A stretch of 64,000 bases of DNA from Blastocladiella emersonii ATCC 22665 (Eukaryota > Fungi > Blastocladiomycota): the NCBI GenBank assembly GCA_025594325.1, contig JANHCV010000001.1:4340001-4404000 (forward strand), written 5' to 3'. Positions 1 through 64,000 of the stretch are shown one piece after another. A model generated the notes under the pieces. That model was not told the DNA's origin, searched no databases, and saw only the letters and a program-made list of their open reading frames with translations. Position 1 is the stretch's first letter, and every line of letters starts with the position of its first letter. Made by a program: the position numbers and the translations under genes.

Positions 1-1
1 C

Positions 2-3000
2 CGCGACTCGCTCCTCGACCTCGCCATGGCGCACCTCAACCAGCTGCAGGACCCCGAGTTCCTCCGCACGCACATTGGCCGCGTCGCGGACGACGTGCTT
101 GACGCGCTGCTCGCCGCCCTGCACGTCCGCGGAACGCACCTCCCGCTGGCCCCGGGCGCCGAGCCACTGCCGCTGAGCCGCGACGACAAGGTCGCGGCCG
201 CCGTGAGCCACCTCGCGGCGCACGCGTCGCCGCTCAAGGACTTCCGCCAGCTGCCGCTGTACCCGGTCGCGACCAACTCGGTCGTCGACGCGCTCGTCCC
301 GCCGCTCTCGCTGCAGTACCTGTCCCTGTCCGACTACCTGTTCCGGCACCTGGTGCTGTACCGCAAGGAGAGCGGGTACGCGATCGCGGCCGACGTCGAG
401 GAGGCCGTGGGCCGGCTGCGCCCCGCCTTCAACGACGCCGCCGACACCACCGAGTTCCGCGGGCGCAGCCGCATGGCGCTCGCCCCCGACACGTGCGTCG
501 TGGTGCACGTCGGGCGCATGGCGGCGTTCGACCCGGCGCCCTCGCGCGTCGAGCTCGAGGTCAAGTACTCGACGGCCAACTACCGCCGCGAGGTCGCCCG
601 CGAGTGGGACTCGCTTAGCCGCGGCGAGGTCGTGTTCCTCGCCTCGGTCGACGCCACCCGCGACGGCAAGTTCAAGGTCAACCACGTCCGCGCCGGCGTC
701 GTCGACACCGTGCTCGGGTACGACGGCCGGTCGCTGTTCGCGACCGAGGTGATCGAGCGCGGCGGCCCCGCGCCCACGCAGGACCAGCTCGCGCGCCGCA
801 CGCTGCGCGTGCTCCTCGACCGCCACCAGTACCGCCTCGACATGGCCGAGCTCAAGGCGGCGGTCGGCGAGAATGGAGACGACGAGGCCGAGAACGAGGC
901 GGATATCTACGGGTCGTTCAACGTGCTCGTGCGGCGCAACCGCCGCGAAAACAACTTCTGGGCGGTGCTCGACGCGATCCGCGAGCTGTACGACCAGAAG
1001 ACGGCGCTGCCCGCGTGGTTCGCCGAGGCGTTCCTCGGATACGGCAACCCGCGCGCCGTCCACTACTCGCACTTTGACGAGAACAAGCGCGTCTACTTCC
1101 ACGACACGTTCCTCGACGCCGACCATCTGCGCGAGAGTTTCCCGGGCAAGGTGCGTTACGGCGATGGCATGGCGCGACCGCACTCGACTAACGCGACAAC
1201 GCGGTGTAGACGATCGCTTTTGACGGCGACGCGACGGACCGCGTGGTGCTCGACTTCTCGGACGAGTCGACGGTGCGCGTGACGCGTGTCCCGTCGGCAC
1301 CGGTCAGCATGTTCCAGACCTCGCTGCCGCCCGAGAACAAGATCCGGTTCACGCCGACGCAGGTCGAGGCGATCCGGTCGGGCACGTCGCACGGGCTGAC
1401 ACTCGTTGCGGGTCCGCCGGGCACGGGCAAGACTGACGTGACGGTGCAGCTGCTGTGCAACCTGTACCACAGCAAGCCGACGGAGCGGATCCTGCTGCTC
1501 ACGCACAGCAACCAGGCGCTCAACCAGCTGTTCGAGAAGCTCCTGCACCTCAACCACATCCCGGAGCGGCACCTGCTCCGGCTCGGGCACGCCGACGACG
1601 AGCTCATCTCGGCGTATGACCAGTACGGCCGCGTCACCCACTTCATGGACCGCCGCGCCGCGCTGCTCCAGCAGGTCGACGCGCTGGCGCGCACCATGGG
1701 CGTCCCCGGCGACCACGCCTTCTCGTGTGAGACGGCCGCGTCGTTCTTCAAGTACCACGTCCAGGCGGCGTGGGATGGGTTCCTCGCCGCCATCGCCGCG
1801 CCAGGGGTTTCGGCCGAGGCCGCGGTCGCCGCGTTCCCGTTCACGGGCTTCTTCGCCGCGCTGCGGCCCGAGCCGGCGCTGTTCGACGGAACCGACTCGG
1901 CCGAGTCCGTGCGCGGTGTCGCCGAGGCGTGCTGGCAGCACCTGGCATCCATGATGCACGACGTGGCGCAGTCGCGTGCGTTCGAGGTGCTCAAGACGGA
2001 CCGCGACAAGGCGAACCTGCTGATCGGGCGCGAGGCGCGGATCGTGGCCATGACGACCACGTACGCGTCGCTCAAGCGGCGCGACCTGCTGGACCTCGGG
2101 TTCGAGTTCGAGTCGTTTGTCATGGAGGAGGCGGGCACCGTGCTCGAGATCGAGGCCTTCATCCCGCTGTCGCTGTCGAAACGCGTCCAGCGTGTCGTCC
2201 TGATCGGCGACCACCACCAGCTCCCGCCCGTGGTGCAGTGCCCCGACCTGCAGCTCAAGGCCGAGTCCCTGTTCGTGCGCATGCTGCGGCTTGGCGTCGC
2301 ACCCGTCACGCTCGACAAGCAGGGCCGCAGCCGCGCGTCCATCTGTGCGCTGTACCAGCACGTGTACCCGGGGCTCACGCACCTGCCGAGCGTCGCGGGC
2401 ATGGCGGGCATCGCTAACCCCGGGTTCGCGCACGAGTTCCAGTTTGTCGATGTCGGCGACTGGGAGGGATTGGGCGAAGTGCAGCCCGTGGCGCACTACT
2501 ACCAGAACCTCGGCGAGGCCGAGTTCGCGGTCGCCACGTACCAGTACATGCGGCTCGTCGGGTACCCGGCGGAGCGCATCGTGATCCTGACCACGTACAA
2601 CGGGCAGCGCGCGCTGGTCCAGGAGGTGCTCAGCAAGCGGTGCGCGTGGAACCCGGCGCTGTTCGGGACGTGTCACGTCACGACCGTAGACAAGTACCAG
2701 GGCCAGCAGAACGACTTTGTCCTGCTGTCGCTCGTCCGCACCAAGGCCCCCGGCCACCTCGCCGATATCCGCCGCATGGTCGTCGCCATGTCCCGCGCCC
2801 GGCTCGGGCTCTACGTGTTCGGCCGCCGCGACCTGTTCGCGGCCGTCCCCGAGCTCGCGCCCACGTTCGCCGAGCTCGCCAAGCGCGGGAGTGCGGGGAA
2901 GGGGCTCGCGCTCCTCCCCAAGGAGCGGTACGCGACCATCACGCGCGCCGTCCACGACTCCGTCCCCGCCGAGGAAGTGGTCCACGCCGCTGACGCCGCG

Positions 3001-3078
3001 GCCATGACGGACCTCGTCGCGCACCTCGCGCAGGAGATCGAGCTCGAGGCCATGGCCATGGACGTCGACGACGCGTAG
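2..3078 (+). CDS. AQR: Aquarius intron-binding spliceosomal SF1 helicase (5'-partial; frame open to window edge; intron 1151-1209)
   Basis: Motifs PPLSLQYLSLSDYLFRHLVLYRKES, NRRENNFWAVLDAIR, FTPTQVEAIRSG, Walker A GPPGTGKTD, LIGDHHQLPPVV, YYQNLGEAEF and TVDKYQGQQND match AQR/Cwf11. A GTGCGT..CTAAC..TAG intron joins ORFs 26-1282 and 1243-3078 in frame. Confidence 0.95.
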
Positions 3079-4221
3079 CGCCGAGTGATGCAACATTGTG
3101 CGCGATGAGGGGGCGGTGGACCCACGGTGGCCCCACGCGCGCCTGGCCCCATGCTGTCCGTGCACGGCCACGTTCACGCGCAGGTGTGACATCACGGTCG
3201 CGATAAATTGGAAGGAGGTTGTTAGACGCAGCTCACTTTTTTCAGCGTGCTCGCGCCGAGTCGCGCGGTGAGTGGAGTGGCGACGCGATGACCGCCGCGT
3301 GATGCGCGCACCAGATCGCAGCGAGCGCGCCGTGGCGCTGGCGTCTGCGCCGGCGTTGCAGTGCAGGCCCCACGCCCCCGCTGGACGCCACGTTTCACCT
3401 TCAAAGCGCGTCGATCCCGTTGCATCCTCGTCGTCGAACGCCGTCGTGAGCCCGTGAGGATCGCGGCGACGGCGGCGACAGCGACGGCAGGGAGCGAGGT
3501 GATGGTCGCCGTGATGGCACGTCGTCCTCGAGTGGCGACGACGCCTGAGATGGCCATGGAGTTCCGAAACCCCGGTCCTGGCCCCATGCGGGGAGCGTGC
3601 CATGAACAACGCCGGCCGGGCACGGCCCCATCGCCACGGCACGCCGGCCTGCGCGTCGGCTAAGCTTATGCAAACCGCTTCGACCCGACTTTCATGCCTC
3701 GCCTTGACTCGCCTCGTGGCAAGGCAATTCCGACTCGAAAGGGCGCGGGTCAGCGATCCGGAGTGCTGGGCGGTTTCATGGCGCGCCTTCCTCGCCCTTG
3801 TCCACCCCTTCGCCCCCCTTGCCCTCCTCAGAACCCCGCCGGTGGTCGTCCTCGCTCTCGCTCTCCCTCTCCTTCGCTCGAGCGCCCCTTAAACTTCTTC
3901 GCCCCGCCGACGCGACGACCACGACGACGACGGAAGCCCGCCCTGAAGCCCGCTGCACCCTCCACCCCCTGTCACGCGACGTTCTACTTGACCGACTCAG
4001 CAAACCTTCGAGTTTCGTACGTGTCCCAGCGAATTCTGCTATCGCGTCTCCCGTTCTGCGTGCAGGGAGCTCGGGATCAGCTCCCATCACGGTCGAGAGC
4101 TGCGGTTTGCTGACCTCTCGCCCACCGCCATGTGTAGCGCGATTTTGCTCGCCGCCCAACGGGCACTCCATACCCCACCGACTACACGACTACATAGACA
4201 TAGACGCGCGCCAACACCACC

Positions 4222-7200
4222 ATGGCCGCGACCAACACCGTCCGTGCGTGGTACCGCGCGACGCCGCACCGGCGGCCCTTCTTCCGCAAGGACAGCGCCA
4301 CGGGCGGCGAGGAAGACGAGGCGCGCACCAACGCGACCGTCGTCCCCGCTGCCGCCGATGGCAAAAAGGACCCCGCCGCCAAGCTCGACGAGCCGCGCTA
4401 CTACTGCGGCGGGCGCATGACCAAGCGCCAGTTCGTGTGCGCGCACCTGCTTCTCGGGTCGGCGCTGCTGTCGATCATCATGATCCCGCTCGCCTACTTT
4501 GTCATCACCCCGGCCATCATCCGCGCCAAAGTCCGCGACCTGCCCCTGTCGTCGCTCAAGGTCGACGGGTTCGATATCCCGCAGTTCTCGGCCGACGGGT
4601 TCAACTTCACCACCTCGGTCGCCGCCCCCGCCCAGTTCCCGATCCCGATCTGGGCCAAGATCACGCCCCGCGTCATCCAGGTCCAGACCTCGCCCCAGTG
4701 GGACGAGTCGACCTCGCTTATGTCCATGTCTTCGGCGCCCATCGACGTACGTTTTGGACGGCTGACATGGCTGACGGCCGAGTGGCGCATCGCGTCGCAC
4801 GGCCCGTCGTTCGACGATTCGTGATCGCACCGCTGATCTGACAACTGATCTCTCCCCTCCCCCGCGCCCTCGTAGATGAATCTCAAGTACCCCGAGCTCA
4901 CGCTCTCCGGCGGCGCGCAGGTCAAGGACCCGAAGCCGCTGCGCGCGCTCGCCGACGACTTCTCGTCGCCCAACGGCCTCTCGGCGCGCAGCCTGTTCGC
5001 GCGCATGAAGGTCGACATTGGCGTCTTCGGCATCACCTTCTACAAGAACTTTGAGCTCGAAAAGGAGCTGCAGATCCCCGCCATCAAGAACGACCTGCTC
5101 TCGGTCTGGAACCAGGTCCCCGACTTCCTCAAGTCCGAGTCGGAGCGCGAGCGCACCCGCAAGATGGCCAAGACGGCCCGCGCTGACCTCGACTTCACCG
5201 CCGAGGGCTTCACGATCCTCCCGCAGTTCCCGCCCATCAAGATCAACGCCATCGGCATCGAGAACTCGTCGCCCGCCGGCCCGACCGTCCTCCTCGACCT
5301 CGCCATGAATAACCCGACCGTCGCCACCTTCAAGCTCCCGCCCGCCTCGTTCTGGTTCACTCTCGAGGGCGAGCGGCTCGCTCGTATCAACGTCGAGGGT
5401 ATCCAGCTCGCTAAGCAGCAGTCGAACCTCAAGCTCAAGGCCACCATGGTACGTTTTCCTGCCGAGCTTACACCTTCGCGACCGAAACTCACTCTTCGCG
5501 GACCCATTTGTAGGCGATCGAGCCCAACGCGCGCGACAAGCTGCCCAAGGCGCTGTACCGCTTCGTCGGAAAGGTGTTCGGCGGCGGCATCCTCGACATC
5601 GAGGGCGCCGAGGAGAAGATCAACGCCAACGAGGCGCCCAAGGCGTCCATCGCCGGCCCGTTCGCGCTCGAGTCGGCCGACTTCGTGACGCAGATCACTC
5701 AGCCGCTGCTGCTCAACCTGCCCATCGAGGAGGTGATGCGCGCGCTCGACGTGCCCAAGATCCGCGACCTCATCTCGCCCAACGGCGTCAAGATGATCCT
5801 GCAGCGCACCCAGTTCAACCTGACCGTCACCAACACGGACATGATCGTCCCGTTCGAGCTCAACATCCCCGCCGCGCTCCCGCTGCCGTCGCAGAAGCTC
5901 GACATCCCCTTCAACTTTGCCGTTACCATCGCCGGCAACGGCGGCAAGACCATGTTCAAGCTCGCCATCGAGAACCTGTCGCTCAGCATGTCCAAGACGG
6001 GGCTTGGGATACGGTCCAAGGTGACCGTCACGCCCGAGAACACGGACGACGCCGCCGCCACGGTGCGCGACCTCGCCGACGCGCTGCTCGTCAAGGGCAA
6101 GGCCGCCATGGTCGAGGCCCGCGAAATGTCGCTGCTCGTTGACGGCAAGCCGCTGACCTGGTCCAGCAGCCTGCTCGACAAGCTCGTCTTCAAGGCGCCA
6201 ATCCCGGCCATGGACATTGTCACGCTGCTCGACGCCTTCACGAACGGCGGCACCGCGATTCCCATCAACCTGCGCTCGCTCCTGCTCCACCAGTCGGACG
6301 CCGCGCCCGGGTTCCACACCGAGACCGCGCTCGACCTCGTGATCCCCGACTCCAAGGGCCCGATCGGCGACGCGCCGTTCGCGATCCCCAAGATCTCGGC
6401 CGACTTCGGGTACGCGCGCATCGCCGTCTCGATCGACGACGCCGCGCTCGCGTCCGTCGTGCTCCCCTCGGGCGCGCGCATGGTCGAGGGCAAGGCCGAC
6501 AAGCTCGTCGCCGACGCGACGCTGCCCGGCGGCGACAAGGCCGCGCTCGTCGGCAAGGTCCAGGCCATCGCCAACGCGCTGCTCGCCGGCGCGCCGCTCC
6601 CGTCCGAGTTTGTGCTCGGCGGCATCTTCTTTGGCAAGGACGCGCAGTCGGCGTTCCGCACCTTCAGCCTGGTCCGCGTCCCCGTCGCGCTCGCCAAGAT
6701 GGAGCCGCTCGCCAAGTCGCTCGCCAAGTCGCTGCTCGACACGGTCAAGGCGCAGACCAAGCCGATGGTCGTCGTCAAGGACGCGGACGTCGCCGTCGGC
6801 ACCACGACCACGGTCAAGAGCAACGTCGCCATCGCGATCCCGTTCCCCGTCGACCTCGCCATTGGCCGCACCTCGCTCAACCTCGGGCTCAACGGCAACA
6901 CGTTCGCGGCCGTCTCGGTCGGCGGCCTCGCCATCAAGCCCGCCGGCACCGTCAACAATCTCGCCCTCGACGTCTCGGTCCAGTTCCGCACCGGCGAGGC
7001 CATCAACCCGGTCCTCGACCCCATGGCGCAGCTCGTCGAGTCGGTCTGGAGCACGCTGATCGCCGGGTCCGAGTTTGCCTCGCCGCACGCCATCTCCGTC
7101 GCCGGGCTCACGCTCGACTCGCCCGCGGGCAATGGTGCCGCGCGCATTGACCACTTCGCCGGCCTCAACGTCGGCGTCTCGCTCAACTCGGCCGTGGCGC

Positions 7201-10200
7201 TGATCCCGCAGGCCAAGTCGCTCGTCGACGTGTCCGCGATCCTGCCGTCGTCGGTCCAGGCGCTCGTCGACCAGGCCAAGCCCGCGCTCCTCGGCGCCGA
7301 CGTCGCCACGCTGCCCGGCCAGTCGCTGCGACTCAGCCCCGCCGTCGCCCTCAACAACCCGCTCGCCCTGTCGCTGTCGCTCAAGTGGGCGACCGTCGAC
7401 GTGCTCCTCGATGGCGGGTACCTGTGCACCGCGCAGGTCGGCAACGTCACGCTCGCCCGCGGCCAGCAGACCATGTTGCCCACTGTCACCATGACGTGCG
7501 CGGGTACCGCCGACGAGGCCGCGCGCGCTGCCGGCCAGCTCGTCAACGACCTCATGGCCAGCTGGCGCATCAAGTCGACGCGCGTGCAGGTCGCCAAGCT
7601 CCTGTTCGGCGACGGGCCCGGAGAGAAGGCCGTCGCACTCGTGTCCAAGGCCACGCTCACGCTGCCGCTCGCCGCGGTCCCGCTGGAGCCCATCGTCAAG
7701 CCCGTCCTCGACTCGATTCTCGCCAGCCTGCCGACCGTCGACCAGATCCTCAGCGGCACGTCGTCGCTCGACCCCAAGTTCAAGGCCGTGTCCCTGCGCA
7801 CGCTGCCCGGGTCGACGATCGAGGCCGGCATCGAGATGGAGCTCACGAACCCGCTGCCCTTCTCGGCGTCGATCGGCTGGCTCTCGCTCGACGCGTCGCT
7901 CGACGGCGCCGCGCTCGGCCACATCACAGTCGCGCCCTTCAACATCGGCCGCGGCCGCACCACGCTCAAGACGTCCGTGATCATCAACGGCAACGGCGGC
8001 GCCGCCGAGGCCGTCGCGCGGTTCGTCGACACGTTCCTGTCGGGCGCCGAGCTCGCGCACCGCGTCGGCATCAGCCAGCCGCTCCTCGGTGTCTCGGACA
8101 AGGACGCCATCTCGGCGTTCCGCTACGTGCAGGCCGACGTCGCGCTCAACCAGGTCCTGCGCGGCACGCACGCGCCGATCGACATCTCGGCCATTGTCGG
8201 GTCCAAGCTCGGCGGCGCCGTCGACGCGATCGCTGGCGGCGCGTCGACCATCACGGTGCCGGTCCTCCCCGGCCTCAGCGTCGCGGTCGGCCAGCTCAGC
8301 GTCGCCGCGCAGCCGGGCAAGAAGCTCGCCATCTCGACGGCGTTCCGCCTCAACGCTGACTTTGCGGTTGACGTCGACATGGGCTACTTCAGCGCCGCCG
8401 TCGGCAGCATGCTCAAGGCCACGCTCGCCGACGTCAAGATCAAGCAGGGCGCCGACGCGAACCTGCGCATCGCGCTCGAGTTCAGCGAGTCGGACGCGGC
8501 CGTCCGCGAGGCCGCCGACCTCGTCAACCACCTGTTCGACAACCCGGTCCCCGGCGCGCTGCGTCTCGGCGAGATCGCCCTCGGCTCCTCGCCCTCGGAC
8601 ACGTTCGGCCTCCTGTCGGCCGTCCGCGTCAACCTCGCGCTCGACCCCGTCGTGCGCCCGATCGCGGCCAAGGCCAAGCAGATCATCAACGACTACGTCG
8701 GCGCGCTCGGCAGCCGCGACCTGCTCGCCGTCACCGACAAGTCCATCACCGTCACGCTTTCCCCGTCGACCAGCATCGTCGTGCGCGACGTCTCGGTCGC
8801 CACGGCGCCGCAGAAGATTATCTCGGTCGGCGTCGTCTCGGACGTCAAGACGCCGCTCCCCGTCTCCGTCGACATCCCGTACCTCGGCGCCGGCATCGGA
8901 TTCGGCGGCCAGCGCCTCGGCACCGTCGGTCTGCGCGGCCTCGTGCTCAAGAACGGCGGCGCCTCGGGTCTCACGCTCGCGGTCGAGATGAAACTCGACG
9001 GCGGTAACGACGCCGCCGCCACGCTCGCGGCCGCCGTCAGCAAGCTCGTCCGCGGCGAGTCGCTCCAGGGCACCCAGCTGACGGTCTCGGCGCCCGCGTT
9101 CGGCGTGTCGCGCGACGACGCCGTCGGTACCTTCAAGGAGGTCGCCGTGTCGGGCGACCTCGGGCTCGCGGACCCCGTCGTCAAGACGCTGCGCGAGAAG
9201 CTCGTCGGCAACCTCAACCCCAAGTTCACCAGCAACGGCGGCAAGGGCTGGACCGTGCAGCTCGCGCCGTCCATGTCCGTCGACATCGCGTCGCTCGCGG
9301 TCCGCTCGCAGGGCCGCGCGCTCGCCATCGAGGTCGACGCCGCCGTACAGCTGCCGTTCAAGCTGCGCCTCGATATCGGGTATTTCGCCGCGTCGGCCCA
9401 GCTCAACGGCCAGACGCTGCTTTGGTTCGAGACGGCCATCAAGCTCGAGGACCGCCTCAACAAGCTCGGCGTCGTCGTCTCGTTCAGCGACGCGGATGCC
9501 GCGGCCGACCAGGTCGCCGCCCTCGTCTCGGCGGTCCTCGCCAAGCAGAACCCGCTGCCCGGCGACATTGGGGTTTCGCAGCTCGCCATCGGGTCGTCGC
9601 GCGAGGACGTCATTGACGTGCTCCGCGCGATCACCGTCGCGCTGCCCGCCCAGACCGTCGCCGCGCCTGTCCTCGGCCTCCTGCCCGCGACCATCGACCC
9701 GGTCGACATCCTCACACAGCTCGGGTTCCAGCTCGGCCACGTCGACGTCAAGGCGCTGCCCGGCGCGCGCCTCAGCATCAAGGCGGGCGTCGCGCTCACC
9801 AACCCGATCCCCGTCTCGGTCTCGCTCGGCTACGCCGCCATCACGGTCGGGTCCGAGGGCACCGACCTCACCACGGCCGCCGTCAACCGCCTCGAGCTCA
9901 CGGCCAACGGCAAGAACGCGCTCAACCTCGACGTCGAGCTCGCGTTCCCCGATACCGAGGCCGCCCAGGACAAGCTCGCGGCGCTCGTGCGCGACCCCAA
10001 GTCCATCTCGGCCGGCAACATCCTGTTCGGGTCGTCGCCCGCCGAGGCCGCCACGCTGCTCCGCAAGACGCGCATCGACGTTGCGCTCGGCCCGATTGTC
10101 AACAACGACAAGCTGGTGCCCTTCATCCTCAAGCAGGTCGGCCTGACCAAGGACGACCTCGCCCTCGAGTCGCTCGTCAAGCGCGTCACGCTCAACAAGC

Positions 10201-13061
10201 TCGACGTCGCGGTCCGCCACGCCATTGAGGTCGAGGGCGCCGTCACGGTCGCGCTGCCCGTGTCCATCACCGTCAACATTCCCGTCGTGGCGCTTGTCGC
10301 GTTCGTCGAGCGCGCCTCTCTCACCGCCGTCAACGTGCGTGACCTCAAGGTCGACAGCAAGGACGGCAAGCTCTCGGCGTCGTTCCGCGCGCAGCTCGAC
10401 ATGGCCGCCACGGAGCCCGCGCAGAACGCGGTCGCCGCGCTCATCAACAAGTTCCTCGGCGGCGACAGCAAGTTCAACCTCGTTGCGGGTGTCGGCTCGA
10501 TCGCGTTTGGGTCCGGCACTGACCGCGCCAATCTCGTTGCGGTAGCCGCCAAGGTCCGCGTTGACCTCGATGTCTCGGCTGCCGTCAACTACCTCCGCGG
10601 CCTGCTGCCCGAGAAGCTCGAGCTCGTGTCCATCGCCGAGCGCCTCGGCGTGCAGATCGGCAAGCTCGCCGTCGAGGCCAAGCCCGGCGCAACCGTCGAC
10701 GTCGGGTGCCAGCTCACCACCAACTTCCCGCTGCCCATCAACCTCAGCATCGACTACACGGCGCTGGCACTCGCGCTCGGCGAGAGCCCCGAGATCCTCA
10801 ACCTCGAGATTGGCCAGCTCGCGCTCCGCGCGTCGGCCAAGAACACGCTCTCGCTCAAGGTCGCCGCCAAGTTTGCGTCGTCCGAGGCGGCCAAGGACGC
10901 CGTCGCGGCGTTCCTCAAGAAGCCGACCGACATTGTCGTGACCAACGTGCGCTTCGGGTCGTCCGAAAACGATCACATCCGCCTCCTCGCCAAGGCGCGC
11001 CTCGTCGTGCCGTCGGCCATGGTCGCCAACGACAAGCTGTTCGACTACGTGCTCAAGCAGATTGGCCTGTCGCGCGCCGACCTCGCCCTGCCCGCGCTGC
11101 TCAAGCGCCTCGACATTGAGTCGGTTGATGTCGATGTGGGCAAGCAGGTCGCCATCAAGGCTGCCGCCTCGATCGCGCTCGCCGTCGACCTGTCGGTCAA
11201 GATGCCGTACGCCGGCCTCGTGGCCTTTGTCGACGGCGTCCCGCTCGCCGCCGTCGGCGTGCGCGACATTGTGCTCGCGTCGCGCGACGGCCGCATCGGC
11301 GTGACGGCCAACGTCGCGCTCGACCTCAACGAGTCGGAGCCGACCAAGGACAAGGTCGCCGACCTCGTCAACCAGATCGTCGCCAACAAGAACATTACGC
11401 TGAGCGCGGGCGCCGACTCGGTCGTGTTTGGCGTGTCGCCCGCGGACGCGGTGCAGACCATCAGCAAGGTGCACCTCGACCTCGACGTGACGCCCGTGAT
11501 CGCGCAGGTCAAGGACATGGTGCTGGGGCTCGTCAACACGGTCGGCGACTGGCTCGTGATCGAGGACGTGACCACGGGGCTCGCCGACACGACGACCATG
11601 ACGGCGTCCGTCGCCGTGGACCTGCGCAAGATCCGGTTCGCGGATCGCGTGCGCATGACGCTGCGGTACGCGTCGCTCAACGTGCTGCTCAATGGCGTGC
11701 CCATCGTCACGCCGCGCGTCCAGTCGCTGTCGCTCGAGGGCGGCAAGCTCAAGCTCGACACGCTGCTCGCGTTCGCGGCGGGCGCCGACACGGTCAAGGA
11801 GCTCGGCGCCGTGATTGACCAGTCGGGCGACATTCTGTTCGGCAACAAGGGCAAAAAGGACCGCCCGCTGTCGGCGACGGTGCGCGGGATCCGGATCGGG
11901 TCGAGTGCCGACTCGATTGTCGAGCTCGCGGGCAAGATCGACGTGACGCTCGACGCGCTGCCGTACCTCGACAAGGCGCGGACGTGGTACAACGCCAACT
12001 GGCCGTTCACCATCGACAACATCCAGTCGACGCTGACCAAGCGCGGCATCGACGTGGACGTGGACATTTCGAACCGGCTCCCGATCCCGCTCACGGCCAA
12101 CTTCCCGTCCGTCTCGGCGCGCATCTTCTACCGCGGCGAGGGCGACACGGTGCTCGTCAACTGCTGGGTCAACGACCTGGTGGTCGCCAAGGGCAAGGTC
12201 AAGTTCCACCTGTGGATCGACCCGGTCTTCCCCGACGTCATGAAGGGGCTCAACGACGCGGTGCCGCTGCTGCTCGCATACAAGGACCTGGCGCAGAACG
12301 CGTACCTCGGCGGGTTCCAGCTGCACACGATCGGCGAGCCGAGCAAGGCCACGCCCGCGCAGACGTTCAACGTCTTCTACGGCGCGCGCATGGACCCGCC
12401 CGAGCTCTTCTTCTACCGCCCGCTCGTGATCCGGCCGATCCTGGTCAACCCGTTCAAGGACGGGCTCGGCCTGGACCTCGAGGTTGGCTTCACCAACCCC
12501 GGCCCGGTCCACATCAATATCGGGGATGTGTACTTTGGCCTGGCGCGCGGCGACACGCGCCTCGGCGGGATCACCATCGACAACTTTGTGCTCAAGAACC
12601 AGCACGAGGGCGGCGGCAAGAACCTGGCGCGGGCCAAGGCGCGCGTCACGCTCAACCTGCTCGACGTGCCGGGCATCCTCATTGACCTGGTCGCGCACCG
12701 CGACAAGTTTGGGTACAAGTCGGACATTCGCTGGCAAAAGGACGAGGAGCTCGTGTGGCTCAACCGCATCGCCGAGCGCCTGCCGCCCGCGATCCTCGGC
12801 CGCCTGTGGGAGGTGCTGTTTGGCCTGCTGCGCAACGCCTCGGTGCGCCTGTTCAAGGAGGACGGCGTCAAGCTCGCGGCCGCGTCGGGCGCGCCCGCCA
12901 ACGGCACGCTGTCGCGCCGCTGGCTCGGCAAGCGCGCGGCGCTCGACGAGAAGGTGGCCAAGATCGAGGTGGCCAAGTGGACGGCGGACCCCGTCGTGCC
13001 TGCCGAGCTCGCTGACTTTATCACGGTGGACTGGTCGGCGCTGACGGTGATCGAGGCCTAG
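4222..13061 (+). CDS. Giant (~2,880 aa) type II membrane protein with tandem LEA_2/DUF3712 (Tag1-like) beta-rich repeats; exons 4222-4746, 4876-5448, 5514-13061
   Basis: Two GTACGT..TAG introns give one continuous frame. There is a single N-terminal hydrophobic helix (LLLGSALLSIIMIPLAYFVITP) after a YYCGGRM motif, followed by about 15 recurring N-P-x-P/F-x-(L/V)-x-(I/L)-G/P-Y-type segments typical of LEA_2/DUF3712 units. Confidence 0.8.
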
Positions 13062-13349
13062 TTTGTGAGAATACAGTTGTGACTCTTTGTGATGCGACGT
13101 GTGATGGAATTCGAGAGAGAACGCGAGGGCCGCGCAGGTCCTTCCCGCCAGAGTTTCAAGCACGGGTCGGCTGAACGTGGCGGCCCGGAATCCAGAGTAC
13201 CTCCATGGTCGGCCGCGGAGGTCCTCTCTCCACGCCGCCCGCCGCCCTTGCGCCCTCAAAAGGAAGTGAGAGAACCCTCCCCGCCCGCTCCCATCGATAG
13301 CCCGAATTCGAGCGCGGGACTACATAACCCGAGCGTGCCCCCGCCCGCC

Positions 13350-15133
13350 ATGGTCGCCACGACAACCGACGCTCACCATCACGGCCCCACCGCCACAACG
13401 ACAACCCCGCTCATCGCCGACTCGACCATGACCGCGAACCAGTCGCCATCACAGGGCGCCGTTCCCGACATTACGGCCAACCCCACGACGTTTGCGCGGG
13501 CCAAGGCCTTCTTCACGTCGCGGCAGGGCCGCATCTCGACGCTGCTTTCGCTGACGGGCTCCTTCTTCCTGGTCGAGCTGGTTGTCGGGCACATCTCGGG
13601 CTCGCTGGCGCTCGTCGCTGACGCCTGGCACATGCTGTCGGACGTGCTGTCGCTCGTCGTGGCGCTGTACGCGATCCGGCTCGCGAGCCGCACCACCTTC
13701 CACGCCAGCTTCTCGTACGGGTGGAGCCGCGCCGAGATTGTCGGCGCCCTCATCAACGGCGTGTTCCTGCTGGCGCTGTGCCTGACCATTGTGCTGGACG
13801 CGATCGAGCGCTTCTACAACCCCGAGGAGATCAAGAACCCGAAGCAGGTCCTCATCGTCGGCGCGATCGGCCTCGGCGTCAACATTCTCGGCCTGTTCCT
13901 CTTCCACGGTACGCGCTTATCGTGTCGCGAGATGTTGTGATGCATTCTGACTCTGAAGTGTGCGACATAGACCACGGCCACTCGCACGGCGGCCACTCGC
14001 ACGGCGGCCACTCGCACGGCGACGACGCACATGACCACGATCATGATCACGATCATGATCACGGCCACGACCACGCGTCTGCGCCAGCAACCGCCGGCGG
14101 CGACAGCAAGGCCACGCTCGCGGCGCCCGCCAAGCCGAGCGACGCCGTCTCGATCCGCTCGCACCAGTCGCGCGCCGCGTCGCTGCGCAGCACCGTCACC
14201 AACGGCGGCAACAACATGGACAGCGGCACCATCACGGGCGAGGGCCCCGCGTACCGCATCGTGCGCGTCGGGACCAAGGTGTCCATTGACCTCCAGGCCG
14301 CCAGCTCCTCTTCGTCGTCGGCGGACGCGCGCTCGATCCACCACAGCCCCGCCACGTCGCCCGTGCTCCGCGCACGCAGCCTCTCGACAACCTCGGGCAC
14401 AGCACGGGTCGCCGCCGACGAGGTCGCGCCGCTGCCACCCGTCCCGTCGATCCCCGACAAGGTGCTCCAGGCCGCGACCGACGCGGCGGCGCTGCAGCAC
14501 CAGGAGCGCGACCTCGAGGCCGGGCTGCCGCACGGCCATGCTCATGCTCACGACCACGCCAACGAGACCAGTGGAGACGGGCACTCGCACGACCTCAACA
14601 TGCGCGGCGTGTTCCTGCACGTGCTGGGCGACGCGCTCGGCTCGATCGCGGTCATGATCTCGGCGGGCGTGGCGCTGGCCATGATGGACCCCGTCACGGG
14701 CGAGGTGCCGCGGTGGGTCGTGTACCTCGACCCGCTCGTGTCGCTGGCCATTACGTGCCTGCTGCTCGCGGGCACCGTCCCGCTGGTGCGCCGCGCGTCG
14801 ACGATCCTGCTGCAGGTCGCGCCCGAGGGCCTCGACCTGCCCGCCATCCGGCGCAAGATCGGCGAGGTGCCCGGCGTCGTCGGCGTGCACGAGCTGCACG
14901 TGTGGCAGCTCGACAACGCCAAGTCGGTCGCCACGGTCCACATCGCGATGCTGCGCGACGCCGAGGCCGACTACGCGGCGACGGCGGCGGCGATCAAGAC
15001 GCTCCTGCACACGGTCGGGATCCATTCGACCACGGTGCAGCCCGAGTTTCTCGACGACGGCATGTCCGCGCACTGCCAGTACCGGTGCCCCGACCCGTGC
15101 GCCGTGTGCTGCGCCGACGAGAAGAAGAACTAG
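13350..15133 (+). CDS. CDF-family zinc/cobalt transporter (ZnT1/Zrc1/Cot1-like), 573 aa; intron 13909-13970
   Basis: GSLALVADAWHMLSD, SYGWSRAEIVGALINGVFL, His-rich loop, LNMRGVFLHVLGDALGS, YLDP, VHELHVWQL, GIHSTTVQPEF and a C-terminal Cys cluster. The intron joins ORFs 13089-13940 and 13721-15133 in frame. Confidence 0.95.
13978..14075 (+). repeat. His-rich coding repeats (CACTCGCACGGCGGC-type x3 and CATGATCACGAT-type) in the CDF metal-binding loop
   Basis: Encodes HSHGGHSHGGHSHG..HDHDHDHDHDHGHDH. Confidence 0.85.
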
Positions 15134-15146
15134 AGAAGAGTAGCTC

Positions 15147-15304
15147 TGTTGTACATAGATATCACGCGTGTTTCTCGTAATCAAGGCCCTGGAGTGTGAC
15201 AACTTGCGACTGCCGCCGTGGTCACGGTGCTCGCACAGCCAGATGCCCTGCCGCGTCCTGAGCGCGAGGCGGCCGTTCGAAATGGGAATCCGAGTCGTCA
15301 GCGA
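15147..15304 (-). pseudogene. Degenerate duplicate of the last exon and 3' UTR of the YjbQ gene (direct repeat of 17243-17410)
   Basis: Aligns with 17243-17410 (shared TGTTGTACATAGATATC; CTTGCGACTGCCGCCG..GTGCTCGCACAGCCAGAT..GAGCGCGAGGCGGCCGTTCGA). It translates as [29 protein letters not shown], with a W-to-R change and a 4-nt deletion frameshift. Confidence 0.85.
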
Positions 15305-16104
15305 GGAAGCTGCTTCGCGGCCGCGACATGACCAGTTGAATGCAGCGAAAGCCCAACTACTCAATCGTCACAGAGGTTGGACCGAAGAGTGCATCGCGCT
15401 GTCATGTCCTCACCATCTCGAGGGTCACATGCCATGGACGAAAGAAGGCGACTGAGGCAGCCGCGCAGACGCGCTGCCCGAATCGCAGCAAGCTAAACTA
15501 GCAACACATCCGATCCACAAAGGCATCGGCGAATCAAACCCGAGCAATAAAGTAGCACCATATCCACACTCCATGGTGGGCGAAGCCGTACCACATCCGC
15601 TGTCTTTACACGTCGCCATGATCGCTTGGCCGTCGTCAAGAAGCCCGCGCCTCTGCCACAGACGCGGCTCATACGGGACGGATAGGGGGTGTGCGCGGTG
15701 GAACAAGCTAGGAATTGACGCAACAACGGATGTCATTCGCTCTTGAGGTGAGAGAGCGAGGGGATGGCCGGGGATCCGGCCGGTATTTGAGGGGCCGGGG
15801 CGGGTCCGCGAGCGCTCAACGTTGCACCGAGTGTTGACTCGGGCCACGGGATACCCTCACGCCTCGTAACTGTGTCCCGCAGTGGCGCTGAGATGATTTT
15901 TGGTCGCTGGGAGATGATGCTCGTGGTGGGGGAGACGCGTCTCGCACTTGGGCGGAGACAAAACGTGATTTCGCGACGCGTCGTTGCGCCACGCCGGGTT
16001 GGCGCCGCCACCGCGAGCTTGGATGCTGCAGCTCCGGTGTGCGTTAGTTTCTACCTCATGGACACAAGTACTTGTACGCGTATCGCTATCGTCAAAGGGC
16101 AGCT

Positions 16105-17208
16105 CTACCCTTTGGCCGACGTCAATGGTGCCGTCCATCATCAAGTAAAGTCGTCTTTATCACAATCAAAAGCTCCGTCTACTCACCGCGCCTGGTCTCG
16201 CGCTTGCGGCTGCGCGTGCACTTGATGCGGTACTTTTTGAGGTTCCCGTATCGATCTACAAGAAGAGAACGCGTCAGCCCTGCATCGCACACACCCCCGG
16301 ATCGCGATACACGTACGCTCAAACGCGGCCTCGTGGCAATCCACGACCACGGACGTGAACTCGAGCGTGCTGATCGTTCATCCGCTCGAGAGCCCGAACA
16401 GCGGCACGGCAAACTCGATGCGGCCGTCGACGAGCGCGCCGCCAAACTCGTGGTCGCCCGCGTGCTCCTCGCCGTGGGCGACGCCGCCGCGGACACCGGG
16501 ATACGTCGTGCTCTTGCCGTCCTGGATGCAGAAGAAGCGGAAGCGCGCCTTGAATCGGAGCGGACGGGTCGCGTCGAGCTGGCCGACACCGCCGATCAGG
16601 ACGAGCGCGAGCGGGACCTCGAACATGTTGCCCGGGTTGTACAGCTTGCCCGTGACGCCCTCGACAAAGGATGCGGCGAGGTTCGACTCGAGCGCCCAGG
16701 TCGGGAAGGACGGCGAGGGGAGCGGCATAGCCGCGGCGGCAAAGTTGGTGAGGGGGATCGTGACGGGCGGAGACGGTGCGGGAAGCGTCGGTGGAAGCGG
16801 CAAGGCCATGGACATGTCCAATGGGGAAGGAAGCGGATTGAGGAGCGACAAGAGAAACGCGCGGAGGGTCGCGTCATGGACGACGCCAGTGTAGGTCGCG
16901 GCAGCCGGCACGACGCCAGGCTGCGCGGCACCAAACGGCGGCATAGGGCAGACCGAGAGCGTCACCGAGTAAGTCGGCTGCGGTGGGGGCGGAGTGGGGA
17001 GGTAGGGGAGGAACGGAGCGCCGCCGTGCCAGGTGGTATCGATGGGGCTCGGCGCAACGAACGAGTGCGGAGGAGCGGGTTCCAGGCTTGGGGAGGGGGT
17101 AGGGTAGTAGACGGCCGCGCCGCTGCCCGCGGAGGAAAAAGTCGAGGCGGAGGCGCCACTCGAGGCCGACTCGAACGGCTGCTGCGATCCAGTTGTCCCG
17201 AGCAGCAA
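16105..17208 (-). pseudogene. Unknown Pro-rich gene interrupted by an in-frame TGA (16378-16380), with intact downstream introns
   Basis: The frame of ORF 16378-17208 continues past the TGA (TISTLEFTSVVVDCHEAAFE) and splices through GTACGT..GCTGAC..TAG intron 16256-16316 in phase into HRYGNLKKYRIKCTRSRKRETRR, followed by a GTGAGT donor at 16186. No ATG lies at the 5' end of the open frame; the 3' end is tentative. Confidence 0.5.
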
Positions 17209-17287
17209 GGCCAGGTCGAGAAGAAGAAGTAAGCCGGTGTTGTGTTGTACATAGATATCGCGTGTTCCTTTCTACTAGCAACCAGGC

Positions 17288-17869
17288 TCAGGCGCCCTGG
17301 AGAGTGACAACGACCTTGCGACTGCCGCCGCGGTCGCGGTGCTCGCACAGCCAGATACCCTGCCACGTCTCGAGCGCGAGGCGGCCGTTCGAGATAGGGA
17401 TCGTCAGCGACGCGCCCATGAGGCTCGACTTGACGTGGCCGGGCTACGAGCGAGGTTCAAGCAGGGTCAGGTTCGCCGTGGCGAGCATGTGAAGCGCGCG
17501 ACGGCCGTACCATGTCGTCGGGACCCTCGTCCGTGTGCACGTAGGGCGCGTCCTCGGGAACGATCCGGTTCAGCATCATCTCTAGGGCGCTTCCGTGTCA
17601 GAATCCAGGGGCAGCCAAGGTCCTCGACGGCCGGGCGCGTACCCATGTCCTTGCGTTCACTGTGCACTGCATGTCAGTCAGACCCGCATCAGACCCTCTC
17701 CGGTACAGCCCGTACGCGTCAGACTCGCGCTCGTGTGCTGGATGAAAATGTTGGCGAGGCCGACCTTGAACTTGCGCAGGTCGGTGCTCACAGCGCGCTC
17801 GATCTCGGTCGTGACGAGGTGGCACCCGCGGGCGCGCGGCTGCAGGCCAGCGGTCTTCTGTGCCCACAT
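17288..17869 (-). CDS. YjbQ/UPF0047 (secondary thiamine-phosphate synthase family) protein, 4 exons; exon 2 lacks the conserved NENxDPDV motif (possibly decaying)
   Basis: [25 protein letters not shown] / RKDM / [19 protein letters not shown] / [36 protein letters not shown]. Exons 17716-17869, 17643-17666 (or -17659), 17511-17581 and 17288-17443. Confidence 0.85.
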
Positions 17870-18028
17870 CTTTACTTGATCAGCTTCGTAGGTTTCTGTA
17901 GGGGAGAGAGAGAACCGTCCGCGGACCCGCGCGCCGGCTGTTCAGTCTCCGATCGGCCGGCTCGACTCATCGCTGCCCCGGCCCGCTTCCCCTCTCCCTT
18001 CCTCAACGGATCGAATGAACCTGTCGCA

Positions 18029-20650
18029 ATGGAACACAATGGATTATCCGGGCGCCCGAGGGACGACGACAGCGGGTCGCGCGACGGCGAGGAGCCGCCG
18101 CTGAAGCGGCTGCGATGGGACGAGTCCGATGGTGAGGACGACGCGGCGCCGTTTGTCTTCGAGTCCGATGCAGACGGCAGCGACGACGATGACGAGGAAG
18201 AGGAGACGTGGGAGGAGGTCGCCGTCCCACCCGCACCCGCACCAGAAGCGCCAGCGGTCGCCGCGTCTGACAGCGCTCCCACCGATGGCGCAGCACCGCC
18301 CTCCTCCGACTCGGACTCCGACGACGAGCCCATGGACTGGGCGCCCGTCGGGTTCCCGATCAACCCGCTGCCGCCGCCGGCCGCGCCGGTCCCCGAGTCC
18401 AACGTCGGCGCCGAGGGCCTGCAGATCGTCCTCGACATTGCGCCCGAGGACGCCGACGGCACGGCCAAGAAGCCCAAGCGGCGCGCCATCACCAAGGCCG
18501 ACCGCCTCGAGCGGCTCGCGCTGCACCGCGCCCACCTGCTCGCGCTGCTCGCGACCGCGCACTACGGCAAGTGGGCGACCGAGTCGCCGCTCGTCCACGC
18601 GGTTCTCGCGTCCATGCTCCCCGAGTCGGTCCTGGCGCGCAGTGGGGTCGACGCGAGCGGCCCGGCGCAGCAGGTGCGCCTCCGCCCGCTCATCGTCTGG
18701 TTCCGCGAGACGTTTACTGCGGATCCGTGGTGCGCGTACCCGACCGACTCGGACGTCATGGACCCCGAGCGGCCAAGCGTCCCGGTCGGCGCGCTGCTCG
18801 ACGCCGCCGAAGCGCGCCGCGGCCACCACGACACCCTGACTCTGCTGTTCGCCGCGCTCCTGTGCCACCTCCGCGTCCCGCACCGCCTCGCCGTCGGTCT
18901 CGCACCCGTCCCGCTGTCGTTCGAGGGCGAGCTGCGGCTGCCCACCGAAGACGGCGAGGCCAGTGCATCCGGCGACGGCCGCGTCACGCCCGAGTCCACC
19001 GCGCGGCCGCGCGAGGTTCTCGCCGCCAAATCTTCCGGGCGATACCCGCTGTCGTTCGTGATTGAGCGCCCGACGGGCGACGACCCGCCGCAGTGGGTCC
19101 CGCTGCACCTCCACCACGTCGCGGCGTCCGAGGCGGGCGGGCCGCGGCCGTACCGCGTGCCGCCGCTCCCAACGGCTAAGAGCGCGGCCACCCCGCCGCT
19201 GGCGTCGTTCATCGCGGGGTTCGGCACGCGCGGGCCCGCGTACGTCGTCGCGCTCGTCCCACCGGCGGGCGACGGCGCGATCCGGCTCCACGGCCTGCGT
19301 GACGTCTCGGTGCGGTACCTGACGGGCGGGCGGAAGGTCGAGGACAAGAAGCGGCGGGTCCCGCTCGACGACGCATGGTGGCTGCGCGTGTGTCGCTCGC
19401 GCGACGAGGCCCGCGCACCAACACCTGCCGGCGCAGCCGGCGCCGCTCCCTCCACCGCCGGCGCCTCGTCCAGCGCGTCAGCCTCGCTCGTCGAGGACCA
19501 GCAGCTGCTCGAGCAGCTCCTCAAGGCGCCGCTGCCGACGCGGCTCGGCGACTACAAGGACCACCGGCTGTACGCGCTCGAGCGGCATCTGAAAAGGTCG
19601 GAGGTGATCCACCCGAAGACGCCCGTGCTCGGCAAGATCAAGGGCGAGCCCATCTACCCGCGCACCAACGTGCACACGGTGCGGTCGCGCGAGGCGTGGC
19701 TGCGCAATGACGGGCTCGCGGTCAAGGATGGGGAGGAGCCCGTCGCCATGGCCAAGGGCCGCGGGCCCGAGGGCAAGGAGCAGCCGCTGTTCGGCGCGTG
19801 GCAGACCACGGCGTACGAGTCCGCAGCCGTCGATCCGAATACGGGCGAGGTGCCCAAGAACCAGTTCGGCAACGTCGAGCTGTTCCACCCGCGCATGCTG
19901 CCGCGCGGCGGCGTTCACGTCACCTGTACGCTTTACTGGTGATGGCTTGAGCTCTTATCACTCACAACTCCTTGTGCGCGTGTAGTCAAGGGCGCGAAAC
20001 AGCTCGCACGGCATCTCGGCATCGACTTTGCTGACGCCGTAGTGGGCTTCGACTTCAAGCGTGGCGGGCTCACGGTCCCGGCGATCCACGGCATCGTGGT
20101 TGCCGAGTACGCGGTGCCGCTGCTCCGCGAGGCGTCGGCCAACCTCGCCGCCGTCGAGGCCGAGGAGGCCCTGGCCGAGCGGTCGCGCCGCGCGATCCAG
20201 CGGTGGGGCAAGTTTGCGTTCATGCTCATGTCGCGCCAACGCGTCCAGAACCTGTTCTCGATGACCGGCGCCATGCCCAGCGTAATCTCAAGCGCAGCGG
20301 TGGCAGCCGGGCAGCGGGAGGCTGGCGGCGTGGACGAGGACTCGATGGAGGTCGAGGAGGAGCCACCTGCGTCGCCACCGCGGCGGTCAGTTCGCGCTCG
20401 GCCAGCATCTCTCACTGCTCTCGTTGACGCGAGTGATGCGGGGAGCACCAGCGACGACAGCGCAAGCGAGGCCGAGGTCCCGCCATCTTCGTCGTCAGAC
20501 GAGAGCGAGGACGACGGCGAGGAGGACTTTGACGATCCAGATCTCGGGCCGCGGGTTCGCCGCCAACGAGGCCCGGCCGGCCGACGTGCCGCTCCGGCGC
20601 GTGCACCTTCCGACGACGACGATGACCTCGGAGGAGGATTCATGCTCTAG
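18029..20650 (+). CDS. RAD4: Rad4/XPC nucleotide excision repair damage-recognition protein, 853 aa; intron 19926-19985
   Basis: RLALHRAHLLALL, LPTRLGDYKDHRLYALERHLKRSEVIHP, EPIYPRTNVHTVRSREAW, LFGAWQT, VPKNQFGNVELFHPRMLP and IDFADAVVGFDF..P..HGIVV (BHD1-3 domains). Confidence 0.93.
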
Positions 20651-20839
20651 CTGTCCAATACACCTACCGTACCATGCCTTCCCCTCGACGCGAGTCGTTT
20701 CAGCCCACTGCGCCACTCAGCTGACGGAATCGCATCGTGGCGGCGCGCTCGCGATGTCGCCGTTCGGTCGACCGTTTGGATCGGCGACGGCAACCATGCC
20801 CCTTCTCCCTGAACGAGCTCTTGCAGTACCACGCAGCCC

Positions 20840-21369
20840 ATGTATCTCAGACGAGCCGCAACGTTCCACGCCGCCGTCACTCGCCTTGCCCCCACCCGTC
20901 CCGTGTCCCTGCCAGCCTCCACGCGTTACGCCACCATGACCACCACGTCCGCGAACACGAACACCAACGGATCGGGGTCCGCCGCCTCGGTCTCGGAACC
21001 ATGGGCCGAGGCCCATGCCAAGGCGCTTGCCGTACGCTCCTCCTCTCTGCTCAGCGCGTCTCCATCACGGCGCTGATCACCTCGCGGTCTAACTAGGCCG
21101 ACTTGGAGACGTACAAGGACCCCGCGACGGGCTACTCGGTCTTCACCGAGGTGTCGCACCGCAAGCGCGGGTACTGCTGCGGCAACAAGTGCCGGCACTG
21201 CCCGTACGACAACCGCAACGTCGGAAAGCCCGAGCAGCTGGCTGCCGACAAGCGCGCGGCGGCCGCGGCCAAGCGCGAGGAGCGCCGCAAGCTCGAGGCT
21301 GCTGGGATCAAGAGGCCGGCGGCGACAGCGGCGGCGAGCGACGATTCGGACGAGGATATGACGTGGTAA
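20840..21369 (+). CDS. Small Cys-rich DUF5522/C1orf53-like protein, ~154 aa; intron 21032-21096 (alternative ATG at 20936)
   Basis: TYKDPATGYSVFTEVSHRKRGYCCGNKCRHCPY motif. An in-phase GTACGC..CTAAC-TAG intron; the Arg-rich, acid-free N-terminus resembles a mitochondrial presequence. Confidence 0.75.
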
Positions 21370-21449
21370 CAACGGGTTTATTAGTAGCAGATGAAGTGAA
21401 GGTATCGTCAGAATCGATGGTTGATGCGCCGCGCGCCGGCGCGACGGGA

Positions 21450-24400
21450 TCACCGCTCGCGCTTCGGACACACGATGCCGCACGGCTTGTACATCTTGAG
21501 GATGAAGTGCGCGTTGCGCAGGTTCTTGCACACGGCCGTGAGGAACACGGACTCGCCGTAGTCGAAGCGCAGGTGGATGTCTACACACACACGCGCCCAT
21601 CGTCCGTCAGTCAGTCCCCGCTCACCCTACTACACCCGGAACCCGAAACCCGAAAACGTACGGCTGCGGACCCAGTATCCCTTCCACAGCGCCTGGAGCC
21701 GCGTGGCTGCCGCGTGCCGCGTGCGGATCTTCTGCGCGCGGACGCGCCGCATGCGGATCTCGCGCCACATGCTCTGGATGCGGATCGCCGCGTGCAGCTG
21801 CAGAAGGCCCGTGCGATGCCGCACGAGCGACTTGCCGAGCGCCGACAGCCGCGCGCGAATGTCCGGCCGCAGCACCGAGCGTAGCATGTACCCGCGCCAC
21901 ACGCGCTGGATCGTGGTCGCTGCGTGGTATTGCTACGAGAGGCATCGGCGAGGTGTGAGCCGCGAAGTTGCCCATGCACGCGCGCAAGATGTACCTTGTT
22001 CCGCGTCTTGGCCTCCTGCAGGCGCTGGTACAGCGGGCGCCACCACTGCTGGATGCGGACCGCGGCCTTGGTGAGCAGCTCGAGCTTCTTGCGGAACCGC
22101 GACGCGAACGGCGAGTTGCGGAAGTGGGCCCAGTCGCGGAACTTGTTCTGGATCGTTCGCGCGGCCTGGTGCAGCTCGGTGATGGGCCGGTTGTACCGCA
22201 GCCGCAGCAGGGCGACCCCGAGGTACAGCTTGATGCGCCAGTTGCGCTGGATGATGTGCGCGGCCGCGTTCTTGACGGCGCGGATCCGGTTCAGCTTGCG
22301 CCGCGCCATGCGCTGGATCCGGATCGCCGCCGCCGTCTGCGCCTCGAGCAGCGCGCGCCGCCACCGCCGCCCGCGGAACACGCGCCACGCGCGCTGGATC
22401 TTGGTCGCCGCCAGCGAACGCTTGTACACGGACGGCGGGAACTGCGACCACGACCGGTCCTCCTCCGATGCGATCGACGCGCGGAAGTGGTTCTTCTCCA
22501 GCGCCAGTTGCACCCGCTCGTCCTCCTCGGGGAGCACCGCGCGGTCGCGGCTGCTCGCGTCGCCGCCGAGCGCGCCGCCGGCTCCACCCGCACCGCCGCC
22601 GAGTCCGCCCGCACCGGTCCCGGCGCCCGACGTGGTCGTGAGGTTGGCGTCGTCGAGGATCGACGCGGCGTGGTCGGGCCGCGATGTCGGCGTCGCGAGG
22701 TACTCGTTGAGCGAGTACGCGTCGACGAGGTACGCGAACGGGTACAGCCCGAAATTGACGCGCATGTCGACGGCGTCAGCCGCGCTGGCCCCGTTGAGCG
22801 CGAACATGGGCACCAGCAGCTGCGTCTGGATCAGTTGGACCTGCCGCGTCTGGTCGTCGGGCGCGTAGTGTTCGGCGCCGTCGCCGAACGCGATGTCCAG
22901 GACCTGCCCGTCAAACACGAGCGCAATGGTCCCCGCGGCGACATCCACGAGCACGCCGTACGTACACATGACGGACCCGGTGGCGTCAAGCCCCGCGAGC
23001 TCGTGCTGCGAGACGAGCTGCGCGAACGAGCTGCGGAGCGAGTCGTTGGACCCGGACCCGGACGCGGATCCGCGCCCGAGGAGCAGCGGGTTTGCGCCCT
23101 CCATGTACCGCGTGGGGAGGCCCATGAAGTACACGTTCCCGTCGAACGAGATGCCCATGGACTCGTCGAGCATGCCCGGGTACCCCGAATCGCTCGTCCC
23201 CGGCGCAGCGCCCGGCCGGAACACGTCGAACCCGACGCGCCACGCGGTCCGCTCGCGCACCGTGAACTCGAAGTAGAACCGGCACGTGTGCTGCAGCTTG
23301 CGCGCCATGGCGTACAGCACGTTGGCCGCGAACGTGGCCGAGCGCGGGTTCGACGCCGCGTTGGTCGTCGCGCCGGTTACGCCAGCGGCAGCGGGCGCCT
23401 GTCCGTTGGCCGTGGCCGCCGCCGCCGCCGCATCCTCCTGCACGTCGTACCCGAGCGCGAGCAGCTTGTGGCGCAGCACGCCCTGCGCGTACAGCGGGTA
23501 CGCGATCACGTCGGCCAGGACAAAGTGGCCCGGGTGCACAAGGTCGGCGGTGCGCGCCAGCAGGTGCATGAACGACGTCGTCGTGTCGCCCGTGTCGCGC
23601 GCCTGCTCGACGGTGCGCAGCGCGGACTGGACTAGCTCGAGCTCGATGGGTCGCGAGAAGGCGTGCGCGCGCAGGGCGCCGCGGGTCGCGCGAACGCAGC
23701 CCCAGGCGAGCGGGTCGGGGCGGTTTGGCTGTAGGCCAAAGTCGAGGCGGCTCGAGTGCAAGAAGACGACTTCGGAGTCGTTGGCGCCGACGAGGAACAC
23801 CTTACTACGGAATGGGGAGGGCGAGGTCAGTTCGGCCGAGGGTCGTCGCTGCGGGACGATGGCCGCTGTACCGCGACAGGATTCCCGTCACGTCGTCGTT
23901 GCCGACAAAGCCCCACGCGATGCCGTCCTTGAGGTACGTGACGCAGTTGTTGCGCTCCGTGGCGTTGACGAGGTCGAGCGTGGTGCGCGAGATCAGGTCG
24001 CCGAGATTGTGCATGATCCCGGCGCTACACGCCACGCGGGCAGGTGAGATTGAGCACGTTGCAAGGCCGTTAGAGGGCTGCAAACCCGTGGCGGAACATG
24101 GTCCGCAGCTCGCGCTTGGTGATGAGCCGGCGGTTCCAGATCTGCTGGAGAAACTCGTCCTTGTGTGCCTGGATTAGGTTGCCCAGCTCTACGCTCGCCG
24201 TCAGTGTTGCGGTTTGTGCAAGTGTTCAGCGAGCGGCATACCCTTTTCATCACCAATCTTGGACATGATGCGGCTTTTGAGCAGCGAGGTGCGGACGCCC
24301 TGGTTGATGATGGCGGCCATAGCCTCGGTGTTGAAGTGGTCCATGAGCTCCTCGTCCTCGGCCTGGTCCATCGAGTTCTACAGAACGGGACGAGGGACGG

Positions 24401-24746
24401 TAAACAACCGCGACGGGTACATAAGGTGTGGTGTACGCACGCGCAGCTTGTTGATCTCCTGCAACCTCCGCAGACTCGTCTCCTTGCGCAGCAGCAGGCA
24501 GTTGGCCTGGACGTGGTGGCACAGGTCGCGAAAGTAGCCGATCTCGCGTACACCGAACGAAAGCTTGCGGAGCGACATTCTGCGGGCGCCAGAAACGTCA
24601 GCTTAGTAAACGATATTCTTATGAGAAGCAACGTACCGTCGCCCGGTCCCCTTGGCCCCAGTCAGGTTGCGCACGACCGACTCGCGGTGCGCCGACGGCA
24701 TGTCCGGCGCGTCGCGCCCGACGGCCAGACTTCCGCGGTGCATCAT
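21450..24746 (-). CDS. Multi-exon protein with a SPRY-like domain and ~8 IQ calmodulin-binding motifs
   Basis: SPRY-like FYFEFTV..WRVGF..MGISFDG..YGVLVD..LVPMFAL..VNFGLYPFAY. IQ motifs include IQRAWR, IQRMAR, IQRNWR, IQNKFR, IQQWWR, IQRVWRGY, IQSMWR and LQALWKGY. Canonical introns link ORFs 24603-24791, 24378-24578, 23805-24083, 21611-23800 and 21630-21902; start codon is tentative. Confidence 0.7.
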
Positions 24747-25261
24747 GCTGAATGCGACGCTTGATAAAGGGTCTACCGCCACGCGCGTCAAGCGTCAGCA
24801 CGCGATCTGAAGCGTACGCGACGGTCCCGCGGCCTGAGCGCCCCGGGGTTTGGTCAGATCTCTGTTCTAGTTGGACCCTCACGTGGTCCGAGCAGCCGTA
24901 TGCGGCAGTGCATCGCCGGAAAGCGAGCACATGTGCGGCGCATCGAGGACGTCAGGCATCCCAGTGAAAAGGTGTCCATCACCCCAAACCCGCGGGGCGT
25001 CGGCCGCGGGACGCGTCAATAGCGGTAGCAAGAAGAATGCATCGGGTTAGACTGTGCTTACATGAAGGGGGGGGGGGGTGTTGCGTCCGTGGTCGATGGC
25101 CGGAGCGGCGACATGGCGGTGATCAGCCGCGCGACGCGTCCATGGTCCGCGGCAACGGTCACCTCCGTCCCTCACGTCGATGCCACAGTCGGTGGACTAA
25201 TGTGTGTATATAGCGCGCGAGGCAAAAGTGGGGGAGGACATATCAACAGGTAGGGGGAGGT

Positions 25262-27400
25262 TTAGTTGGTTGCTGGCTTGGCGTTGTTGGCACCCTTGAA
25301 GCCCTTGGACGCGGGCGCGGTCTTAGGCTTCGCAGCGGCGGCGGCAGCGGGCTTCTTGTTGTCCGCGGCACCAGCAGCGGCAGCGGGGCGTTGGCTCTTG
25401 CCCTTACCCTTGCCCTTCTTGCCCTTGTTGAGCGACTGCTTGACGATCTCGGCGTCCTCGGCGTCGTCAAAGGCGACGGGCTCGTCGGCGCCGGCGGCCT
25501 TCTTGCCCTTGGCGCCCTTCTTGGCCTTGCCGTCAGCAGCGACCATGGTCTCCTCGTCCTCGGCGTCGTTGCCGCCGATCTTGGGGATCTTGTTGCTGAG
25601 CTTCTTGAACTTGGCGACAAAGAAGCCGTCCATGTTGTGGGCGTGCGGGTAGTAGCGGCGGGTGAGGGCGACCGAGGGGTGGAACGACTTGCCGCGGAAC
25701 GACTTGAAGCCCTCGACGCCGAAGCTGATGCCCGTGTCGACGAGCTTGACGTTGGGCCGCTTCTTGAGCGCGTAGTCGACCACCTCCTCGTTCTCGCACA
25801 CCATGATCGAGCACGTCGAGTACACAAAGTACCCGCCCGTCTTGGAGTTGGCGTCGACCGAGTCGATGGCGGCCAGGATCAGCTCCTTCTGCAGGTGCGT
25901 GAGCATGTGGAAGTCCTCGGCCGACTTGTTGGTCTTGACCGAGGGGTCCTTGGCGATGACACCGGTGCCCGAGCACGGCGCGTCGAGCAGCACGCGGTCG
26001 AACCCGCCGACGACGCCGGGGAACTTGCGGCCGTCGTAGTTGCACACGACCGCGTTCTTGACGCCGAGGCGGGCAATGTTGGCAACGAGCGACTTGGTGC
26101 GGTCCTTGTTGGCGTCGTTGGCAAACACCATGCCCGTGTTCTTCATGAGCGCGGCCATGTAGGTGGTCTTGCCGCCGGGCGCCGAGGCCATGTCGAGGCA
26201 CCGCTCGCCCTCGACGGGGGCCAGGGCCATGACGGGGAGGAACGAGGACGCGGCCTGCAGCATGTAGTGACCGGCGAGGTACTCGGGGGTGGCGCCGATC
26301 GGGACGGGCGAGTCGAACACCTGGAGACCGACCTTGGACCACTTGCCAATGGGCTCGAGGTTGACGCCGCGGTTGACGAGGGCCTGGGCGAGGTCGCGGC
26401 GCGTGGTCTTGAGGGTGTTGGCGCGGATCGTGACGGGGCGCGGGGTCTCGTTGGCGTCGAGGAAGGCGATCAGCTCGGTCACACTGAAAAGCTCCTTGAA
26501 GCACTCGAGGAGGTACTCGTTGTAGCCGTAGTAGAGGCACAGGTCGCGCACGAGCTGGGCAATGTACTCGGAGCGCGAGCGGCCGGGCTGGCGCAGGTCG
26601 GCAAAGTTGCCGAGCACCTTGACGATCTCCTGGATGCGGTGGTTGACGAGTGACAGCTCGGGCGGGCTGATAATCTCGCGCTCCACGTCCTCTTCCGTGG
26701 GCAGAACAAAGAACTGCTCGTCGACAATGTTGGTCTCGAGCGCCTCGTCCTCGTCGTCGGGGTGCGCGCGCAGGGCGTGCTCGTCCTCGTCGTCGCCGTC
26801 GGACATGTCCTCGAGCTACACGGGCAGACACGTCGACGTTGGTGAGTGGATCGGTCGTGAGGGCAGCATGGGGTAGGCAGGCAAGCGTACCTTGGTGACG
26901 CGGACGTTCTCATCGTCGCTGTCCTCGTCGTCGTCAAAGAGCGCGTCCTGGTCCATGGCGTCCTCGTCGTCCTCGTCGTCGGTGATGGGCTCGTCCTCGT
27001 CCTTGGCGAACTTGTCGATGGCGTCAAAGTCGTCGTCCGAGTGCAGCGAGATGTCGTCGGGGATCTCGTCCGAGGCGGCGCCCTCGTCGTCGGAGCCAGC
27101 AGCGCCGGCCTCATCGTCGGACTCGTCGGACTCACCACCCGAGACGGCGACGTCCGAGTCGGACTCCTCGTCCTCCTCGCTCTCGGGCTGCACAGCGCGG
27201 GCCTTGCCCGCGGCGCCCTTGGCCTTCTTGGCGGGCTGGCGGGCGTCGGCGTCGACGGCGGTCGAGGCAGAGCGCTTCTTCGAGGCGGCGGCCTGGGCGC
27301 GCTTGGCGGCGCGGCGCGGGTTGCGCGGCTTCGCGTCGGCCGACGGCAGCGCCGCGGGGGCACCCTGCTTGCGGCGGGCCTTGTATCCGAAACCACCCAT
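25262..27400 (-). CDS. NOP2: Nop2/NSUN1 25S rRNA cytosine-C5 methyltransferase, 687 aa; intron 26816-26890
   Basis: GATPEYLAGHYMLQAASSFLPV, LDMASAPGGKTTY, FDRVLLDAPCSGTG, VYSTCSI and HAHNMDGFFVAKF, with an acidic N-terminus. Confidence 0.97.
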
Positions 27401-27734
27401 GGCTGTTGCTGCGTGTGTGTGCTACGTCGTCGTCGTCGTGGGGTGCGACGGGATCCGGATCACGTTGCCCAGTGCCCGCGCGACGAGGGGGCAGCGCGCG
27501 GTAGGGGGAGAGCGGCGGTGTGGATTGAGGTCAGGTGGGCCCACCTGCGCCGTTGCTGTGGCGTTTCTGGACTCTGACGCAGCGGGCTGCAGGAGACGCG
27601 TCGCCAACTCAAACGATGGCCGATGGCTTCAGGGGTACGCCGACCGGACGCCTCCTCCGCTCTCCGCACCCTACCACGCATCAACGAAGCTCCGATACGC
27701 ATCGACACCACGCAACGACTCGCGCACCACCACC

Positions 27735-30700
27735 ATGTCGCGCTTGCCCGCGCTGCTCATTGCGTGCTCGTCGTCGCACCATGGCGCCGACCGACCGCCA
27801 TCGCCACTGGCGCTGAGCCGCCCGGCCCTCGGCGCGGCCACGCGATCGGCCACGTCCTCGCCAGCCTTCTCAGCAAGCACCAGCATCCCAAGCTCGGCCG
27901 ACACGTCGTTTGCCGCGCTGTCGCGCCCGTCCCAGCAGCCCGGTTGGTGCAGTGCAAGGTCCGTCAACTCTCCGCTTTCCTGTCGCGCACACACGGCTAA
28001 CCGTGTTCTTTCGCGATTAAAGGAACTGCGCGTACCCGCAGTGGCTCGTCTTCTCGGTCGGCGAGGACCACGCGCCGCCGCCGGCCATCACGGCGATCCA
28101 GCTGCTCGCGCACAACTTCAAGATCCCGTCGCGCGTCTCGATCCAGCTCGCCGACACGCCGTCGGCCGCGTCCGTCGCGCACTTGCTGCGCTCGGGCGCC
28201 GGCGACCCCGCCAAGCTCGCCGGGGCAGTGCACTGGATCGAGTACGGCCACGTCGACATGTCGACCAACGCCGCGTCCAACTTCCGCGCCCGCGAGCTCA
28301 AGACCATCCCGACCGCCATTGGCGGCACCGCCCTGATCCGCCTCGTCCTGCACGGCAACTACCACAACGACCTCAACCTGTGGAACCAGGTCTCGCTGCT
28401 CGAGGTCCGCTTCTACGGCCACGACGACGCCGCCGACATGCCGCCGCCCGTGTCGGCGCCGCCCGCCCGCCGCGACGTGGCATCACCGCTCCCGCCGCGC
28501 CCGCCATCGCTCGTCGCGCCATCCTCGCCGTCCATGGCCACCATCGCCGCCCTCGTCGCGTCGTCGTCCGAAACGGCGGCCGCGAAGCGCAGCTCGGTCA
28601 TCTCCGCCAGCTCGCCGACCGTGAGCCGCGGTACCTTTGCCACCAGCAACGGCCACGTCGCCGCGTCTCCAATCCTCGCGCGCGCTGACGCGGAGCTCGG
28701 CTCGCCGCGCATTTCCCTCGCGTCGCCCGCCCGCAGCGCCATGGAGCCGCCGCGCAGCAACTCGGCGCCGACCCCGACCCCGACCGCCGCGTCGCGCCTG
28801 CAGTCGCTCGGGTACACGGCGCTCGACGCGCTCGCCGCACAGAAGCAGGACGCGGTGCTGGGCGAGGACTACGACCGCGCCGCCGCCCTCAAATCCGCCT
28901 GCGAGACGCTGCACGACCTGCTGCGCCAGCTCGAGCGGTGCCAGCTGTTCCTCAACGCCAACGGCGGTGGTAGCAGCGGCGGCTCGGGCGCGGGCACCGT
29001 CGGCGCCGAGCTCTGGGTCAACCGCAGCCGCCAGCTCGAGGCCGCGCTCCGCGTCACGCTCAACCGCGCCGGGTTCCTCCCCGACGACCAAGTCAACGTC
29101 GACGCCGTCGCGCAGCTCCCGGAGCTCCCGGATCCCGTCATGTCGCCGCCCGTGCGCAAGCGGGAAGAGTCGATCCGCGCGCCCGAGATCCCCCTGCGCC
29201 AGCCGCCGCTCGCCGACGCGCCGAGACCCGTGGCGACGCCGCCGCCCGTCACGGCGCTCCCGCCTGTCCCCGCCGAGCCTGAGCGCGAACGCGTGGCGTC
29301 GCCGCCTGTTCCCGCAGCGCTCGACCGCGCCAAGTCGCCGCCCATCCCAACCCTGCGCGGCGGGAACGCGGCGTCCGTGGCCGACCTGTTCTCCAACGCG
29401 GGGCCCGACTCGATCCCGCCGGGCGCCCAGCCATCTGCGCCGCGGTCCAAGAGCCCGAGCCCCGAGCGTAAACCCGTGGCGGTCCGCGCCGCCCGCCGGC
29501 CCTCGGACCCGAAGCGCGGCGCGAGCAAGACGAGTCCCAAGGCCAAGGCGGGCGCGCTGTCGAGCCAGCCCGGCTCGCCCGTGATCGCTGCCGCTGCACC
29601 CGAGCCGTGGACGCTGACCGAGGAGCAGCAGGTCGACTACCGGCTCGCCATCGACTGGGCCGGCGAGGACCTGGTCGCGCGGTTCCTGGCCAAGGAGTTT
29701 GACGTCAAGGAGGCGAGTCTGCGCGCCATGCTCGACCGTGTCGAGGGCGGGCCGCCCACTTCGACCAGCGGCACCACGTCGCCCGACCCGCAGTCCGACC
29801 CGGTCGTCGTCCTCAAGGGCGTGTTCGCGCTCGTCGCGCCGACGCTGCCGGACCCGCGCGAGCGCGTGTGCGCGTGGGGCATCGCGCTGTGGCGCGCGGT
29901 CGCGACGCCCGCGTGGGTCGGCCCGCACCTCACGCTGTTCACGGGGCTCAGCGCGCCGCACTGGCCCGTGCTGCTGTCCAAGGCCGGCGACCCAAACCCG
30001 CGCGTCGCCAGCCCGGCGCGCGCCCTCGCCATCGCCCTCATGACGCAGTTCCCCGCGCCGTTTGCGGGAATGGTCCTCAAGCCGTTCCCCGCGCCCTCGG
30101 CGCCGTGGCGCCAGCTCCGCGTGCGGCTCGCGCTCATCGAGGATACCCTGCGCAGCGTCGGGCTGACCAACGTGCCCGCCGCGGTCCACGAGGACCCGAT
30201 GTCCGTCACGCTCCCGCGCGCGGGCGCCAGGGGTAAGAAGCGCGCGTCCGTCGGCCCGCCGCGGTCCAACGGTCCCCCGCCCGCCGGCCACCACAAACGG
30301 TCCAACTCGGTCGGCCGTGCACGCGCCGGCACCCCGCTGAGCCGCGCGCAGTCGGCGACGTTCGCGATGCGGTCGTCGGCGAGCCTCGCGCCCACCGGGT
30401 ACGATTTCCCGACGGTCCAGGACCTGGTCACGCGGCACCTCGCGCACATGAACAACGCGGTCCGCGAGGCCGCCGCGTCGCTCATGGTCGCGTGCGCGCG
30501 CGAGGTCGGGCCCGCACTCATGGCACCGTGTATCGACAAGCTCGGGCGCCGCGTGCACGAGCAGGCGCTCCGCGCGCGGCTCGAGAATCTCGACGCGCCC
30601 GTGGCGAAGCCGGCAGCAGTGGAAGATGAGGAGGAGGAGGAGGAGTTGTCGTCGTCGGACGACGGCGTCACCGTCAACCACCGCGGCAGCGTCAACGACC

Positions 30701-32085
30701 CGCGGTACCAGCTCCAGCGCGCGCACACCATGGCCGCGGTTCCCGTCGCTGCCGCCGCCGCCGCGCAGCAGCCGTCGGCGAAAGGTCCAGCCGCGATGGC
30801 TGCTCTCGCCCAGGACGTGGCGGCGCGCCGCAGCCAGGCCGGCCACATCCGCGTGCAGGAACCGCCTGCGCGCACGGCCGAGGATCACGCGGGCGCGCCG
30901 TCGGTCGTCAAGTCGTCGCCCCGCGCCAAGGCCGCGAGTATCGGGCGCAGCAGCTCGGCCGCGTCCGCGTCGTCGCCGCCGCCGCCGCGGCCCGCGTCGC
31001 TCGTAATTGGTGCCGCGCCCGCGGCCGAGAACGGCGGCGCTCGCACGGCGGTGGCGAACCACCACGCGCAGCAGCAGCGGCAGTCCATGTCGCATGCTCC
31101 CGCCCTCGTGACGCCGGCGGCAAGTGCGGCGACGTCCCCGCGCGCGGCACCCGTCACGCTCCCGCGCCCCGCGTCGCCCGTCGCCCTGACCACGTCCGCC
31201 GGCACCTCCGCCGCCGCGTCCGCCGTCACGTCGCCGTACCTCAAGTCGCCCGCCGTCCCCGCCAACCGCACCCAGCAGTCGTCGTCGTCGCCGCAGCAGC
31301 CGCAGAAGCTCATGCTGCAGCGCACGGCGAGCTCGGCGAGCGCGGCCGTGTACCACACGCAGCCGCAGGCGCAGGCGTCGGCGGTGGGCGAAAAGGACAA
31401 GAAGGACAAGGAGAAGGGGTTCTGGGGCCGGTTGTTCAGCCACAAGGACAAGGAGAAGGACAAGGACAAGGACAAGGAGCGCGACCACGAGAAGCCCAAG
31501 TCGCCCAAGCAGCTGCTCGGCGTGGGCAAAAAGGACAAGAAGGACAAGAAGGACAAGGACAAGCGCGCGAGCTCGGCGTCGCTGCCCCCACCGCCCATGG
31601 CCGCGGCTGCGGCACCAGCACCCGTGGCCACGCGCAAGCCCGAGGACCCGATGAACCTGGCTGCGTCCGTGGGCCCGAGCGCGGCGACCGAGGGCGACAC
31701 GGCGGCGGGCAGTCCGCCGGGCGGCGACGACTGGAACATCGACTACACGTGCGTGTTCTGCGAGGAGGTGAACCCGGACTTTACGCAGGCGCGGCTCGAC
31801 CTGCACTTCTGGCAGGAGTGCCCGATGCTCAGCGCGTGCCCGTTCTGCCGCGAGGTGGTCGAGGTGGCCAACCTCCCCGCGCACGTCGAGGCCGAGTGTC
31901 CCGCGCCGCCGCCGCCCAGCGTCGTGCTCCGGCCCGACGCGTGCGCGCTGTGCGGCCGGGTCGTCGGGTTCGGCGAGCAGGCGTTCCGCGCGCACCTCCT
32001 CCAGCCTGGCGGGTGCCCGCGCAGCACGCGCAAGCCGCGGCCGGGGGTGCACTACCCCGCGCCCATGGACGGGCGGCGAAAGTAG
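27735..32085 (+). CDS. CEP104: Centriole/cilium-tip protein CEP104, ~1,428 aa; intron 27959-28022
   Basis: N-terminal jelly-roll GWCSARNCAYPQ..IQLLAHNFKIPSRV..RARELKTI..LNLWNQVSLLEV; KQDAVLGEDYDRAAALK coiled coil; TOG-like helical region; C-terminal zinc fingers CVFCEE..LDLHFWQECPML..CPFC..HVEAEC. Confidence 0.88.
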
Positions 32086-32267
32086 TGGTGGCGGCGGCGG
32101 CGGCGATGTACGACTAGCGAGCGATCTAGAGGTGGATATACCCTGCACAATCATGTACAACGACGAGGTTGACGACGAGTCTATTCACGCGACGGGGGGA
32201 GAACAGAAGCGCAGCAGCAGCAATGGGGGGTGGTGATTACATTTGAGACAAGAGCGCGACAAAAAGC

Positions 32268-32978
32268 TTAGTCCATGAGCTGCATGATGGCGCTGGCCAC
32301 GTCGCCGTTGCACGCTTTGATGGTGGCGATGGCCTTGCCGCGGGACGCGCCCGTCTGCTTGACGACGAGAGCGATCTCCTTCTCGGAGACGCCGTCGGGG
32401 AGGGCGGCGTCGTCGGCCTCGTCCTCGGCGTCGTTGGCGTCCTCCTCCTCGGCCTCGAGGTCGGGGATCTCGTCGTCCTCGTGGCCGTGGCCCTCGGGCC
32501 CGTGGTTGCAGTCGGCGGTGTGGACGTGGGGCTGGCGGCCGGCGGCGGCGGCCATGGCCTGCTGCTGGCGCACGAGGCGGTCGCGGGCGAGGTTGGTCGG
32601 GAAGGCGCCCGAGGCCATGGAGGCGACGCCGTAGACGATGTAGACGTCGGCGTTGGCCGACTTGTACACCTCGGGCTCGGCGATCACGATCAGCTCGTTG
32701 CGCGGGCGGCGCAGCACGACGCGCGTCACGCCGTGGACGGCCGACAGGCCCAGGCCCTCGAACACCTTGCGCGCCTTCTTCTCGCCGCGCGTCTGGTCGC
32801 GCACCAGGTCGGCCGCGCGCCGCATCGTCGCCGCGTCGATCTCGGCGGGCACGCCAATCTCCTCGGGCACGGGCGACGACGTCGCGTGGATCTCCTCGAC
32901 CTCCTCGATGGTCGCCTCGGGCACCTGCTCGACGACGGCGGGCTGCTTGGTCTTCTTGGCGGCGGACTTGGGCGACAT
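32268..32978 (-). CDS. Intronless, divergent nascent polypeptide-associated complex alpha-like protein (NAC + UBA), 236 aa
   Basis: QTRGEKKARK..LGL..V.GVTRV..PEVYKS..DVYIVYG (NAC domain) and a C-terminal UBA EKEIALVVKQTGASRGKAI..NGDVASAIMQL. Confidence 0.85.
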   Translation of the reverse strand: MSPKSAAKKTKQPAVVEQVPEATIEEVEEIHATSSPVPEEIGVPAEIDAATMRRAADLVRDQTRGEKKARKVFEGLGLSAVHGVTRVVLRRPRNELIVIAEPEVYKSANADVYIVYGVASMASGAFPTNLARDRLVRQQQAMAAAAGRQPHVHTADCNHGPEGHGHEDDEIPDLEAEEEDANDAEDEADDAALPDGVSEKEIALVVKQTGASRGKAIATIKACNGDVASAIMQLMD

Positions 32979-33648
32979 GGTATGTGCGGTGGTGTTGCGT
33001 GGAGGGTCGATCGCGTAGCGCAGCGTTTCCTGCGGGGTCGCCGGCGGGGCACGGCGACGCGTTCCTCGCTCGGCACGGCGGCGGCGCGGCGCGCGAACGC
33101 CCGCGCTCGCTCGAGGTGATCGGCGCCTCGCCCCAAAGGATCACCTGACCCGCCCTCTTTCAGCGCGTGAGCGGCCTGCCACCCCCATCGCGCCCATCGA
33201 CATGCACCCAATGGGCCGATAATACGCGTAGAATTATCATGCCCGCGTCCCTGAGCTCGATGACGTCGCTGGCGCCAGGATTCGCGCGTGAAAGCGCGAG
33301 GTCGCGGCGAGGAGCGCGGCCCCATGTGGGCAGCGGCCAGCGCCCGTTCGAGGAAGGCGGCGGCGACGGAAACGTCTCGCACCGCCGCTCGGTGCCACTA
33401 CGCCGAGCCCGCGTGAGTCGGTGTCCCGCCCCAAGGACGGGTCATCGGCAGGACAGCGACGGCGGCGGAGAAGGTTGGCGAAGGGTCAAGTTTCAGGCCG
33501 AGGCGGCGCCTCGCCACGGCGGCGGCGACCTGGGCGGCGACCCCTCCCCGCCTCGTCGCGCTCTCCCTCTCCTCTCTCTCCCCGTTTCCCAGACAAACGA
33601 CTCCTCCCAGACCCTGCAACGTATCAACCAACCGCCCGAAACGCAACC

Positions 33649-35278
33649 ATGACCGGCGTCAGCAAGGCCGACAAGGCCCGCGCCGACCGCGAGAAGAAGC
33701 TGCTCAAGTCGCGGCTGCCCAAGTCGCCGCGCGTCGGCTCCGACGTGCTCGACATTGTGTACGTTGGACATCGCGAATTCCCCCCTAGAAACCTCGCCCT
33801 CACACGCCACCGCGCCGCGTAGCACCGACGACGAGTACACGCTCAAGTCGCAGGTCCTGCGCCTCGTCCACAGCCGCCTGCCGCACTGGGAGGACTGGGG
33901 CAGCGTGCTCGACCCCGCCGACATCAAGCTCGAGCGCATCTCGGGCGCCATGACCAACTGCATCTTCGTCGTGCACGGCCCGCCGCGCAAGGTGTCCGAC
34001 ACGGACTCGGCCGTCGACGCCGGCTCGTCGCTGCCCTCGCTCGACTCGCTCGACCCGCTCGATGCCCTGCCGCCGCTGCCCGAGGCCGTCTCTTCTTCTG
34101 TTCCCACAACGGACCCGCGCATCGTGCCCTCGCCGCGCGCGCCCCTGTCCCTGTCGCTCCGCCTCGCCACGTCCTCGTCGTACCCGCTGCCGCGCACCAA
34201 CTCGTGCGTGCCGCGCCGCCTGCTGCTGCGCGTCTACGGCGTCGGCATGGAAAACTACATCAAGCGCGACCGCGAAATCTACTGGCTGCGCAAGCTGTCC
34301 GAGACGGGCTACGGCCCGCGCCTGCTCGCCACTTTCGCGAATGGCCGCTTCGAGGAGTACCTCGACTCCATCACCCTGTCGCGCCACCACCTGCGCGACC
34401 CGGCCACCTCGCGCAACATTGCCGAGAAGGTGTGCGACCTGCACAACCTCGCCGACCAGTTCCCCGTGTCCCCCGGCATCGCCGAGGAGCGCGCGTCCGA
34501 CCCGGAGCTGTGGACGTCGGTGAAAAAGTACCTCGCCATGGCCGTCCAGTCGGTCGACGCCATTGTCGAGACGTACCCGGACCGCGCCGACCGCATCGCC
34601 AAGCTCGGCCTGCCCGCGCTCGACGCCCTCATTGCGCGCGCCCGCGCGTGCATCGAGCACGTCGGCAGCCCCATCGTCTTCGCCCACAACGACCTGCAGT
34701 ACGGCAACATCCTCAAGCACTCCATGACCGACGAGATCATCATCGTCGACTACGAGTACTCGTCCTTCAACTACCGCGGGTTCGATATCGCCAACCACTT
34801 TTGCGAGTGGATGGCCGATTACCACGGCGACGCACCGCACGTCCTCACCCCGGCCGCCTTCCCGACCCGCGCCGAGCGAGACACCTTCTACCGCGCCTAC
34901 ATTGCCGCCCACGAGCGCCAGTTTGGCGTGCTCCCGCCCATCTTCCCGCGGCCCGCTGCCGCCGCGAACGGCACCTCGAACGGCCTCGCGGCGCCCAAGT
35001 CTCCACAGTCGCCCAAGACCGGCTTCTTCGGCGCCACCGCCGTCCCGCTGCCGCCAACGCCGGCCGACCGCGACGCCGTGGCCGAGGCGCTCGAGCGCGA
35101 GGTGCGCGTCGGCGTGCTCCTGACCCACGTCTTCTGGGGCCTGTGGGGGCTCGTGCGCGAGGCCGACATGCTCGGCCGCCGCGAAATCGACTTTGACTAC
35201 TGGGAGTACGGCGCCGCCCGCATCGAGCGGTTCCGCGACGAGCTCGACGCCGTGTGTGCCGACTTGATGATGGGATAG
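33649..35278 (+). CDS. Choline/ethanolamine kinase, 521 aa; intron 33759-33822
   Basis: ERISGAMTNCIF, LLRVYG, GPRLLATFANGRFEEYL, Brenner motif HNDLQYGNIL, IVDYEYSSFNYRGFDIANHFCEW and HVFWGLWGL. Confidence 0.93.
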
Positions 35279-35496
35279 ACGCGGGGGCCTAGGGCGGGAT
35301 GGGCGTAGTGTTAGTTGATATACATCTATAACTTGGACTTCACTTCTCTTGGTTCTCGATGTGTGTTGTGGCGAGCGAGCGGTGGACGCGTCGCTCATGT
35401 CCGCCTGGCTCGAGACGCGACGCCACTCGCCTCTTCTCCCCGGCTGTCTGAGCACCGCCCATGAATCGCGAATGCTAGCGCAAACTTGATGCAACC

Positions 35497-38400
35497 ATGT
35501 CCCTGGCCGTGAAACAGCAGCTGACCGGCATCTTTGCCCCCGTCGGCGAGTCGCTCCTCGGCGTCGTGCAGCTCGCCGCCCGCGATCCCGGTCAATTGCA
35601 CATCCGTGTCGGACTGCACACATCTCGGAGACTTACACGCTCACCTTAATAGCCGCTGGCGGCGGGAACGGCGGCCGCGACAAGCGCGACGAGACGCGGT
35701 ACCTGTGCCTGACCGCAAAACGGAACGGCAAGAACAAGCTCAACAAGGTCAAGTACGCCGGCGGCACCTACAACGTCACCAAGAGCTGGGTCGTCACGGA
35801 CATGACGGTCCTCGAAGTCGTTGACGTGCGTGCGCCTTCGCCGAGGACGCGGGAGCGACCACTAACACGCGGGGGACGCACAGAAATACACGTTCATCAC
35901 CGTGTTCGGCCGCCCGCAGCAGTGGCAGGCGACCGACGCCCACGCCAAGGACGAGTTTCTCGCCACCATGCTCAAGCTCGCCAAGAAGAAGCCGCCGCGG
36001 CTCGTCAATGTCGATAACCGGCTCATGAAGGCGTCCAATTGTACGTTTTCTGTTCGTGTGCGTTAGCGGGGACGCATACTGACGCGCTGAGTGTAGACGA
36101 TCTGCTCGACGAGGGTGGCGACACGTCCGAGTCCAATGCCGCGCCAGGCGCCGACACCAACGGCGAGGCCAAGCCCGCGGCCACCGCCGAGGACGAACGT
36201 ACGCCTCTCACCGTCGCTCCGACACCCATCGTGGACACTGACCCCCAATCACCACGCAGTGTACCTCGGCCAGGCCGCCGAGCTCGTCAACATCGACGAC
36301 CTGCTGCGCGACCTCAACTGGAAGTCCAACAATAGCGCGACCGCCGTCGAGCGCAAGCTGCAGCAGGAGCTCGTTCAGCTCGAGTCGGACAACATACATG
36401 CGCTCATCGAGAGCACCGCACGGACGCAGCTGATCGTCGCACAGATCGACAAGGCCGTGCAGAAGCTCGACGCGATGCAGTCGTGGATCTCGGGTTACGC
36501 GACGTCGCTCGCGCAGATCGCGCCGCAGGTCCAGTACATCCAGGACCGCAACCGCGTGTCGCAGGCCAACGCGCGCAACCAGGCGCGGCTCAAGGAGACG
36601 CTCGCGACCTTCCTCGCCTCGCTCGCCGTCCCCGCGCAGCTCGAGGACGTCCTGCGTCGCGCGCCCCTCGCCCCGCCACACCTCCCCGACGTCGAGCGCG
36701 CCGCGCAGGCCCTCCTCGCCGCACAGCACACACAGCTCGACCAGGACCTCGGCCACCTCGCCGTCGTCCGCGAGCAGACGGACCGCCTGCGCGACCTGAC
36801 GGGCCAGTTCGCGCACCGCGTCGTCGACGCCCTCGTGTCCACGGCCGGCGTCGAGGCCGAGGCCGCCCGCGGCGACCGCGCCCGTGTCGTCCGCGCCCGC
36901 GCCCAGCTCCGCCTCCCGCCCCACACGGACCGCGAGCTCGCCCTCGCCCCGCTCCGCGGCCTCGCACTCTGGCTCCGCGAGGCTGAGCCGCGCGCGTTCC
37001 AGGACGTCCTCGCCGGGTACGTCGGGCATATCGCGCCCGTGTTCCGCGCTGAGCTCCGCGAGCTACTCGAGGGCGTCAAGATCGCCGCGTCTGCTGCGCC
37101 CCCGGCGGCGGGTGGCGCGGCGGCCGGTGGTGGCCGCGGCGCGGCGCCGAGCGGCGATGAGGCCGCCGCGGGACCCGCCGAGTACTTGTTCACGGCGCAC
37201 GCGGCGTCGTCGGGCGTCGCGGCCGTCGCTGGGTCGGTCTCCGCGGGCCTGTCCAAGAACCTCGCCGGGTCCAAGAACACGCTCGCCAACGCCCTCGGGC
37301 GCACCGGCGGACACGCGCGCAAGGAGAGCAGTAACCCGACGGGCGGGAAGCTCGGCGGGACGCTCGGCCGTGGTGGGAATACCGGCGCGAGCTCGCCGAA
37401 TCTTATGGCCGGCGAGAGCGACGGAGCGACGGGGAAGGGCATGGATTTCGGGACGGTACGATGGCCATGGCCACGCGGTTCGCCGAGTTGCTTGACTCAC
37501 CGCCCGATTTCTGTGTAGGCGTTCGCCATCGGGCTCGCGCAGATCGTGCCGACCGTGTACCGCGAGCAGAACTTTGTGGTCGGCTTCTTCCACCTGTACC
37601 CGAACCCGCCGTCGTTCGAGTCGCGCAGCCCGAAGGTTAACCCGCGGCGGTGGATCGACGCGCTGCCCAACTACCCGGTCCCGCCGTCGACCGCCGACCT
37701 CGTGCGCGACGTGGTCTCGGCCGTATTCGACGGGCTGCCCGCGGACCTCAACGCGACCGCCGACGTCGGGCTCGCGCGCGACCCCGGGTCCGCCATCGCC
37801 ATGCTCAACGCTGTCGAGAAGCAGGTCGCGGCCGTCCGCGCCACGGTCGCGACCGCGGGCCCCGCGCGCAACGGAAGCCAGGAGTGGAGCGGGAGCACCG
37901 AGTTCGGCCCGCCGTCCCCGAGCCCCAGTGCTGCGGCTGCGGCCGACGGACCGCCCAACTACCTCCAGACGGTCCTCGTCGGGCTCCAGGCCAAGCTGCG
38001 CGCGGCGTGGGCCAAGTGCGTCGAGCAGCAGGTCAAGGCGGTGCAGGAGGCCAAGTACTCGAAGAAGCGCACGGGCGTGCTCTCGTTCGTGCGCATCTAC
38101 CCGCGGTTCGTCGACCGGCTCGTCGAGACGGTCGAGGCGCCGCCCGAGCCCGTGCGCCGGCTGCTAGACAACGCCCTCGACACGGTGCTCCGCGCGGTCG
38201 TCCAGGCCATCGAGTCGCTGCCCGTCGTCGACGACGAGGTGCTGATCCTGGAGAACGCCATGTACCTGTACGGCGAGCTGCGCAGCGGGCCCGCGGGCTC
38301 GATCGCCGCGCTCGACGACCACCTCGCCCGGCTCCAGGCGCTCAGCGCCAAGCACGCCGACGAGTACGTCGCGCATCTCCTGCAGAAGGCCATGGGCAAG

Positions 38401-38736
38401 CTCGTCGATTTCGTCGCCGGGCTCGAGGCGCTCCTCGCCACCCAGACGCCCGAGGAGGTCGCGTTCCACCAGGCGTACGCCAAGGCTGTGGCCAAGAAGG
38501 TGGTCGGGGCGTGGAACGCGAAAGATGTCGCGAAGGCGTGCGAGTACGTGCACCGCAAGATCGCCAAGACGCTCGCGGACCCGGGCGTCATTGACCAGGT
38601 GTGGGAGCTCGCGCAGCGCGAGCTCGAGCGCGTCCACGAGCGCACCGAGCGCGTCTGCTTCGCCGTGTACCTCGGCGAGGTCGAGGTCGAGTTCACCGCC
38701 GCGGATGTGAGGACGGCGTGTGCGCAGCTCAAGTAA
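35497..38736 (+). CDS. SEC3: Exocyst subunit Sec3/EXOC1, ~979 aa; exons 35497-35590, 35653-35825, 35884-36040, 36097-36198, 36260-37455, 37519-38736
   Basis: The N-terminal PH-like domain (RYLCLT..KVK..KSW) is followed by LNW..ERKLQQELVQLESDNIHALIE, IQDRNRVSQANARNQARL, REQNFVVGFF and LENAMYL..KLVDFVAG. All five introns are canonical and in phase. Confidence 0.88.
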
Positions 38737-38750
38737 TATATTGTTGTGCG

Positions 38751-39791
38751 TTACTCGTCCGGAATCAGCATGCGCAGCGTCACGGACGTCCGCGGCGCGC
38801 GGCGGAACGAGCACCACTGGGTCCCCGCGTCGTCGAGCGGCCAGTATTCGACGGCCGTCTCGCGGATCCCGTGCCGCCACTCCCACCGCGCGTCGGCCTC
38901 GAGCAGCAGCAGCGACCCCGGCGTCAGCAGGACCCGCGTCCACATGGGCGTGACCCAGTGGATCGACGGCGCCGCCGAATCGACGAGCGACGTCGGGTCG
39001 CTGAGCTCGGTCACGGTCGGCGACCCGATCGCCACGTCCGCGAGCGAGACTGCCGGGAACCGCGGGCCGTCGTACCCGCCCGCGGCCGCAGCGTCGCTGC
39101 CGCCGCGCAGCAGGTCCATGACCAGCGTGCTGCGGAAACTGAGTACCGCAACACCGTCCGCGAACCGATTCAGGTCAACGTGCGGCGTCAGGCCAGCGCC
39201 CGGCGGGTACGTGTTGAGGATCATCTGGTCGAACCGGAAGTCGGCGCCGCGGTTGGCGGGGGCCTCGAAGCGCGACTGCACGCGCGCGCCCACGTCCGAG
39301 ATCCACGCGGGGAGGCCCGCGGCGCGGGTCGGGGCAAAGTACATGGCCTGGTTCGGCTTCGCGGTCACGGTGGGGGCGGCGGAGTCCGTCGTAGCTTCGG
39401 CAGAGGAGGACTCGGTCAGTGTGGCAGCGTCAGCGGCGGGCTCGTTCGGCGGGTCATCGGCGAGAAGGTGCGGGTACTGCGTGCCGAGGCCCGCGAGCAC
39501 CTTGGCCTGCTCGTCGGGCGTCAGGAAGCGCGGGAAGAACCGCAGGCCGTGGACCGAGTTCGAGGGGTCAAACTCGTAGTCGCTGTCGTCCGAGTCGCCG
39601 CCAAACAGCGCATAGTAGTCGGCGGCAGAGATCTGCGGAAAGACCTGCACGCCGCGAGGGGAGAGTCCGGCTTCGGCGTGCTCGCTCCTGGCCTCGTCGA
39701 GCTCGTTGTCCGAGTCGTCGGAGCTGTCGACGAGAGCGCGGGCAACAAGGTCGTCGAAGTGAGCGCGTCTTAGAAGTTCGTCCAGATCCAT
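38751..39791 (-). CDS. AlkB-like 2OG-Fe(II) dioxygenase, 346 aa, intronless
   Basis: FDQMILNTYPPGAGLTPHVD (HxD), LTPGSLLLLEADARWEWRHGI (distal His) and RTSVTLR (RxxxxxR). Confidence 0.88.
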   Translation of the reverse strand: MDLDELLRRAHFDDLVARALVDSSDDSDNELDEARSEHAEAGLSPRGVQVFPQISAADYYALFGGDSDDSDYEFDPSNSVHGLRFFPRFLTPDEQAKVLAGLGTQYPHLLADDPPNEPAADAATLTESSSAEATTDSAAPTVTAKPNQAMYFAPTRAAGLPAWISDVGARVQSRFEAPANRGADFRFDQMILNTYPPGAGLTPHVDLNRFADGVAVLSFRSTLVMDLLRGGSDAAAAGGYDGPRFPAVSLADVAIGSPTVTELSDPTSLVDSAAPSIHWVTPMWTRVLLTPGSLLLLEADARWEWRHGIRETAVEYWPLDDAGTQWCSFRRAPRTSVTLRMLIPDE

Positions 39792-40303
39792 GGTTGGTGA
39801 GGCGGGGGCGGGGTGGGGAGAGAGAACCGCGCGCGGAGGGATCGTCGCTATTTCCGTTCGGTCAGGCCTGCCGAAGCATGTGGCGCAGCAGCAGCAGCCA
39901 AGTCACACTGGCGCCTCGCACCGCGGCGAACGGAGACGCGCGTCTCCCGCGCGACAGCACGCATCGCTGCCTTGATCCATACCGGATTTGGAGGCACAAT
40001 ATCGCCCATCTGAGATGCGCACCTTGCCGAGCACAATGTGCCCCACGATCGTGCTGCGGAGCCTGCACCGAGCCCTCGCGCCACAACGTTGTGTGTGTGC
40101 GAACGGAACGGGCCGACGCGTGCCTGCGCTGTCTCCCCCGAGGTCCCCTGTCTCTTGCTCCGCTCTACACGCAGCCTCGTACACTCTAGCACCCAACACG
40201 CAACCGACGCATCGCATCGGCCCTCGATCCTCTGTCCCGGCTATCTGGACTGCACCCACGCATCTCGCAACGGAACCCTGCCGCCTACTACTCCTCGACC
40301 ATC

Positions 40304-41182
40304 ATGTCCGTGGCCACCGCGGCCGCCACGGCCACGGCCACCCCGCCCACGCAGGACATTCTCTTCCTCGGCCCCTCGCTCGTCGCGGGCACCGTCGGGA
40401 TCAACTGGGTCAAGCTGCTGGGCGAGCGCATCGCCAAGGAGCGCGGGCCGACGTGGCGCATTCTCAACTACGGCGTCAACGGCGCTCAGATCCCCGTGGT
40501 CATTGACCAGGTCAACTCGCGCACCATGATCCCGCGCACCATCAAGCCCGTCGCCGTGGTCGTCGTGATCGGGACTAACGACCTGCTGCTGACGCTGCCC
40601 GACTTTGCCAAGAACTCGAGCTACGACAAGATGGTCACGGCGCGCAAGGGCCGCCCCGCGGCCAGCCCGCTCACCTTCGAGAACGAGATCATGGAGCTGA
40701 CCGAGGCCATCATCGCGCGGTTCGGCGACATCCCCATTGGCCTCGCCGACCTGCCGCCGCTCGGCGAGAACCTGGCCAGCGCCATCAACGACCAGGTCAA
40801 GAACTACAACGCCATCCTCGAGCGCGTCCACACCAAGCTGCACCGGCCGCGCGTGTTCCCCGTCGCGATCCACGACCCCCTCGCCGCGCTCGTCGCCCAG
40901 AGGTACACGGCTAAGTCGCCGCCGCCCGCGTCCGCCTCGGACATCAACCACATCCTCAACGTGCAGCGCATGGTCTCGCTCTACCTCAAGTCGTCCATCA
41001 CCTTCGGACTCGTCTCGTACAACTGGCTCGGCGAGCGCAGCGGCTTCTACGCGTCGTGCGACGGCGTCCACCTCAACGAGCGGTCCGCCGCTATCGTCGT
41101 CGACGTGGTCGCGGCGGCCCTCGACGAGCATGTCCTCGGCCGTAGGAAGACGGAGTCGGTGGTCAAGGGTAGTGGGGCGTGA
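40304..41182 (+). CDS. SGNH/GDSL hydrolase (lipase/esterase), 292 aa, intronless
   Basis: Block I FLGPSL (GDS variant), block II NYGVNG, block III IGTNDL and block V DGVHLN (DxxH). Confidence 0.8.
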   Translation: MSVATAAATATATPPTQDILFLGPSLVAGTVGINWVKLLGERIAKERGPTWRILNYGVNGAQIPVVIDQVNSRTMIPRTIKPVAVVVVIGTNDLLLTLPDFAKNSSYDKMVTARKGRPAASPLTFENEIMELTEAIIARFGDIPIGLADLPPLGENLASAINDQVKNYNAILERVHTKLHRPRVFPVAIHDPLAALVAQRYTAKSPPPASASDINHILNVQRMVSLYLKSSITFGLVSYNWLGERSGFYASCDGVHLNERSAAIVVDVVAAALDEHVLGRRKTESVVKGSGA

Positions 41183-41549
41183 TACAATAGAAGCCGTGTA
41201 CTTGACTCTGTCTGATCGGAGGGCTCGCGTGGTCCGGGTCGGAGGGCTCGCGTGCGTCGGGGGTCGGCCACGGAGAGGATGAACGCCGTCAAGCAAAGCG
41301 CGCGGTCACGGCCATCACGTTGCTGCAGGTCGCCTACGCTCGATCCATAGCACGTGTAGGTCAGCAAGAGCGTGGGCCGAATGGACTGGTTGGTCGGGCC
41401 GTGAAGGGTGGACGAGCGAGGTCGGCGCTGCCAACTGTGGCTGAACGCCTCACACGTGTGTTACTCTTCGTTTGCGTTGCGACTCGGGCTCAGAGTTGAG
41501 TTCGTCGCCTTCGCCTGCTCGCTCTCTCGTCCCACGACACGTTAACACA

Positions 41550-42592
41550 ATGGGCAGGTGTCCTTTTACCCTTGCCGCGCGCCGCCGCCGCACCATGAAT
41601 CATTCCCCGCATTTTGCGAAGCCGCCGACCGCCGCAGCGCCATGAAATCGACTTTTTTCGACCGCCAACGACGACTGCGACGCTGTCGCCACGCTGGACC
41701 ATCCGTGGAACGGACCCCTGCATCTCCGCTGAGCTGTGGAGGAGCGTTACTCGGCGTTTCCGTCACGGCCACGGGCGAAACGCAGGCTGTTTTGCGGATG
41801 GTTCTGCGTGACCACCGAAACGCCTCACGCCGTCACGCCGCCCAAAACGCCGTCACTGTGCCGCTTCCGGTGACGCTACCCGCCTCGCTATCACGCCCCT
41901 GCGCTCGTCGTCCCGGCGGAATGATTCATGCGCGTCGAGCGGCGCGCTCGATTTCGTGCTCCCGAACGTTTTTCTAACGTTGCACCCGTTGCCGACCTCC
42001 AGGTAAGCCTCGTGGTCTGAACGCCGCCCGCACTCTGCGCAACCGCCGCCGCGACCAGCGCTGGGCCGACAAGCAGTACAAGAAGCGTGCCCTCGGCACT
42101 GCCTTCAAGTCGTCGCCCTTCGCCGGTGCCTCGCACGCCAAGGGTATCGTCCTTGAGAAGATGTGCGTTTCTTCCGCCCGCTCGAATTGCTGCCTTTTGG
42201 GACACGCGAAACTGACGCACGATCGCCCTCCTCGTCCCGCCGCGCAGTGGTGTTGAGGCCAAGCAGCCCAACTCGGCCATTCGTAAGTGTGTCCGTGTCC
42301 AGCTCATCAAGAACGGCAAGAAGATCACCGCCTTCGTCCCCAACGATGGTTGCCTGAACTACATCGATGAGAACGTACGTTTCTCGCCCGCTCGCTCGAC
42401 CTTCTCCTGTCCCGAACGCGACGCTGATGTCTCACCCCGCTCCCCTCACAGGACGAGGTTCTCATCGCCGGTTTCGGTCGCAAGGGTCGCGCCGTCGGTG
42501 ATATTCCCGGTGTCCGCTTCAAGGTCGTCAAGGTCTCGGGTGTCTCGCTCCTGTCGCTGTACAAGGAGAAGAAGGAGAAGCCCCGTTCGTAA
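41550..42592 (+). CDS. RPS23: 40S ribosomal protein S23 (uS12), 143 aa; exons 41550-41553, 42003-42162, 42248-42374, 42452-42592; first intron is GC-AG
   Basis: [73 protein letters not shown]. The spliced length is 432 nt. Confidence 0.96.
41577..41947 (+). promoter_or_regulatory. Long-range inverted repeats closing RPS23 intron 1
   Basis: 41594-41606 CATGAATCATTCC is the exact reverse complement of 41918-41930; 41577-41585 GCGCGCCGC is the exact reverse complement of 41939-41947. The two stems are nested with an 8x8 internal loop. Confidence 0.8.
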
Positions 42593-43374
42593 GCTGTTCG
42601 CTGTCGGACGCACCCTCGCCCTCGCGGCGGCGCGGCGCGACTGTCGTTCCAATATAAGCATTTCACCGAGGCCCTCCTGCCTTGCGTTTGTTGTGCTCAT
42701 CACCGTCGTAGCTGTCCGCGCCGGCCTCGGTCCGCGTTGACCGAGCGGCCAGGGTCCGATTCGTGAGGACATGAACTGGCACTCGACCGAGTGCGGGATC
42801 ACACGCGAGCAGAAGATCAAGTTCATCGGGCGGGCCAGAACGCGTGTCTCGCACCCGTGTCTCAGGTCACGCGGACAGTGCGAGACGCGTCGCGCGACGC
42901 GTTTTTCGCGCGCGCGTGTTGACCACCTCGAGCCCAGTCTTTGTGGACCCGCGCTATATTGTGCGAGAGCGCGCACTCGGTGCAACGCGATCGTCTCTCA
43001 TACTGCTTGCCTACGAGTAATGGAAGGGGGGACCGTCGCCTTGTGCGCCCAATGTAATCCACCGCAACTAAACTGATCGAAGCCCGTGACGAGACGAAGC
43101 GCTTTCCGCCCGCCACCGTGGCTGTATCGATTACCTCCGCCCGTCGCCCACACCCCGCACACTCTGGCACACCGCGCGTCAATCTACCTCTACCCACATG
43201 CGCATCGAGTGTTCTGCTGCACCCCTGGCCTGCCGACTTCCTGCATCCTGAGCAGCCGCCACTCCACCGCACTCTGTCCCTGGTCGCAGTCCACTACGAC
43301 CAACTCGTGCTCCACAACATCTCGGCCTCGCGGCGGGCACTCGCACCCGATCTACATCTCGTCGACCGACCACC

Positions 43375-45853
43375 ATGGCCAAATTCGTGAGCCGCCTCCT
43401 GTCCGCGCGCGGCGGCGCCATGGGGGACCTTGAGCCTCGCGCCGAGGGCGAGGTCGTACGCCGGTCCAACCAGTCGCTCGCCATCTCCAACACGGACCTC
43501 TCGGGCGGCGGCGGCGGCGGCGGCGAGACCATTGCGCACGGCGGCGGCGTCAAGATCGTGGTCAGCGGACCAAGTCTGCGCAGCCTCACGACGCCCAGCA
43601 TGAACGCTCTCAACGACCGCTCGCCGACCGAGGTCGCGCAGGTCACCTTTGACTACTCGCGCTTTCGGCTCGTCTGGTCCGTTTCCGCGGCGCGGTCGTG
43701 TGTGTGATGCGCTCGCTCATGCGTTCATTCGTCGTGTAGTGGCGTCGAGTATCCCATCGCAGCGGCGCTCGTACCCGACAAGCCGGTCCAAACGATTGTA
43801 CGGCAACACATCCCTCGCGAACCGACCACCGCTGACCGCTCGCGGTCGTGTAGGACCAGGCGCACGAGACTCCGATCCTCAGTCTCGGTCTGTCCAACTC
43901 GGGCATGCTCATGGGCACTGGCTCGACCACGGGCCAGCTCGCCGTGTGGAGCTTCAGCGACGGCTCCAAGCTCATGACGCTCGAGTGCGACGTGCCCGGC
44001 CCCGAACCCACGGGCTTCGCGCGCGTCATCAAGCCGTTCCGCCGCGCGTCGGTGACGGGCACTGTCGGCCAGGACCGCTCCCGCGGCGCGACCGCGCCGA
44101 GTTCCGCGACCACGAGCCCGTTCGGCAGCTCGACGCTCTCATCCAACCCGGGTTCCGTCACCTCGATCCAGCCTCTTCCACCACCGGCCACGTCCATGGC
44201 CGCGGCTGCCGCGGCCGCGACGGCAGCGTTTCGCGCATCGACCATCGCCGAGGAGTCGAGTCCGCCTGGCACGTTCTCGCGGCCGACTGGCAGCGAAAGC
44301 TCGTCCATTGGCGGCAGTACGCCTGACAACCTTGAGGCCGACGACATGGTGCCCTCGAACGGCGCACGTCCGAGCTCGGCCTCTGTCTCGAGCAGCTCGC
44401 GCGGCGAGTCCCCGACGGGCTCGGGCTCGGTGCGCCCTGAGTCGGCCGGCGGGTCCGGGTCGCGCCTCAGCCTCACCGAGCGCTGGCGGCGGCGGCGCCA
44501 CTCGACGGCCGAGGCCACGCTGCACATTGGCCGGTCGCGCGTCGGGTCGGTCGCAGGCGAGTCCGGCGCGGGTCAGGACCGACGTGATTCGAGTGCATCG
44601 TCGCCGTTTCCAATGGTCGCGCGGCCGGGCGTCTATGCCATCGCGTTCTCGGCCGACGACGCGTATCTCGCGTGCGCTGTCGCGTCCATTTCGGCCGGCC
44701 ATGTCATTCACGTTTGGAAACTCGCCAGTCGGCGACTCAAGGTACGAGACTCGTCGTTGGGTGCAGTCAATCGCGGTCGCTAACGCATCGCACGTGTCGC
44801 GTAGGCAACGCTCAAGGGACACACGATGCGCGTGAACGCGGTGCAGTTCCTGAACGAGCCCGTAGGGTCCGCGGACCTGGTACGTAGCGCTTGACACTCG
44901 GTCGAAGTCCGCTTTTGCTCACACGATGGCCGTCATTCCAGATCTCGGCGAGCAGCGACGGCACGATTCGGTTCTGGGATCGAGCTCGAGGCCGAGGTAC
45001 GCCTGCTCATCATTTCACTCATCACGATCCTCGCTCACTCGTACGCGCGCGGCAACACTTAGACCATGGCATTCTGACAACGGGTTCGGCGGTTATGGAC
45101 TTTTCGCTGCTCCAGCGCGACTTGCTCATCACGGCGCAGTACAGCGGCGAGGTCCAGGGCTGGTCGCTCATCCAGCAGACCAAGCTGTGGTCGGTCGCGG
45201 ACCCGTTCCAGTCGTCGCCTGTCCTCGCCGTTATCCCCGGTCCAGGTACGTCGGATCGAGGTTGCACCGTTGATTTGCGCTCACCCCTTGATTTCGCGTG
45301 TGCTAGGCGATGCGTTCCTCTCGTTCAGCAAGGACGGCATCGCGCGCATGTTCTCGCTGGCCGATCTCACCGTCGTGAGCGAGTTCACGTACGTTTTTTT
45401 TCGTCTCGGGTCCACGACCCATCGCTGAACTGACCGTGTTGCATCGAGTAGACATTCGTCTTTGCGCAAGTCATCCAACTTTACGCGAATGTGCCTGAGG
45501 TGCGTTGCGGGTGCCGCGTCATGATCGAGTCGTGTCACTCACGTACGCATGTCTGCTCGTAGCGCCGACTTTGGCGTCCTCGCGGTCGGGTGTACGGACG
45601 GGTCGATCATTCTTTGGGACCTCGCAAGGACAACGCTCCTTGCCATCGTCAAGCAGCACAAGTACGTGCCGCGCGCTACTCTCAACTCCCATGACACGCA
45701 TGCTAACCGCTCTCCTGTAGTCTCAAAGTCAGCGGGCTCATCTGGAACCTCGGCGGCAACCTCCTGTCCACGTCCGAAGACCGCAAGCTCATCATCTGGG
45801 ATGGAAGGGAAATCGGGACCCAGTTCCTCAGCTCCCAGGTGGGCGACTTTTGA
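43375..45853 (+). CDS. Multi-exon WD40-repeat protein with Ser-rich insert, function unknown
   Basis: Repeats GTGSTTGQLAVWS, IHVWKL..LKGHTMRVNAVQF, ISASSDGTIRFWD, LAVGCTDGSIILWDL and LLSTSEDRKLIIWD, joined by canonical short introns. Confidence 0.8.
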
Positions 45854-46099
45854 CACTTTGGCGCCAGTGTGTGAATACAATTGTGATCTACCAACCTCGA
45901 AACGCGAACGGCGGCGCGACACGGAACTGTCTCGCGGCGGTGTCTCGCGTTGAGGCGGCGCCACGCTTCACGTGCACCCAGCGCCACTTGGTCGCCGCCT
46001 ACCGCCCTGCCCACGGCCTGCTCGCGGCCGCCTCAGATCGCGGCCGCCGCTCGTTACCTGTTCCGTCTCTGCGATAACGTCCATCGAGCGCTAAACAAC

Positions 46100-47290
46100 A
46101 TGGTATTTTGCCATCCCATGAATCGACACATGCACCCGCGGGCGGGAGGCGCATGAATGCCGTCCCGCTCCGCCACCGATTGTCGCGGCCCGAGGAACGC
46201 TGCGGCGACGCTCGGGCCGCCCGCCTCGCGAGGAAGTGGTGGAACGGTTGCGCGCTCGCCTCACACGACGGGGTGAGCACACCGGTCCATCCACCTCCCT
46301 GCCCGTTTGAACGCAAAACGGCGCCTCGCCTTGTTTCGGGGCGACGGCGCCGAATTTTCCGTCCCGCAACGAAGCGCCCGTTCGGCGTCCTGCTGTCCGG
46401 CGCGCGAGTTGCCGCGCTGGAGAAATCCGGCGCGGAGGGATAGCGCACGAGGCTGCACACGGACTGCTGCCGACGACGACGACGACGGCAACCGCACACA
46501 CGGCGGTGACCGCCTCGGTTGCATTGCGGCGTTCCGGCGCCCGTGCGTGTGTGCTGGACGTCTGCCGTCGTCGGCACGCAATCGCGTCCGTGTGCACGGC
46601 AATCGAGCTGGCGAGTGGGAAGGATTCGCGCACGTTGACCGCCCGTCCGCGGGTGTCGTGTGTGTGCAATCTGGACTGCGATTTTTCTTCGAGCCAGCGC
46701 CACTTACACTTTGCCTCGTTTTCCTCGCTCTGCAGGGTATCGACATCAAGAACCACCACGTCAAGAAGACGCAGCGCACCGAGGCTGCCTCGCGCAACCC
46801 CTACCTGCTCCTCCTCGTGAAGCTGTACAAGTTCCTCGCCCGCCGTACGGACTCGTCGTTCAACAAGGTCGTGCTCCAGCGCCTGGTCAAGTCCAAGATC
46901 TACAAGCCCCCCGTCTCGCTCTCGAAGCTCGCCGTCGAGATGAAGGGCCGTGAGGACAAGATCGCCGTTGTCGTTGCCCCCATCACCGACGACGTGCGCT
47001 TCCACGCCGTCCCCAAGCTCACCGTCGCTGCCCTGCGTTTCACCGCCTCGGCCCGCGCCCGCATCGTCAAGGCCGGTGGTGAGGCCATCACCCTCGACCA
47101 GCTCGCCCTCCGCGCCCCCACCGGCGCCAACACGGTCCTGCTCCGCGGCACCCGCAAGCGCGAGGCCGTCAAGCACTTCGGCAAGGCCCCCGGTACCCCC
47201 GGCTCGACCGCCAAGCCCTACGTCCGCTCCAAGGGCCGCAAGTTCGAGCGCGCTCGTGGTCGCCGTGCCTCCCGCGGTTACCGCAACTAA
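46100..47290 (+). CDS. RPL18: 60S ribosomal protein L18 (eL18), 185 aa; exon 1 is the ATG only (46100-46102); intron 46103-46735
   Basis: [74 protein letters not shown]. Confidence 0.96.
46126..46663 (+). promoter_or_regulatory. Long-range pairing of the ends of RPL18 intron 1, plus an internal long hairpin
   Basis: 46133-46141 CACCCGCGG pairs with 46647-46655; 46126-46132 pairs with 46657-46663 (one G:U, one bulge). Internally, 46454-46464 pairs with 46586-46596 and 46468-46478 with 46566-46576 (both perfect 11 bp). Confidence 0.75.
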
Positions 47291-47464
47291 GCAACTGCTC
47301 CTCGAGCTCTCGCCTGCGTTGCCGTACCCCATGGTGGCAGTCCGTGGTCGTTATGTTCGGAGCTGCTGTAATACACTCTGGACCTCCTCGATCGGGACTC
47401 CTTTCAAGGAAAAACAAACCGTTCATTCTCGTCTCGTTGAACATGAGTCAGTTGCTCTCGCTCG

Positions 47465-50400
47465 TCATGGCTTCTGCCCCGCCGTCAGCCCTTGGAGCAC
47501 GCCGAACAGGACGCCCTCGAGCACGTCCTGCATCAGGTCTTGCGGCGGTGCATGCTGATCGGGAACGTGCCACTCGGCGTGGCCGTGGACCTTGTCCAGC
47601 ACGTCCTCGTCCTGCGTCTCCTGGAACACGGCGTCGAGGCATGCGCGCAGCGTCGACCCGATCGCGGCCACCATCTCGGCCGTGTCCACGGCGGCCGCCG
47701 CCGCTGCGGGAACAGAACTCGCGCCCGCTGACGAGTCCACGCTGGCCGACGGTGGCAGCGCCGTGGGCACGTAGCGCGGGACCACGTTGGCCGCGAGCCC
47801 CGCGACCTGCGCCGTGGTCTCGATGCGCACCGCGAGCTCGCGCTTGCTCGGCCCGCCGCCCGCGCCGCGTAGGGGTGAGCCGGCGCGGCCGCCACCGCTG
47901 CCGCCGTGGATCGACGGGAGCGCCGTCGAGTACCGGTTCAGCGACGACGAGGTGCGGTACGACGACGCGGCCGAGGTCGCGAGCCGCTTGGATTTCTGCG
48001 CGACCTCGGACTGGAGCTAGATGGGGGCAGGCGGGGTGGGAGAGGTCAGCGACGATGGCCATGGCCGCCGTGAGTGCGCGACGAACGTACTGCTTGCATG
48101 TTGGGCCCGTAGAGACACTCGAACAGGTGCGTGCTGCGCCCCGGCGCGGCGCCGCCGCGAATGTAGACGCGCGCGACGAGCATCTGGCCGGGCTCCAGCG
48201 AGCCGGCCGGCGGGATGATACGGACCTGCTCCTCGTGGTGCGCGAGCGAGCGCCACAGGAAGCACATGGGCGCCGTCGACGGGTTGCGCAGCACCACGAC
48301 GCGCGTCTGCAGAGCATGGACGGGGAGCGCGACGAGGTAGATCTCCTCCTGGTCGAGCACGAGCTCGGCCGCGTCCCCGGATGGTCGCTCTGTTGACGGT
48401 TTGCTGCCCGAGCGGGCGACGAGGGCGCCGGGCGAGGGCAGCTGGCCGCGGCCGCTGATAGTCACCTCGAAGGCCTGGCCGCCGACCATGGACACGCGCA
48501 CGGTTGACTCGTGCGCCTTGGCCTCGATCGGGTAGAAGGTGAACGGGACCGCGACCGACTCGCCCGGCGCAATTGAGCCGTGCGGCTTGAGGCAGTCGAA
48601 GATGCGGAAGCCGTGGTTCTCGTCCTGCGTCTACATGGCCATAGTCATGTCAGCTCTCCTGGTAGTGGCGGTGAGCGCGTCGTACCTTGTCCAGCTCGTC
48701 CGTGGCCACCGAGTACCACACGGTCACGTCGCTGTTGTTCGCGAGCGGCATGGGCGCGACGAGGGGCTCATCACGGTCGAGCTCCACGTCGCCGAACGTG
48801 AGGTTGTCGCCCGCGTGGAAGAGGTACCCCTGGTGGTGCTGGACCGTGGTCGCCGAGAGCAGGAGCGGGATCACGCCGTCACATTCGGGCCCGCCCTTGA
48901 CCTGCAGCTGCACAGCCTGCTCGTGCAGACCGATGGCGCGGTGCGCGCACTCGATGGTCAGCTTCTGGAGCTCGCCGGGCCGCAGGTAGCCGCTCTGTTT
49001 GACGTGAGCGGTTAGTGCGGAGGCGAGCGAATAAGTATGCATGGCCACGTACGCGGTGCGAGATGGTGAAGGTGCGCGACTCGTTGAGCATGTTGCTCGC
49101 TTCCTGCTCCTGCGCGACCTACACGCATGGCCATGGTCAGCTCGGACTTGTACCCGTGGAGATGAGCGATGCGACACGTACCACGGGATCTTGCGGCGAC
49201 GTCAGCGACCACTGCAGGTCAACGGGGCCCGAGTTGCGAAGCACCCACTGGACCCGCGTGTCGGGACACCCGAGCAGCCGCGCGCCGAGGACCACGTCGA
49301 GCACGCGCTTCGACGAGCCGCGCTGCAGCGCCTTGTTGACGCTCTCGATGTTGCACGAGCGGTACAGCTCGGTCGAGCTGAGGTCTGGATGGGACGGGCG
49401 CGAGGAGGTGAGCGATCGCGCAACAATGGCCACGAGCGAGAAAAGTCGTACCGTTGCCGCAAACGTGAAGGATCTCAAGTGTCGGGAACGTGCCCGACGC
49501 AACCACGGCGCAAAAGTCGGTCCACTGGTCCTCGGGCACTGCGTCGAGCTCACCGCTGCTGTGCCGGCCGAGCGCGATCTGGACCTTGAAGTGGTACTCG
49601 CGCTGTTGCCGCAGGAACAGGTGGAGCATAATCGGGCGCGATGACTTGGCCGGGACGCGGCCAAACGCGTCGAGAATGCGGTTGTTTGGCGCCGGAGGTC
49701 CTAGAAAGTCGAGGAGTCAGTAGCAGACACAATGACCATCGTCGCCTCGCGTACCGTAGGTATTGGACTGCAGATCGAGCTCGCGGAGCCGCACCGCGTA
49801 GTGGACGGCGCACTCGGTCGGGTTCTCGATGAGCACGTCCTTGGCCGTCGTGATGTGCGCTGTGTTAATGAGCACGTGCGGCAGATGGACGCGTTGCGAC
49901 GCGGGCTGGATCGTGCCGACGAAGGCGGCCGCGCCCACGGCCACAGTCATACGGGTCTCCTCCGTGCCCGCGGCGCCGCGCTCGCCGCAGTCGGCCAACC
50001 GACACGCGAGCGGGATGTGGAACAGCGACTTGCCCGCCTGTGTCGGGCGGAACGACAGCTCGAACTCGCACGTGCCGTGCGGAGGCAGCTCGCCCGAGTC
50101 GGGCGAGACGGCCAGCACGTTCGTGTACGCGTTCGGCACGCGCCACGCGAAGCGGATCGGGAGGTCCGACTCGCTGCGCAGCGTGCCAACGCGGCGGCCG
50201 ACCATGCCGACGAGCGTCGGCGCGACCATGAGCGCAGCCGACGGGCGGACCGAGATCAGCGGCCGGATCACGCGGACGCAAAGTTGAAGTTTCTACACGT
50301 CGCGACGTTGCGTCAGCGTGGCCACCGTGCACCAAGAGAGCCCTCGCGTACCTGGCCCGAGGCGATGCTGCCGTTGAACGCACAAAGTAGACCGTGGCTC

Positions 50401-53151
50401 AGGAACCCGGCCTCGAGCTCGTCCGCGCGGCTCGGGTCGAACGTGGCCCGCACGAGCTGGCTGCCGCCGACCGGGATCAGACCCGCGGACGGAGACAGGC
50501 TCCACGGCATCCCGTCAGTATCGCCTTCTTGACTCGAGGTCGCGGCGATGGTGCTGGCCGCGGTGCGACCGCCAGGCACGAGGTGGTGGAACGAGAACTG
50601 CGCCGGGCAGTCGCCCGTGTTGACGAGGCGGAATGTGCGCGAGACAGCTGGGCCCGAGGCCGCGGTTGGCGGCAGCTCAATCCGGCTTCCGGCCGAGATT
50701 TCGACGCTGGCCAGGGCCATTTGCGGCGAGAGCGTGTTGCTACGGATGAAGGACCATCGTCAGTCACGGCCACCGACCCAACGAAGCGCAAGACGCACCC
50801 AACGACGCTGAGCGGGAGGTGGAACGACGGCATGATGGCCTGGTCGTGCGTAATGAGCCGAAAGTTGCGCATCACCTTGGGGAACACGAAGCACTCGAGC
50901 TGCGCGTGGTCAACCGCGTCGTCGACCTCGGGTCGATACGAGACGCGGAACTGTGTGGTGCCCTGCGGCGCAATCTCCTGGAGGCTGGGCTCGACGAGGA
51001 AGTGCGAGGTCTTGGCGTCGTGCCACACGCAGACGACCTTGGTGTGCGAGTGGTTGGTCACGGTCACGATGCGCGGCTCGATGAAGCGGTACCGCGCGCA
51101 GGTGCCGAAATCGACTGTGTCCACGTCCATGGCCACGGGCGTGTGCGCCGTGGCCGCGATCGTCGAGGTGTCGGCCGAGTCGGACCAGTGCAGGCGGCCG
51201 TCGTCGCCCTCGGTCAGCGTGCCCAGGTTGATCATCTGTTCGACCGTTTCGAGGGATCAGTCACGGATGTTCGCAGACGTGTAAGAGAAAAGCGTACCTG
51301 GTCGAGCTGCTCGGGACCGTAGAGACCGAGACCGACGGACTGCAGGTGCTGGAAGTGGTCGAGATGCCGCGGGAGGAGGGACGGCGGTCGCTGGCGCTCC
51401 GTGAAGCCTGTACCGACCACGTCAATGGTCTACACGTCGCGATGGAGTAGGGTGAGCAACAGTCGTGAGATAACCCACGAGTAAGCGTACAAAGTCGGAG
51501 CCATTCTCGACCAGGCAATGAATGCGGCGATGGTACACGATGGGCGCGCCGGGGCGGAACGTGATGCTCATGGCGACCGACGAGCCGGGCGACACGACCA
51601 TGACGGGTCGCAAACTTGGCGTAGATGGATGTGGGCCGACGAGTGCCGCGTTGCACGCCTCGAGGTAGAAGGCGCTGGTGCCCTCGAGACCCTGGAACTG
51701 GATCGTGGCCGGCGTCGTGCCCTCGTTGATGATCTGGAGGGCACGCGTCTGGTCCGCGCCGACGCGCAGATCGCCGAACGCGACGACGGAGAGGGAAGAG
51801 CGGATGCAGGCCGACGAAACCTGGGCGCGGAAGAGGATGCGGATCGGCGTGCTCATGCCAGGCGACAGCAGCTCCCAAGGCTCGGCGATGGTCGAGCCGG
51901 GCACCGTCGGAGCGAGGACGGCGAAAATGTCGTGCGAGGCGCCCGGGTCGAGCACGCCGCGGACCCGCGAGAGCGTCACGGCGCACGCGTTGGCCTCGGC
52001 GAGCGACGTGGAGAGCTGTCGTAGCGTGTAGCTGGCCTTGACCTACAGTGAGAGTTAGTCGTGGGATCGCGCGGTTCGCTGGCCGCAAGCGACCGTACCA
52101 TGGACGGGTTGACGACCTTGAGCGCGACCTTCTTCTTGGCGCCCATGTCGACCGAGCCGAGGTCCATTTCGGAGACGGGATGTTCTGGGTCGGCGGCTCG
52201 CGCGAGGTGCAGCTTGGCGAACTTTCCGACGCCATGGAGCTCGAGGCTCTGGGTGATGGGCGAGTGGGTCTCGCCGTATCGACACACGAGTTGGACATGA
52301 TGCGCGGAGGCGAGCTACACGGCGCAACGTCAATCAAGTGCGAGTTTCCGGGCGGTTACATCAAACGAACCGTGGGCCGGTACGTGACGACGATGGTCGC
52401 CCGCTCCCCCGGTTCCAGCTCGCCCGCAGCCGGCTCGACCGAGAAGGGCGAGTTTTCTGGCACCTCCCAGCGGAACGCGGTCCGCAGCTCGCCCGCGTTC
52501 TTGAGCGGGAACGACTGGGCCGACGGCTCGTGAATCGCGCACAGGCCAAAGTCGAGCTTGGAGCTGAAGTCGAGGCGGTGCTCGGGCAGCGTGGCGAGGA
52601 GGGGGATTGAGAATTTGCCGAGCGACGAGGTGAACTCGACGGAATCGCGGTAGACGGCGGGCGCAATCGGACGGAACGTGATGGGGAACGAGCACGACAT
52701 GCCCGCGCTCAGCACGCGGGTCTCGGGGTAGTCGAGGAAGAAGACCTTGGACTGCGGCAGGCGGTAGCGTAGCTTGAGCGTGCGCGTGGTCGAGTTCTTG
52801 GCGGTGAAGACCAGCGTGTACTCGTTGCAGGGCTCCCTGCGATGCGAACGGCTGGTGAGCGATCGTCACCGACCGGCGAGTGCTGGACTGCGGGTGTACT
52901 CACCATCCCGTAAAGTGCACCGTGTCGGCACACTCGATGCCGGTCTGGAGCTTCCGCTCGGCGCGCGTCATGCTCTGGCGGACGGCGGCGTGGACGTGCG
53001 TGTCGCGGGCTCCACGGTGCAGCACCTGGCCCTCCATGAAGCCGCTGTCCTGCTGCGTTACATGGCGAGTTGCATCTTTGGAGTCGTGCAGCGGCGCAGC
53101 ACCGACCCGCTTCATGTGCGGGGCGGCGGCCTTGCTTGCGACGCTCGGCAT
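47465..53151 (-). CDS. CFAP65: Cilia- and flagella-associated protein 65 (CCDC108), many exons, tandem ASH/MSP Ig-like domains
   Basis: GIECADTVHFTGWEP..LVFTAKN..LRYRLPQSKVFF..LSAGMSCSFPITFRP..YRDSVEF..ATLPEHRL matches the CFAP65 N-terminus. Later ASH-type repeats include F.W....F.V.P..G.L.PG, RNFRLI..Q..MP.FHL and FSVGGQT. Exact exon boundaries were not all resolved. Confidence 0.82.
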
Positions 53152-53593
53152 GGTGTGTGCGTTGTGCTTCAGGAACGAGCGCCGCCGTCGTGTTGGCGAT
53201 CGCCATCCTGCACGCGCGCGAGGCAGCCGAATTCGGGGTCCGGTTGTCACGCCAGGGGTGGGAGACGCGCGGAGATGGCGCGACGCGTCTCGCGTCTCGG
53301 TCACGTTGCGCGCCTGCCACGGTCTCTCATCGGGCCAAGCCTGTGAGTCGGAGCCGGCGGCCGCTGAGTCGAAGTCGGCGGTGCGGGCCGGCCGCGTCCG
53401 CTTCCTCCCTCGCTCGGCCACAGTTCGCCGACCCCGGCACACCCCACTCCCTGCAACGGATTTCGTCCCATGCAATCTTGACGTCTACCATCAGCATCCA
53501 CGGCAACTCGATCAGCCGACAGGCGCATACCACCAGCTTGGCTGCTCCACACCCGGCCACCACCCATCACCACCCACTACCCCACTCTCGCCA

Positions 53594-56500
53594 ATGGCTG
53601 ACGGCAGGAGGACTGTCTCGCCGCCCGGCCGCGACGACGACGCCATGGACGTCACGCCCGACGCACCGCCGCCGCCACGATTTGCGCCGCCGTCGATCAT
53701 GCCGCCGTCGCTTCCGCCGATGCCGCCACCCACGTCGTCTCTCTGTGGATCCGGGCTCCTGCTGCAACCCTCGACCATTGCGCAGACCCCGAAGCGCTCG
53801 CTCTACCTCAGCGACCAGTCGCCCGCGCCGCTCATGTGGACCCCGTCCATTGAGACACCGTCGGCCGCGCGGACCGTCTCGGGCACCACACCCGCGGTCA
53901 CCCCGGTCAGCGGCACTACGCCCTCGTCTCGAGCGCCGCACTCTCGCCGATCGGGCCGCCCGCGCCATGTCGATGCCGCCTCGAGCTCGCTCGACGCCGT
54001 CTCGAATCTGCCCAACGACGCACCGAGTTTCGCGCAAGAGCTCCCGCCCGAGCTGCGCGCCAACGGCAGCGACGACGACCGGTCCGTCGACTTCAGCGGT
54101 TCAGTCCACTCGCCGCTCGCCCCTGTCGCCCCGCTCTTCCCGTCCCCGTGGCACGTTCACGTCGTCCAGGTCGCCGACGGCGACGCGTCCACGCAGTCCC
54201 AGAACCACGTCGCCGCGACTCCATCCCGGCTGCCGTCCTCGTCGGCGCCCGCCAACGTCGGCTCGAGCTCGGTCGCGTGCACGAGCTGCATGGCCTCGGT
54301 CTCGTGCGTGTGCGGCTCGCCCAGTCGCTCGCCGCGCGCCCACGCTGACGGCGACGCGTTCGGTCTCAGCCTGAGCGCGCCGTCTCCCCGGAAACGGTCG
54401 CGCGGCTCGCCCCGTGCCGCCCTCGTCTCAGCGCCCGTCTCGACACCCGTCTCGGGCTCGGACACCGATGACTTTACCGACGACGACAATGACGATCTGC
54501 CGGCCGATGCGCGTCCGCCGCCGCTCAAGCGCCAGAACGTTGCCGACGGCCCCGCCGTGACGGCCGTCGACGAGCTTGACTCGCAGGCGCACCTCAGCTC
54601 GCAGACTTCGGTGCACTCGGTAAACGGCCTGCTGCCCACCTCGGCGGCCATCATCGACGCCGAGCTCGCCGACACGTCGGTGCAACTCGACGCCGATACG
54701 TCGGCCCTCGATGCCGCGAACTCGGCCCCACACCAGCCCGGCTTCGAGGACGACTCGCAGGCCAACATTCTCTCGCCGCCGCTTTCACCCCGCATCGTCG
54801 TGAACGGTCCGCTCCCTCCTGCGGTTGCGGTCATGACCGCAGAGCTGCACCCGGTCCTTGCCGCTGCACCCGCTTCCCTCGCACCGCCATGCGATGCGCC
54901 AACCCCCGACTTCACCATGGCCGAGCGTTCAAGCCCGATCATGTGGGGCGACTCGCAGGACGGTGCGACCGCGGTTCCCACCGACCCGGCGGACCTGCCA
55001 ATGCCGGCGCCCGGATCGCCGCTCATGCCGTACCCGGACCCCGTGGCGGTCGTGCAGTCCGTTGCCGAGCCCGCCGTCATCGCGACGCAGCCCTCGACCT
55101 CGACCGAGGACGCCCCGAGTCTCTCGATCGCCTTGACCCAGCGAGCGCTCACCGACAGGTCCGTTACATTCCCTCTCCCCGCCGCCTCCACATCAGCTGC
55201 TGACCCGAATCGCTCAAGCAGCCTCGACCGTTCCGATACCGTGTCGTCGGCCGTCTCGCTGCCCATGCCGTCGCCCGCGCCGCTTCCCGAACCATCGCCT
55301 TCGTGCGAGGAGGTCGCCGAGCTGCCACATCCGCCATCACCCGGCTCGATCGAGTCGGCCGTACCGCTGGCACCTTCCTCACCACCACCAGCTGTGCCCG
55401 TGTCACCCGCACTACCCGCTCGCGAGGCCTCGCTTTCGCCGGTCGCACCTGTTGTCCAGCGCTCGCCGACGCCCGTGTCGGCCGCGCCTGCGCCCGCGTT
55501 CGCGACTTACTCGGTCGTACCATCAGCGGCTGTGCTCTCGTCACCAGCACCGCCCGCTCGCGAGCAGCTCTCGATTTCGCCGGCCCGGCCCGTCGTCGAG
55601 CGGACGTCACCACCACCCGCACCGCCTGCGCCCGTGTTCGCCGCTCCCTCGGTCGCACCACCACCTGCTGTTCCCGTCGACGCCGCGACCGCGTCGTTCG
55701 CTCGCGAGGCCTCGATTTCGCCGGCCCGGCCTGCCGTCGAGCGGTCGCCACCACCGCCTGCGCTGCTTGCGCTTGCGTTCGCTGCTGCTTCGGTCGTACC
55801 ACCGCCTGCCGCTCCCGCCGGCGCCGCTGCGGCATCTTTCGTGCCCGCGGCGTCAACTACGGTCGTCTCGGCTGCGTCAGCCACCTCGGCTATCGCCGCC
55901 CCGCCAGCTCCGCCGTCGAAGCCCAAGTACCGCCTCGCCGTTCGTGCTCCCGCGCCCCCAAAGGGCCGCAGCTTCGCCGAGTTCCAGCAGGGCTTAATCG
56001 ACGACCTGCGCGGCCTGCGCGGCATCCCCGCCCCGAACAACGCGCCGGTGCCCGACTACATGCCGGCGTTCGCGCCGGCGAGAACCGTCGTCGACGTCGA
56101 CGCGGCACCCGAGACTGCCCACGTCCCGTCAGTCGTCAAGTTCGGCTCCGCCGCGGCGCTCGCGCCTGTGCCCCAGCCCGAGCCGGCCGTAGCCGAGGCC
56201 GAGCCCATGGACGTGACCGTGGAGCCGGCGAACGCGCCGTCGCGCCTGCCCGCTGCCGCGCCCGCACCTCGGCCCGACCGCGCCACTGCTCGACCCAAGT
56301 ACCGGCTCTCAGACCGGCCCGCAGAGCCCGTCCAGATGAAGCGGTCGGCCGCCGAGATCAAGGCGCTCCTCCTCGCGGACCTCGAGATTGGGAGTCAGCC
56401 GAACGAAGGCCCGCTTCCGGTCGCGCAGTTCGCGAGCGCCAGGTCGGTGGCCCCGCCGACACGTCCCCGACCCGCGCCGCCCGCGTTCGTCGCGCCCGTG

Positions 56501-59500
56501 CGCGCTGCTCCCCGTCCTGCCGCACGCGTCGTCCATGTCGATGGCGACGAGCCCAAGCCGGCGCCTGCGGTCCCGCCAAGGCCAGTCACAGCGTTTGACC
56601 CGCCCCCGGGCGTCTTCGTCACGGGCGCCGGCCGGCCGACGCTCGCGCCGTCCAAGGAGGGCCTCGAGCGCGCCCGAAAGTGGATCAACGCGCCGTCCAA
56701 CGACGATGCACAGGCGGAACTCGCCGCCTTCGCCACGTCCTCGCAGAAAGCCAAGCCGGCCCGGCCCGTCGTGCAGCAGCAGTCTCGCCTCGTGCAACGC
56801 GAGCCCGAGCCGCTCGACCGCGCGCGCTCCATGACGCCGCCGTCGCGCCCGCGCCCCCTCGGCGCGAGTGCGGGACCCGCAGTCACCCCGGCACCAACGC
56901 CGACGCGGGCTGTCGGGTTGCACACGGCGGCGACCCCACGCACCACCACGTCGCAGTTCCGCCCGCCGATGCGCCGGTCGTCGAGCGACGTGTCGCTCGG
57001 TCCCCGCACACCGCTTATCGTAACGCCCGCTTCGACCATGTCGCGGCAGTCGTCGTTCGCGACGCCGAGCCTGCCGCCGCGTGCAGCATCGGCCACGCCA
57101 GCTGTAGCGCCGAGCGTGCCCGCGACGCCGGTTCGTGGCCCCCGACCAATGTCCACGCCGGGCACCATGTCCGCGCCATCCACGGCAGTGAGGCCAGCCG
57201 CGCCCGCATCCGTGACCGCGACCGAGAACCAGGCCCCGCTCCGCCCGTCGCACACGCGCAAGTCGTCCAACGGCACCATGCTCTCGATGCGCACGCCGTC
57301 GCGGCCCGCGTCGACGCTCGGGCGGCAGGCCGCGAGCCGGCCCATGTTCAAGACGCCGCTCCGCGCTCCCTCGGCGGCCAAGGACGGGCAGACCGCGACG
57401 GCTCAGCTTCGGACTCCAGCCACGACGCCCGCGGCGGGGCGCCGGCGGTCCAACGTGCGCGCTTCGACGCCAGCGGCGACGCCGACTCGCACCGCGGGCG
57501 TCGCGTCCGTGTTCGACCTGCCGCCAGTTCCCTCGCTGGACCGCGTGTCGCTGCGCTCGCTTGGCGCGCCGGCCGTCGGCCGCGGATCCGTTCCGCAGTG
57601 GATTGCCCGCATCACGTCCGAGACCGCGGCATGGTTCCGGTTCCCGGGCGCTGCGCAGTGGGGTCCCTCGGACGTGCACGCCGCGCTTCTCGCCGCGGGC
57701 GCCGTGCCAAAACTCGTCAGCGAGGACTGGACGCGCAACCACTACCGGTGGATCGTGTGGAAGCTCGCGTGCCAGCACCGTGCGTACGCCGCGAACCCGG
57801 CCGCCGCCGCGCAGCTCCCGCCGTTCACCACGGACACGGTGGTGCGCCAGCTGCTGTACCGGTACGAGCGCGAGGTGGTGCGCGCCGAACGGCCCGTGCT
57901 CCGGCGGATCGTCGAGCGCGACGAGACGGCGCACCGGCCCATGGTCCTGTGCGTGGCGCGGATCGTGGCGGTCGAGGATCCCGAGTCGGGCAAGGCCATC
58001 GACGCCCTCGAGCTGACGGACGGGTGGTACTCGATCACGGCCAAGCTCGACGCGGCGCTGCTGCGCGCCGTGGACAACGGGCGGATCGTGGTCGGCGGTA
58101 AGCTCCTGGTCGGCGGCGCGTCGCTGGTCGCATCAGGCGACGGGGTCCCCGTCCTCGACACCGTCCCGACGTGGTCCGCGACGGGGTCCGAGCTGACGCC
58201 GCCCGACCACGCGGCGGTCTCGCTCAAGCTGTGCGGCAACTCGACCAAGCCCGCGCGGTGGGACGCCAAGCTCGGGCACGTTGCGGGCCCGCCGACGGTG
58301 CCCGTGGCGCTGCGCGCGCTTGCGGCGGACGGCGGCCCGTTCTCCGAGATCGCGGTCCAGATCCTGCGCGTGTACCCGACCATGTACATGGAGATCTTCC
58401 CGAACGGCGAGAAGGCGTACCGCAACCTCCGCGAGGAGCAGGCCGCGCAGGCCGACTACGAGCGGCTGCTGGTCCTCGGCGGCGGCGCCGAGGGCACCCG
58501 CGTCCGGTCGTTTGCGCGGCGGCCTGCTGACGCGATCGACGACGAGGAGCTCGCGCGCGCCGTTGCGCTCGGCACGATCCAGCACGCGCTCGCCGAGGTC
58601 TCGCCCGCGGTCGCGGCGCAGCTGCAGGAGCGCCTCGCGCAGCTCCCCGACCACATGGTGCACGCGGCGCGCGAGGCCGTCAAGCGCAACGTGACGCCCT
58701 TCTTCCGCATCAAGGTGGCGTGCGCGCGGCAATCCGCCGCGCGGTGCGTCGACGCCGACGGCGACCCGGTCCCCGTCGCGACCGCCGTCCTGACCGTGTG
58801 GCGGCCCGACGAGTCGATGCTGCACGAGATTCGCGAGGGCCGGTACTACCGCGTCGTGCACGGGCAGGTGTCGGGCTCGTTCCGCGACGTGCTGCGGCTG
58901 TCGACGACGCGCGGCACGCGGTGGGTGCCCCTGGCCGGCCCCATCGGGGACGCGCCGTCGCCATACGTCCCACGCGAGACGGTGCGCGATTTCGCGCAGC
59001 TCGCCGATACGGGCGACGGGCGCGCGCGCGAGATCGACGTCGAGGGCGTGGTGGTCCGCGTCCGCAAGCCCGCGGCGCATACGGCGGCGCCGCTCGAGAT
59101 CCATCTCGCGGACGCCAGGGGGTGCGCGTTCGCCGTGTTCCGCGCGTACGTCCAGATGTGGATCCCGTCGTTCCACGACTCGCTCAAGGTACGCCGTTCG
59201 GGTTCCTGCCCGTGTCGACCAGTTCACTGACCACCTCAACATGTAGCCCGGGACGAGCCTTGCGCTGCGCAACGTGCGCTGGACGGGCGACGACGCCGAG
59301 TGGCAGGTCGCGCAGCTCGCCGCGACCGACGAGACTGAGATCCGCCGCGTGTCTGCGGCCGCGTCGCTGCCCGCGCCGCTGCACGAGCTCGTCGCGCGGC
59401 TCGACGCGGTGCGGTACGGCGGGTATGCGCCGGCCAAGCGCGCGCGCGGAGGAGGTGGGGATGAGGGGGTCGACTGGGCCGCGTTCTTCAGTCAATCGCC

Positions 59501-59504
59501 GTGA
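53594..59504 (+). CDS. BRCA2: BRCA2/Brh2 homologous recombination mediator, ~1,950 aa; intron 59189-59246
   Basis: Single BRC repeat FVTGAGRPTLAPSKEGLERARKWI; helical domain WTRNHYRWIVWKLA; OB1 VLRRIVERDE..MVLCV..ELTDGWYSI..LKLCGNSTKPARWDAKLG; OB2/tower ILRVYPTMYME..LTVWRP; C-terminal OB fold. Confidence 0.93.
55380..55830 (+). repeat. About three degenerate ~46-48-aa Pro/Ala-rich tandem repeats in the BRCA2 N-terminal region
   Basis: REASLSPVAPVVQRSP / REQLSISPARPVVERTSP / REASISPARPAVERSP start at 55421, 55559 and 55703 (spacings 138 and 144 nt), with DNA-level similarity. Confidence 0.75.
56615..56689 (+). other. BRC repeat (RAD51-binding) within BRCA2
   Basis: FVTGAGR..PS..GLERARKWI fits the FxTASGK..S..SLxKAKxLF consensus. 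Confidence 0.85.
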
Positions 59505-59573
59505 GGCAGAAGGGGCAGCAAATGCAAAGTGTATTTTCATTCGGAGTTCGTGCACGGGTTTGGTGTGGTTTGG

Positions 59574-61721
59574 TTAGGACGACGGGACGCGGCACCGTGC
59601 CGCCGGTGCAGCGACTGGGTCGGCGGCGGCCGCGACCTTGACGACCGGGACCCGGACGACGGGCACGGGCACGAGCCCGCGGCGCCGACGCTTGGTCGCG
59701 GGCGACATCGGTGCGAGGGATCCGTTCTCGCTTGCCGCCTCGTCGTCGTCGCTACCGCCGCCGTCCGACACGTCGCCGGGTGCAGGCGACGTCGGGTGAG
59801 ACCGCGGCCGCTTCAGCGGGCTCGCAGTGCTGGATCTGATGATGGCGGGGACGCGGGAGCTGGGCACGACGACCACGTGGCGCGGGGAGCGGGACGGGCT
59901 CTTGGTGGGCGTGGTGTTCCCGCCGAGCGCGGCCGCGGCGATGGCCGAGGCGAGCACGCGGTCGGGCGTGCGGAGGAGCGCGGGCGACTGCGGGCGCGAG
60001 ATGAGCGGCGCGCGGCGCGCGGGGGTCGGGGATGGTGGGTCCGCGGGGGCGGCGGGGCGCGGTGGGGAGGCGACGGGGGACATGAAGGTCGCGGGAGCGG
60101 CTGCTGTTGCTGCTGTCGCTGTTGTTGGTGGATCGGCGGCGGCGGGCGCGATCTCGGGCTCGGGCTCTGCGACCGTCTCGGGCTCGGGCTCGACCTGGCT
60201 GCCGCACGAGGACTGGGTATCGGGCGGAAAGTCCTCGCGCGGCTGCGCATGGCCGGCCGCGTCGGCGGCAAAGTCGGGGACCGCTGGCGGCTCGGGCGGT
60301 GGTGGTGGTGGCTGCGAGGCCTCGGCGGCGGCGTCGTCGTCGACCGTCTCGCTCGGCGGGGTCAGAGACTCGATGACAGCGGCCGGTACAGCGGGCCGGT
60401 CACCGAGCGATGGCGGCATGGGCGACGACCGTGCGCCGAGCGAGGGAGGCATGGGCGACGACCGTGCACCAAGCGACGGGGGCATGGGCGAGGACCGGGC
60501 CGACGGCGTGCTCACGAGCCGTGGTGTGCGCGGACACGGACTCGACGGCGGGGAGCTCGCAGCAACGCCGCCGTTGCGCGACGGGCTGGACGAGACGGGC
60601 GCGGACGAGAGGTCCGACGTCGCCAGCGTCGCCGACGCGATGGTACTGGGCGTGGCGGTCGCCGACGACGACGACTGGGTGAGGCCGAGGAGCGAGTGGG
60701 CGAGCGGGACGGGCGTGGCGCCGCCGACACGGCGGCTGAACGAGGAGGCGGCGGCGGTGGGCGAGCGCTTGACGCTCGACTTGAGGACGCGGCGGAGCAT
60801 GGGCGACGGGCGGGCCGAGGGCGACCCGAGCCCGGCGGTCGTCGAGGCGGTGCGGTCGATCTCGCGCGGGGGTTTGAGGATGGACCGCGGGGTGGTGACG
60901 CGGCGCGGGCTGGCGAGCGGGCTCGACGCGGGCGTGTGCGGGCCCGAGCGCGGGGTGCCGGAGAGCGAGCCCGGCGACTGCTCGCCGCGCACGACGGGCG
61001 AGTCGGGCGGCAGCGTCGAGTCGATGATCTCGGGGCGCAGCGGCGGGCCAAAGGAGATGTTGCGGCGCGGGGTCTTGGACACGGACGCGGACGCGGAGCG
61101 TGATGGGGTGCCTGATGGCGCGGCGGCCGACGACGTCGGGGTCGCCGAGGTGCCGAGGAGGGCGGCGACGGCGTCGGCGCTCGGCGTAGTGGGCGAGGCC
61201 GCCGCGCTCGGCGGTGCGGGCGACGCGGACAGGCGGCGCGGGATGGTCTGCGAGAGGAGGCGCAGGGCGGACCGGGGCTGCGCGGCCGTCAGGCCGGGCG
61301 ACGTGGTGGCAGTCGCCGACGCGGGCGCGGACATGGGCGAGCCAGGCGCCGAGGTGGTGCCGCTAATGAGCTCGAAGCGGAAGCGGCGCACGGACACGCT
61401 GCCCGCGCCAAACTCGATCAGGTCGCCCGACGCGAGGATGCGGTGCTCGCCAGCGGGGACGGGGAGCGTGTTGACGCAGAAGGCGGCTTTCCCGACGTTG
61501 TGGATGGCGACGCCGGCGGTCGAGTCGCCGGTCCAGAGCACGACGGTGCACTGCTCGGCGCACATGTCCGGGGTGACGAGGCGCACGTCGACGTGGGCGG
61601 CGCTGCCGATGGTGTTGGTGTGCTTGGTGAGCGGGAAGATGCGCTCGGGCAGGTTGGCCGCCTGCGGCACGTAGACGAGCCGCGCCGCGACGGCGGGCGG
61701 ACCGGCCACGGGCGCGGGCAT
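59574..61721 (-). CDS. Ki-67/RepoMan-like protein: N-terminal FHA domain + PP1-binding (RVxF/KiR-SLiM) segment + SILK motif, 715 aa, intronless, S/T-P rich
   Basis: FHA-like NTIGS..DVRL..QCTV..VN..LASGDLIEFG..RRFRFE; RRNISFGPPLRPEIIDSTLPPDSPVVRGE; PRSILKP. ATG at 61721 lies in the frame of ORF 59574-62018. Confidence 0.75.
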   Translation of the reverse strand: MPAPVAGPPAVAARLVYVPQAANLPERIFPLTKHTNTIGSAAHVDVRLVTPDMCAEQCTVVLWTGDSTAGVAIHNVGKAAFCVNTLPVPAGEHRILASGDLIEFGAGSVSVRRFRFELISGTTSAPGSPMSAPASATATTSPGLTAAQPRSALRLLSQTIPRRLSASPAPPSAAASPTTPSADAVAALLGTSATPTSSAAAPSGTPSRSASASVSKTPRRNISFGPPLRPEIIDSTLPPDSPVVRGEQSPGSLSGTPRSGPHTPASSPLASPRRVTTPRSILKPPREIDRTASTTAGLGSPSARPSPMLRRVLKSSVKRSPTAAASSFSRRVGGATPVPLAHSLLGLTQSSSSATATPSTIASATLATSDLSSAPVSSSPSRNGGVAASSPPSSPCPRTPRLVSTPSARSSPMPPSLGARSSPMPPSLGARSSPMPPSLGDRPAVPAAVIESLTPPSETVDDDAAAEASQPPPPPPEPPAVPDFAADAAGHAQPREDFPPDTQSSCGSQVEPEPETVAEPEPEIAPAAADPPTTATAATAAAPATFMSPVASPPRPAAPADPPSPTPARRAPLISRPQSPALLRTPDRVLASAIAAAALGGNTTPTKSPSRSPRHVVVVPSSRVPAIIRSSTASPLKRPRSHPTSPAPGDVSDGGGSDDDEAASENGSLAPMSPATKRRRRGLVPVPVVRVPVVKVAAAADPVAAPAARCRVPSS
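60403..60501 (-). repeat. 3 x 33-bp coding tandem repeat (ARSSPMPPSLG)x3
   Basis: Units 60403-60435, 60436-60468 and 60469-60501 are near-identical. Confidence 0.9.
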
Positions 61722-61726
61722 GGCGG

Positions 61727-61756
61727 GTCGGTCGGTCGGTCGGTCGGTCGGTCGGT
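61727..61756. repeat. (GTCG)7 microsatellite immediately 5' of the Ki-67-like start codon
   Basis: Seven perfect units at 61727-61754, ending 5 nt upstream of the minus-strand ATG at 61721. Confidence 0.9.
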
Positions 61757-62110
61757 GTGTGCGAGGAGCGGTGGCTCGGTGGCACACGTTGCGCAGAGTC
61801 GCGCGCAGTCGTTTTCGTTGCAGATTCGTCGGGGGTCGGGGGTCGGGGCCGTCGTCCGTCCGCATGCAGGTCGAAGCGTGCGAACAGCGGCCGACTGGGG
61901 CGCCTGACTCATTGGGAAGGTGGTCGCGGCGTTCAGGGCCCCTCGACCGGGGTGGCAGGTGAGTCAGCTGATGCGCTCGTCTGTTGGTTCGCCGTCGCCG
62001 CCGCGCCGTTCCGCGCACGGATCAGCGCGGCCCGCGAGCCCGCGCACGTCGACCGTGACGTCTGCCCGCCCCTCTACGTGCCAGTCCCCACCCCGCAACT
62101 CCCCGCCATC

Positions 62111-62439
62111 ATGTCGTACTGGAAGACCGCCGGCCTCTCGTTCGTGCCTCTCGACTCTGGCCGCCGCGGATCCCCCTCCCGCTAACCCGTGCCCGTGCCC
62201 CTCCAGGTACCTGCAGTACCTCAACATCGCCTCGCGCGCGACCCGCAACGCCCTCAAGGCCGACCTCAAGGTGGTCGCTGCCCGCCGCGACGAGCAGACC
62301 CTCAAGGTCTCCAAGTGGGTCCAGGGCAAGCAGGGTGAGGCTGTACGTGCTCTCCCTCCTATACTGCACGGCGAAGACCGGTCGCTAACTCCGACACGCT
62401 GCGCTTCTGTAGAAGGACGTCCTTGCCCCCAAGGCCTAA
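62111..62439 (+). CDS. ATP15: Mitochondrial F1 ATP synthase epsilon subunit, 63 aa; exons 62111-62139, 62207-62342, 62413-62439
   Basis: MSYWKTAGLSYLQYLNIASRATRNALK..KVSKW..GKQGE; both introns are canonical and in phase. Confidence 0.92.
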
Positions 62440-62752
62440 GCGGCGACTCCCTCGCGCTTCCTGTACATGCCCTCGTCCGGGCGTGGTTGTCACGGCGGGT
62501 GACCCTGCTCGCCGTCGGCTGCGCCACGGGCTTCTCTCCCCTCACCGAAATTCCTACCGTACCCCTCGTCTACTCGCGCCGAATGCTGAATGGATCGTGT
62601 TTTGAATCACCATCGCGCGCGCGCCGCTCATCAGATCGTCACGTCCGAGCCAGGAAGTGAGTGCAGTCAGGCAGAACAAATCAAATTGGACAGGTGGTGA
62701 GAGGGGAGATCGTGGGGTAGAGACAAGGAGAGTAGCACTCGGGTCCGAGCAC

Positions 62753-63532
62753 TTAGTGGTGGTGGTGGTGCTCCTGCTCGAAGCGGATGCCGCAGTAGCC
62801 GCACGAGTGGTTGCCGGGCTGGTCCAGGTTGATGTACACCTTGGGGTGGCCGAGCGGGCCGCCTACGTGATCCGCGAGTCAGCGACCGCGTTGCGAGGAC
62901 CTGAGCAGAGGAAGGGTACGAACCGCCGCCGTCGCACGCGACGATGCGCTTGTTGACCTTGCGCACGGGCTCCTGCGCGATCAGGTCCATGGCCGGCGTG
63001 GGCTTGGGCTACACGGCGCACGCAAGGTCAGAGCTATGGTCTCCCATTGAACAGAACCCGTCGAACGCACCTGAGCCTCGAGGTCAATCTGCTCGAAGCG
63101 GGGGCCGGTCATGACCACCTCCTTGCGCTTGTAGTAGGCGTAGTCCTTGGACGACACCGTCGCCGTGGCGGTCGCCTTGGGGGCAGCGGCCACCTCGGAC
63201 GAGAGGAGACGCTAGACATCAACGGAAGTACGTGACGTCGTCAGGGCCGAGTCCACCTTGTGTTGCTCCATCACCGCTGGGTGTGCTCGCGAGGGAGGGT
63301 GGGGTTCGCGCGGGCGAGATCGGCGGGGAGCAGGCTCAAGCGCCCGTCTGCGAGAGACACGGTCCGGTGTTGATACATGGTAGGCCCTGGGCCAGTCGTG
63401 ATACATTGCATGTTGCGCGGTTCCCTCCCTCCTCCCTCCCTCGCAAGTCGATCCATGGTCATGGTTCCGAGGCAGGAAACCCACCAGAGCGGGGCGGCGC
63501 ACGGCCGCGGCACGGGACGTGAAGCGAAGCAT
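62753..63532 (-). CDS. NDUFS6: Complex I 13-kDa zinc-binding subunit (NDUFS6/NUMM), 127 aa; exons 63485-63532, 63071-63211, 62924-63008, 62753-62862
   Basis: Presequence [21 protein letters not shown]; [60 protein letters not shown] (zf-CHCC); ends in HHHHH. Confidence 0.92.
63286..63447 (-). promoter_or_regulatory. Long-range 14-bp stem in NDUFS6 intron 1
   Basis: On the minus strand CTTGCGAGGGAGGG (63447-63434) pairs with CCCTCCCTCGCGAG (63299-63286): 13 Watson-Crick pairs + 1 G:U. Confidence 0.72.
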
Positions 63533-64000
63533 GGTTGCACACAAGTTGTGGGACACGGTCGCCGCCACCGCGGGCGCGGCCACGGCCTCGATGGGTGCGC
63601 TCGGGCACGGCGGCCAGCGCCGCGGCGACGCAGCGAGGCGCAAGCGGCGGTCACTCCCGATCACATGATGCGCCCGATCGTGAGGAGCGCGTTCGCGCCG
63701 ACGCGCCGGCCGTCCCACCGTCGTCGTCCTGTCCCTCCTCTGCTCCGCATCTGCCGTGAGTTTGCCAGCTGCTCAACCATCGGCCTCGGCCTCCATGTAA
63801 ACACTCTCGCAAGGCGCGCCATACTCATCGCCGCGCTCCCACGCCTCGACCTGCGACGACGGCTGTGAGTCAGACCCAGCGGCCGCCCTCAAGTACGCCC
63901 CCGCGTCCGTCAAGCTTCCCTACGGCTCGGTGCTGATACGAACCGCAGCTCCAACCTATCCAGATGACTGGCCCGCTCGTCGTCTGGGACCCCGAGGACG

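Follow-up and report, generated by a model that had tools for sequence, protein, structure and literature searches.

Predicted zipper stems in long first introns of highly expressed genes of Blastocladiella emersonii

Three genes within a 64,000-nt stretch of the Blastocladiella emersonii ATCC 22665 genome (GCA_025594325.1 JANHCV010000001.1:4340001-4404000; hereafter the window), those for RPS23, RPL18 and NDUFS6, carry long first introns with complementary arms near their two ends. These arms exceed chance expectation, have a high predicted pairing probability, sit at sterically allowed distances from the splicing signals, and recur both in the RPS10 gene of the same genome and in Allomyces. 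We interpret them as probable zipper stems, carried by the pre-mRNAs of a small set of highly expressed genes with long first introns, a reading to which we assign a probability of about 0.6. A stretch beginning ~23-47 nt past the 5' splice site would pair with a stretch ending ~29-49 nt before the branch point, and the interior (~135-490 nt) would be looped out. We infer that these stems would be formed in the living cell, where they would aid splicing or make it possible, and they may additionally offset the weakness of the donors in three of the long introns. Closure of long introns by a stem is an established principle from work on yeast (PMC2536676, PMC12350175, PMC13232506); the B. emersonii introns extend it to a further fungal lineage, one that diverged early, and do not constitute a new system.

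Work on zipper stems has been confined almost entirely to budding yeasts, in which few introns remain. The occurrence of the same combination of short default introns, long ribosomal-protein introns and a common steric range in a zoosporic fungus branching near the base of the fungal tree suggests either that stem closing is an ancient solution, or that any spliceosome tuned to short introns is driven to it. It also provides a rule that can be tested when long, unusual introns of GC-rich genomes are annotated, those with a GC donor included.

Host introns and geometry of the predicted stems

For B. emersonii ATCC 22665, 19,375 introns have been annotated (PMC9730499), and a length of 60-79 nt is given in the literature (PMC2773782). 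Short introns had a median of 63-65 nt in our analysis, which bears out the claim of the initial annotation that nearly all resolved introns measure 55-85 nt; the long first introns are thus 4-10 times the genomic norm. The RPS23 intron (449 nt, 41554-42002, plus strand) is a GC-AG intron that follows ATGG. Only its removal restores the RPS23 reading frame, and the frame requires the GC donor (ATGG|GC...cag|GTAAGCCT, giving MGKPRGL). The RPL18 intron (633 nt, 46103-46735, plus strand) begins at ATG|GTATTT and precedes an exon 2 that encodes residues 2-185 of eL18, and the NDUFS6 intron (273 nt, 63212-63484, minus strand) runs from GTGGGT to TAG. Donor scores of these three introns were -3.6, 1.9 and 3.6, compared to at least 6.8 in 95% of short introns; with RPS10 counted, three of the four long introns have weak or non-canonical donors, one of them GC. 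Branch-point adenosines were assigned by the consensus CTRAY/YTNAY at 25-29 nt before the acceptor, and are therefore predicted positions: 41977 (CTAAC) in RPS23, 46706 (CTTAC) in RPL18 and 63241 (CTGAC) in NDUFS6.

The coordinates and numbers originally given for the complementary arms of all three introns were reproduced. In minimum-energy folds the 5' arm started 23 nt past the donor in both RPS23 and RPL18 and 37 nt past it in NDUFS6, and the 3' arms ended 55, 72 and 74 nt before the acceptor in RPS23, RPL18 and NDUFS6, respectively. In RPS23, the 5' arm (41577-41609, plus strand; intron positions 24-56) and the 3' arm (41914-41947, plus strand; intron positions 361-394), which ends 29 nt before the branch A, extend a perfect 13-bp AT-rich stem between 41594-41606 and 41918-41930, and were present in the minimum-energy and centroid folds. 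The RPL18 stem joins 46126-46150 to 46637-46663 (intron positions 24-48 and 535-561; plus strand), 42 nt before the branch A, and a nested continuation to intron position 82 could extend the arms to 46126-46184 and 46598-46663. The NDUFS6 arms lie on the minus strand at 63428-63464 (intron positions 21-57; core 38-51, 63434-63447) and 63268-63304 (intron positions 181-217; core 186-199, 63286-63299).

We then applied the zipper-stem definition of Rangan et al. 2025 (PMC12350175) to each intron of the B. emersonii sample, which comprised the RPS23, RPL18, NDUFS6 and RPS10 introns (n=4). [quoted passage not shown] For RPS23, RPL18, NDUFS6 and RPS10, in that order, the stems start 23, 23, 37 and 47 nt past the 5' splice site, end 29, 42, 44 and 49 nt before the predicted branch A, and contain 14, 24, 14 and 16 bp. 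The total linkers of 52 (RPS23), 65 (RPL18) and 81 nt (NDUFS6) fall within the modelled range, and the 96 nt of RPS10 fall outside it. Zipper energies were -27.2, -46.3 and -28.7 kcal/mol for RPS23, RPL18 and NDUFS6, the predicted thermodynamic pairing probabilities were 0.93, 0.89 and 1.0 (overall range 0.86-1.0), and the stems were retained in centroid folds. Furthermore, the 5' offset was smaller than the 3' offset in six of six independent cases, which fits a sense RNA and not a symmetric DNA palindrome. The initial annotation had proposed a fixed geometry for this lineage; the steric limits known from yeast already predict it, so that it does not amount to a lineage-specific system. That the lineage might have a strict intron-definition spliceosome is pure speculation.

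Comparison of the stems with chance expectation

High GC content could produce complementarity by chance, from which striking cases are then picked by eye. A zipper of any kind was indeed found in 12-17% of shuffled introns. However, for each of RPS23, RPL18 and NDUFS6, none of 80 shuffles contained a zipper as strong as the one observed. Since natural DNA exceeded its own shuffles above the nominal rate (11-12% of segments at p<=0.05), natural non-coding controls were added; 9% of these contained any zipper and 0/168 reached -27 kcal/mol. Three control regions carried pseudo-zippers of -22 to -24 kcal/mol and were considered as hidden introns, but proved on inspection to be intergenic or antisense.

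We also compared the longest Watson-Crick run and the longest G-U-allowed run between the first 100 and the last 130 nt of each intron. These runs were 13 and 13 in RPS23 (reached by 0 and 3 of 200 shuffles), 9 and 15 in RPL18 (22 and 1) and 11 and 14 in NDUFS6 (0 and 1), and among 170 natural non-coding controls they were reached by 2 and 9, 13 and 4, and 3 and 7, respectively. Looser statistics were marginal: RNAduplex energy between the intron ends gave p 0.03-0.17, and was dropped as a statistic because many helices are chained and shuffles score nearly as well, and local pairing alignment of the ends gave p 0.007-0.05. These marginal values and the excess of natural segments over their shuffles speak for chance; the energies unmatched by shuffles and natural controls in three of three introns, and the replication in RPS10 and Allomyces, speak against it, and we regard chance complementarity as very improbable.

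Not all of the proposed consequences of pairing survived these comparisons. A shortened effective donor-to-branch distance was not borne out: the shortest path in the minimum-energy folds was 30, 24 and 7, versus shuffle means of 27, 27 and 25, and it does not discriminate because random GC-rich sequences also join their ends. A hairpin claimed for a 129-nt intron was at chance level (z +0.78). Across the whole intron, RPS23 (z -3.8) and RPL18 (z -6.7 to -8.0) were strongly folded, while the folding energy of NDUFS6 was not beyond chance (z -0.56) and that of RPS10 was unremarkable (z -0.86). Rfam covariance models gave no match at E<=1 on either strand between positions 40000 and 64000 of the window.

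The strong folding of RPS23 and RPL18 bears on a reading in which the introns are regulatory switches: a ribosomal protein or another factor would bind the folded intron and inhibit or time splicing, and the zipper would be one of two alternative folds. Both introns are far more structured than a zipper needs, the donors are weak, the RPL18 long first intron is retained at one site across the phylum, and autoregulation of yeast RPL18B requires intron structure (PMC13232506). However, NDUFS6 and RPS10 possess a closing stem in spite of their ordinary whole-intron energies, and no conserved internal structure that could be aligned between Blastocladiella and Allomyces was found. We consider regulatory switching unlikely as the main explanation, and it is compatible with zipper formation.

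Recurrence in RPS10 and in Allomyces RPL18

When 264 kb were scanned de novo for long introns flanked by coding exons, a 630-nt first intron in RPS10 was identified independently, 119 kb downstream (L020:8936-9565, minus strand). The other candidates were mostly exon-skipping combinations, one of 198 nt consisted of two short introns, and only RPS10 survived. Its closing stem joins intron positions 48-65 and 536-553 with an energy of -25.4 kcal/mol, which was matched by 3/60 shuffles.

The orthologue comparison covered RPL18 introns. In six genera of Blastocladiomycota the RPL18 long first intron is found at one and the same ATG|GT position and is hence ancient. In three Allomyces RPL18 sequences the linkers of the predicted zippers measured 25-26 and 38-41 nt, compared to 23 and 42 nt in B. 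emersonii, and their total linker of 64-66 nt lies within the 42-85 nt range. Thus, the Allomyces and B. emersonii introns have the same geometry, although their sequences do not align. Of the 36 pairs that make up the closing stem in Allomyces, 29 were invariant, 3 showed compatible one-sided changes and 4 were broken in one sequence; compensatory changes, which the initial annotation had suggested looking for in relatives, were not seen, with 0 double compensations. Conservation of the arms (0.75 and 0.67) was only modestly higher than that of the interior (0.57). In B. britannica and in Catenaria, a search of the RPL18 intron for a zipper stem predicted none. The original proposal that long introns are accommodated by folding is therefore supported in part: the linkers within the yeast range and the recurrence in RPS10 and Allomyces RPL18 argue for it, and the two orthologues with no predicted stem argue against it.

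Fungal introner-like elements are typically long, structured introns. The introns described here are likewise longer than normal and have stable predicted folds, and they could thus be introner-like or MITE insertions with the arms as terminal inverted repeats. Unlike such elements, both introns searched were single-copy (self-match only) in the 32.65-Mb genome, which ruled out a repeated element. Furthermore, the arms are internal, at 23 and 55-74 nt from the intron ends, and the antiquity of the RPL18 site likewise counts against an insertion of this kind, which we regard as the least credible of the explanations.

Known intron structures and sequence motifs

In S. cerevisiae, zipper stems occur in long ribosomal-protein introns such as RPS17B/RP51B (UB1-DB1), RPL7B, RPS11A and others (Rogic 2008, PMC2536676; Rangan 2025, PMC12350175). 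[quoted passage not shown] In contrast to yeast, the host lineage is Blastocladiomycota and not Saccharomycotina, the genome has 64-70% GC, the predicted stems exceed those of yeast in length and stability (14-24 bp core, -27 to -46 kcal/mol), weak or non-canonical donors including one GC occur in three of four introns, and one host gene encodes a mitochondrial complex I subunit. In the functional sense of the term, splicing drops when a zipper is disrupted and recovers on compensatory mutation (Libri 1995; Charpentier and Rosbash 1996, both as cited in PMC2536676). Among yeast introns, RPL18B, RPS22B, RPL7B and RPL30 contain autoregulatory structures, and the RPL7B zipper enhances splicing and thereby makes up for a weak signal (PMC13232506, bioRxiv 10.1101/2025.03.14.643126). 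The resemblance of the RPL18 intron studied here to yeast RPL18B is one of gene family and of a long, highly structured first intron; the yeast element, unlike the stem here, lies mid-intron and is not a zipper.

Sense-oriented CCATGNATCGAC-like motifs were common to all four long introns. In RPL18 and NDUFS6 they adjoin the 5' arm (CCATGAATCGAC, 46116-46127, plus strand, and CCATGGATCGAC, 63447-63458, minus strand, each in sense orientation), and in RPS23 a CCATGAAATCGAC motif lies at 41640-41652 (plus strand), with the related CCATGAATC inside the 5' arm at 41593-41601. A GGATGG-N6-GTG box was common to the three ribosomal introns. In RPS23 it lies at 41796-41810 (plus strand) with an inverted second copy at 41690-41704, and the two form the internal hairpin of this intron; in RPL18 it lies antisense at 46278-46292 (minus strand), an orientation shared by the Allomyces RPL18 introns. 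Housing such conserved boxes may be the reason that the introns are long.

The motifs also bear on whether the arms are a DNA-level by-product, arising from inverted copies of transcription-factor motifs or from intron-lengthening, hairpin-prone inverted duplications, with RNA pairing that has no role. A CCATGA-type motif recurs in the two arms of RPS23, and likewise in those of Allomyces RPL18: the RPS23 arms carry inverted copies of CATGAATCATTCC, and both Allomyces arms carry GCCATGACC. The hairpin of inverted GGATGG boxes in RPS23 points in the same direction, as does a 376-nt perfect inverted repeat nearby in the genome. Comparison of sense and antisense arm energies, and likewise of G-U counts, revealed no consistent advantage of the sense strand; the antisense arms pair as well, so that RNA-level selection of pairing is not proven. 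However, the zipper cores of RPL18 and NDUFS6 contain no shared motif, such stems are absent from natural non-coding controls, and the asymmetric placement of the arms relative to donor and branch point holds over introns of 273-633 nt and fits splicing geometry better than it fits a landmark in the DNA. We therefore judge an origin at the DNA level alone to be improbable, and retain zipper stems as the preferred reading.

A more extended proposal, which we advance very tentatively and think rather doubtful, is that the long first introns of ribosomal-protein and growth-linked genes in Blastocladiales represent one conserved regulatory module. It would combine a sense CCATGNATCGAC element at or beside the zipper 5' arm, one or more GGATGG-N6-GTG boxes (in ribosomal genes only, and conserved in Allomyces), a weak donor and the zipper, and would link the transcription of the ribosome regulon to its regulated splicing via a dedicated putative factor, instead of passively compensating for length. 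Exact CCATGRATCGAC sites number 29 in the genome.

Long first introns and their closing stems

The window (C1:4340001-4404000, on contig JANHCV010000001.1 of a 32.65-Mb, 21-contig assembly) has a GC content of 64-75%, and the nearest matches of its eL18 protein are found in Blastocladiella britannica (86%) and in Allomyces and Catenaria (85%). We built an intron finder from codon bias and splice signals and applied it to the window plus 200 kb downstream (264 kb). Ordinary short introns followed the consensus GTACG[TC]...CTGAC...YAG with a median length of 63-65 nt, in agreement with EST data, where most introns measure 60-79 nt (PMC2773782). Three introns of the window are much longer. The RPS23 start ATGG (41550-41553, +) is spliced to 42003 onward, and the reading frame needs a GC donor at 41554; the first intron of RPL18 (46103-46735, +) directly follows the start codon (ATG/GTATTT), with the remaining 184 residues encoded by exon 2; and the NDUFS6 intron (63212-63484) belongs to a minus-strand gene model.

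In both the minimum-energy and the centroid folds, RPS23, RPL18 and NDUFS6 were closed by long-range stems, located where the initial annotation had placed them. Counted along the intron, the 5' arm begins at position 24 in RPS23 as well as in RPL18 and at 38 in NDUFS6 (21 counting an outer helix). On the 3' side the arms stop 55, 72 and 74 nt short of the acceptor, and the stems pair with probabilities of 0.93, 0.89 and 1.00, respectively. A zipper stem, as published for yeast (Rangan 2025, PMC12350175), starts at least 10 nt after the 5' splice site, ends at least 20 nt before the branch point and has at least 6 bp, at most 5 bulged nt and a total linker of 42-85 nt. Zipper stems in the minimum-energy folds had energies of -27.2 (RPS23), -46.3 (RPL18) and -28.7 kcal/mol (NDUFS6), with linkers totalling 52, 65 and 81 nt as counted to inferred branch points. 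The RPL18 intron also holds a near-perfect internal hairpin (46454-46596), to which most of the extreme z-score for folding (-6.7 to -8) is due; it is reminiscent of the hairpin that RNase III targets in the RPL18A intron of yeast (PMC13232506).

Comparison with shuffled and natural controls

Duplex energy between the intron ends (p 0.03-0.17) and local pairing alignment of these ends (p 0.007-0.05) were loose, weak statistics for the stems, and in the minimum-energy folds the shortest path from donor to branch point was not below shuffle values; GC-rich RNA of such size joins its ends in predicted folds anyway. Since these statistics were weak and natural DNA outscores its own shuffles above the nominal rate, we turned to two more stringent tests that included natural controls. 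In the first, uninterrupted helix length between intron ends was scored against 170 natural non-coding segments. The 13 Watson-Crick bp of RPS23 were equalled by 2 of these, the 15 bp of RPL18 (including G-U) by 4, and the NDUFS6 helix by 3 at 11 Watson-Crick bp or 7 at 14 bp with G-U. The second test scored the published zipper definition on minimum-energy folds. Some qualifying zipper appeared in 12-17% of shuffles, and none of 80 per intron was as strong as the observed stem. Among natural non-coding controls, 9% had a zipper and 0/168 reached -27 kcal/mol, a figure that leaves out one control match, itself an intron; three controls with -22 to -24 kcal/mol were on inspection intergenic or antisense. 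The observation of closing stems holds and is statistically sound.

A fourth case and the RPL18 intron of relatives

A de novo search of the 264 kb, together with exon translations, yielded one further long intron, the 630-nt first intron of RPS10 (8936-9565, -, of the downstream segment L020), 119 kb downstream of the window. From 48/553 inward, 63 long-range pairs are nested to close this intron, with an outer helix of 16 bp (-25.4 kcal/mol, pairing probability 0.86). Its linkers total 96 nt to an inferred branch point, slightly above the yeast limit of 85 nt, and with the limit raised post hoc to 100 nt the stem was equalled by 3/60 shuffles. Therefore all four long introns known in the 264 kb, each the first intron of a highly expressed gene, carry closing stems, three of them as zippers in the strict sense. 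Two of the window introns, compared with the 32.65-Mb genome, were single-copy, and positions 40000-64000 of the window gave no match in Rfam at E<=1 on either strand.

We compared relatives for the RPL18 intron, which occupies the same ATG/GT position in six other genomes. It measures 450 nt in B. britannica, 572 and 575 nt in the two paralogues of Allomyces macrogynus, 586 nt in a second Allomyces genome, 516 nt in Catenaria (re-annotated here), 126 nt in Sorochytrium and about 1,178 nt in Coelomomyces. The Catenaria anguillulae gene model (2589-3107 of locus L008) apparently has a wrong start ATG; 412 nt upstream of that ATG is the start seen across the phylum, ATG/GTATG followed by the 516-nt intron. 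All three Allomyces introns formed zippers (-11 to -26 kcal/mol; pairing probability 0.55-0.85), and their linkers, measured to inferred branch points, were nearly equal to those of B. emersonii (25-26 and 38-41 nt versus 23 and 42), in sequences that are not alignable between the two. Among the closing-stem pairs of the three Allomyces sequences, 29 were invariant, 3 had changed compatibly on one side and 4 were broken; zero double compensations appeared, and arm conservation was only modestly higher than that of the interior. No zipper was predicted in the RPL18 introns of B. britannica and Catenaria, a patchiness that matches yeasts, where zipper occurrence is likewise patchy (PMC12350175).

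The initial annotation had read the stems as an 'intron-collapsing' system of this lineage. We interpret them not as a new system but as the zipper-stem principle long known from yeast, here in a fungal lineage of basal position (PMC2536676, PMC12350175, PMC13232506) and with a presumed zipper function.

Arm placement, donors and shared boxes

The arms may alternatively be a by-product of DNA motifs. Sense and antisense arm energies showed no consistent difference. The 5' offset was smaller than the 3' offset every time (23 versus 55, 23 versus 72, 37 versus 74, 47 versus 77, 22 versus 64 and 25 versus 83 nt), which leaves space for the branch site and pyrimidine tract at intron lengths of 273-633 nt; this asymmetric placement points to the transcript. 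The motif CATG[AGT]A?ATCGA (also written CCATG[AGT]A?ATCGAC) occurs four times in the 264 kb, once per long intron and always in sense (41640-41652, +; 46116-46127, +; 63447-63458, -; L020 about 9439-9450, -), and in RPL18 and NDUFS6 it lies at or adjoining the 5' arm. Its exact form CCATGRATCGAC was found 29 times genome-wide versus 0 for the reversed control; it may act as a DNA site or as an RNA element.

Of five GGATGG-N6-GTG boxes in the 264 kb, four lie inside the three ribosomal introns, in either orientation (41796-41810, +; 41690-41704, -; 46278-46292, -; L020 about 9396-9410, -). The box, extended as CGGATGG-N5-CGTG-N2-CAC, also occurs in 3/3 Allomyces RPL18 introns (loci L006, L029 and L007), and it probably acts at the DNA level as an element of the ribosomal-protein regulon. 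Such shared boxes suggest that the long introns are long owing to the regulatory sequence they carry.

The introns may also act as regulatory switches. Donors of the three window first introns scored -3.6, 1.9 and 3.6, versus at least 6.8 for 95% of short introns, and are weak or non-canonical (RPS23 GCAGGT at 41554, RPL18 GTATTT at 46103, NDUFS6 GTGGGT at 63484, versus GTACG[TC]); a GT 4 nt downstream of the RPS23 GC donor would give a stop. The RPS10 donor is canonical.

Among short introns, ATGGCC (often ATGGCCA) was present in 7 of 48 confident cases, for example 70405-70467 and 70863-70926 (264-kb coordinates; window plus downstream segments L009-L028), where shuffles led us to expect 0.4 (no more than 3 in any of 300), and may be an intronic signal. 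Non-coding DNA of downstream segment L017 (7369-8420; C1:4491369-4492420) contains an inverted repeat whose 376-nt arms are 100% complementary and separated by 300 nt; possible explanations are a foldback element, a gene for a hairpin RNA and an artefact of assembly.

Follow-up and report, generated by a model that had tools for sequence, protein, structure and literature searches.

The window analysed here (the whole stretch of 64,000 nucleotides of Blastocladiella emersonii DNA) carries on its reverse strand a gene that is probably the blastoclad orthologue of the Ki-67/bridgin family, and for which we propose a function in PP1 docking on chromatin or the kinetochore. The encoded protein is composed of an N-terminal FHA domain, a linker of about 100 residues, an RVxF/KiR segment, a TPRSILK element and about 430 disordered basic residues. 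A preliminary description of the locus, made from the letters alone, had already suggested a Ki-67/RepoMan-type protein from its N-terminal FHA, its RVxF plus KiR-type segment and its basic, S/T-P-rich tail, and had placed it in an apparently zoosporic fungus; homology to the Ki-67 type and the fungal origin both hold, the nearest relatives being Blastocladiella britannica and Allomyces macrogynus, which share the ATP15 neighbour of the gene. The gene and its 5′ region are as follows:

59574-61721, reverse strand: complete single-exon CDS of the Ki-67/bridgin-like protein (unbroken translation of 715 aa, stop codon at 59576-59574)
61722-62110, 389 bp, no strand assigned: 5′ region shared with the divergent ATP15 gene (sequence, TRF and Pfam)

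An identical 715-aa protein is already present in a database record. In the predicted CDS, GC3 ranges from 0.77 to 1.00 in 23 of the 24 windows of 90 nt (at least 0.87 in 18 of them), with a single dip to 0.63 at aa 511-540; outside the CDS it is 0.63-0.73 ahead of the ATG and 0.43 past the stop. The ATP15 gene starts at an ATG at 62111 on the forward strand, head-to-head with the Ki-67/bridgin-like gene, and was identified by a Pfam ATP-synt_Eps match on 62220-62420 (E=4e-10). The intergenic region contains a (CGAC)7 repeat at 61726-61756 (TRF). B. britannica and A. macrogynus have the two genes head-to-head as well, and this conserved neighbour supports the orthology of the three blastoclad genes. 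The ORF at 62667-62990 (reverse strand), expected to encode NDUFS6, had no Pfam match and was therefore left out as a synteny anchor.

The Ki-67/bridgin-like proteins of blastoclads are 715-816 aa long (the Allomyces gene model is truncated), and the B. britannica and Allomyces orthologues retain the FHA domain, the PP1 segment and TPRSILK in that order. A word-indexed homology search with aa 1-300 returned the self-match only, and an exhaustive HMMER search was required to recover the relatives. Default BLASTP of the 715-aa protein against one of them (P0002) gave no match because compositional adjustment suppresses it; without this adjustment the two proteins are colinear, and the informative parts of the alignment are the FHA domain, the PP1 segment and TPRSILK. 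Past about aa 285 no significant similarity to any relative was detected. The basic C-termini are alike in character (pI 12.0 in B. britannica and 11.3 for the downstream ORF of Allomyces). Since comparison of the C-termini of the three blastoclads yielded only E>1, a candidate conserved C-terminal module, consisting of an acidic cluster and KRxR, was dropped and is not used as evidence.

The PP1-docking segment is composed of two adjoining parts:

61050-61064, reverse strand: RVxF-type PP1 docking motif R-N-I-S-F, aa 220-224 (regular expression, alignment to Ki-67)
60972-61049, reverse strand: Phi-Phi and KiR-SLiM-like segment GPPLRPEIIDSTLPPDSPVVRGEQSP, aa 225-250 (phmmer against PDB, fungal profile)

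RNISF is the sole match of the whole protein to the expression [RK]x(0,1)[VI]{P}[FW], which arises in 5.8% of tail shuffles, and it aligns with residues R-V-S-F 505-508 of Ki-67 (numbering of PMC5005033). Together with the following residues it forms RNISFGPPLRPEIIDSTLPPDSPVVRGE (aa 220-247). The preliminary description had located the segment at about 60972-61067, which is correct and corresponds to aa 219-250; the Ki-67 sequence that it quoted, with about 16 of 30 residues matching, was also essentially right, as phmmer against PDB aligned aa 218-248 with the Ki-67 chain 5J28_C at 17 identities out of 31 (E=3.1e-5). The human residues aligned one by one in this way are those in contact with PP1 in the crystal structure. 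Matches to RepoMan were weaker than those to Ki-67, with E-values from 0.026 (5INB_B) to 0.049. We also used an independent profile built from six PP1 segments of non-blastoclad fungi, the query being excluded. Among the 997 six-frame pieces of the window, this profile gave the ORF 43.4-43.7 bits (E=1e-12); the next-best piece reached 6.0 bits, and none of 5,000 composition-matched shuffles exceeded 12.0 bits. The phmmer E-value and the score of about 43.7 bits with the independent profile make the homology to the KiR-SLiM segment clear. The segment is kept in B. britannica and Allomyces, and it is also present in Cladochytrium, Borealophlyctis, Podochytrium, Basidiobolus, Mortierellaceae and vertebrate Ki-67. 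These comparisons indicate that the stretch from RNISF to the KiR part is a homologue of the Ki-67/RepoMan PP1-binding segment, and they disfavour a chance match.

Pfam families gave a more uneven picture. PP1_bind (PF15276) matched the protein over profile positions 2-43 of 62 with 20.8 bits (E=4.7e-4), which is under the gathering score of 27; the same family scored 26.1 bits in Allomyces and 36-87 bits in chytrids and Basidiobolus. The Pfam FHA family did not match the 715-aa protein even at E-values up to 10. Of the two Pfam families named in the preliminary description, PP1_bind is thus detected below its cut-off and FHA is not detected. The Pfam search of the B. britannica protein yielded neither an FHA nor a PP1_bind match, and the truncated Allomyces model passes Pfam FHA only (22.4, cut-off 20.7).

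The KiR-SLiM consensus reads FDxxLP(P/A)N(T/S)PL(R/K)(R/K)Gx(T/S)P (PMC5005033). In IDSTLPPDSPVVRGEQSP, 8 of the 14 specified positions are exact, three others differ by conservative substitutions (F to I, N to D and L to V), and the final S-P stands one residue off its consensus position. Isoleucine stands in place of F517, the most buried residue, and aspartate in place of N524 (Ki-67 numbering). As far as the sequence goes, membership of the strict KiR-SLiM consensus is not as clear as homology to the segment. Asparagine replaces the arginine directly before the V of RVxF, so that the Aurora-type arginine at position -2 of the switch serine is missing. The phospho-switch serine highlighted in the preliminary description does exist in B. 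emersonii (NISF), but both sister species have SVRF and the residue is not conserved.

The second recognisable part of the protein lies at its N-terminus:

61362-61694, reverse strand: FHA-fold domain, aa 10-120, with a degenerate phosphopeptide site (AF2, Foldseek, profiles)

The AF2 model of aa 10-120 has a pLDDT of 79.6, a pTM of 0.69 and 10 strands, and the domain ends with VRRFRFE (aa 111-117). In the Foldseek comparison with PDB, FHA domains make up 50 of the 50 matches listed (probability 1.00, TM 0.62-0.76), including the Ki-67 structures 1R21 (rank 3) and 2AFF. A profile built from blastoclads only placed the Ki-67 FHA (1R21/2AFF) at the top of the PDB sequences with E=8e-5, a modest lead over the next protein at 1.5e-3; with a fungal FHA profile of seven sequences Ki-67 again came first (E=7e-19, CHFR following at 1e-12). 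Alignment by hhalign to a profile of Ki-67-like FHA domains from chytrids and Basidiobolus gave a probability of 98.3% (E=1.4e-14). The model and the profiles together point to an FHA fold of the Ki-67 subtype. The 'FHA-like' assignment of the preliminary description is hence right for the fold and its RRFRFE ending, but the residues that bind phosphothreonine are gone: of the canonical GRSHNN set, only two of six are kept (G39 and N84), the R being replaced by S40, the S by C54, the H by Q57 and the N of NGT by Ala. The site reads GS for GR and CAEQ for SxxH, and NGT is absent; the same losses are seen in B. britannica and Allomyces. With two of the six residues left, phospho-binding of the NIFK type is unlikely.

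A third conserved element follows the PP1 segment:

60873-60893, reverse strand: TPRSILK, aa 277-283, an exact SILK match (identical in three blastoclads)

PRSILKP, which had been reported downstream of the PP1 segment, is indeed there (aa 278-284, nt 60890-60870), with SILK itself at aa 280-283. An exact match to [GS]IL[KR] occurs in 1.3% of tail shuffles. In known SILK proteins (of the Inhibitor-2 and KNL1 type), SILK is N-terminal to RVxF. In the blastoclad protein it comes 56 residues after RNISF, on the C-terminal side, and TPRSILK aligns with an (I/L/V)LK element carried by Ki-67 proteins of Basidiobolus, chytrids and vertebrates, which speaks against the earlier interpretation as a classical second dock. 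Judging from these alignments, the blastoclad SILK appears to be a local form of an older element of the Ki-67 family. For human Ki-67, lengthening of the 496-536 segment gave no stronger PP1 binding (PMC5005033).

The remainder of the protein is a long tail of biased composition:

60312-61361, reverse strand: basic, S/T-P-rich disordered region, aa 121-470, pI 11.8 (charge, pI, AF2)
60401-60497, reverse strand: 33-nt tandem repeat in 2.9 copies encoding ARSSPMPPSLG three times (TRF score 145, 87% matches)
60072-60371, reverse strand: acidic Pro-rich patch, aa 451-550, net charge -18 (charge profile)
59577-60041, reverse strand: basic C-terminal region, aa 561-715 (155 aa), pI 11.7 (charge, pI)

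After aa 121, the full-length AF2 model (from an alignment of two sequences) has a pLDDT of about 30-40 and no secondary structure. The tail is rich in P, A, S and T, with P, S, T, A and G accounting for 50-82% of each 40-aa window past aa 121, and the whole protein has a pI of 10.6. NLS-like motifs are present in the C-terminal region (KRPRS at 59799-59813 and KRRRR at 59679-59693). Residues 121-715 contain 41 S/T-P sites, against 27.3±4.0 in shuffles (P=4e-4), and 10 full CDK consensus sites S/T-P-x-K/R, against 2.6±1.5 (P=2e-4). The long, basic, S/T-P-rich disordered tail with a tandem repeat of the preliminary description is therefore present in every respect, and each 11-aa ARSSPMPPSLG unit bears an S-P site. 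No match to Pfam KI67R was found in the 715-aa protein, whose sole repeat is this unrelated 11-aa unit in three copies.

From these features we propose the following mechanism. The stretch from RNISF to RGEQSP would dock the single fungal-type PP1 catalytic subunit through its RVxF, Phi-Phi and KiR pockets, and the basic tail would retain the PP1 complex on chromatin or DNA by charge, as for bridgin and Ki-67. Phosphorylation by CDK at the many S/T-P sites, among them S241-P and S249-P of the docking segment, would keep PP1 off, as would a phosphate on S223 of the RVxF motif; as CDK activity falls at mitotic exit, PP1 would be delivered to chromosomal or kinetochore substrates. Since R, S, H and N of GRSHNN are lost in the three blastoclads, their FHA is probably a phospho-independent interaction or structural module, in which case PP1 docking would be the part under strongest constraint. 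Mitosis in blastoclads is closed, so that the perichromosomal-coat role known from animals need not apply. One may go further and see in the blastoclad protein the reduced functional core of the family, with the FHA as a phospho-blind relic and the RVxF-KiR segment and TP-x-S-I-L-K held constant, a speculative reading that we think rather unlikely. Were it true, the ancestral, essential function of the family would be delivery of PP1 to chromatin and not phospho-recognition by the FHA, and (I/L/V)LK would be an unrecognised extra PP1 contact, with the SILK pocket reached from the C-terminal side of RVxF.

The protein could instead have the specific role of bridgin, that is, act as a linker confined to the kinetochore and recruited by KMN, with its basic tail on centromeric chromatin and PP1 serving the dephosphorylation of kinetochores in anaphase instead of a coat over whole chromosomes. 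We regard this as doubtful for the blastoclad gene, even if the sole experimentally studied fungal member acts in this way and has its parts in the same order, the basic C-terminus is preceded by an acidic patch (aa 451-550) here too, and closed mitosis makes a chromosome surfactant unneeded. The FHA domain of bridgin contributes to its kinetochore localisation, whereas the phospho-binding residues of the FHA are lost here; moreover, 715 aa is about half the size of bridgin, the bridgin repeat motif was not detected, and the table of the bridgin study lists no homologue for Allomyces, the blastoclad that it included (PMC7794384).

Two further explanations would remove the gene from the Ki-67/bridgin family. 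The RVxF motif with its proline-rich stretch could be a chance or convergent short motif in a biased ORF, or the ORF might not be a gene at all: regional GC content is 0.72-0.77, the sequence of 73-75% GC gives long overlapping ORFs rich in P, A, S and R on both strands, the Pfam scores are under the curated cut-offs, and a search for sequencing runs listed DNA runs only for the probable source sample. This explanation, already largely refuted, is scarcely credible in view of the GC3 periodicity, whose limits are the ATG and the stop, the 43.7 bits obtained with the query-free profile (5,000 shuffles did not exceed 12, nor the rest of the window 6), the order of FHA, PP1 segment and TPRSILK found at a syntenic position in two other blastoclads, and the confidently modelled FHA fold. 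A nuclear PP1 regulator of the NIPP1 (PPP1R8) type, acting in RNA processing rather than mitosis, is the other alternative. NIPP1 has an N-terminal FHA, an RVxF motif and a basic C-terminus, and is both an inhibitor and a substrate specifier of PP1; the gross layout is alike, with an FHA, an RVxF about 100 residues on and a basic tail. Such an identity is nevertheless very unlikely: no NIPP1 chain is found among the PDB matches of either FHA profile, both of which rank Ki-67 first, the 26 residues past RVxF match Ki-67 and RepoMan specifically, and the linking relatives carry Pfam PP1_bind and have vertebrate Ki-67 as their best non-fungal matches.

The blastoclad Ki-67/bridgin gene is thus a real relative that was already anticipated. 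The preliminary description considered a fungal version notable and knew of no functional description; this part does not stand, as bridgin has been characterised (PMC7794384) and a 2026 preprint lists fungal Ki-67 homologues. Its surmise that automated annotations may already match similar fungal proteins proved accurate, with GenBank entries named 'antigen Ki-67' in Basidiobolus, Podochytrium and Mortierellaceae. Nothing is overturned here, since the literature and database annotation already include fungal Ki-67-like proteins and one functional member. The points that appear undescribed are the blastoclad member itself (Allomyces being unlisted in the bridgin study), the FHA site reduced to two of six residues, and SILK as a family element located C-terminal to RVxF. 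The family is extended to Blastocladiomycota. The RVxF-KiR segment, which a 2016 description restricted to Ki-67 and RepoMan, is common to chytrids, blastoclads, Basidiobolus, Mortierellaceae and vertebrates, and is therefore older than open mitosis and than the divergence of animals and fungi. Having lost the FHA phospho-site but kept an intact PP1 dock, the blastoclad version amounts to a natural separation-of-function allele, and offers a small, tractable protein for probing the role of the Ki-67/bridgin family in closed mitosis.

The closest characterised system is bridgin (Bgi1) of Cryptococcus neoformans, which has in common with the blastoclad protein the order of FHA, PP1 dock, acidic unstructured part and basic C-terminus. 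PP1 co-purifies with bridgin, for which the authors name Ki67 as the metazoan homologue (Sridhar et al., 2021; PMC7794384), and its C-terminus requires positive charge alone, such that the basic region of Ki67 can substitute for it (PMC7794384). Bridgin has 1295 aa, 13 internal repeats and an 'unconventional' PP1 site of four residues (PMC7794384), whereas the blastoclad protein, compared here with Bgi1 by description, has 715 aa, a near-complete KiR-type segment, an exact SILK and a degenerate FHA.

Human Ki-67 (MKI67) also has its FHA at the extreme N-terminus (1R21 and 2AFF being the best PDB sequence match), and its PP1 segment shares with the blastoclad one the residues S-F, L-R-P-E, D, L-P-P, S/T-P and R-G-E, among others. 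Both proteins are disordered and basic, with many CDK sites and short internal repeats. In contrast, human Ki-67 has 3256 aa and 16-fold repeats that are lacking here, and its PP1 segment lies about 400 residues past the FHA instead of about 100. The structure of Ki-67 496-536 with PP1 is known (PDB 5J28), and phosphorylation of S507 is inhibitory, as is CDK-site phosphorylation of RepoMan (PMC5005033). RepoMan/CDCA2 (5INB, 5IOH) has the RVxF / Phi-Phi / KiR-SLiM segment in common with the blastoclad protein, in which the S/T-P sites for CDK within the segment correspond to S412 and S419 of RepoMan (PMC5005033). At the position of RepoMan S400 (L-S-P-E), the blastoclad protein has Arg, as in Ki-67 (L-R-P-E), whereas this residue is Ser or Asn in the relatives from chytrids, Basidiobolus and Mortierellaceae. 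To our knowledge, RepoMan has no FHA domain. An identity with RepoMan/CDCA2 was rejected, given the N-terminal FHA and the weaker RepoMan match.

Other proteins of early fungi combining FHA and PP1_bind are those of Cladochytrium replicatum (KAI8807291), Borealophlyctis, Podochytrium, Basidiobolus ranarum (KAK9764643) and Mortierellaceae, with the PP1 segment consensus RRxVxFGPxL(S/R)PEIFDxxLPPx(S/T)P(V/L)(K/R)RG. They have the same domain order as the blastoclad protein, but are larger (1200-2200 aa) and score above the Pfam cut-offs for FHA and PP1_bind, which the blastoclad proteins fail. The FHA of most of them retains GR, SxxH and NGT (GK and S..Q in Basidiobolus), which are lost in blastoclads, and their best non-fungal matches are vertebrate Ki-67 proteins.

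The preliminary description had read the 715-aa protein encoded at 59574-61721 (record P0001) as a PP1 scaffold of the Ki-67/RepoMan type, combining an FHA domain, an RVxF/KiR-SLiM docking segment and a SILK motif. This observation is confirmed and goes far beyond what chance would produce. The elements it listed (the VRRFRFE domain end, the PP1 segment, PRSILKP, the basic tail and the tandem repeat) were all found in place, and the ORF is very probably homologous to the Ki-67 family in both modules. Its features, read from the translation where given in amino acids, are as follows:

59574-61721 (-): Ki-67/bridgin-like ORF, one ORF of 715 codons plus stop
aa 111-117 (-): VRRFRFE, end of the N-terminal domain
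aa 220-247 (-): PP1 segment RNISFGPPLRPEIIDSTLPPDSPVVRGE (aa 219-250 = nt 61067-60972)
aa 278-284 (-): PRSILKP
60401-60497 (-): tandem repeat, 33 nt x 2.9, coding for ARSSPMPPSLG x3
tail: basic and P/A/S/T-rich, pI 10.6, net charge +18
aa 121-470: basic stretch, pI 11.8
aa 451-550: acidic patch, net charge -18
aa 561-715: basic C-terminus, pI 11.7, carrying KRPRS and KRRRR

Since the GC content around the ORF is 72-77% and both strands carry long overlapping ORFs, its length alone is uninformative. In its frame, GC3 passes from 0.63-0.73 upstream to 0.97 at the ATG (61721) and drops to 0.43 past the stop; inside the ORF it lies at 0.77-1.00 in 23 of 24 windows of 90 nt, and at 0.87 or more in 18. 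Because codon-position composition thus fits the frame from ATG to stop, the gene is taken as single-exon, with an in-frame intron possible. The single dip (0.63, aa 511-540, window 60102-60191), which codes for PEPE/TATAATAAA low-complexity sequence, could reflect either a repeat with relaxed codon usage or such a small intron. The public protein collection contains an identical entry, a singleton to which no Pfam domain is attached.

In a phmmer search of all PDB chains, aa 218-248 of the PP1 segment region matched Ki-67 as crystallised with PP1gamma (5J28 chain C) with 17/31 identities (E=3.1e-5), which also confirmed the human sequence given in the preliminary description; the RepoMan peptides 5INB and 5IOH followed at E=0.026-0.049. 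A query-free control profile of 34 positions, built from six segments of other fungi (two from Basidiobolus, two from Cladochytrium, one from Borealophlyctis and one from a metagenomic fragment), scored the ORF at 43.4 bits (E=1e-12; the search covered 997 six-frame pieces of the window). No other piece exceeded 6.0 bits, and 5,000 shuffles of the protein gave at most 12.0 bits. An RVxF match by itself arises in 5.8% of tail shuffles. A Swiss-Prot search with the most degenerate KiR-SLiM retrieved only Ki-67 and RepoMan (Kumar et al., 2016; PMC5005033).

In the alignment to 5J28 chain C, numbered as in Kumar et al. (2016; PMC5005033), R220-N221-I222-S223-F224 correspond to Ki-67 R504-R505-V506-S507-F508, and L228-R229-P230-E231 are identical to L512-R513-P514-E515. 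D234, L237, P238 and P239 are also identical, D240 replaces N524, S241-P242 occupy the (T/S)-P position, and V243-V244-R245-G246-E247 stand at L-K-R-G-E. The most buried residue, F517, is replaced by I233; the F517A change is reported not to impair RepoMan function (PMC5005033). Of the 14 positions specified in the consensus FDxxLP(P/A)N(T/S)PL(R/K)(R/K)Gx(T/S)P (PMC5005033), 8 are matched exactly and three show conservative changes; the last S-P is shifted by one residue.

The proposal that the phospho-switch is kept is weakened on two counts. S223 of the RVxF motif and the S/T-P sites of the segment are present. The residue at -2 of S223 is Asn (N221), not the Arg that Aurora-type kinases need, and the sister blastoclads have Arg at the x position (SVRF), so that S223 is not conserved across the lineage. 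In RepoMan, PP1 binding is blocked by phosphorylation of the CDK sites to which S241 and S249 correspond (PMC5005033).

We predict that the protein is likely to dock PP1, with aa 220-250 engaging the phosphatase as in 5J28; fungal PP1 has Arg20, the residue read by the KiR segment. CDK phosphorylation, possibly joined by that of S223, would gate PP1 binding until mitotic exit. Additional RVxF-type elements were seen in two relatives. The Blastocladiella britannica protein KAI9223700 (P0002; L001:6001-8514) has a second match, R-V-K-W, at aa 792-795 in its basic C-terminus, with no counterpart in the window protein. The Basidiobolus ranarum protein KAK9764643 (P0003) carries two complete RVxF-KiR segments in tandem at aa 379-470, 58 residues apart, which would let one scaffold hold two PP1 molecules.

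The SILK motif had been proposed as a second established PP1 dock, and an exact SILK arises in 1.3% of tail shuffles. Known SILK proteins carry the motif N-terminal to RVxF; here it lies on the C-terminal side, 56 residues away. TPRSILK, identical in the three blastoclads (B. emersonii, B. britannica and Allomyces), aligns with a [ST]P..(I/L/V)LK[KRS] element found 25-55 residues past the KiR segment in relatives: SSLLK in Basidiobolus, GTVLK in Podochytrium, QFVLK in Cladochytrium, TSLLK in the metagenomic fragment, and AVLKR and AVLKK in the Ki-67 of Latimeria and Dromiciops. Because of this alignment with both fungal and vertebrate relatives, we read SILK, on sequence grounds, as the form that an old family element takes here rather than as an independently added second dock. 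Lengthening the human Ki-67 496-536 peptide is reported not to improve PP1 binding (PMC5005033).

Pfam FHA gave no match in the ORF even at E up to 10. Modelled with AlphaFold2 on a 7-sequence alignment, aa 1-125 form an all-beta domain of ten strands (mean pLDDT 79.6, pTM 0.69), and the 50 Foldseek matches listed from the PDB are all FHA domains (probability 1.00), among which Ki-67 (1R21, rank 3; 2AFF, rank 17) has the highest sequence identities, 23-24%. In the PDB, the best match to a profile of the three blastoclad domains alone is the FHA of human Ki-67 (E=8e-5), followed by KIF13B (1.5e-3), and a 7-sequence fungal profile gives E=7e-19 for Ki-67 versus 1.3e-12 for CHFR. In profile-profile comparison, the blastoclad domain matches the chytrid/Basidiobolus Ki-67-like FHA over 112 columns (98.3% probability, E=1.4e-14). 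Of the six residues G R S H N N that define the phosphothreonine site (2026 preprint, 10.64898/2026.06.18.733134), two are kept (G39 and N84): GR has become GS, SxxH reads CAEQ and NGT is missing. B. britannica and Allomyces show the same losses, whereas chytrids and Entomortierella retain GR, SxxH and NGT. The modelled domain thus has an FHA fold with a degenerate phosphothreonine site, and would have stopped reading phosphothreonine. Coelacanth (Latimeria) Ki-67 retains GR and SxxH, with NPA replacing NGT. In the marsupial Dromiciops gliroides (P0029), SxxH reads NKQQ, both Ser and His being replaced; loss of canonical residues may not be confined to blastoclads, or this gene model may be imperfect.

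An exhaustive HMMER search with aa 1-265 returned six proteins at E up to 0.001: the query, B. britannica KAI9223700 (816 aa, E=1.8e-16), Allomyces macrogynus KNE55676 (411 aa, a gene model shortened by assembly gaps), Cladochytrium replicatum KAI8807291, Basidiobolus ranarum KAK9764643 and a 146-aa metagenomic fragment. In the B. britannica and Allomyces loci the gene stands head-to-head with that of the mitochondrial ATP synthase epsilon subunit. The window has the same layout (ATP-synt_Eps at 62220-62420, E=4e-10; ATP15 ATG at 62111 (+)), with a 389-bp 5' region common to the two divergent genes. This shared ATP15 synteny makes the three proteins orthologues, and the genome is that of a blastoclad, so the preliminary assignment to a zoosporic fungus was right. 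The order FHA, RVxF-KiR segment, TPRSILK is kept in all three.

With 1333-1612 aa, the chytrid and Basidiobolus proteins exceed the blastoclad ones in length, and their FHA and PP1_bind matches both clear the Pfam cut-offs. A search from the Basidiobolus protein finds vertebrate Ki-67 as best non-fungal matches (E down to 6e-20), together with Podochytrium and Mortierellaceae proteins named 'antigen identified by monoclonal antibody Ki-67' in GenBank. Around the gene itself, a perfect (CGAC/GGTC)x7.8 microsatellite (61726-61756) lies directly upstream of the ATG, inside the ATP15-shared region. The convergent neighbour at 57500-59230 (+) is a BRCA2 orthologue (BRCA-2_OB1, E=2e-32; BRCA-2_helical, E=2e-14). 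As its long ORF stops at 59230, the two 3' ends lie within ~350 bp of each other, and separate terminators would have little or no space.

From aa 121 to the end, the full-length AlphaFold2 model (two-sequence alignment) has pLDDT 30-40 and no secondary structure, and P+S+T+A+G make up 50-82% of each 40-residue window. The tail is enriched in S/T-P sites (41 versus 27.3+/-4.0 in shuffles, P=4e-4) and full CDK consensus sites (10 versus 2.6+/-1.5, P=2e-4), and its charge runs in basic, acidic and basic blocks; the basic parts would bind chromatin through charge. In Allomyces, an ORF with six RGPGRPRK AT-hook-like repeats (L002, GG745329.1:10244-11326 (+), pI 11.3) lies ~2.7 kb downstream of the truncated orthologue, past several assembly gaps. 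Annotated as a separate 288-aa gene, it ends in an acidic cluster followed by ...PASKRARVG, and may be the missing basic, DNA-binding C-terminus of the Ki-67-like gene.

Taken together, the protein is quite probably a blastoclad orthologue of the Ki-67/bridgin family acting through a PP1-docking mechanism. It could act on chromosome-wide or nucleolar chromatin, as Ki-67, or at the kinetochore, as bridgin, with about even chances. Given that blastoclads divide with closed mitosis, we do not expect a surfactant role linked to open mitosis. The protein fills the blastoclad gap in the family, shows the putative KiR-type PP1 dock to be ancient and offers a natural 'FHA-dead, PP1-dock-intact' variant, usable for dissecting the core function of the family.

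The family and its fungal presence were already known from the bridgin study (Sridhar et al., 2021; PMC7794384) and a June 2026 preprint (10.64898/2026.06.18.733134), so the preliminary finding, genuine and well observed, adds a further member rather than a surprise. Our literature search found no description of blastoclad members, of their degenerate FHA or of whole-KiR-segment conservation across early-diverging fungi. The view that a fungal version would be notable and lacks any functional description does not stand, given bridgin (Bgi1), characterised in Cryptococcus neoformans, and the Ki-67-like fungal proteins of the preprint and GenBank names. The preprint, which mentions neither bridgin nor blastoclads, uses N-terminal FHA, RVxF motif, disorder, basic charge, repeats and CDK sites as criteria and reports Ki-67-like proteins in non-vertebrates, including the fungi Malassezia, Mycoemilia and Paramicrosporidium. 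Supplementary Data 4 of the bridgin study lists homologues in Batrachochytrium, Rozella, Paramicrosporidium, Smittium, Jimgerdemannia and Dictyostelium and is blank for Allomyces macrogynus, Basidiobolus and Spizellomyces (PMC7794384).

Past ~aa 285, our protein has no significant sequence similarity to any relative found, only physicochemical character being held in common, as likewise reported for the tails of Ki-67 and bridgin (10.64898/2026.06.18.733134; PMC7794384). PP1 was found in the bridgin interactome, and the Ki67 basic region can functionally replace the bridgin basic domain (PMC7794384). Bridgin combines an N-terminal FHA domain, a putative PP1 docking site, an acidic unstructured region and a basic C-terminus (PMC7794384), and the blastoclad protein has an FHA domain, a predicted PP1 dock, an acidic region and a basic C-terminus as well.
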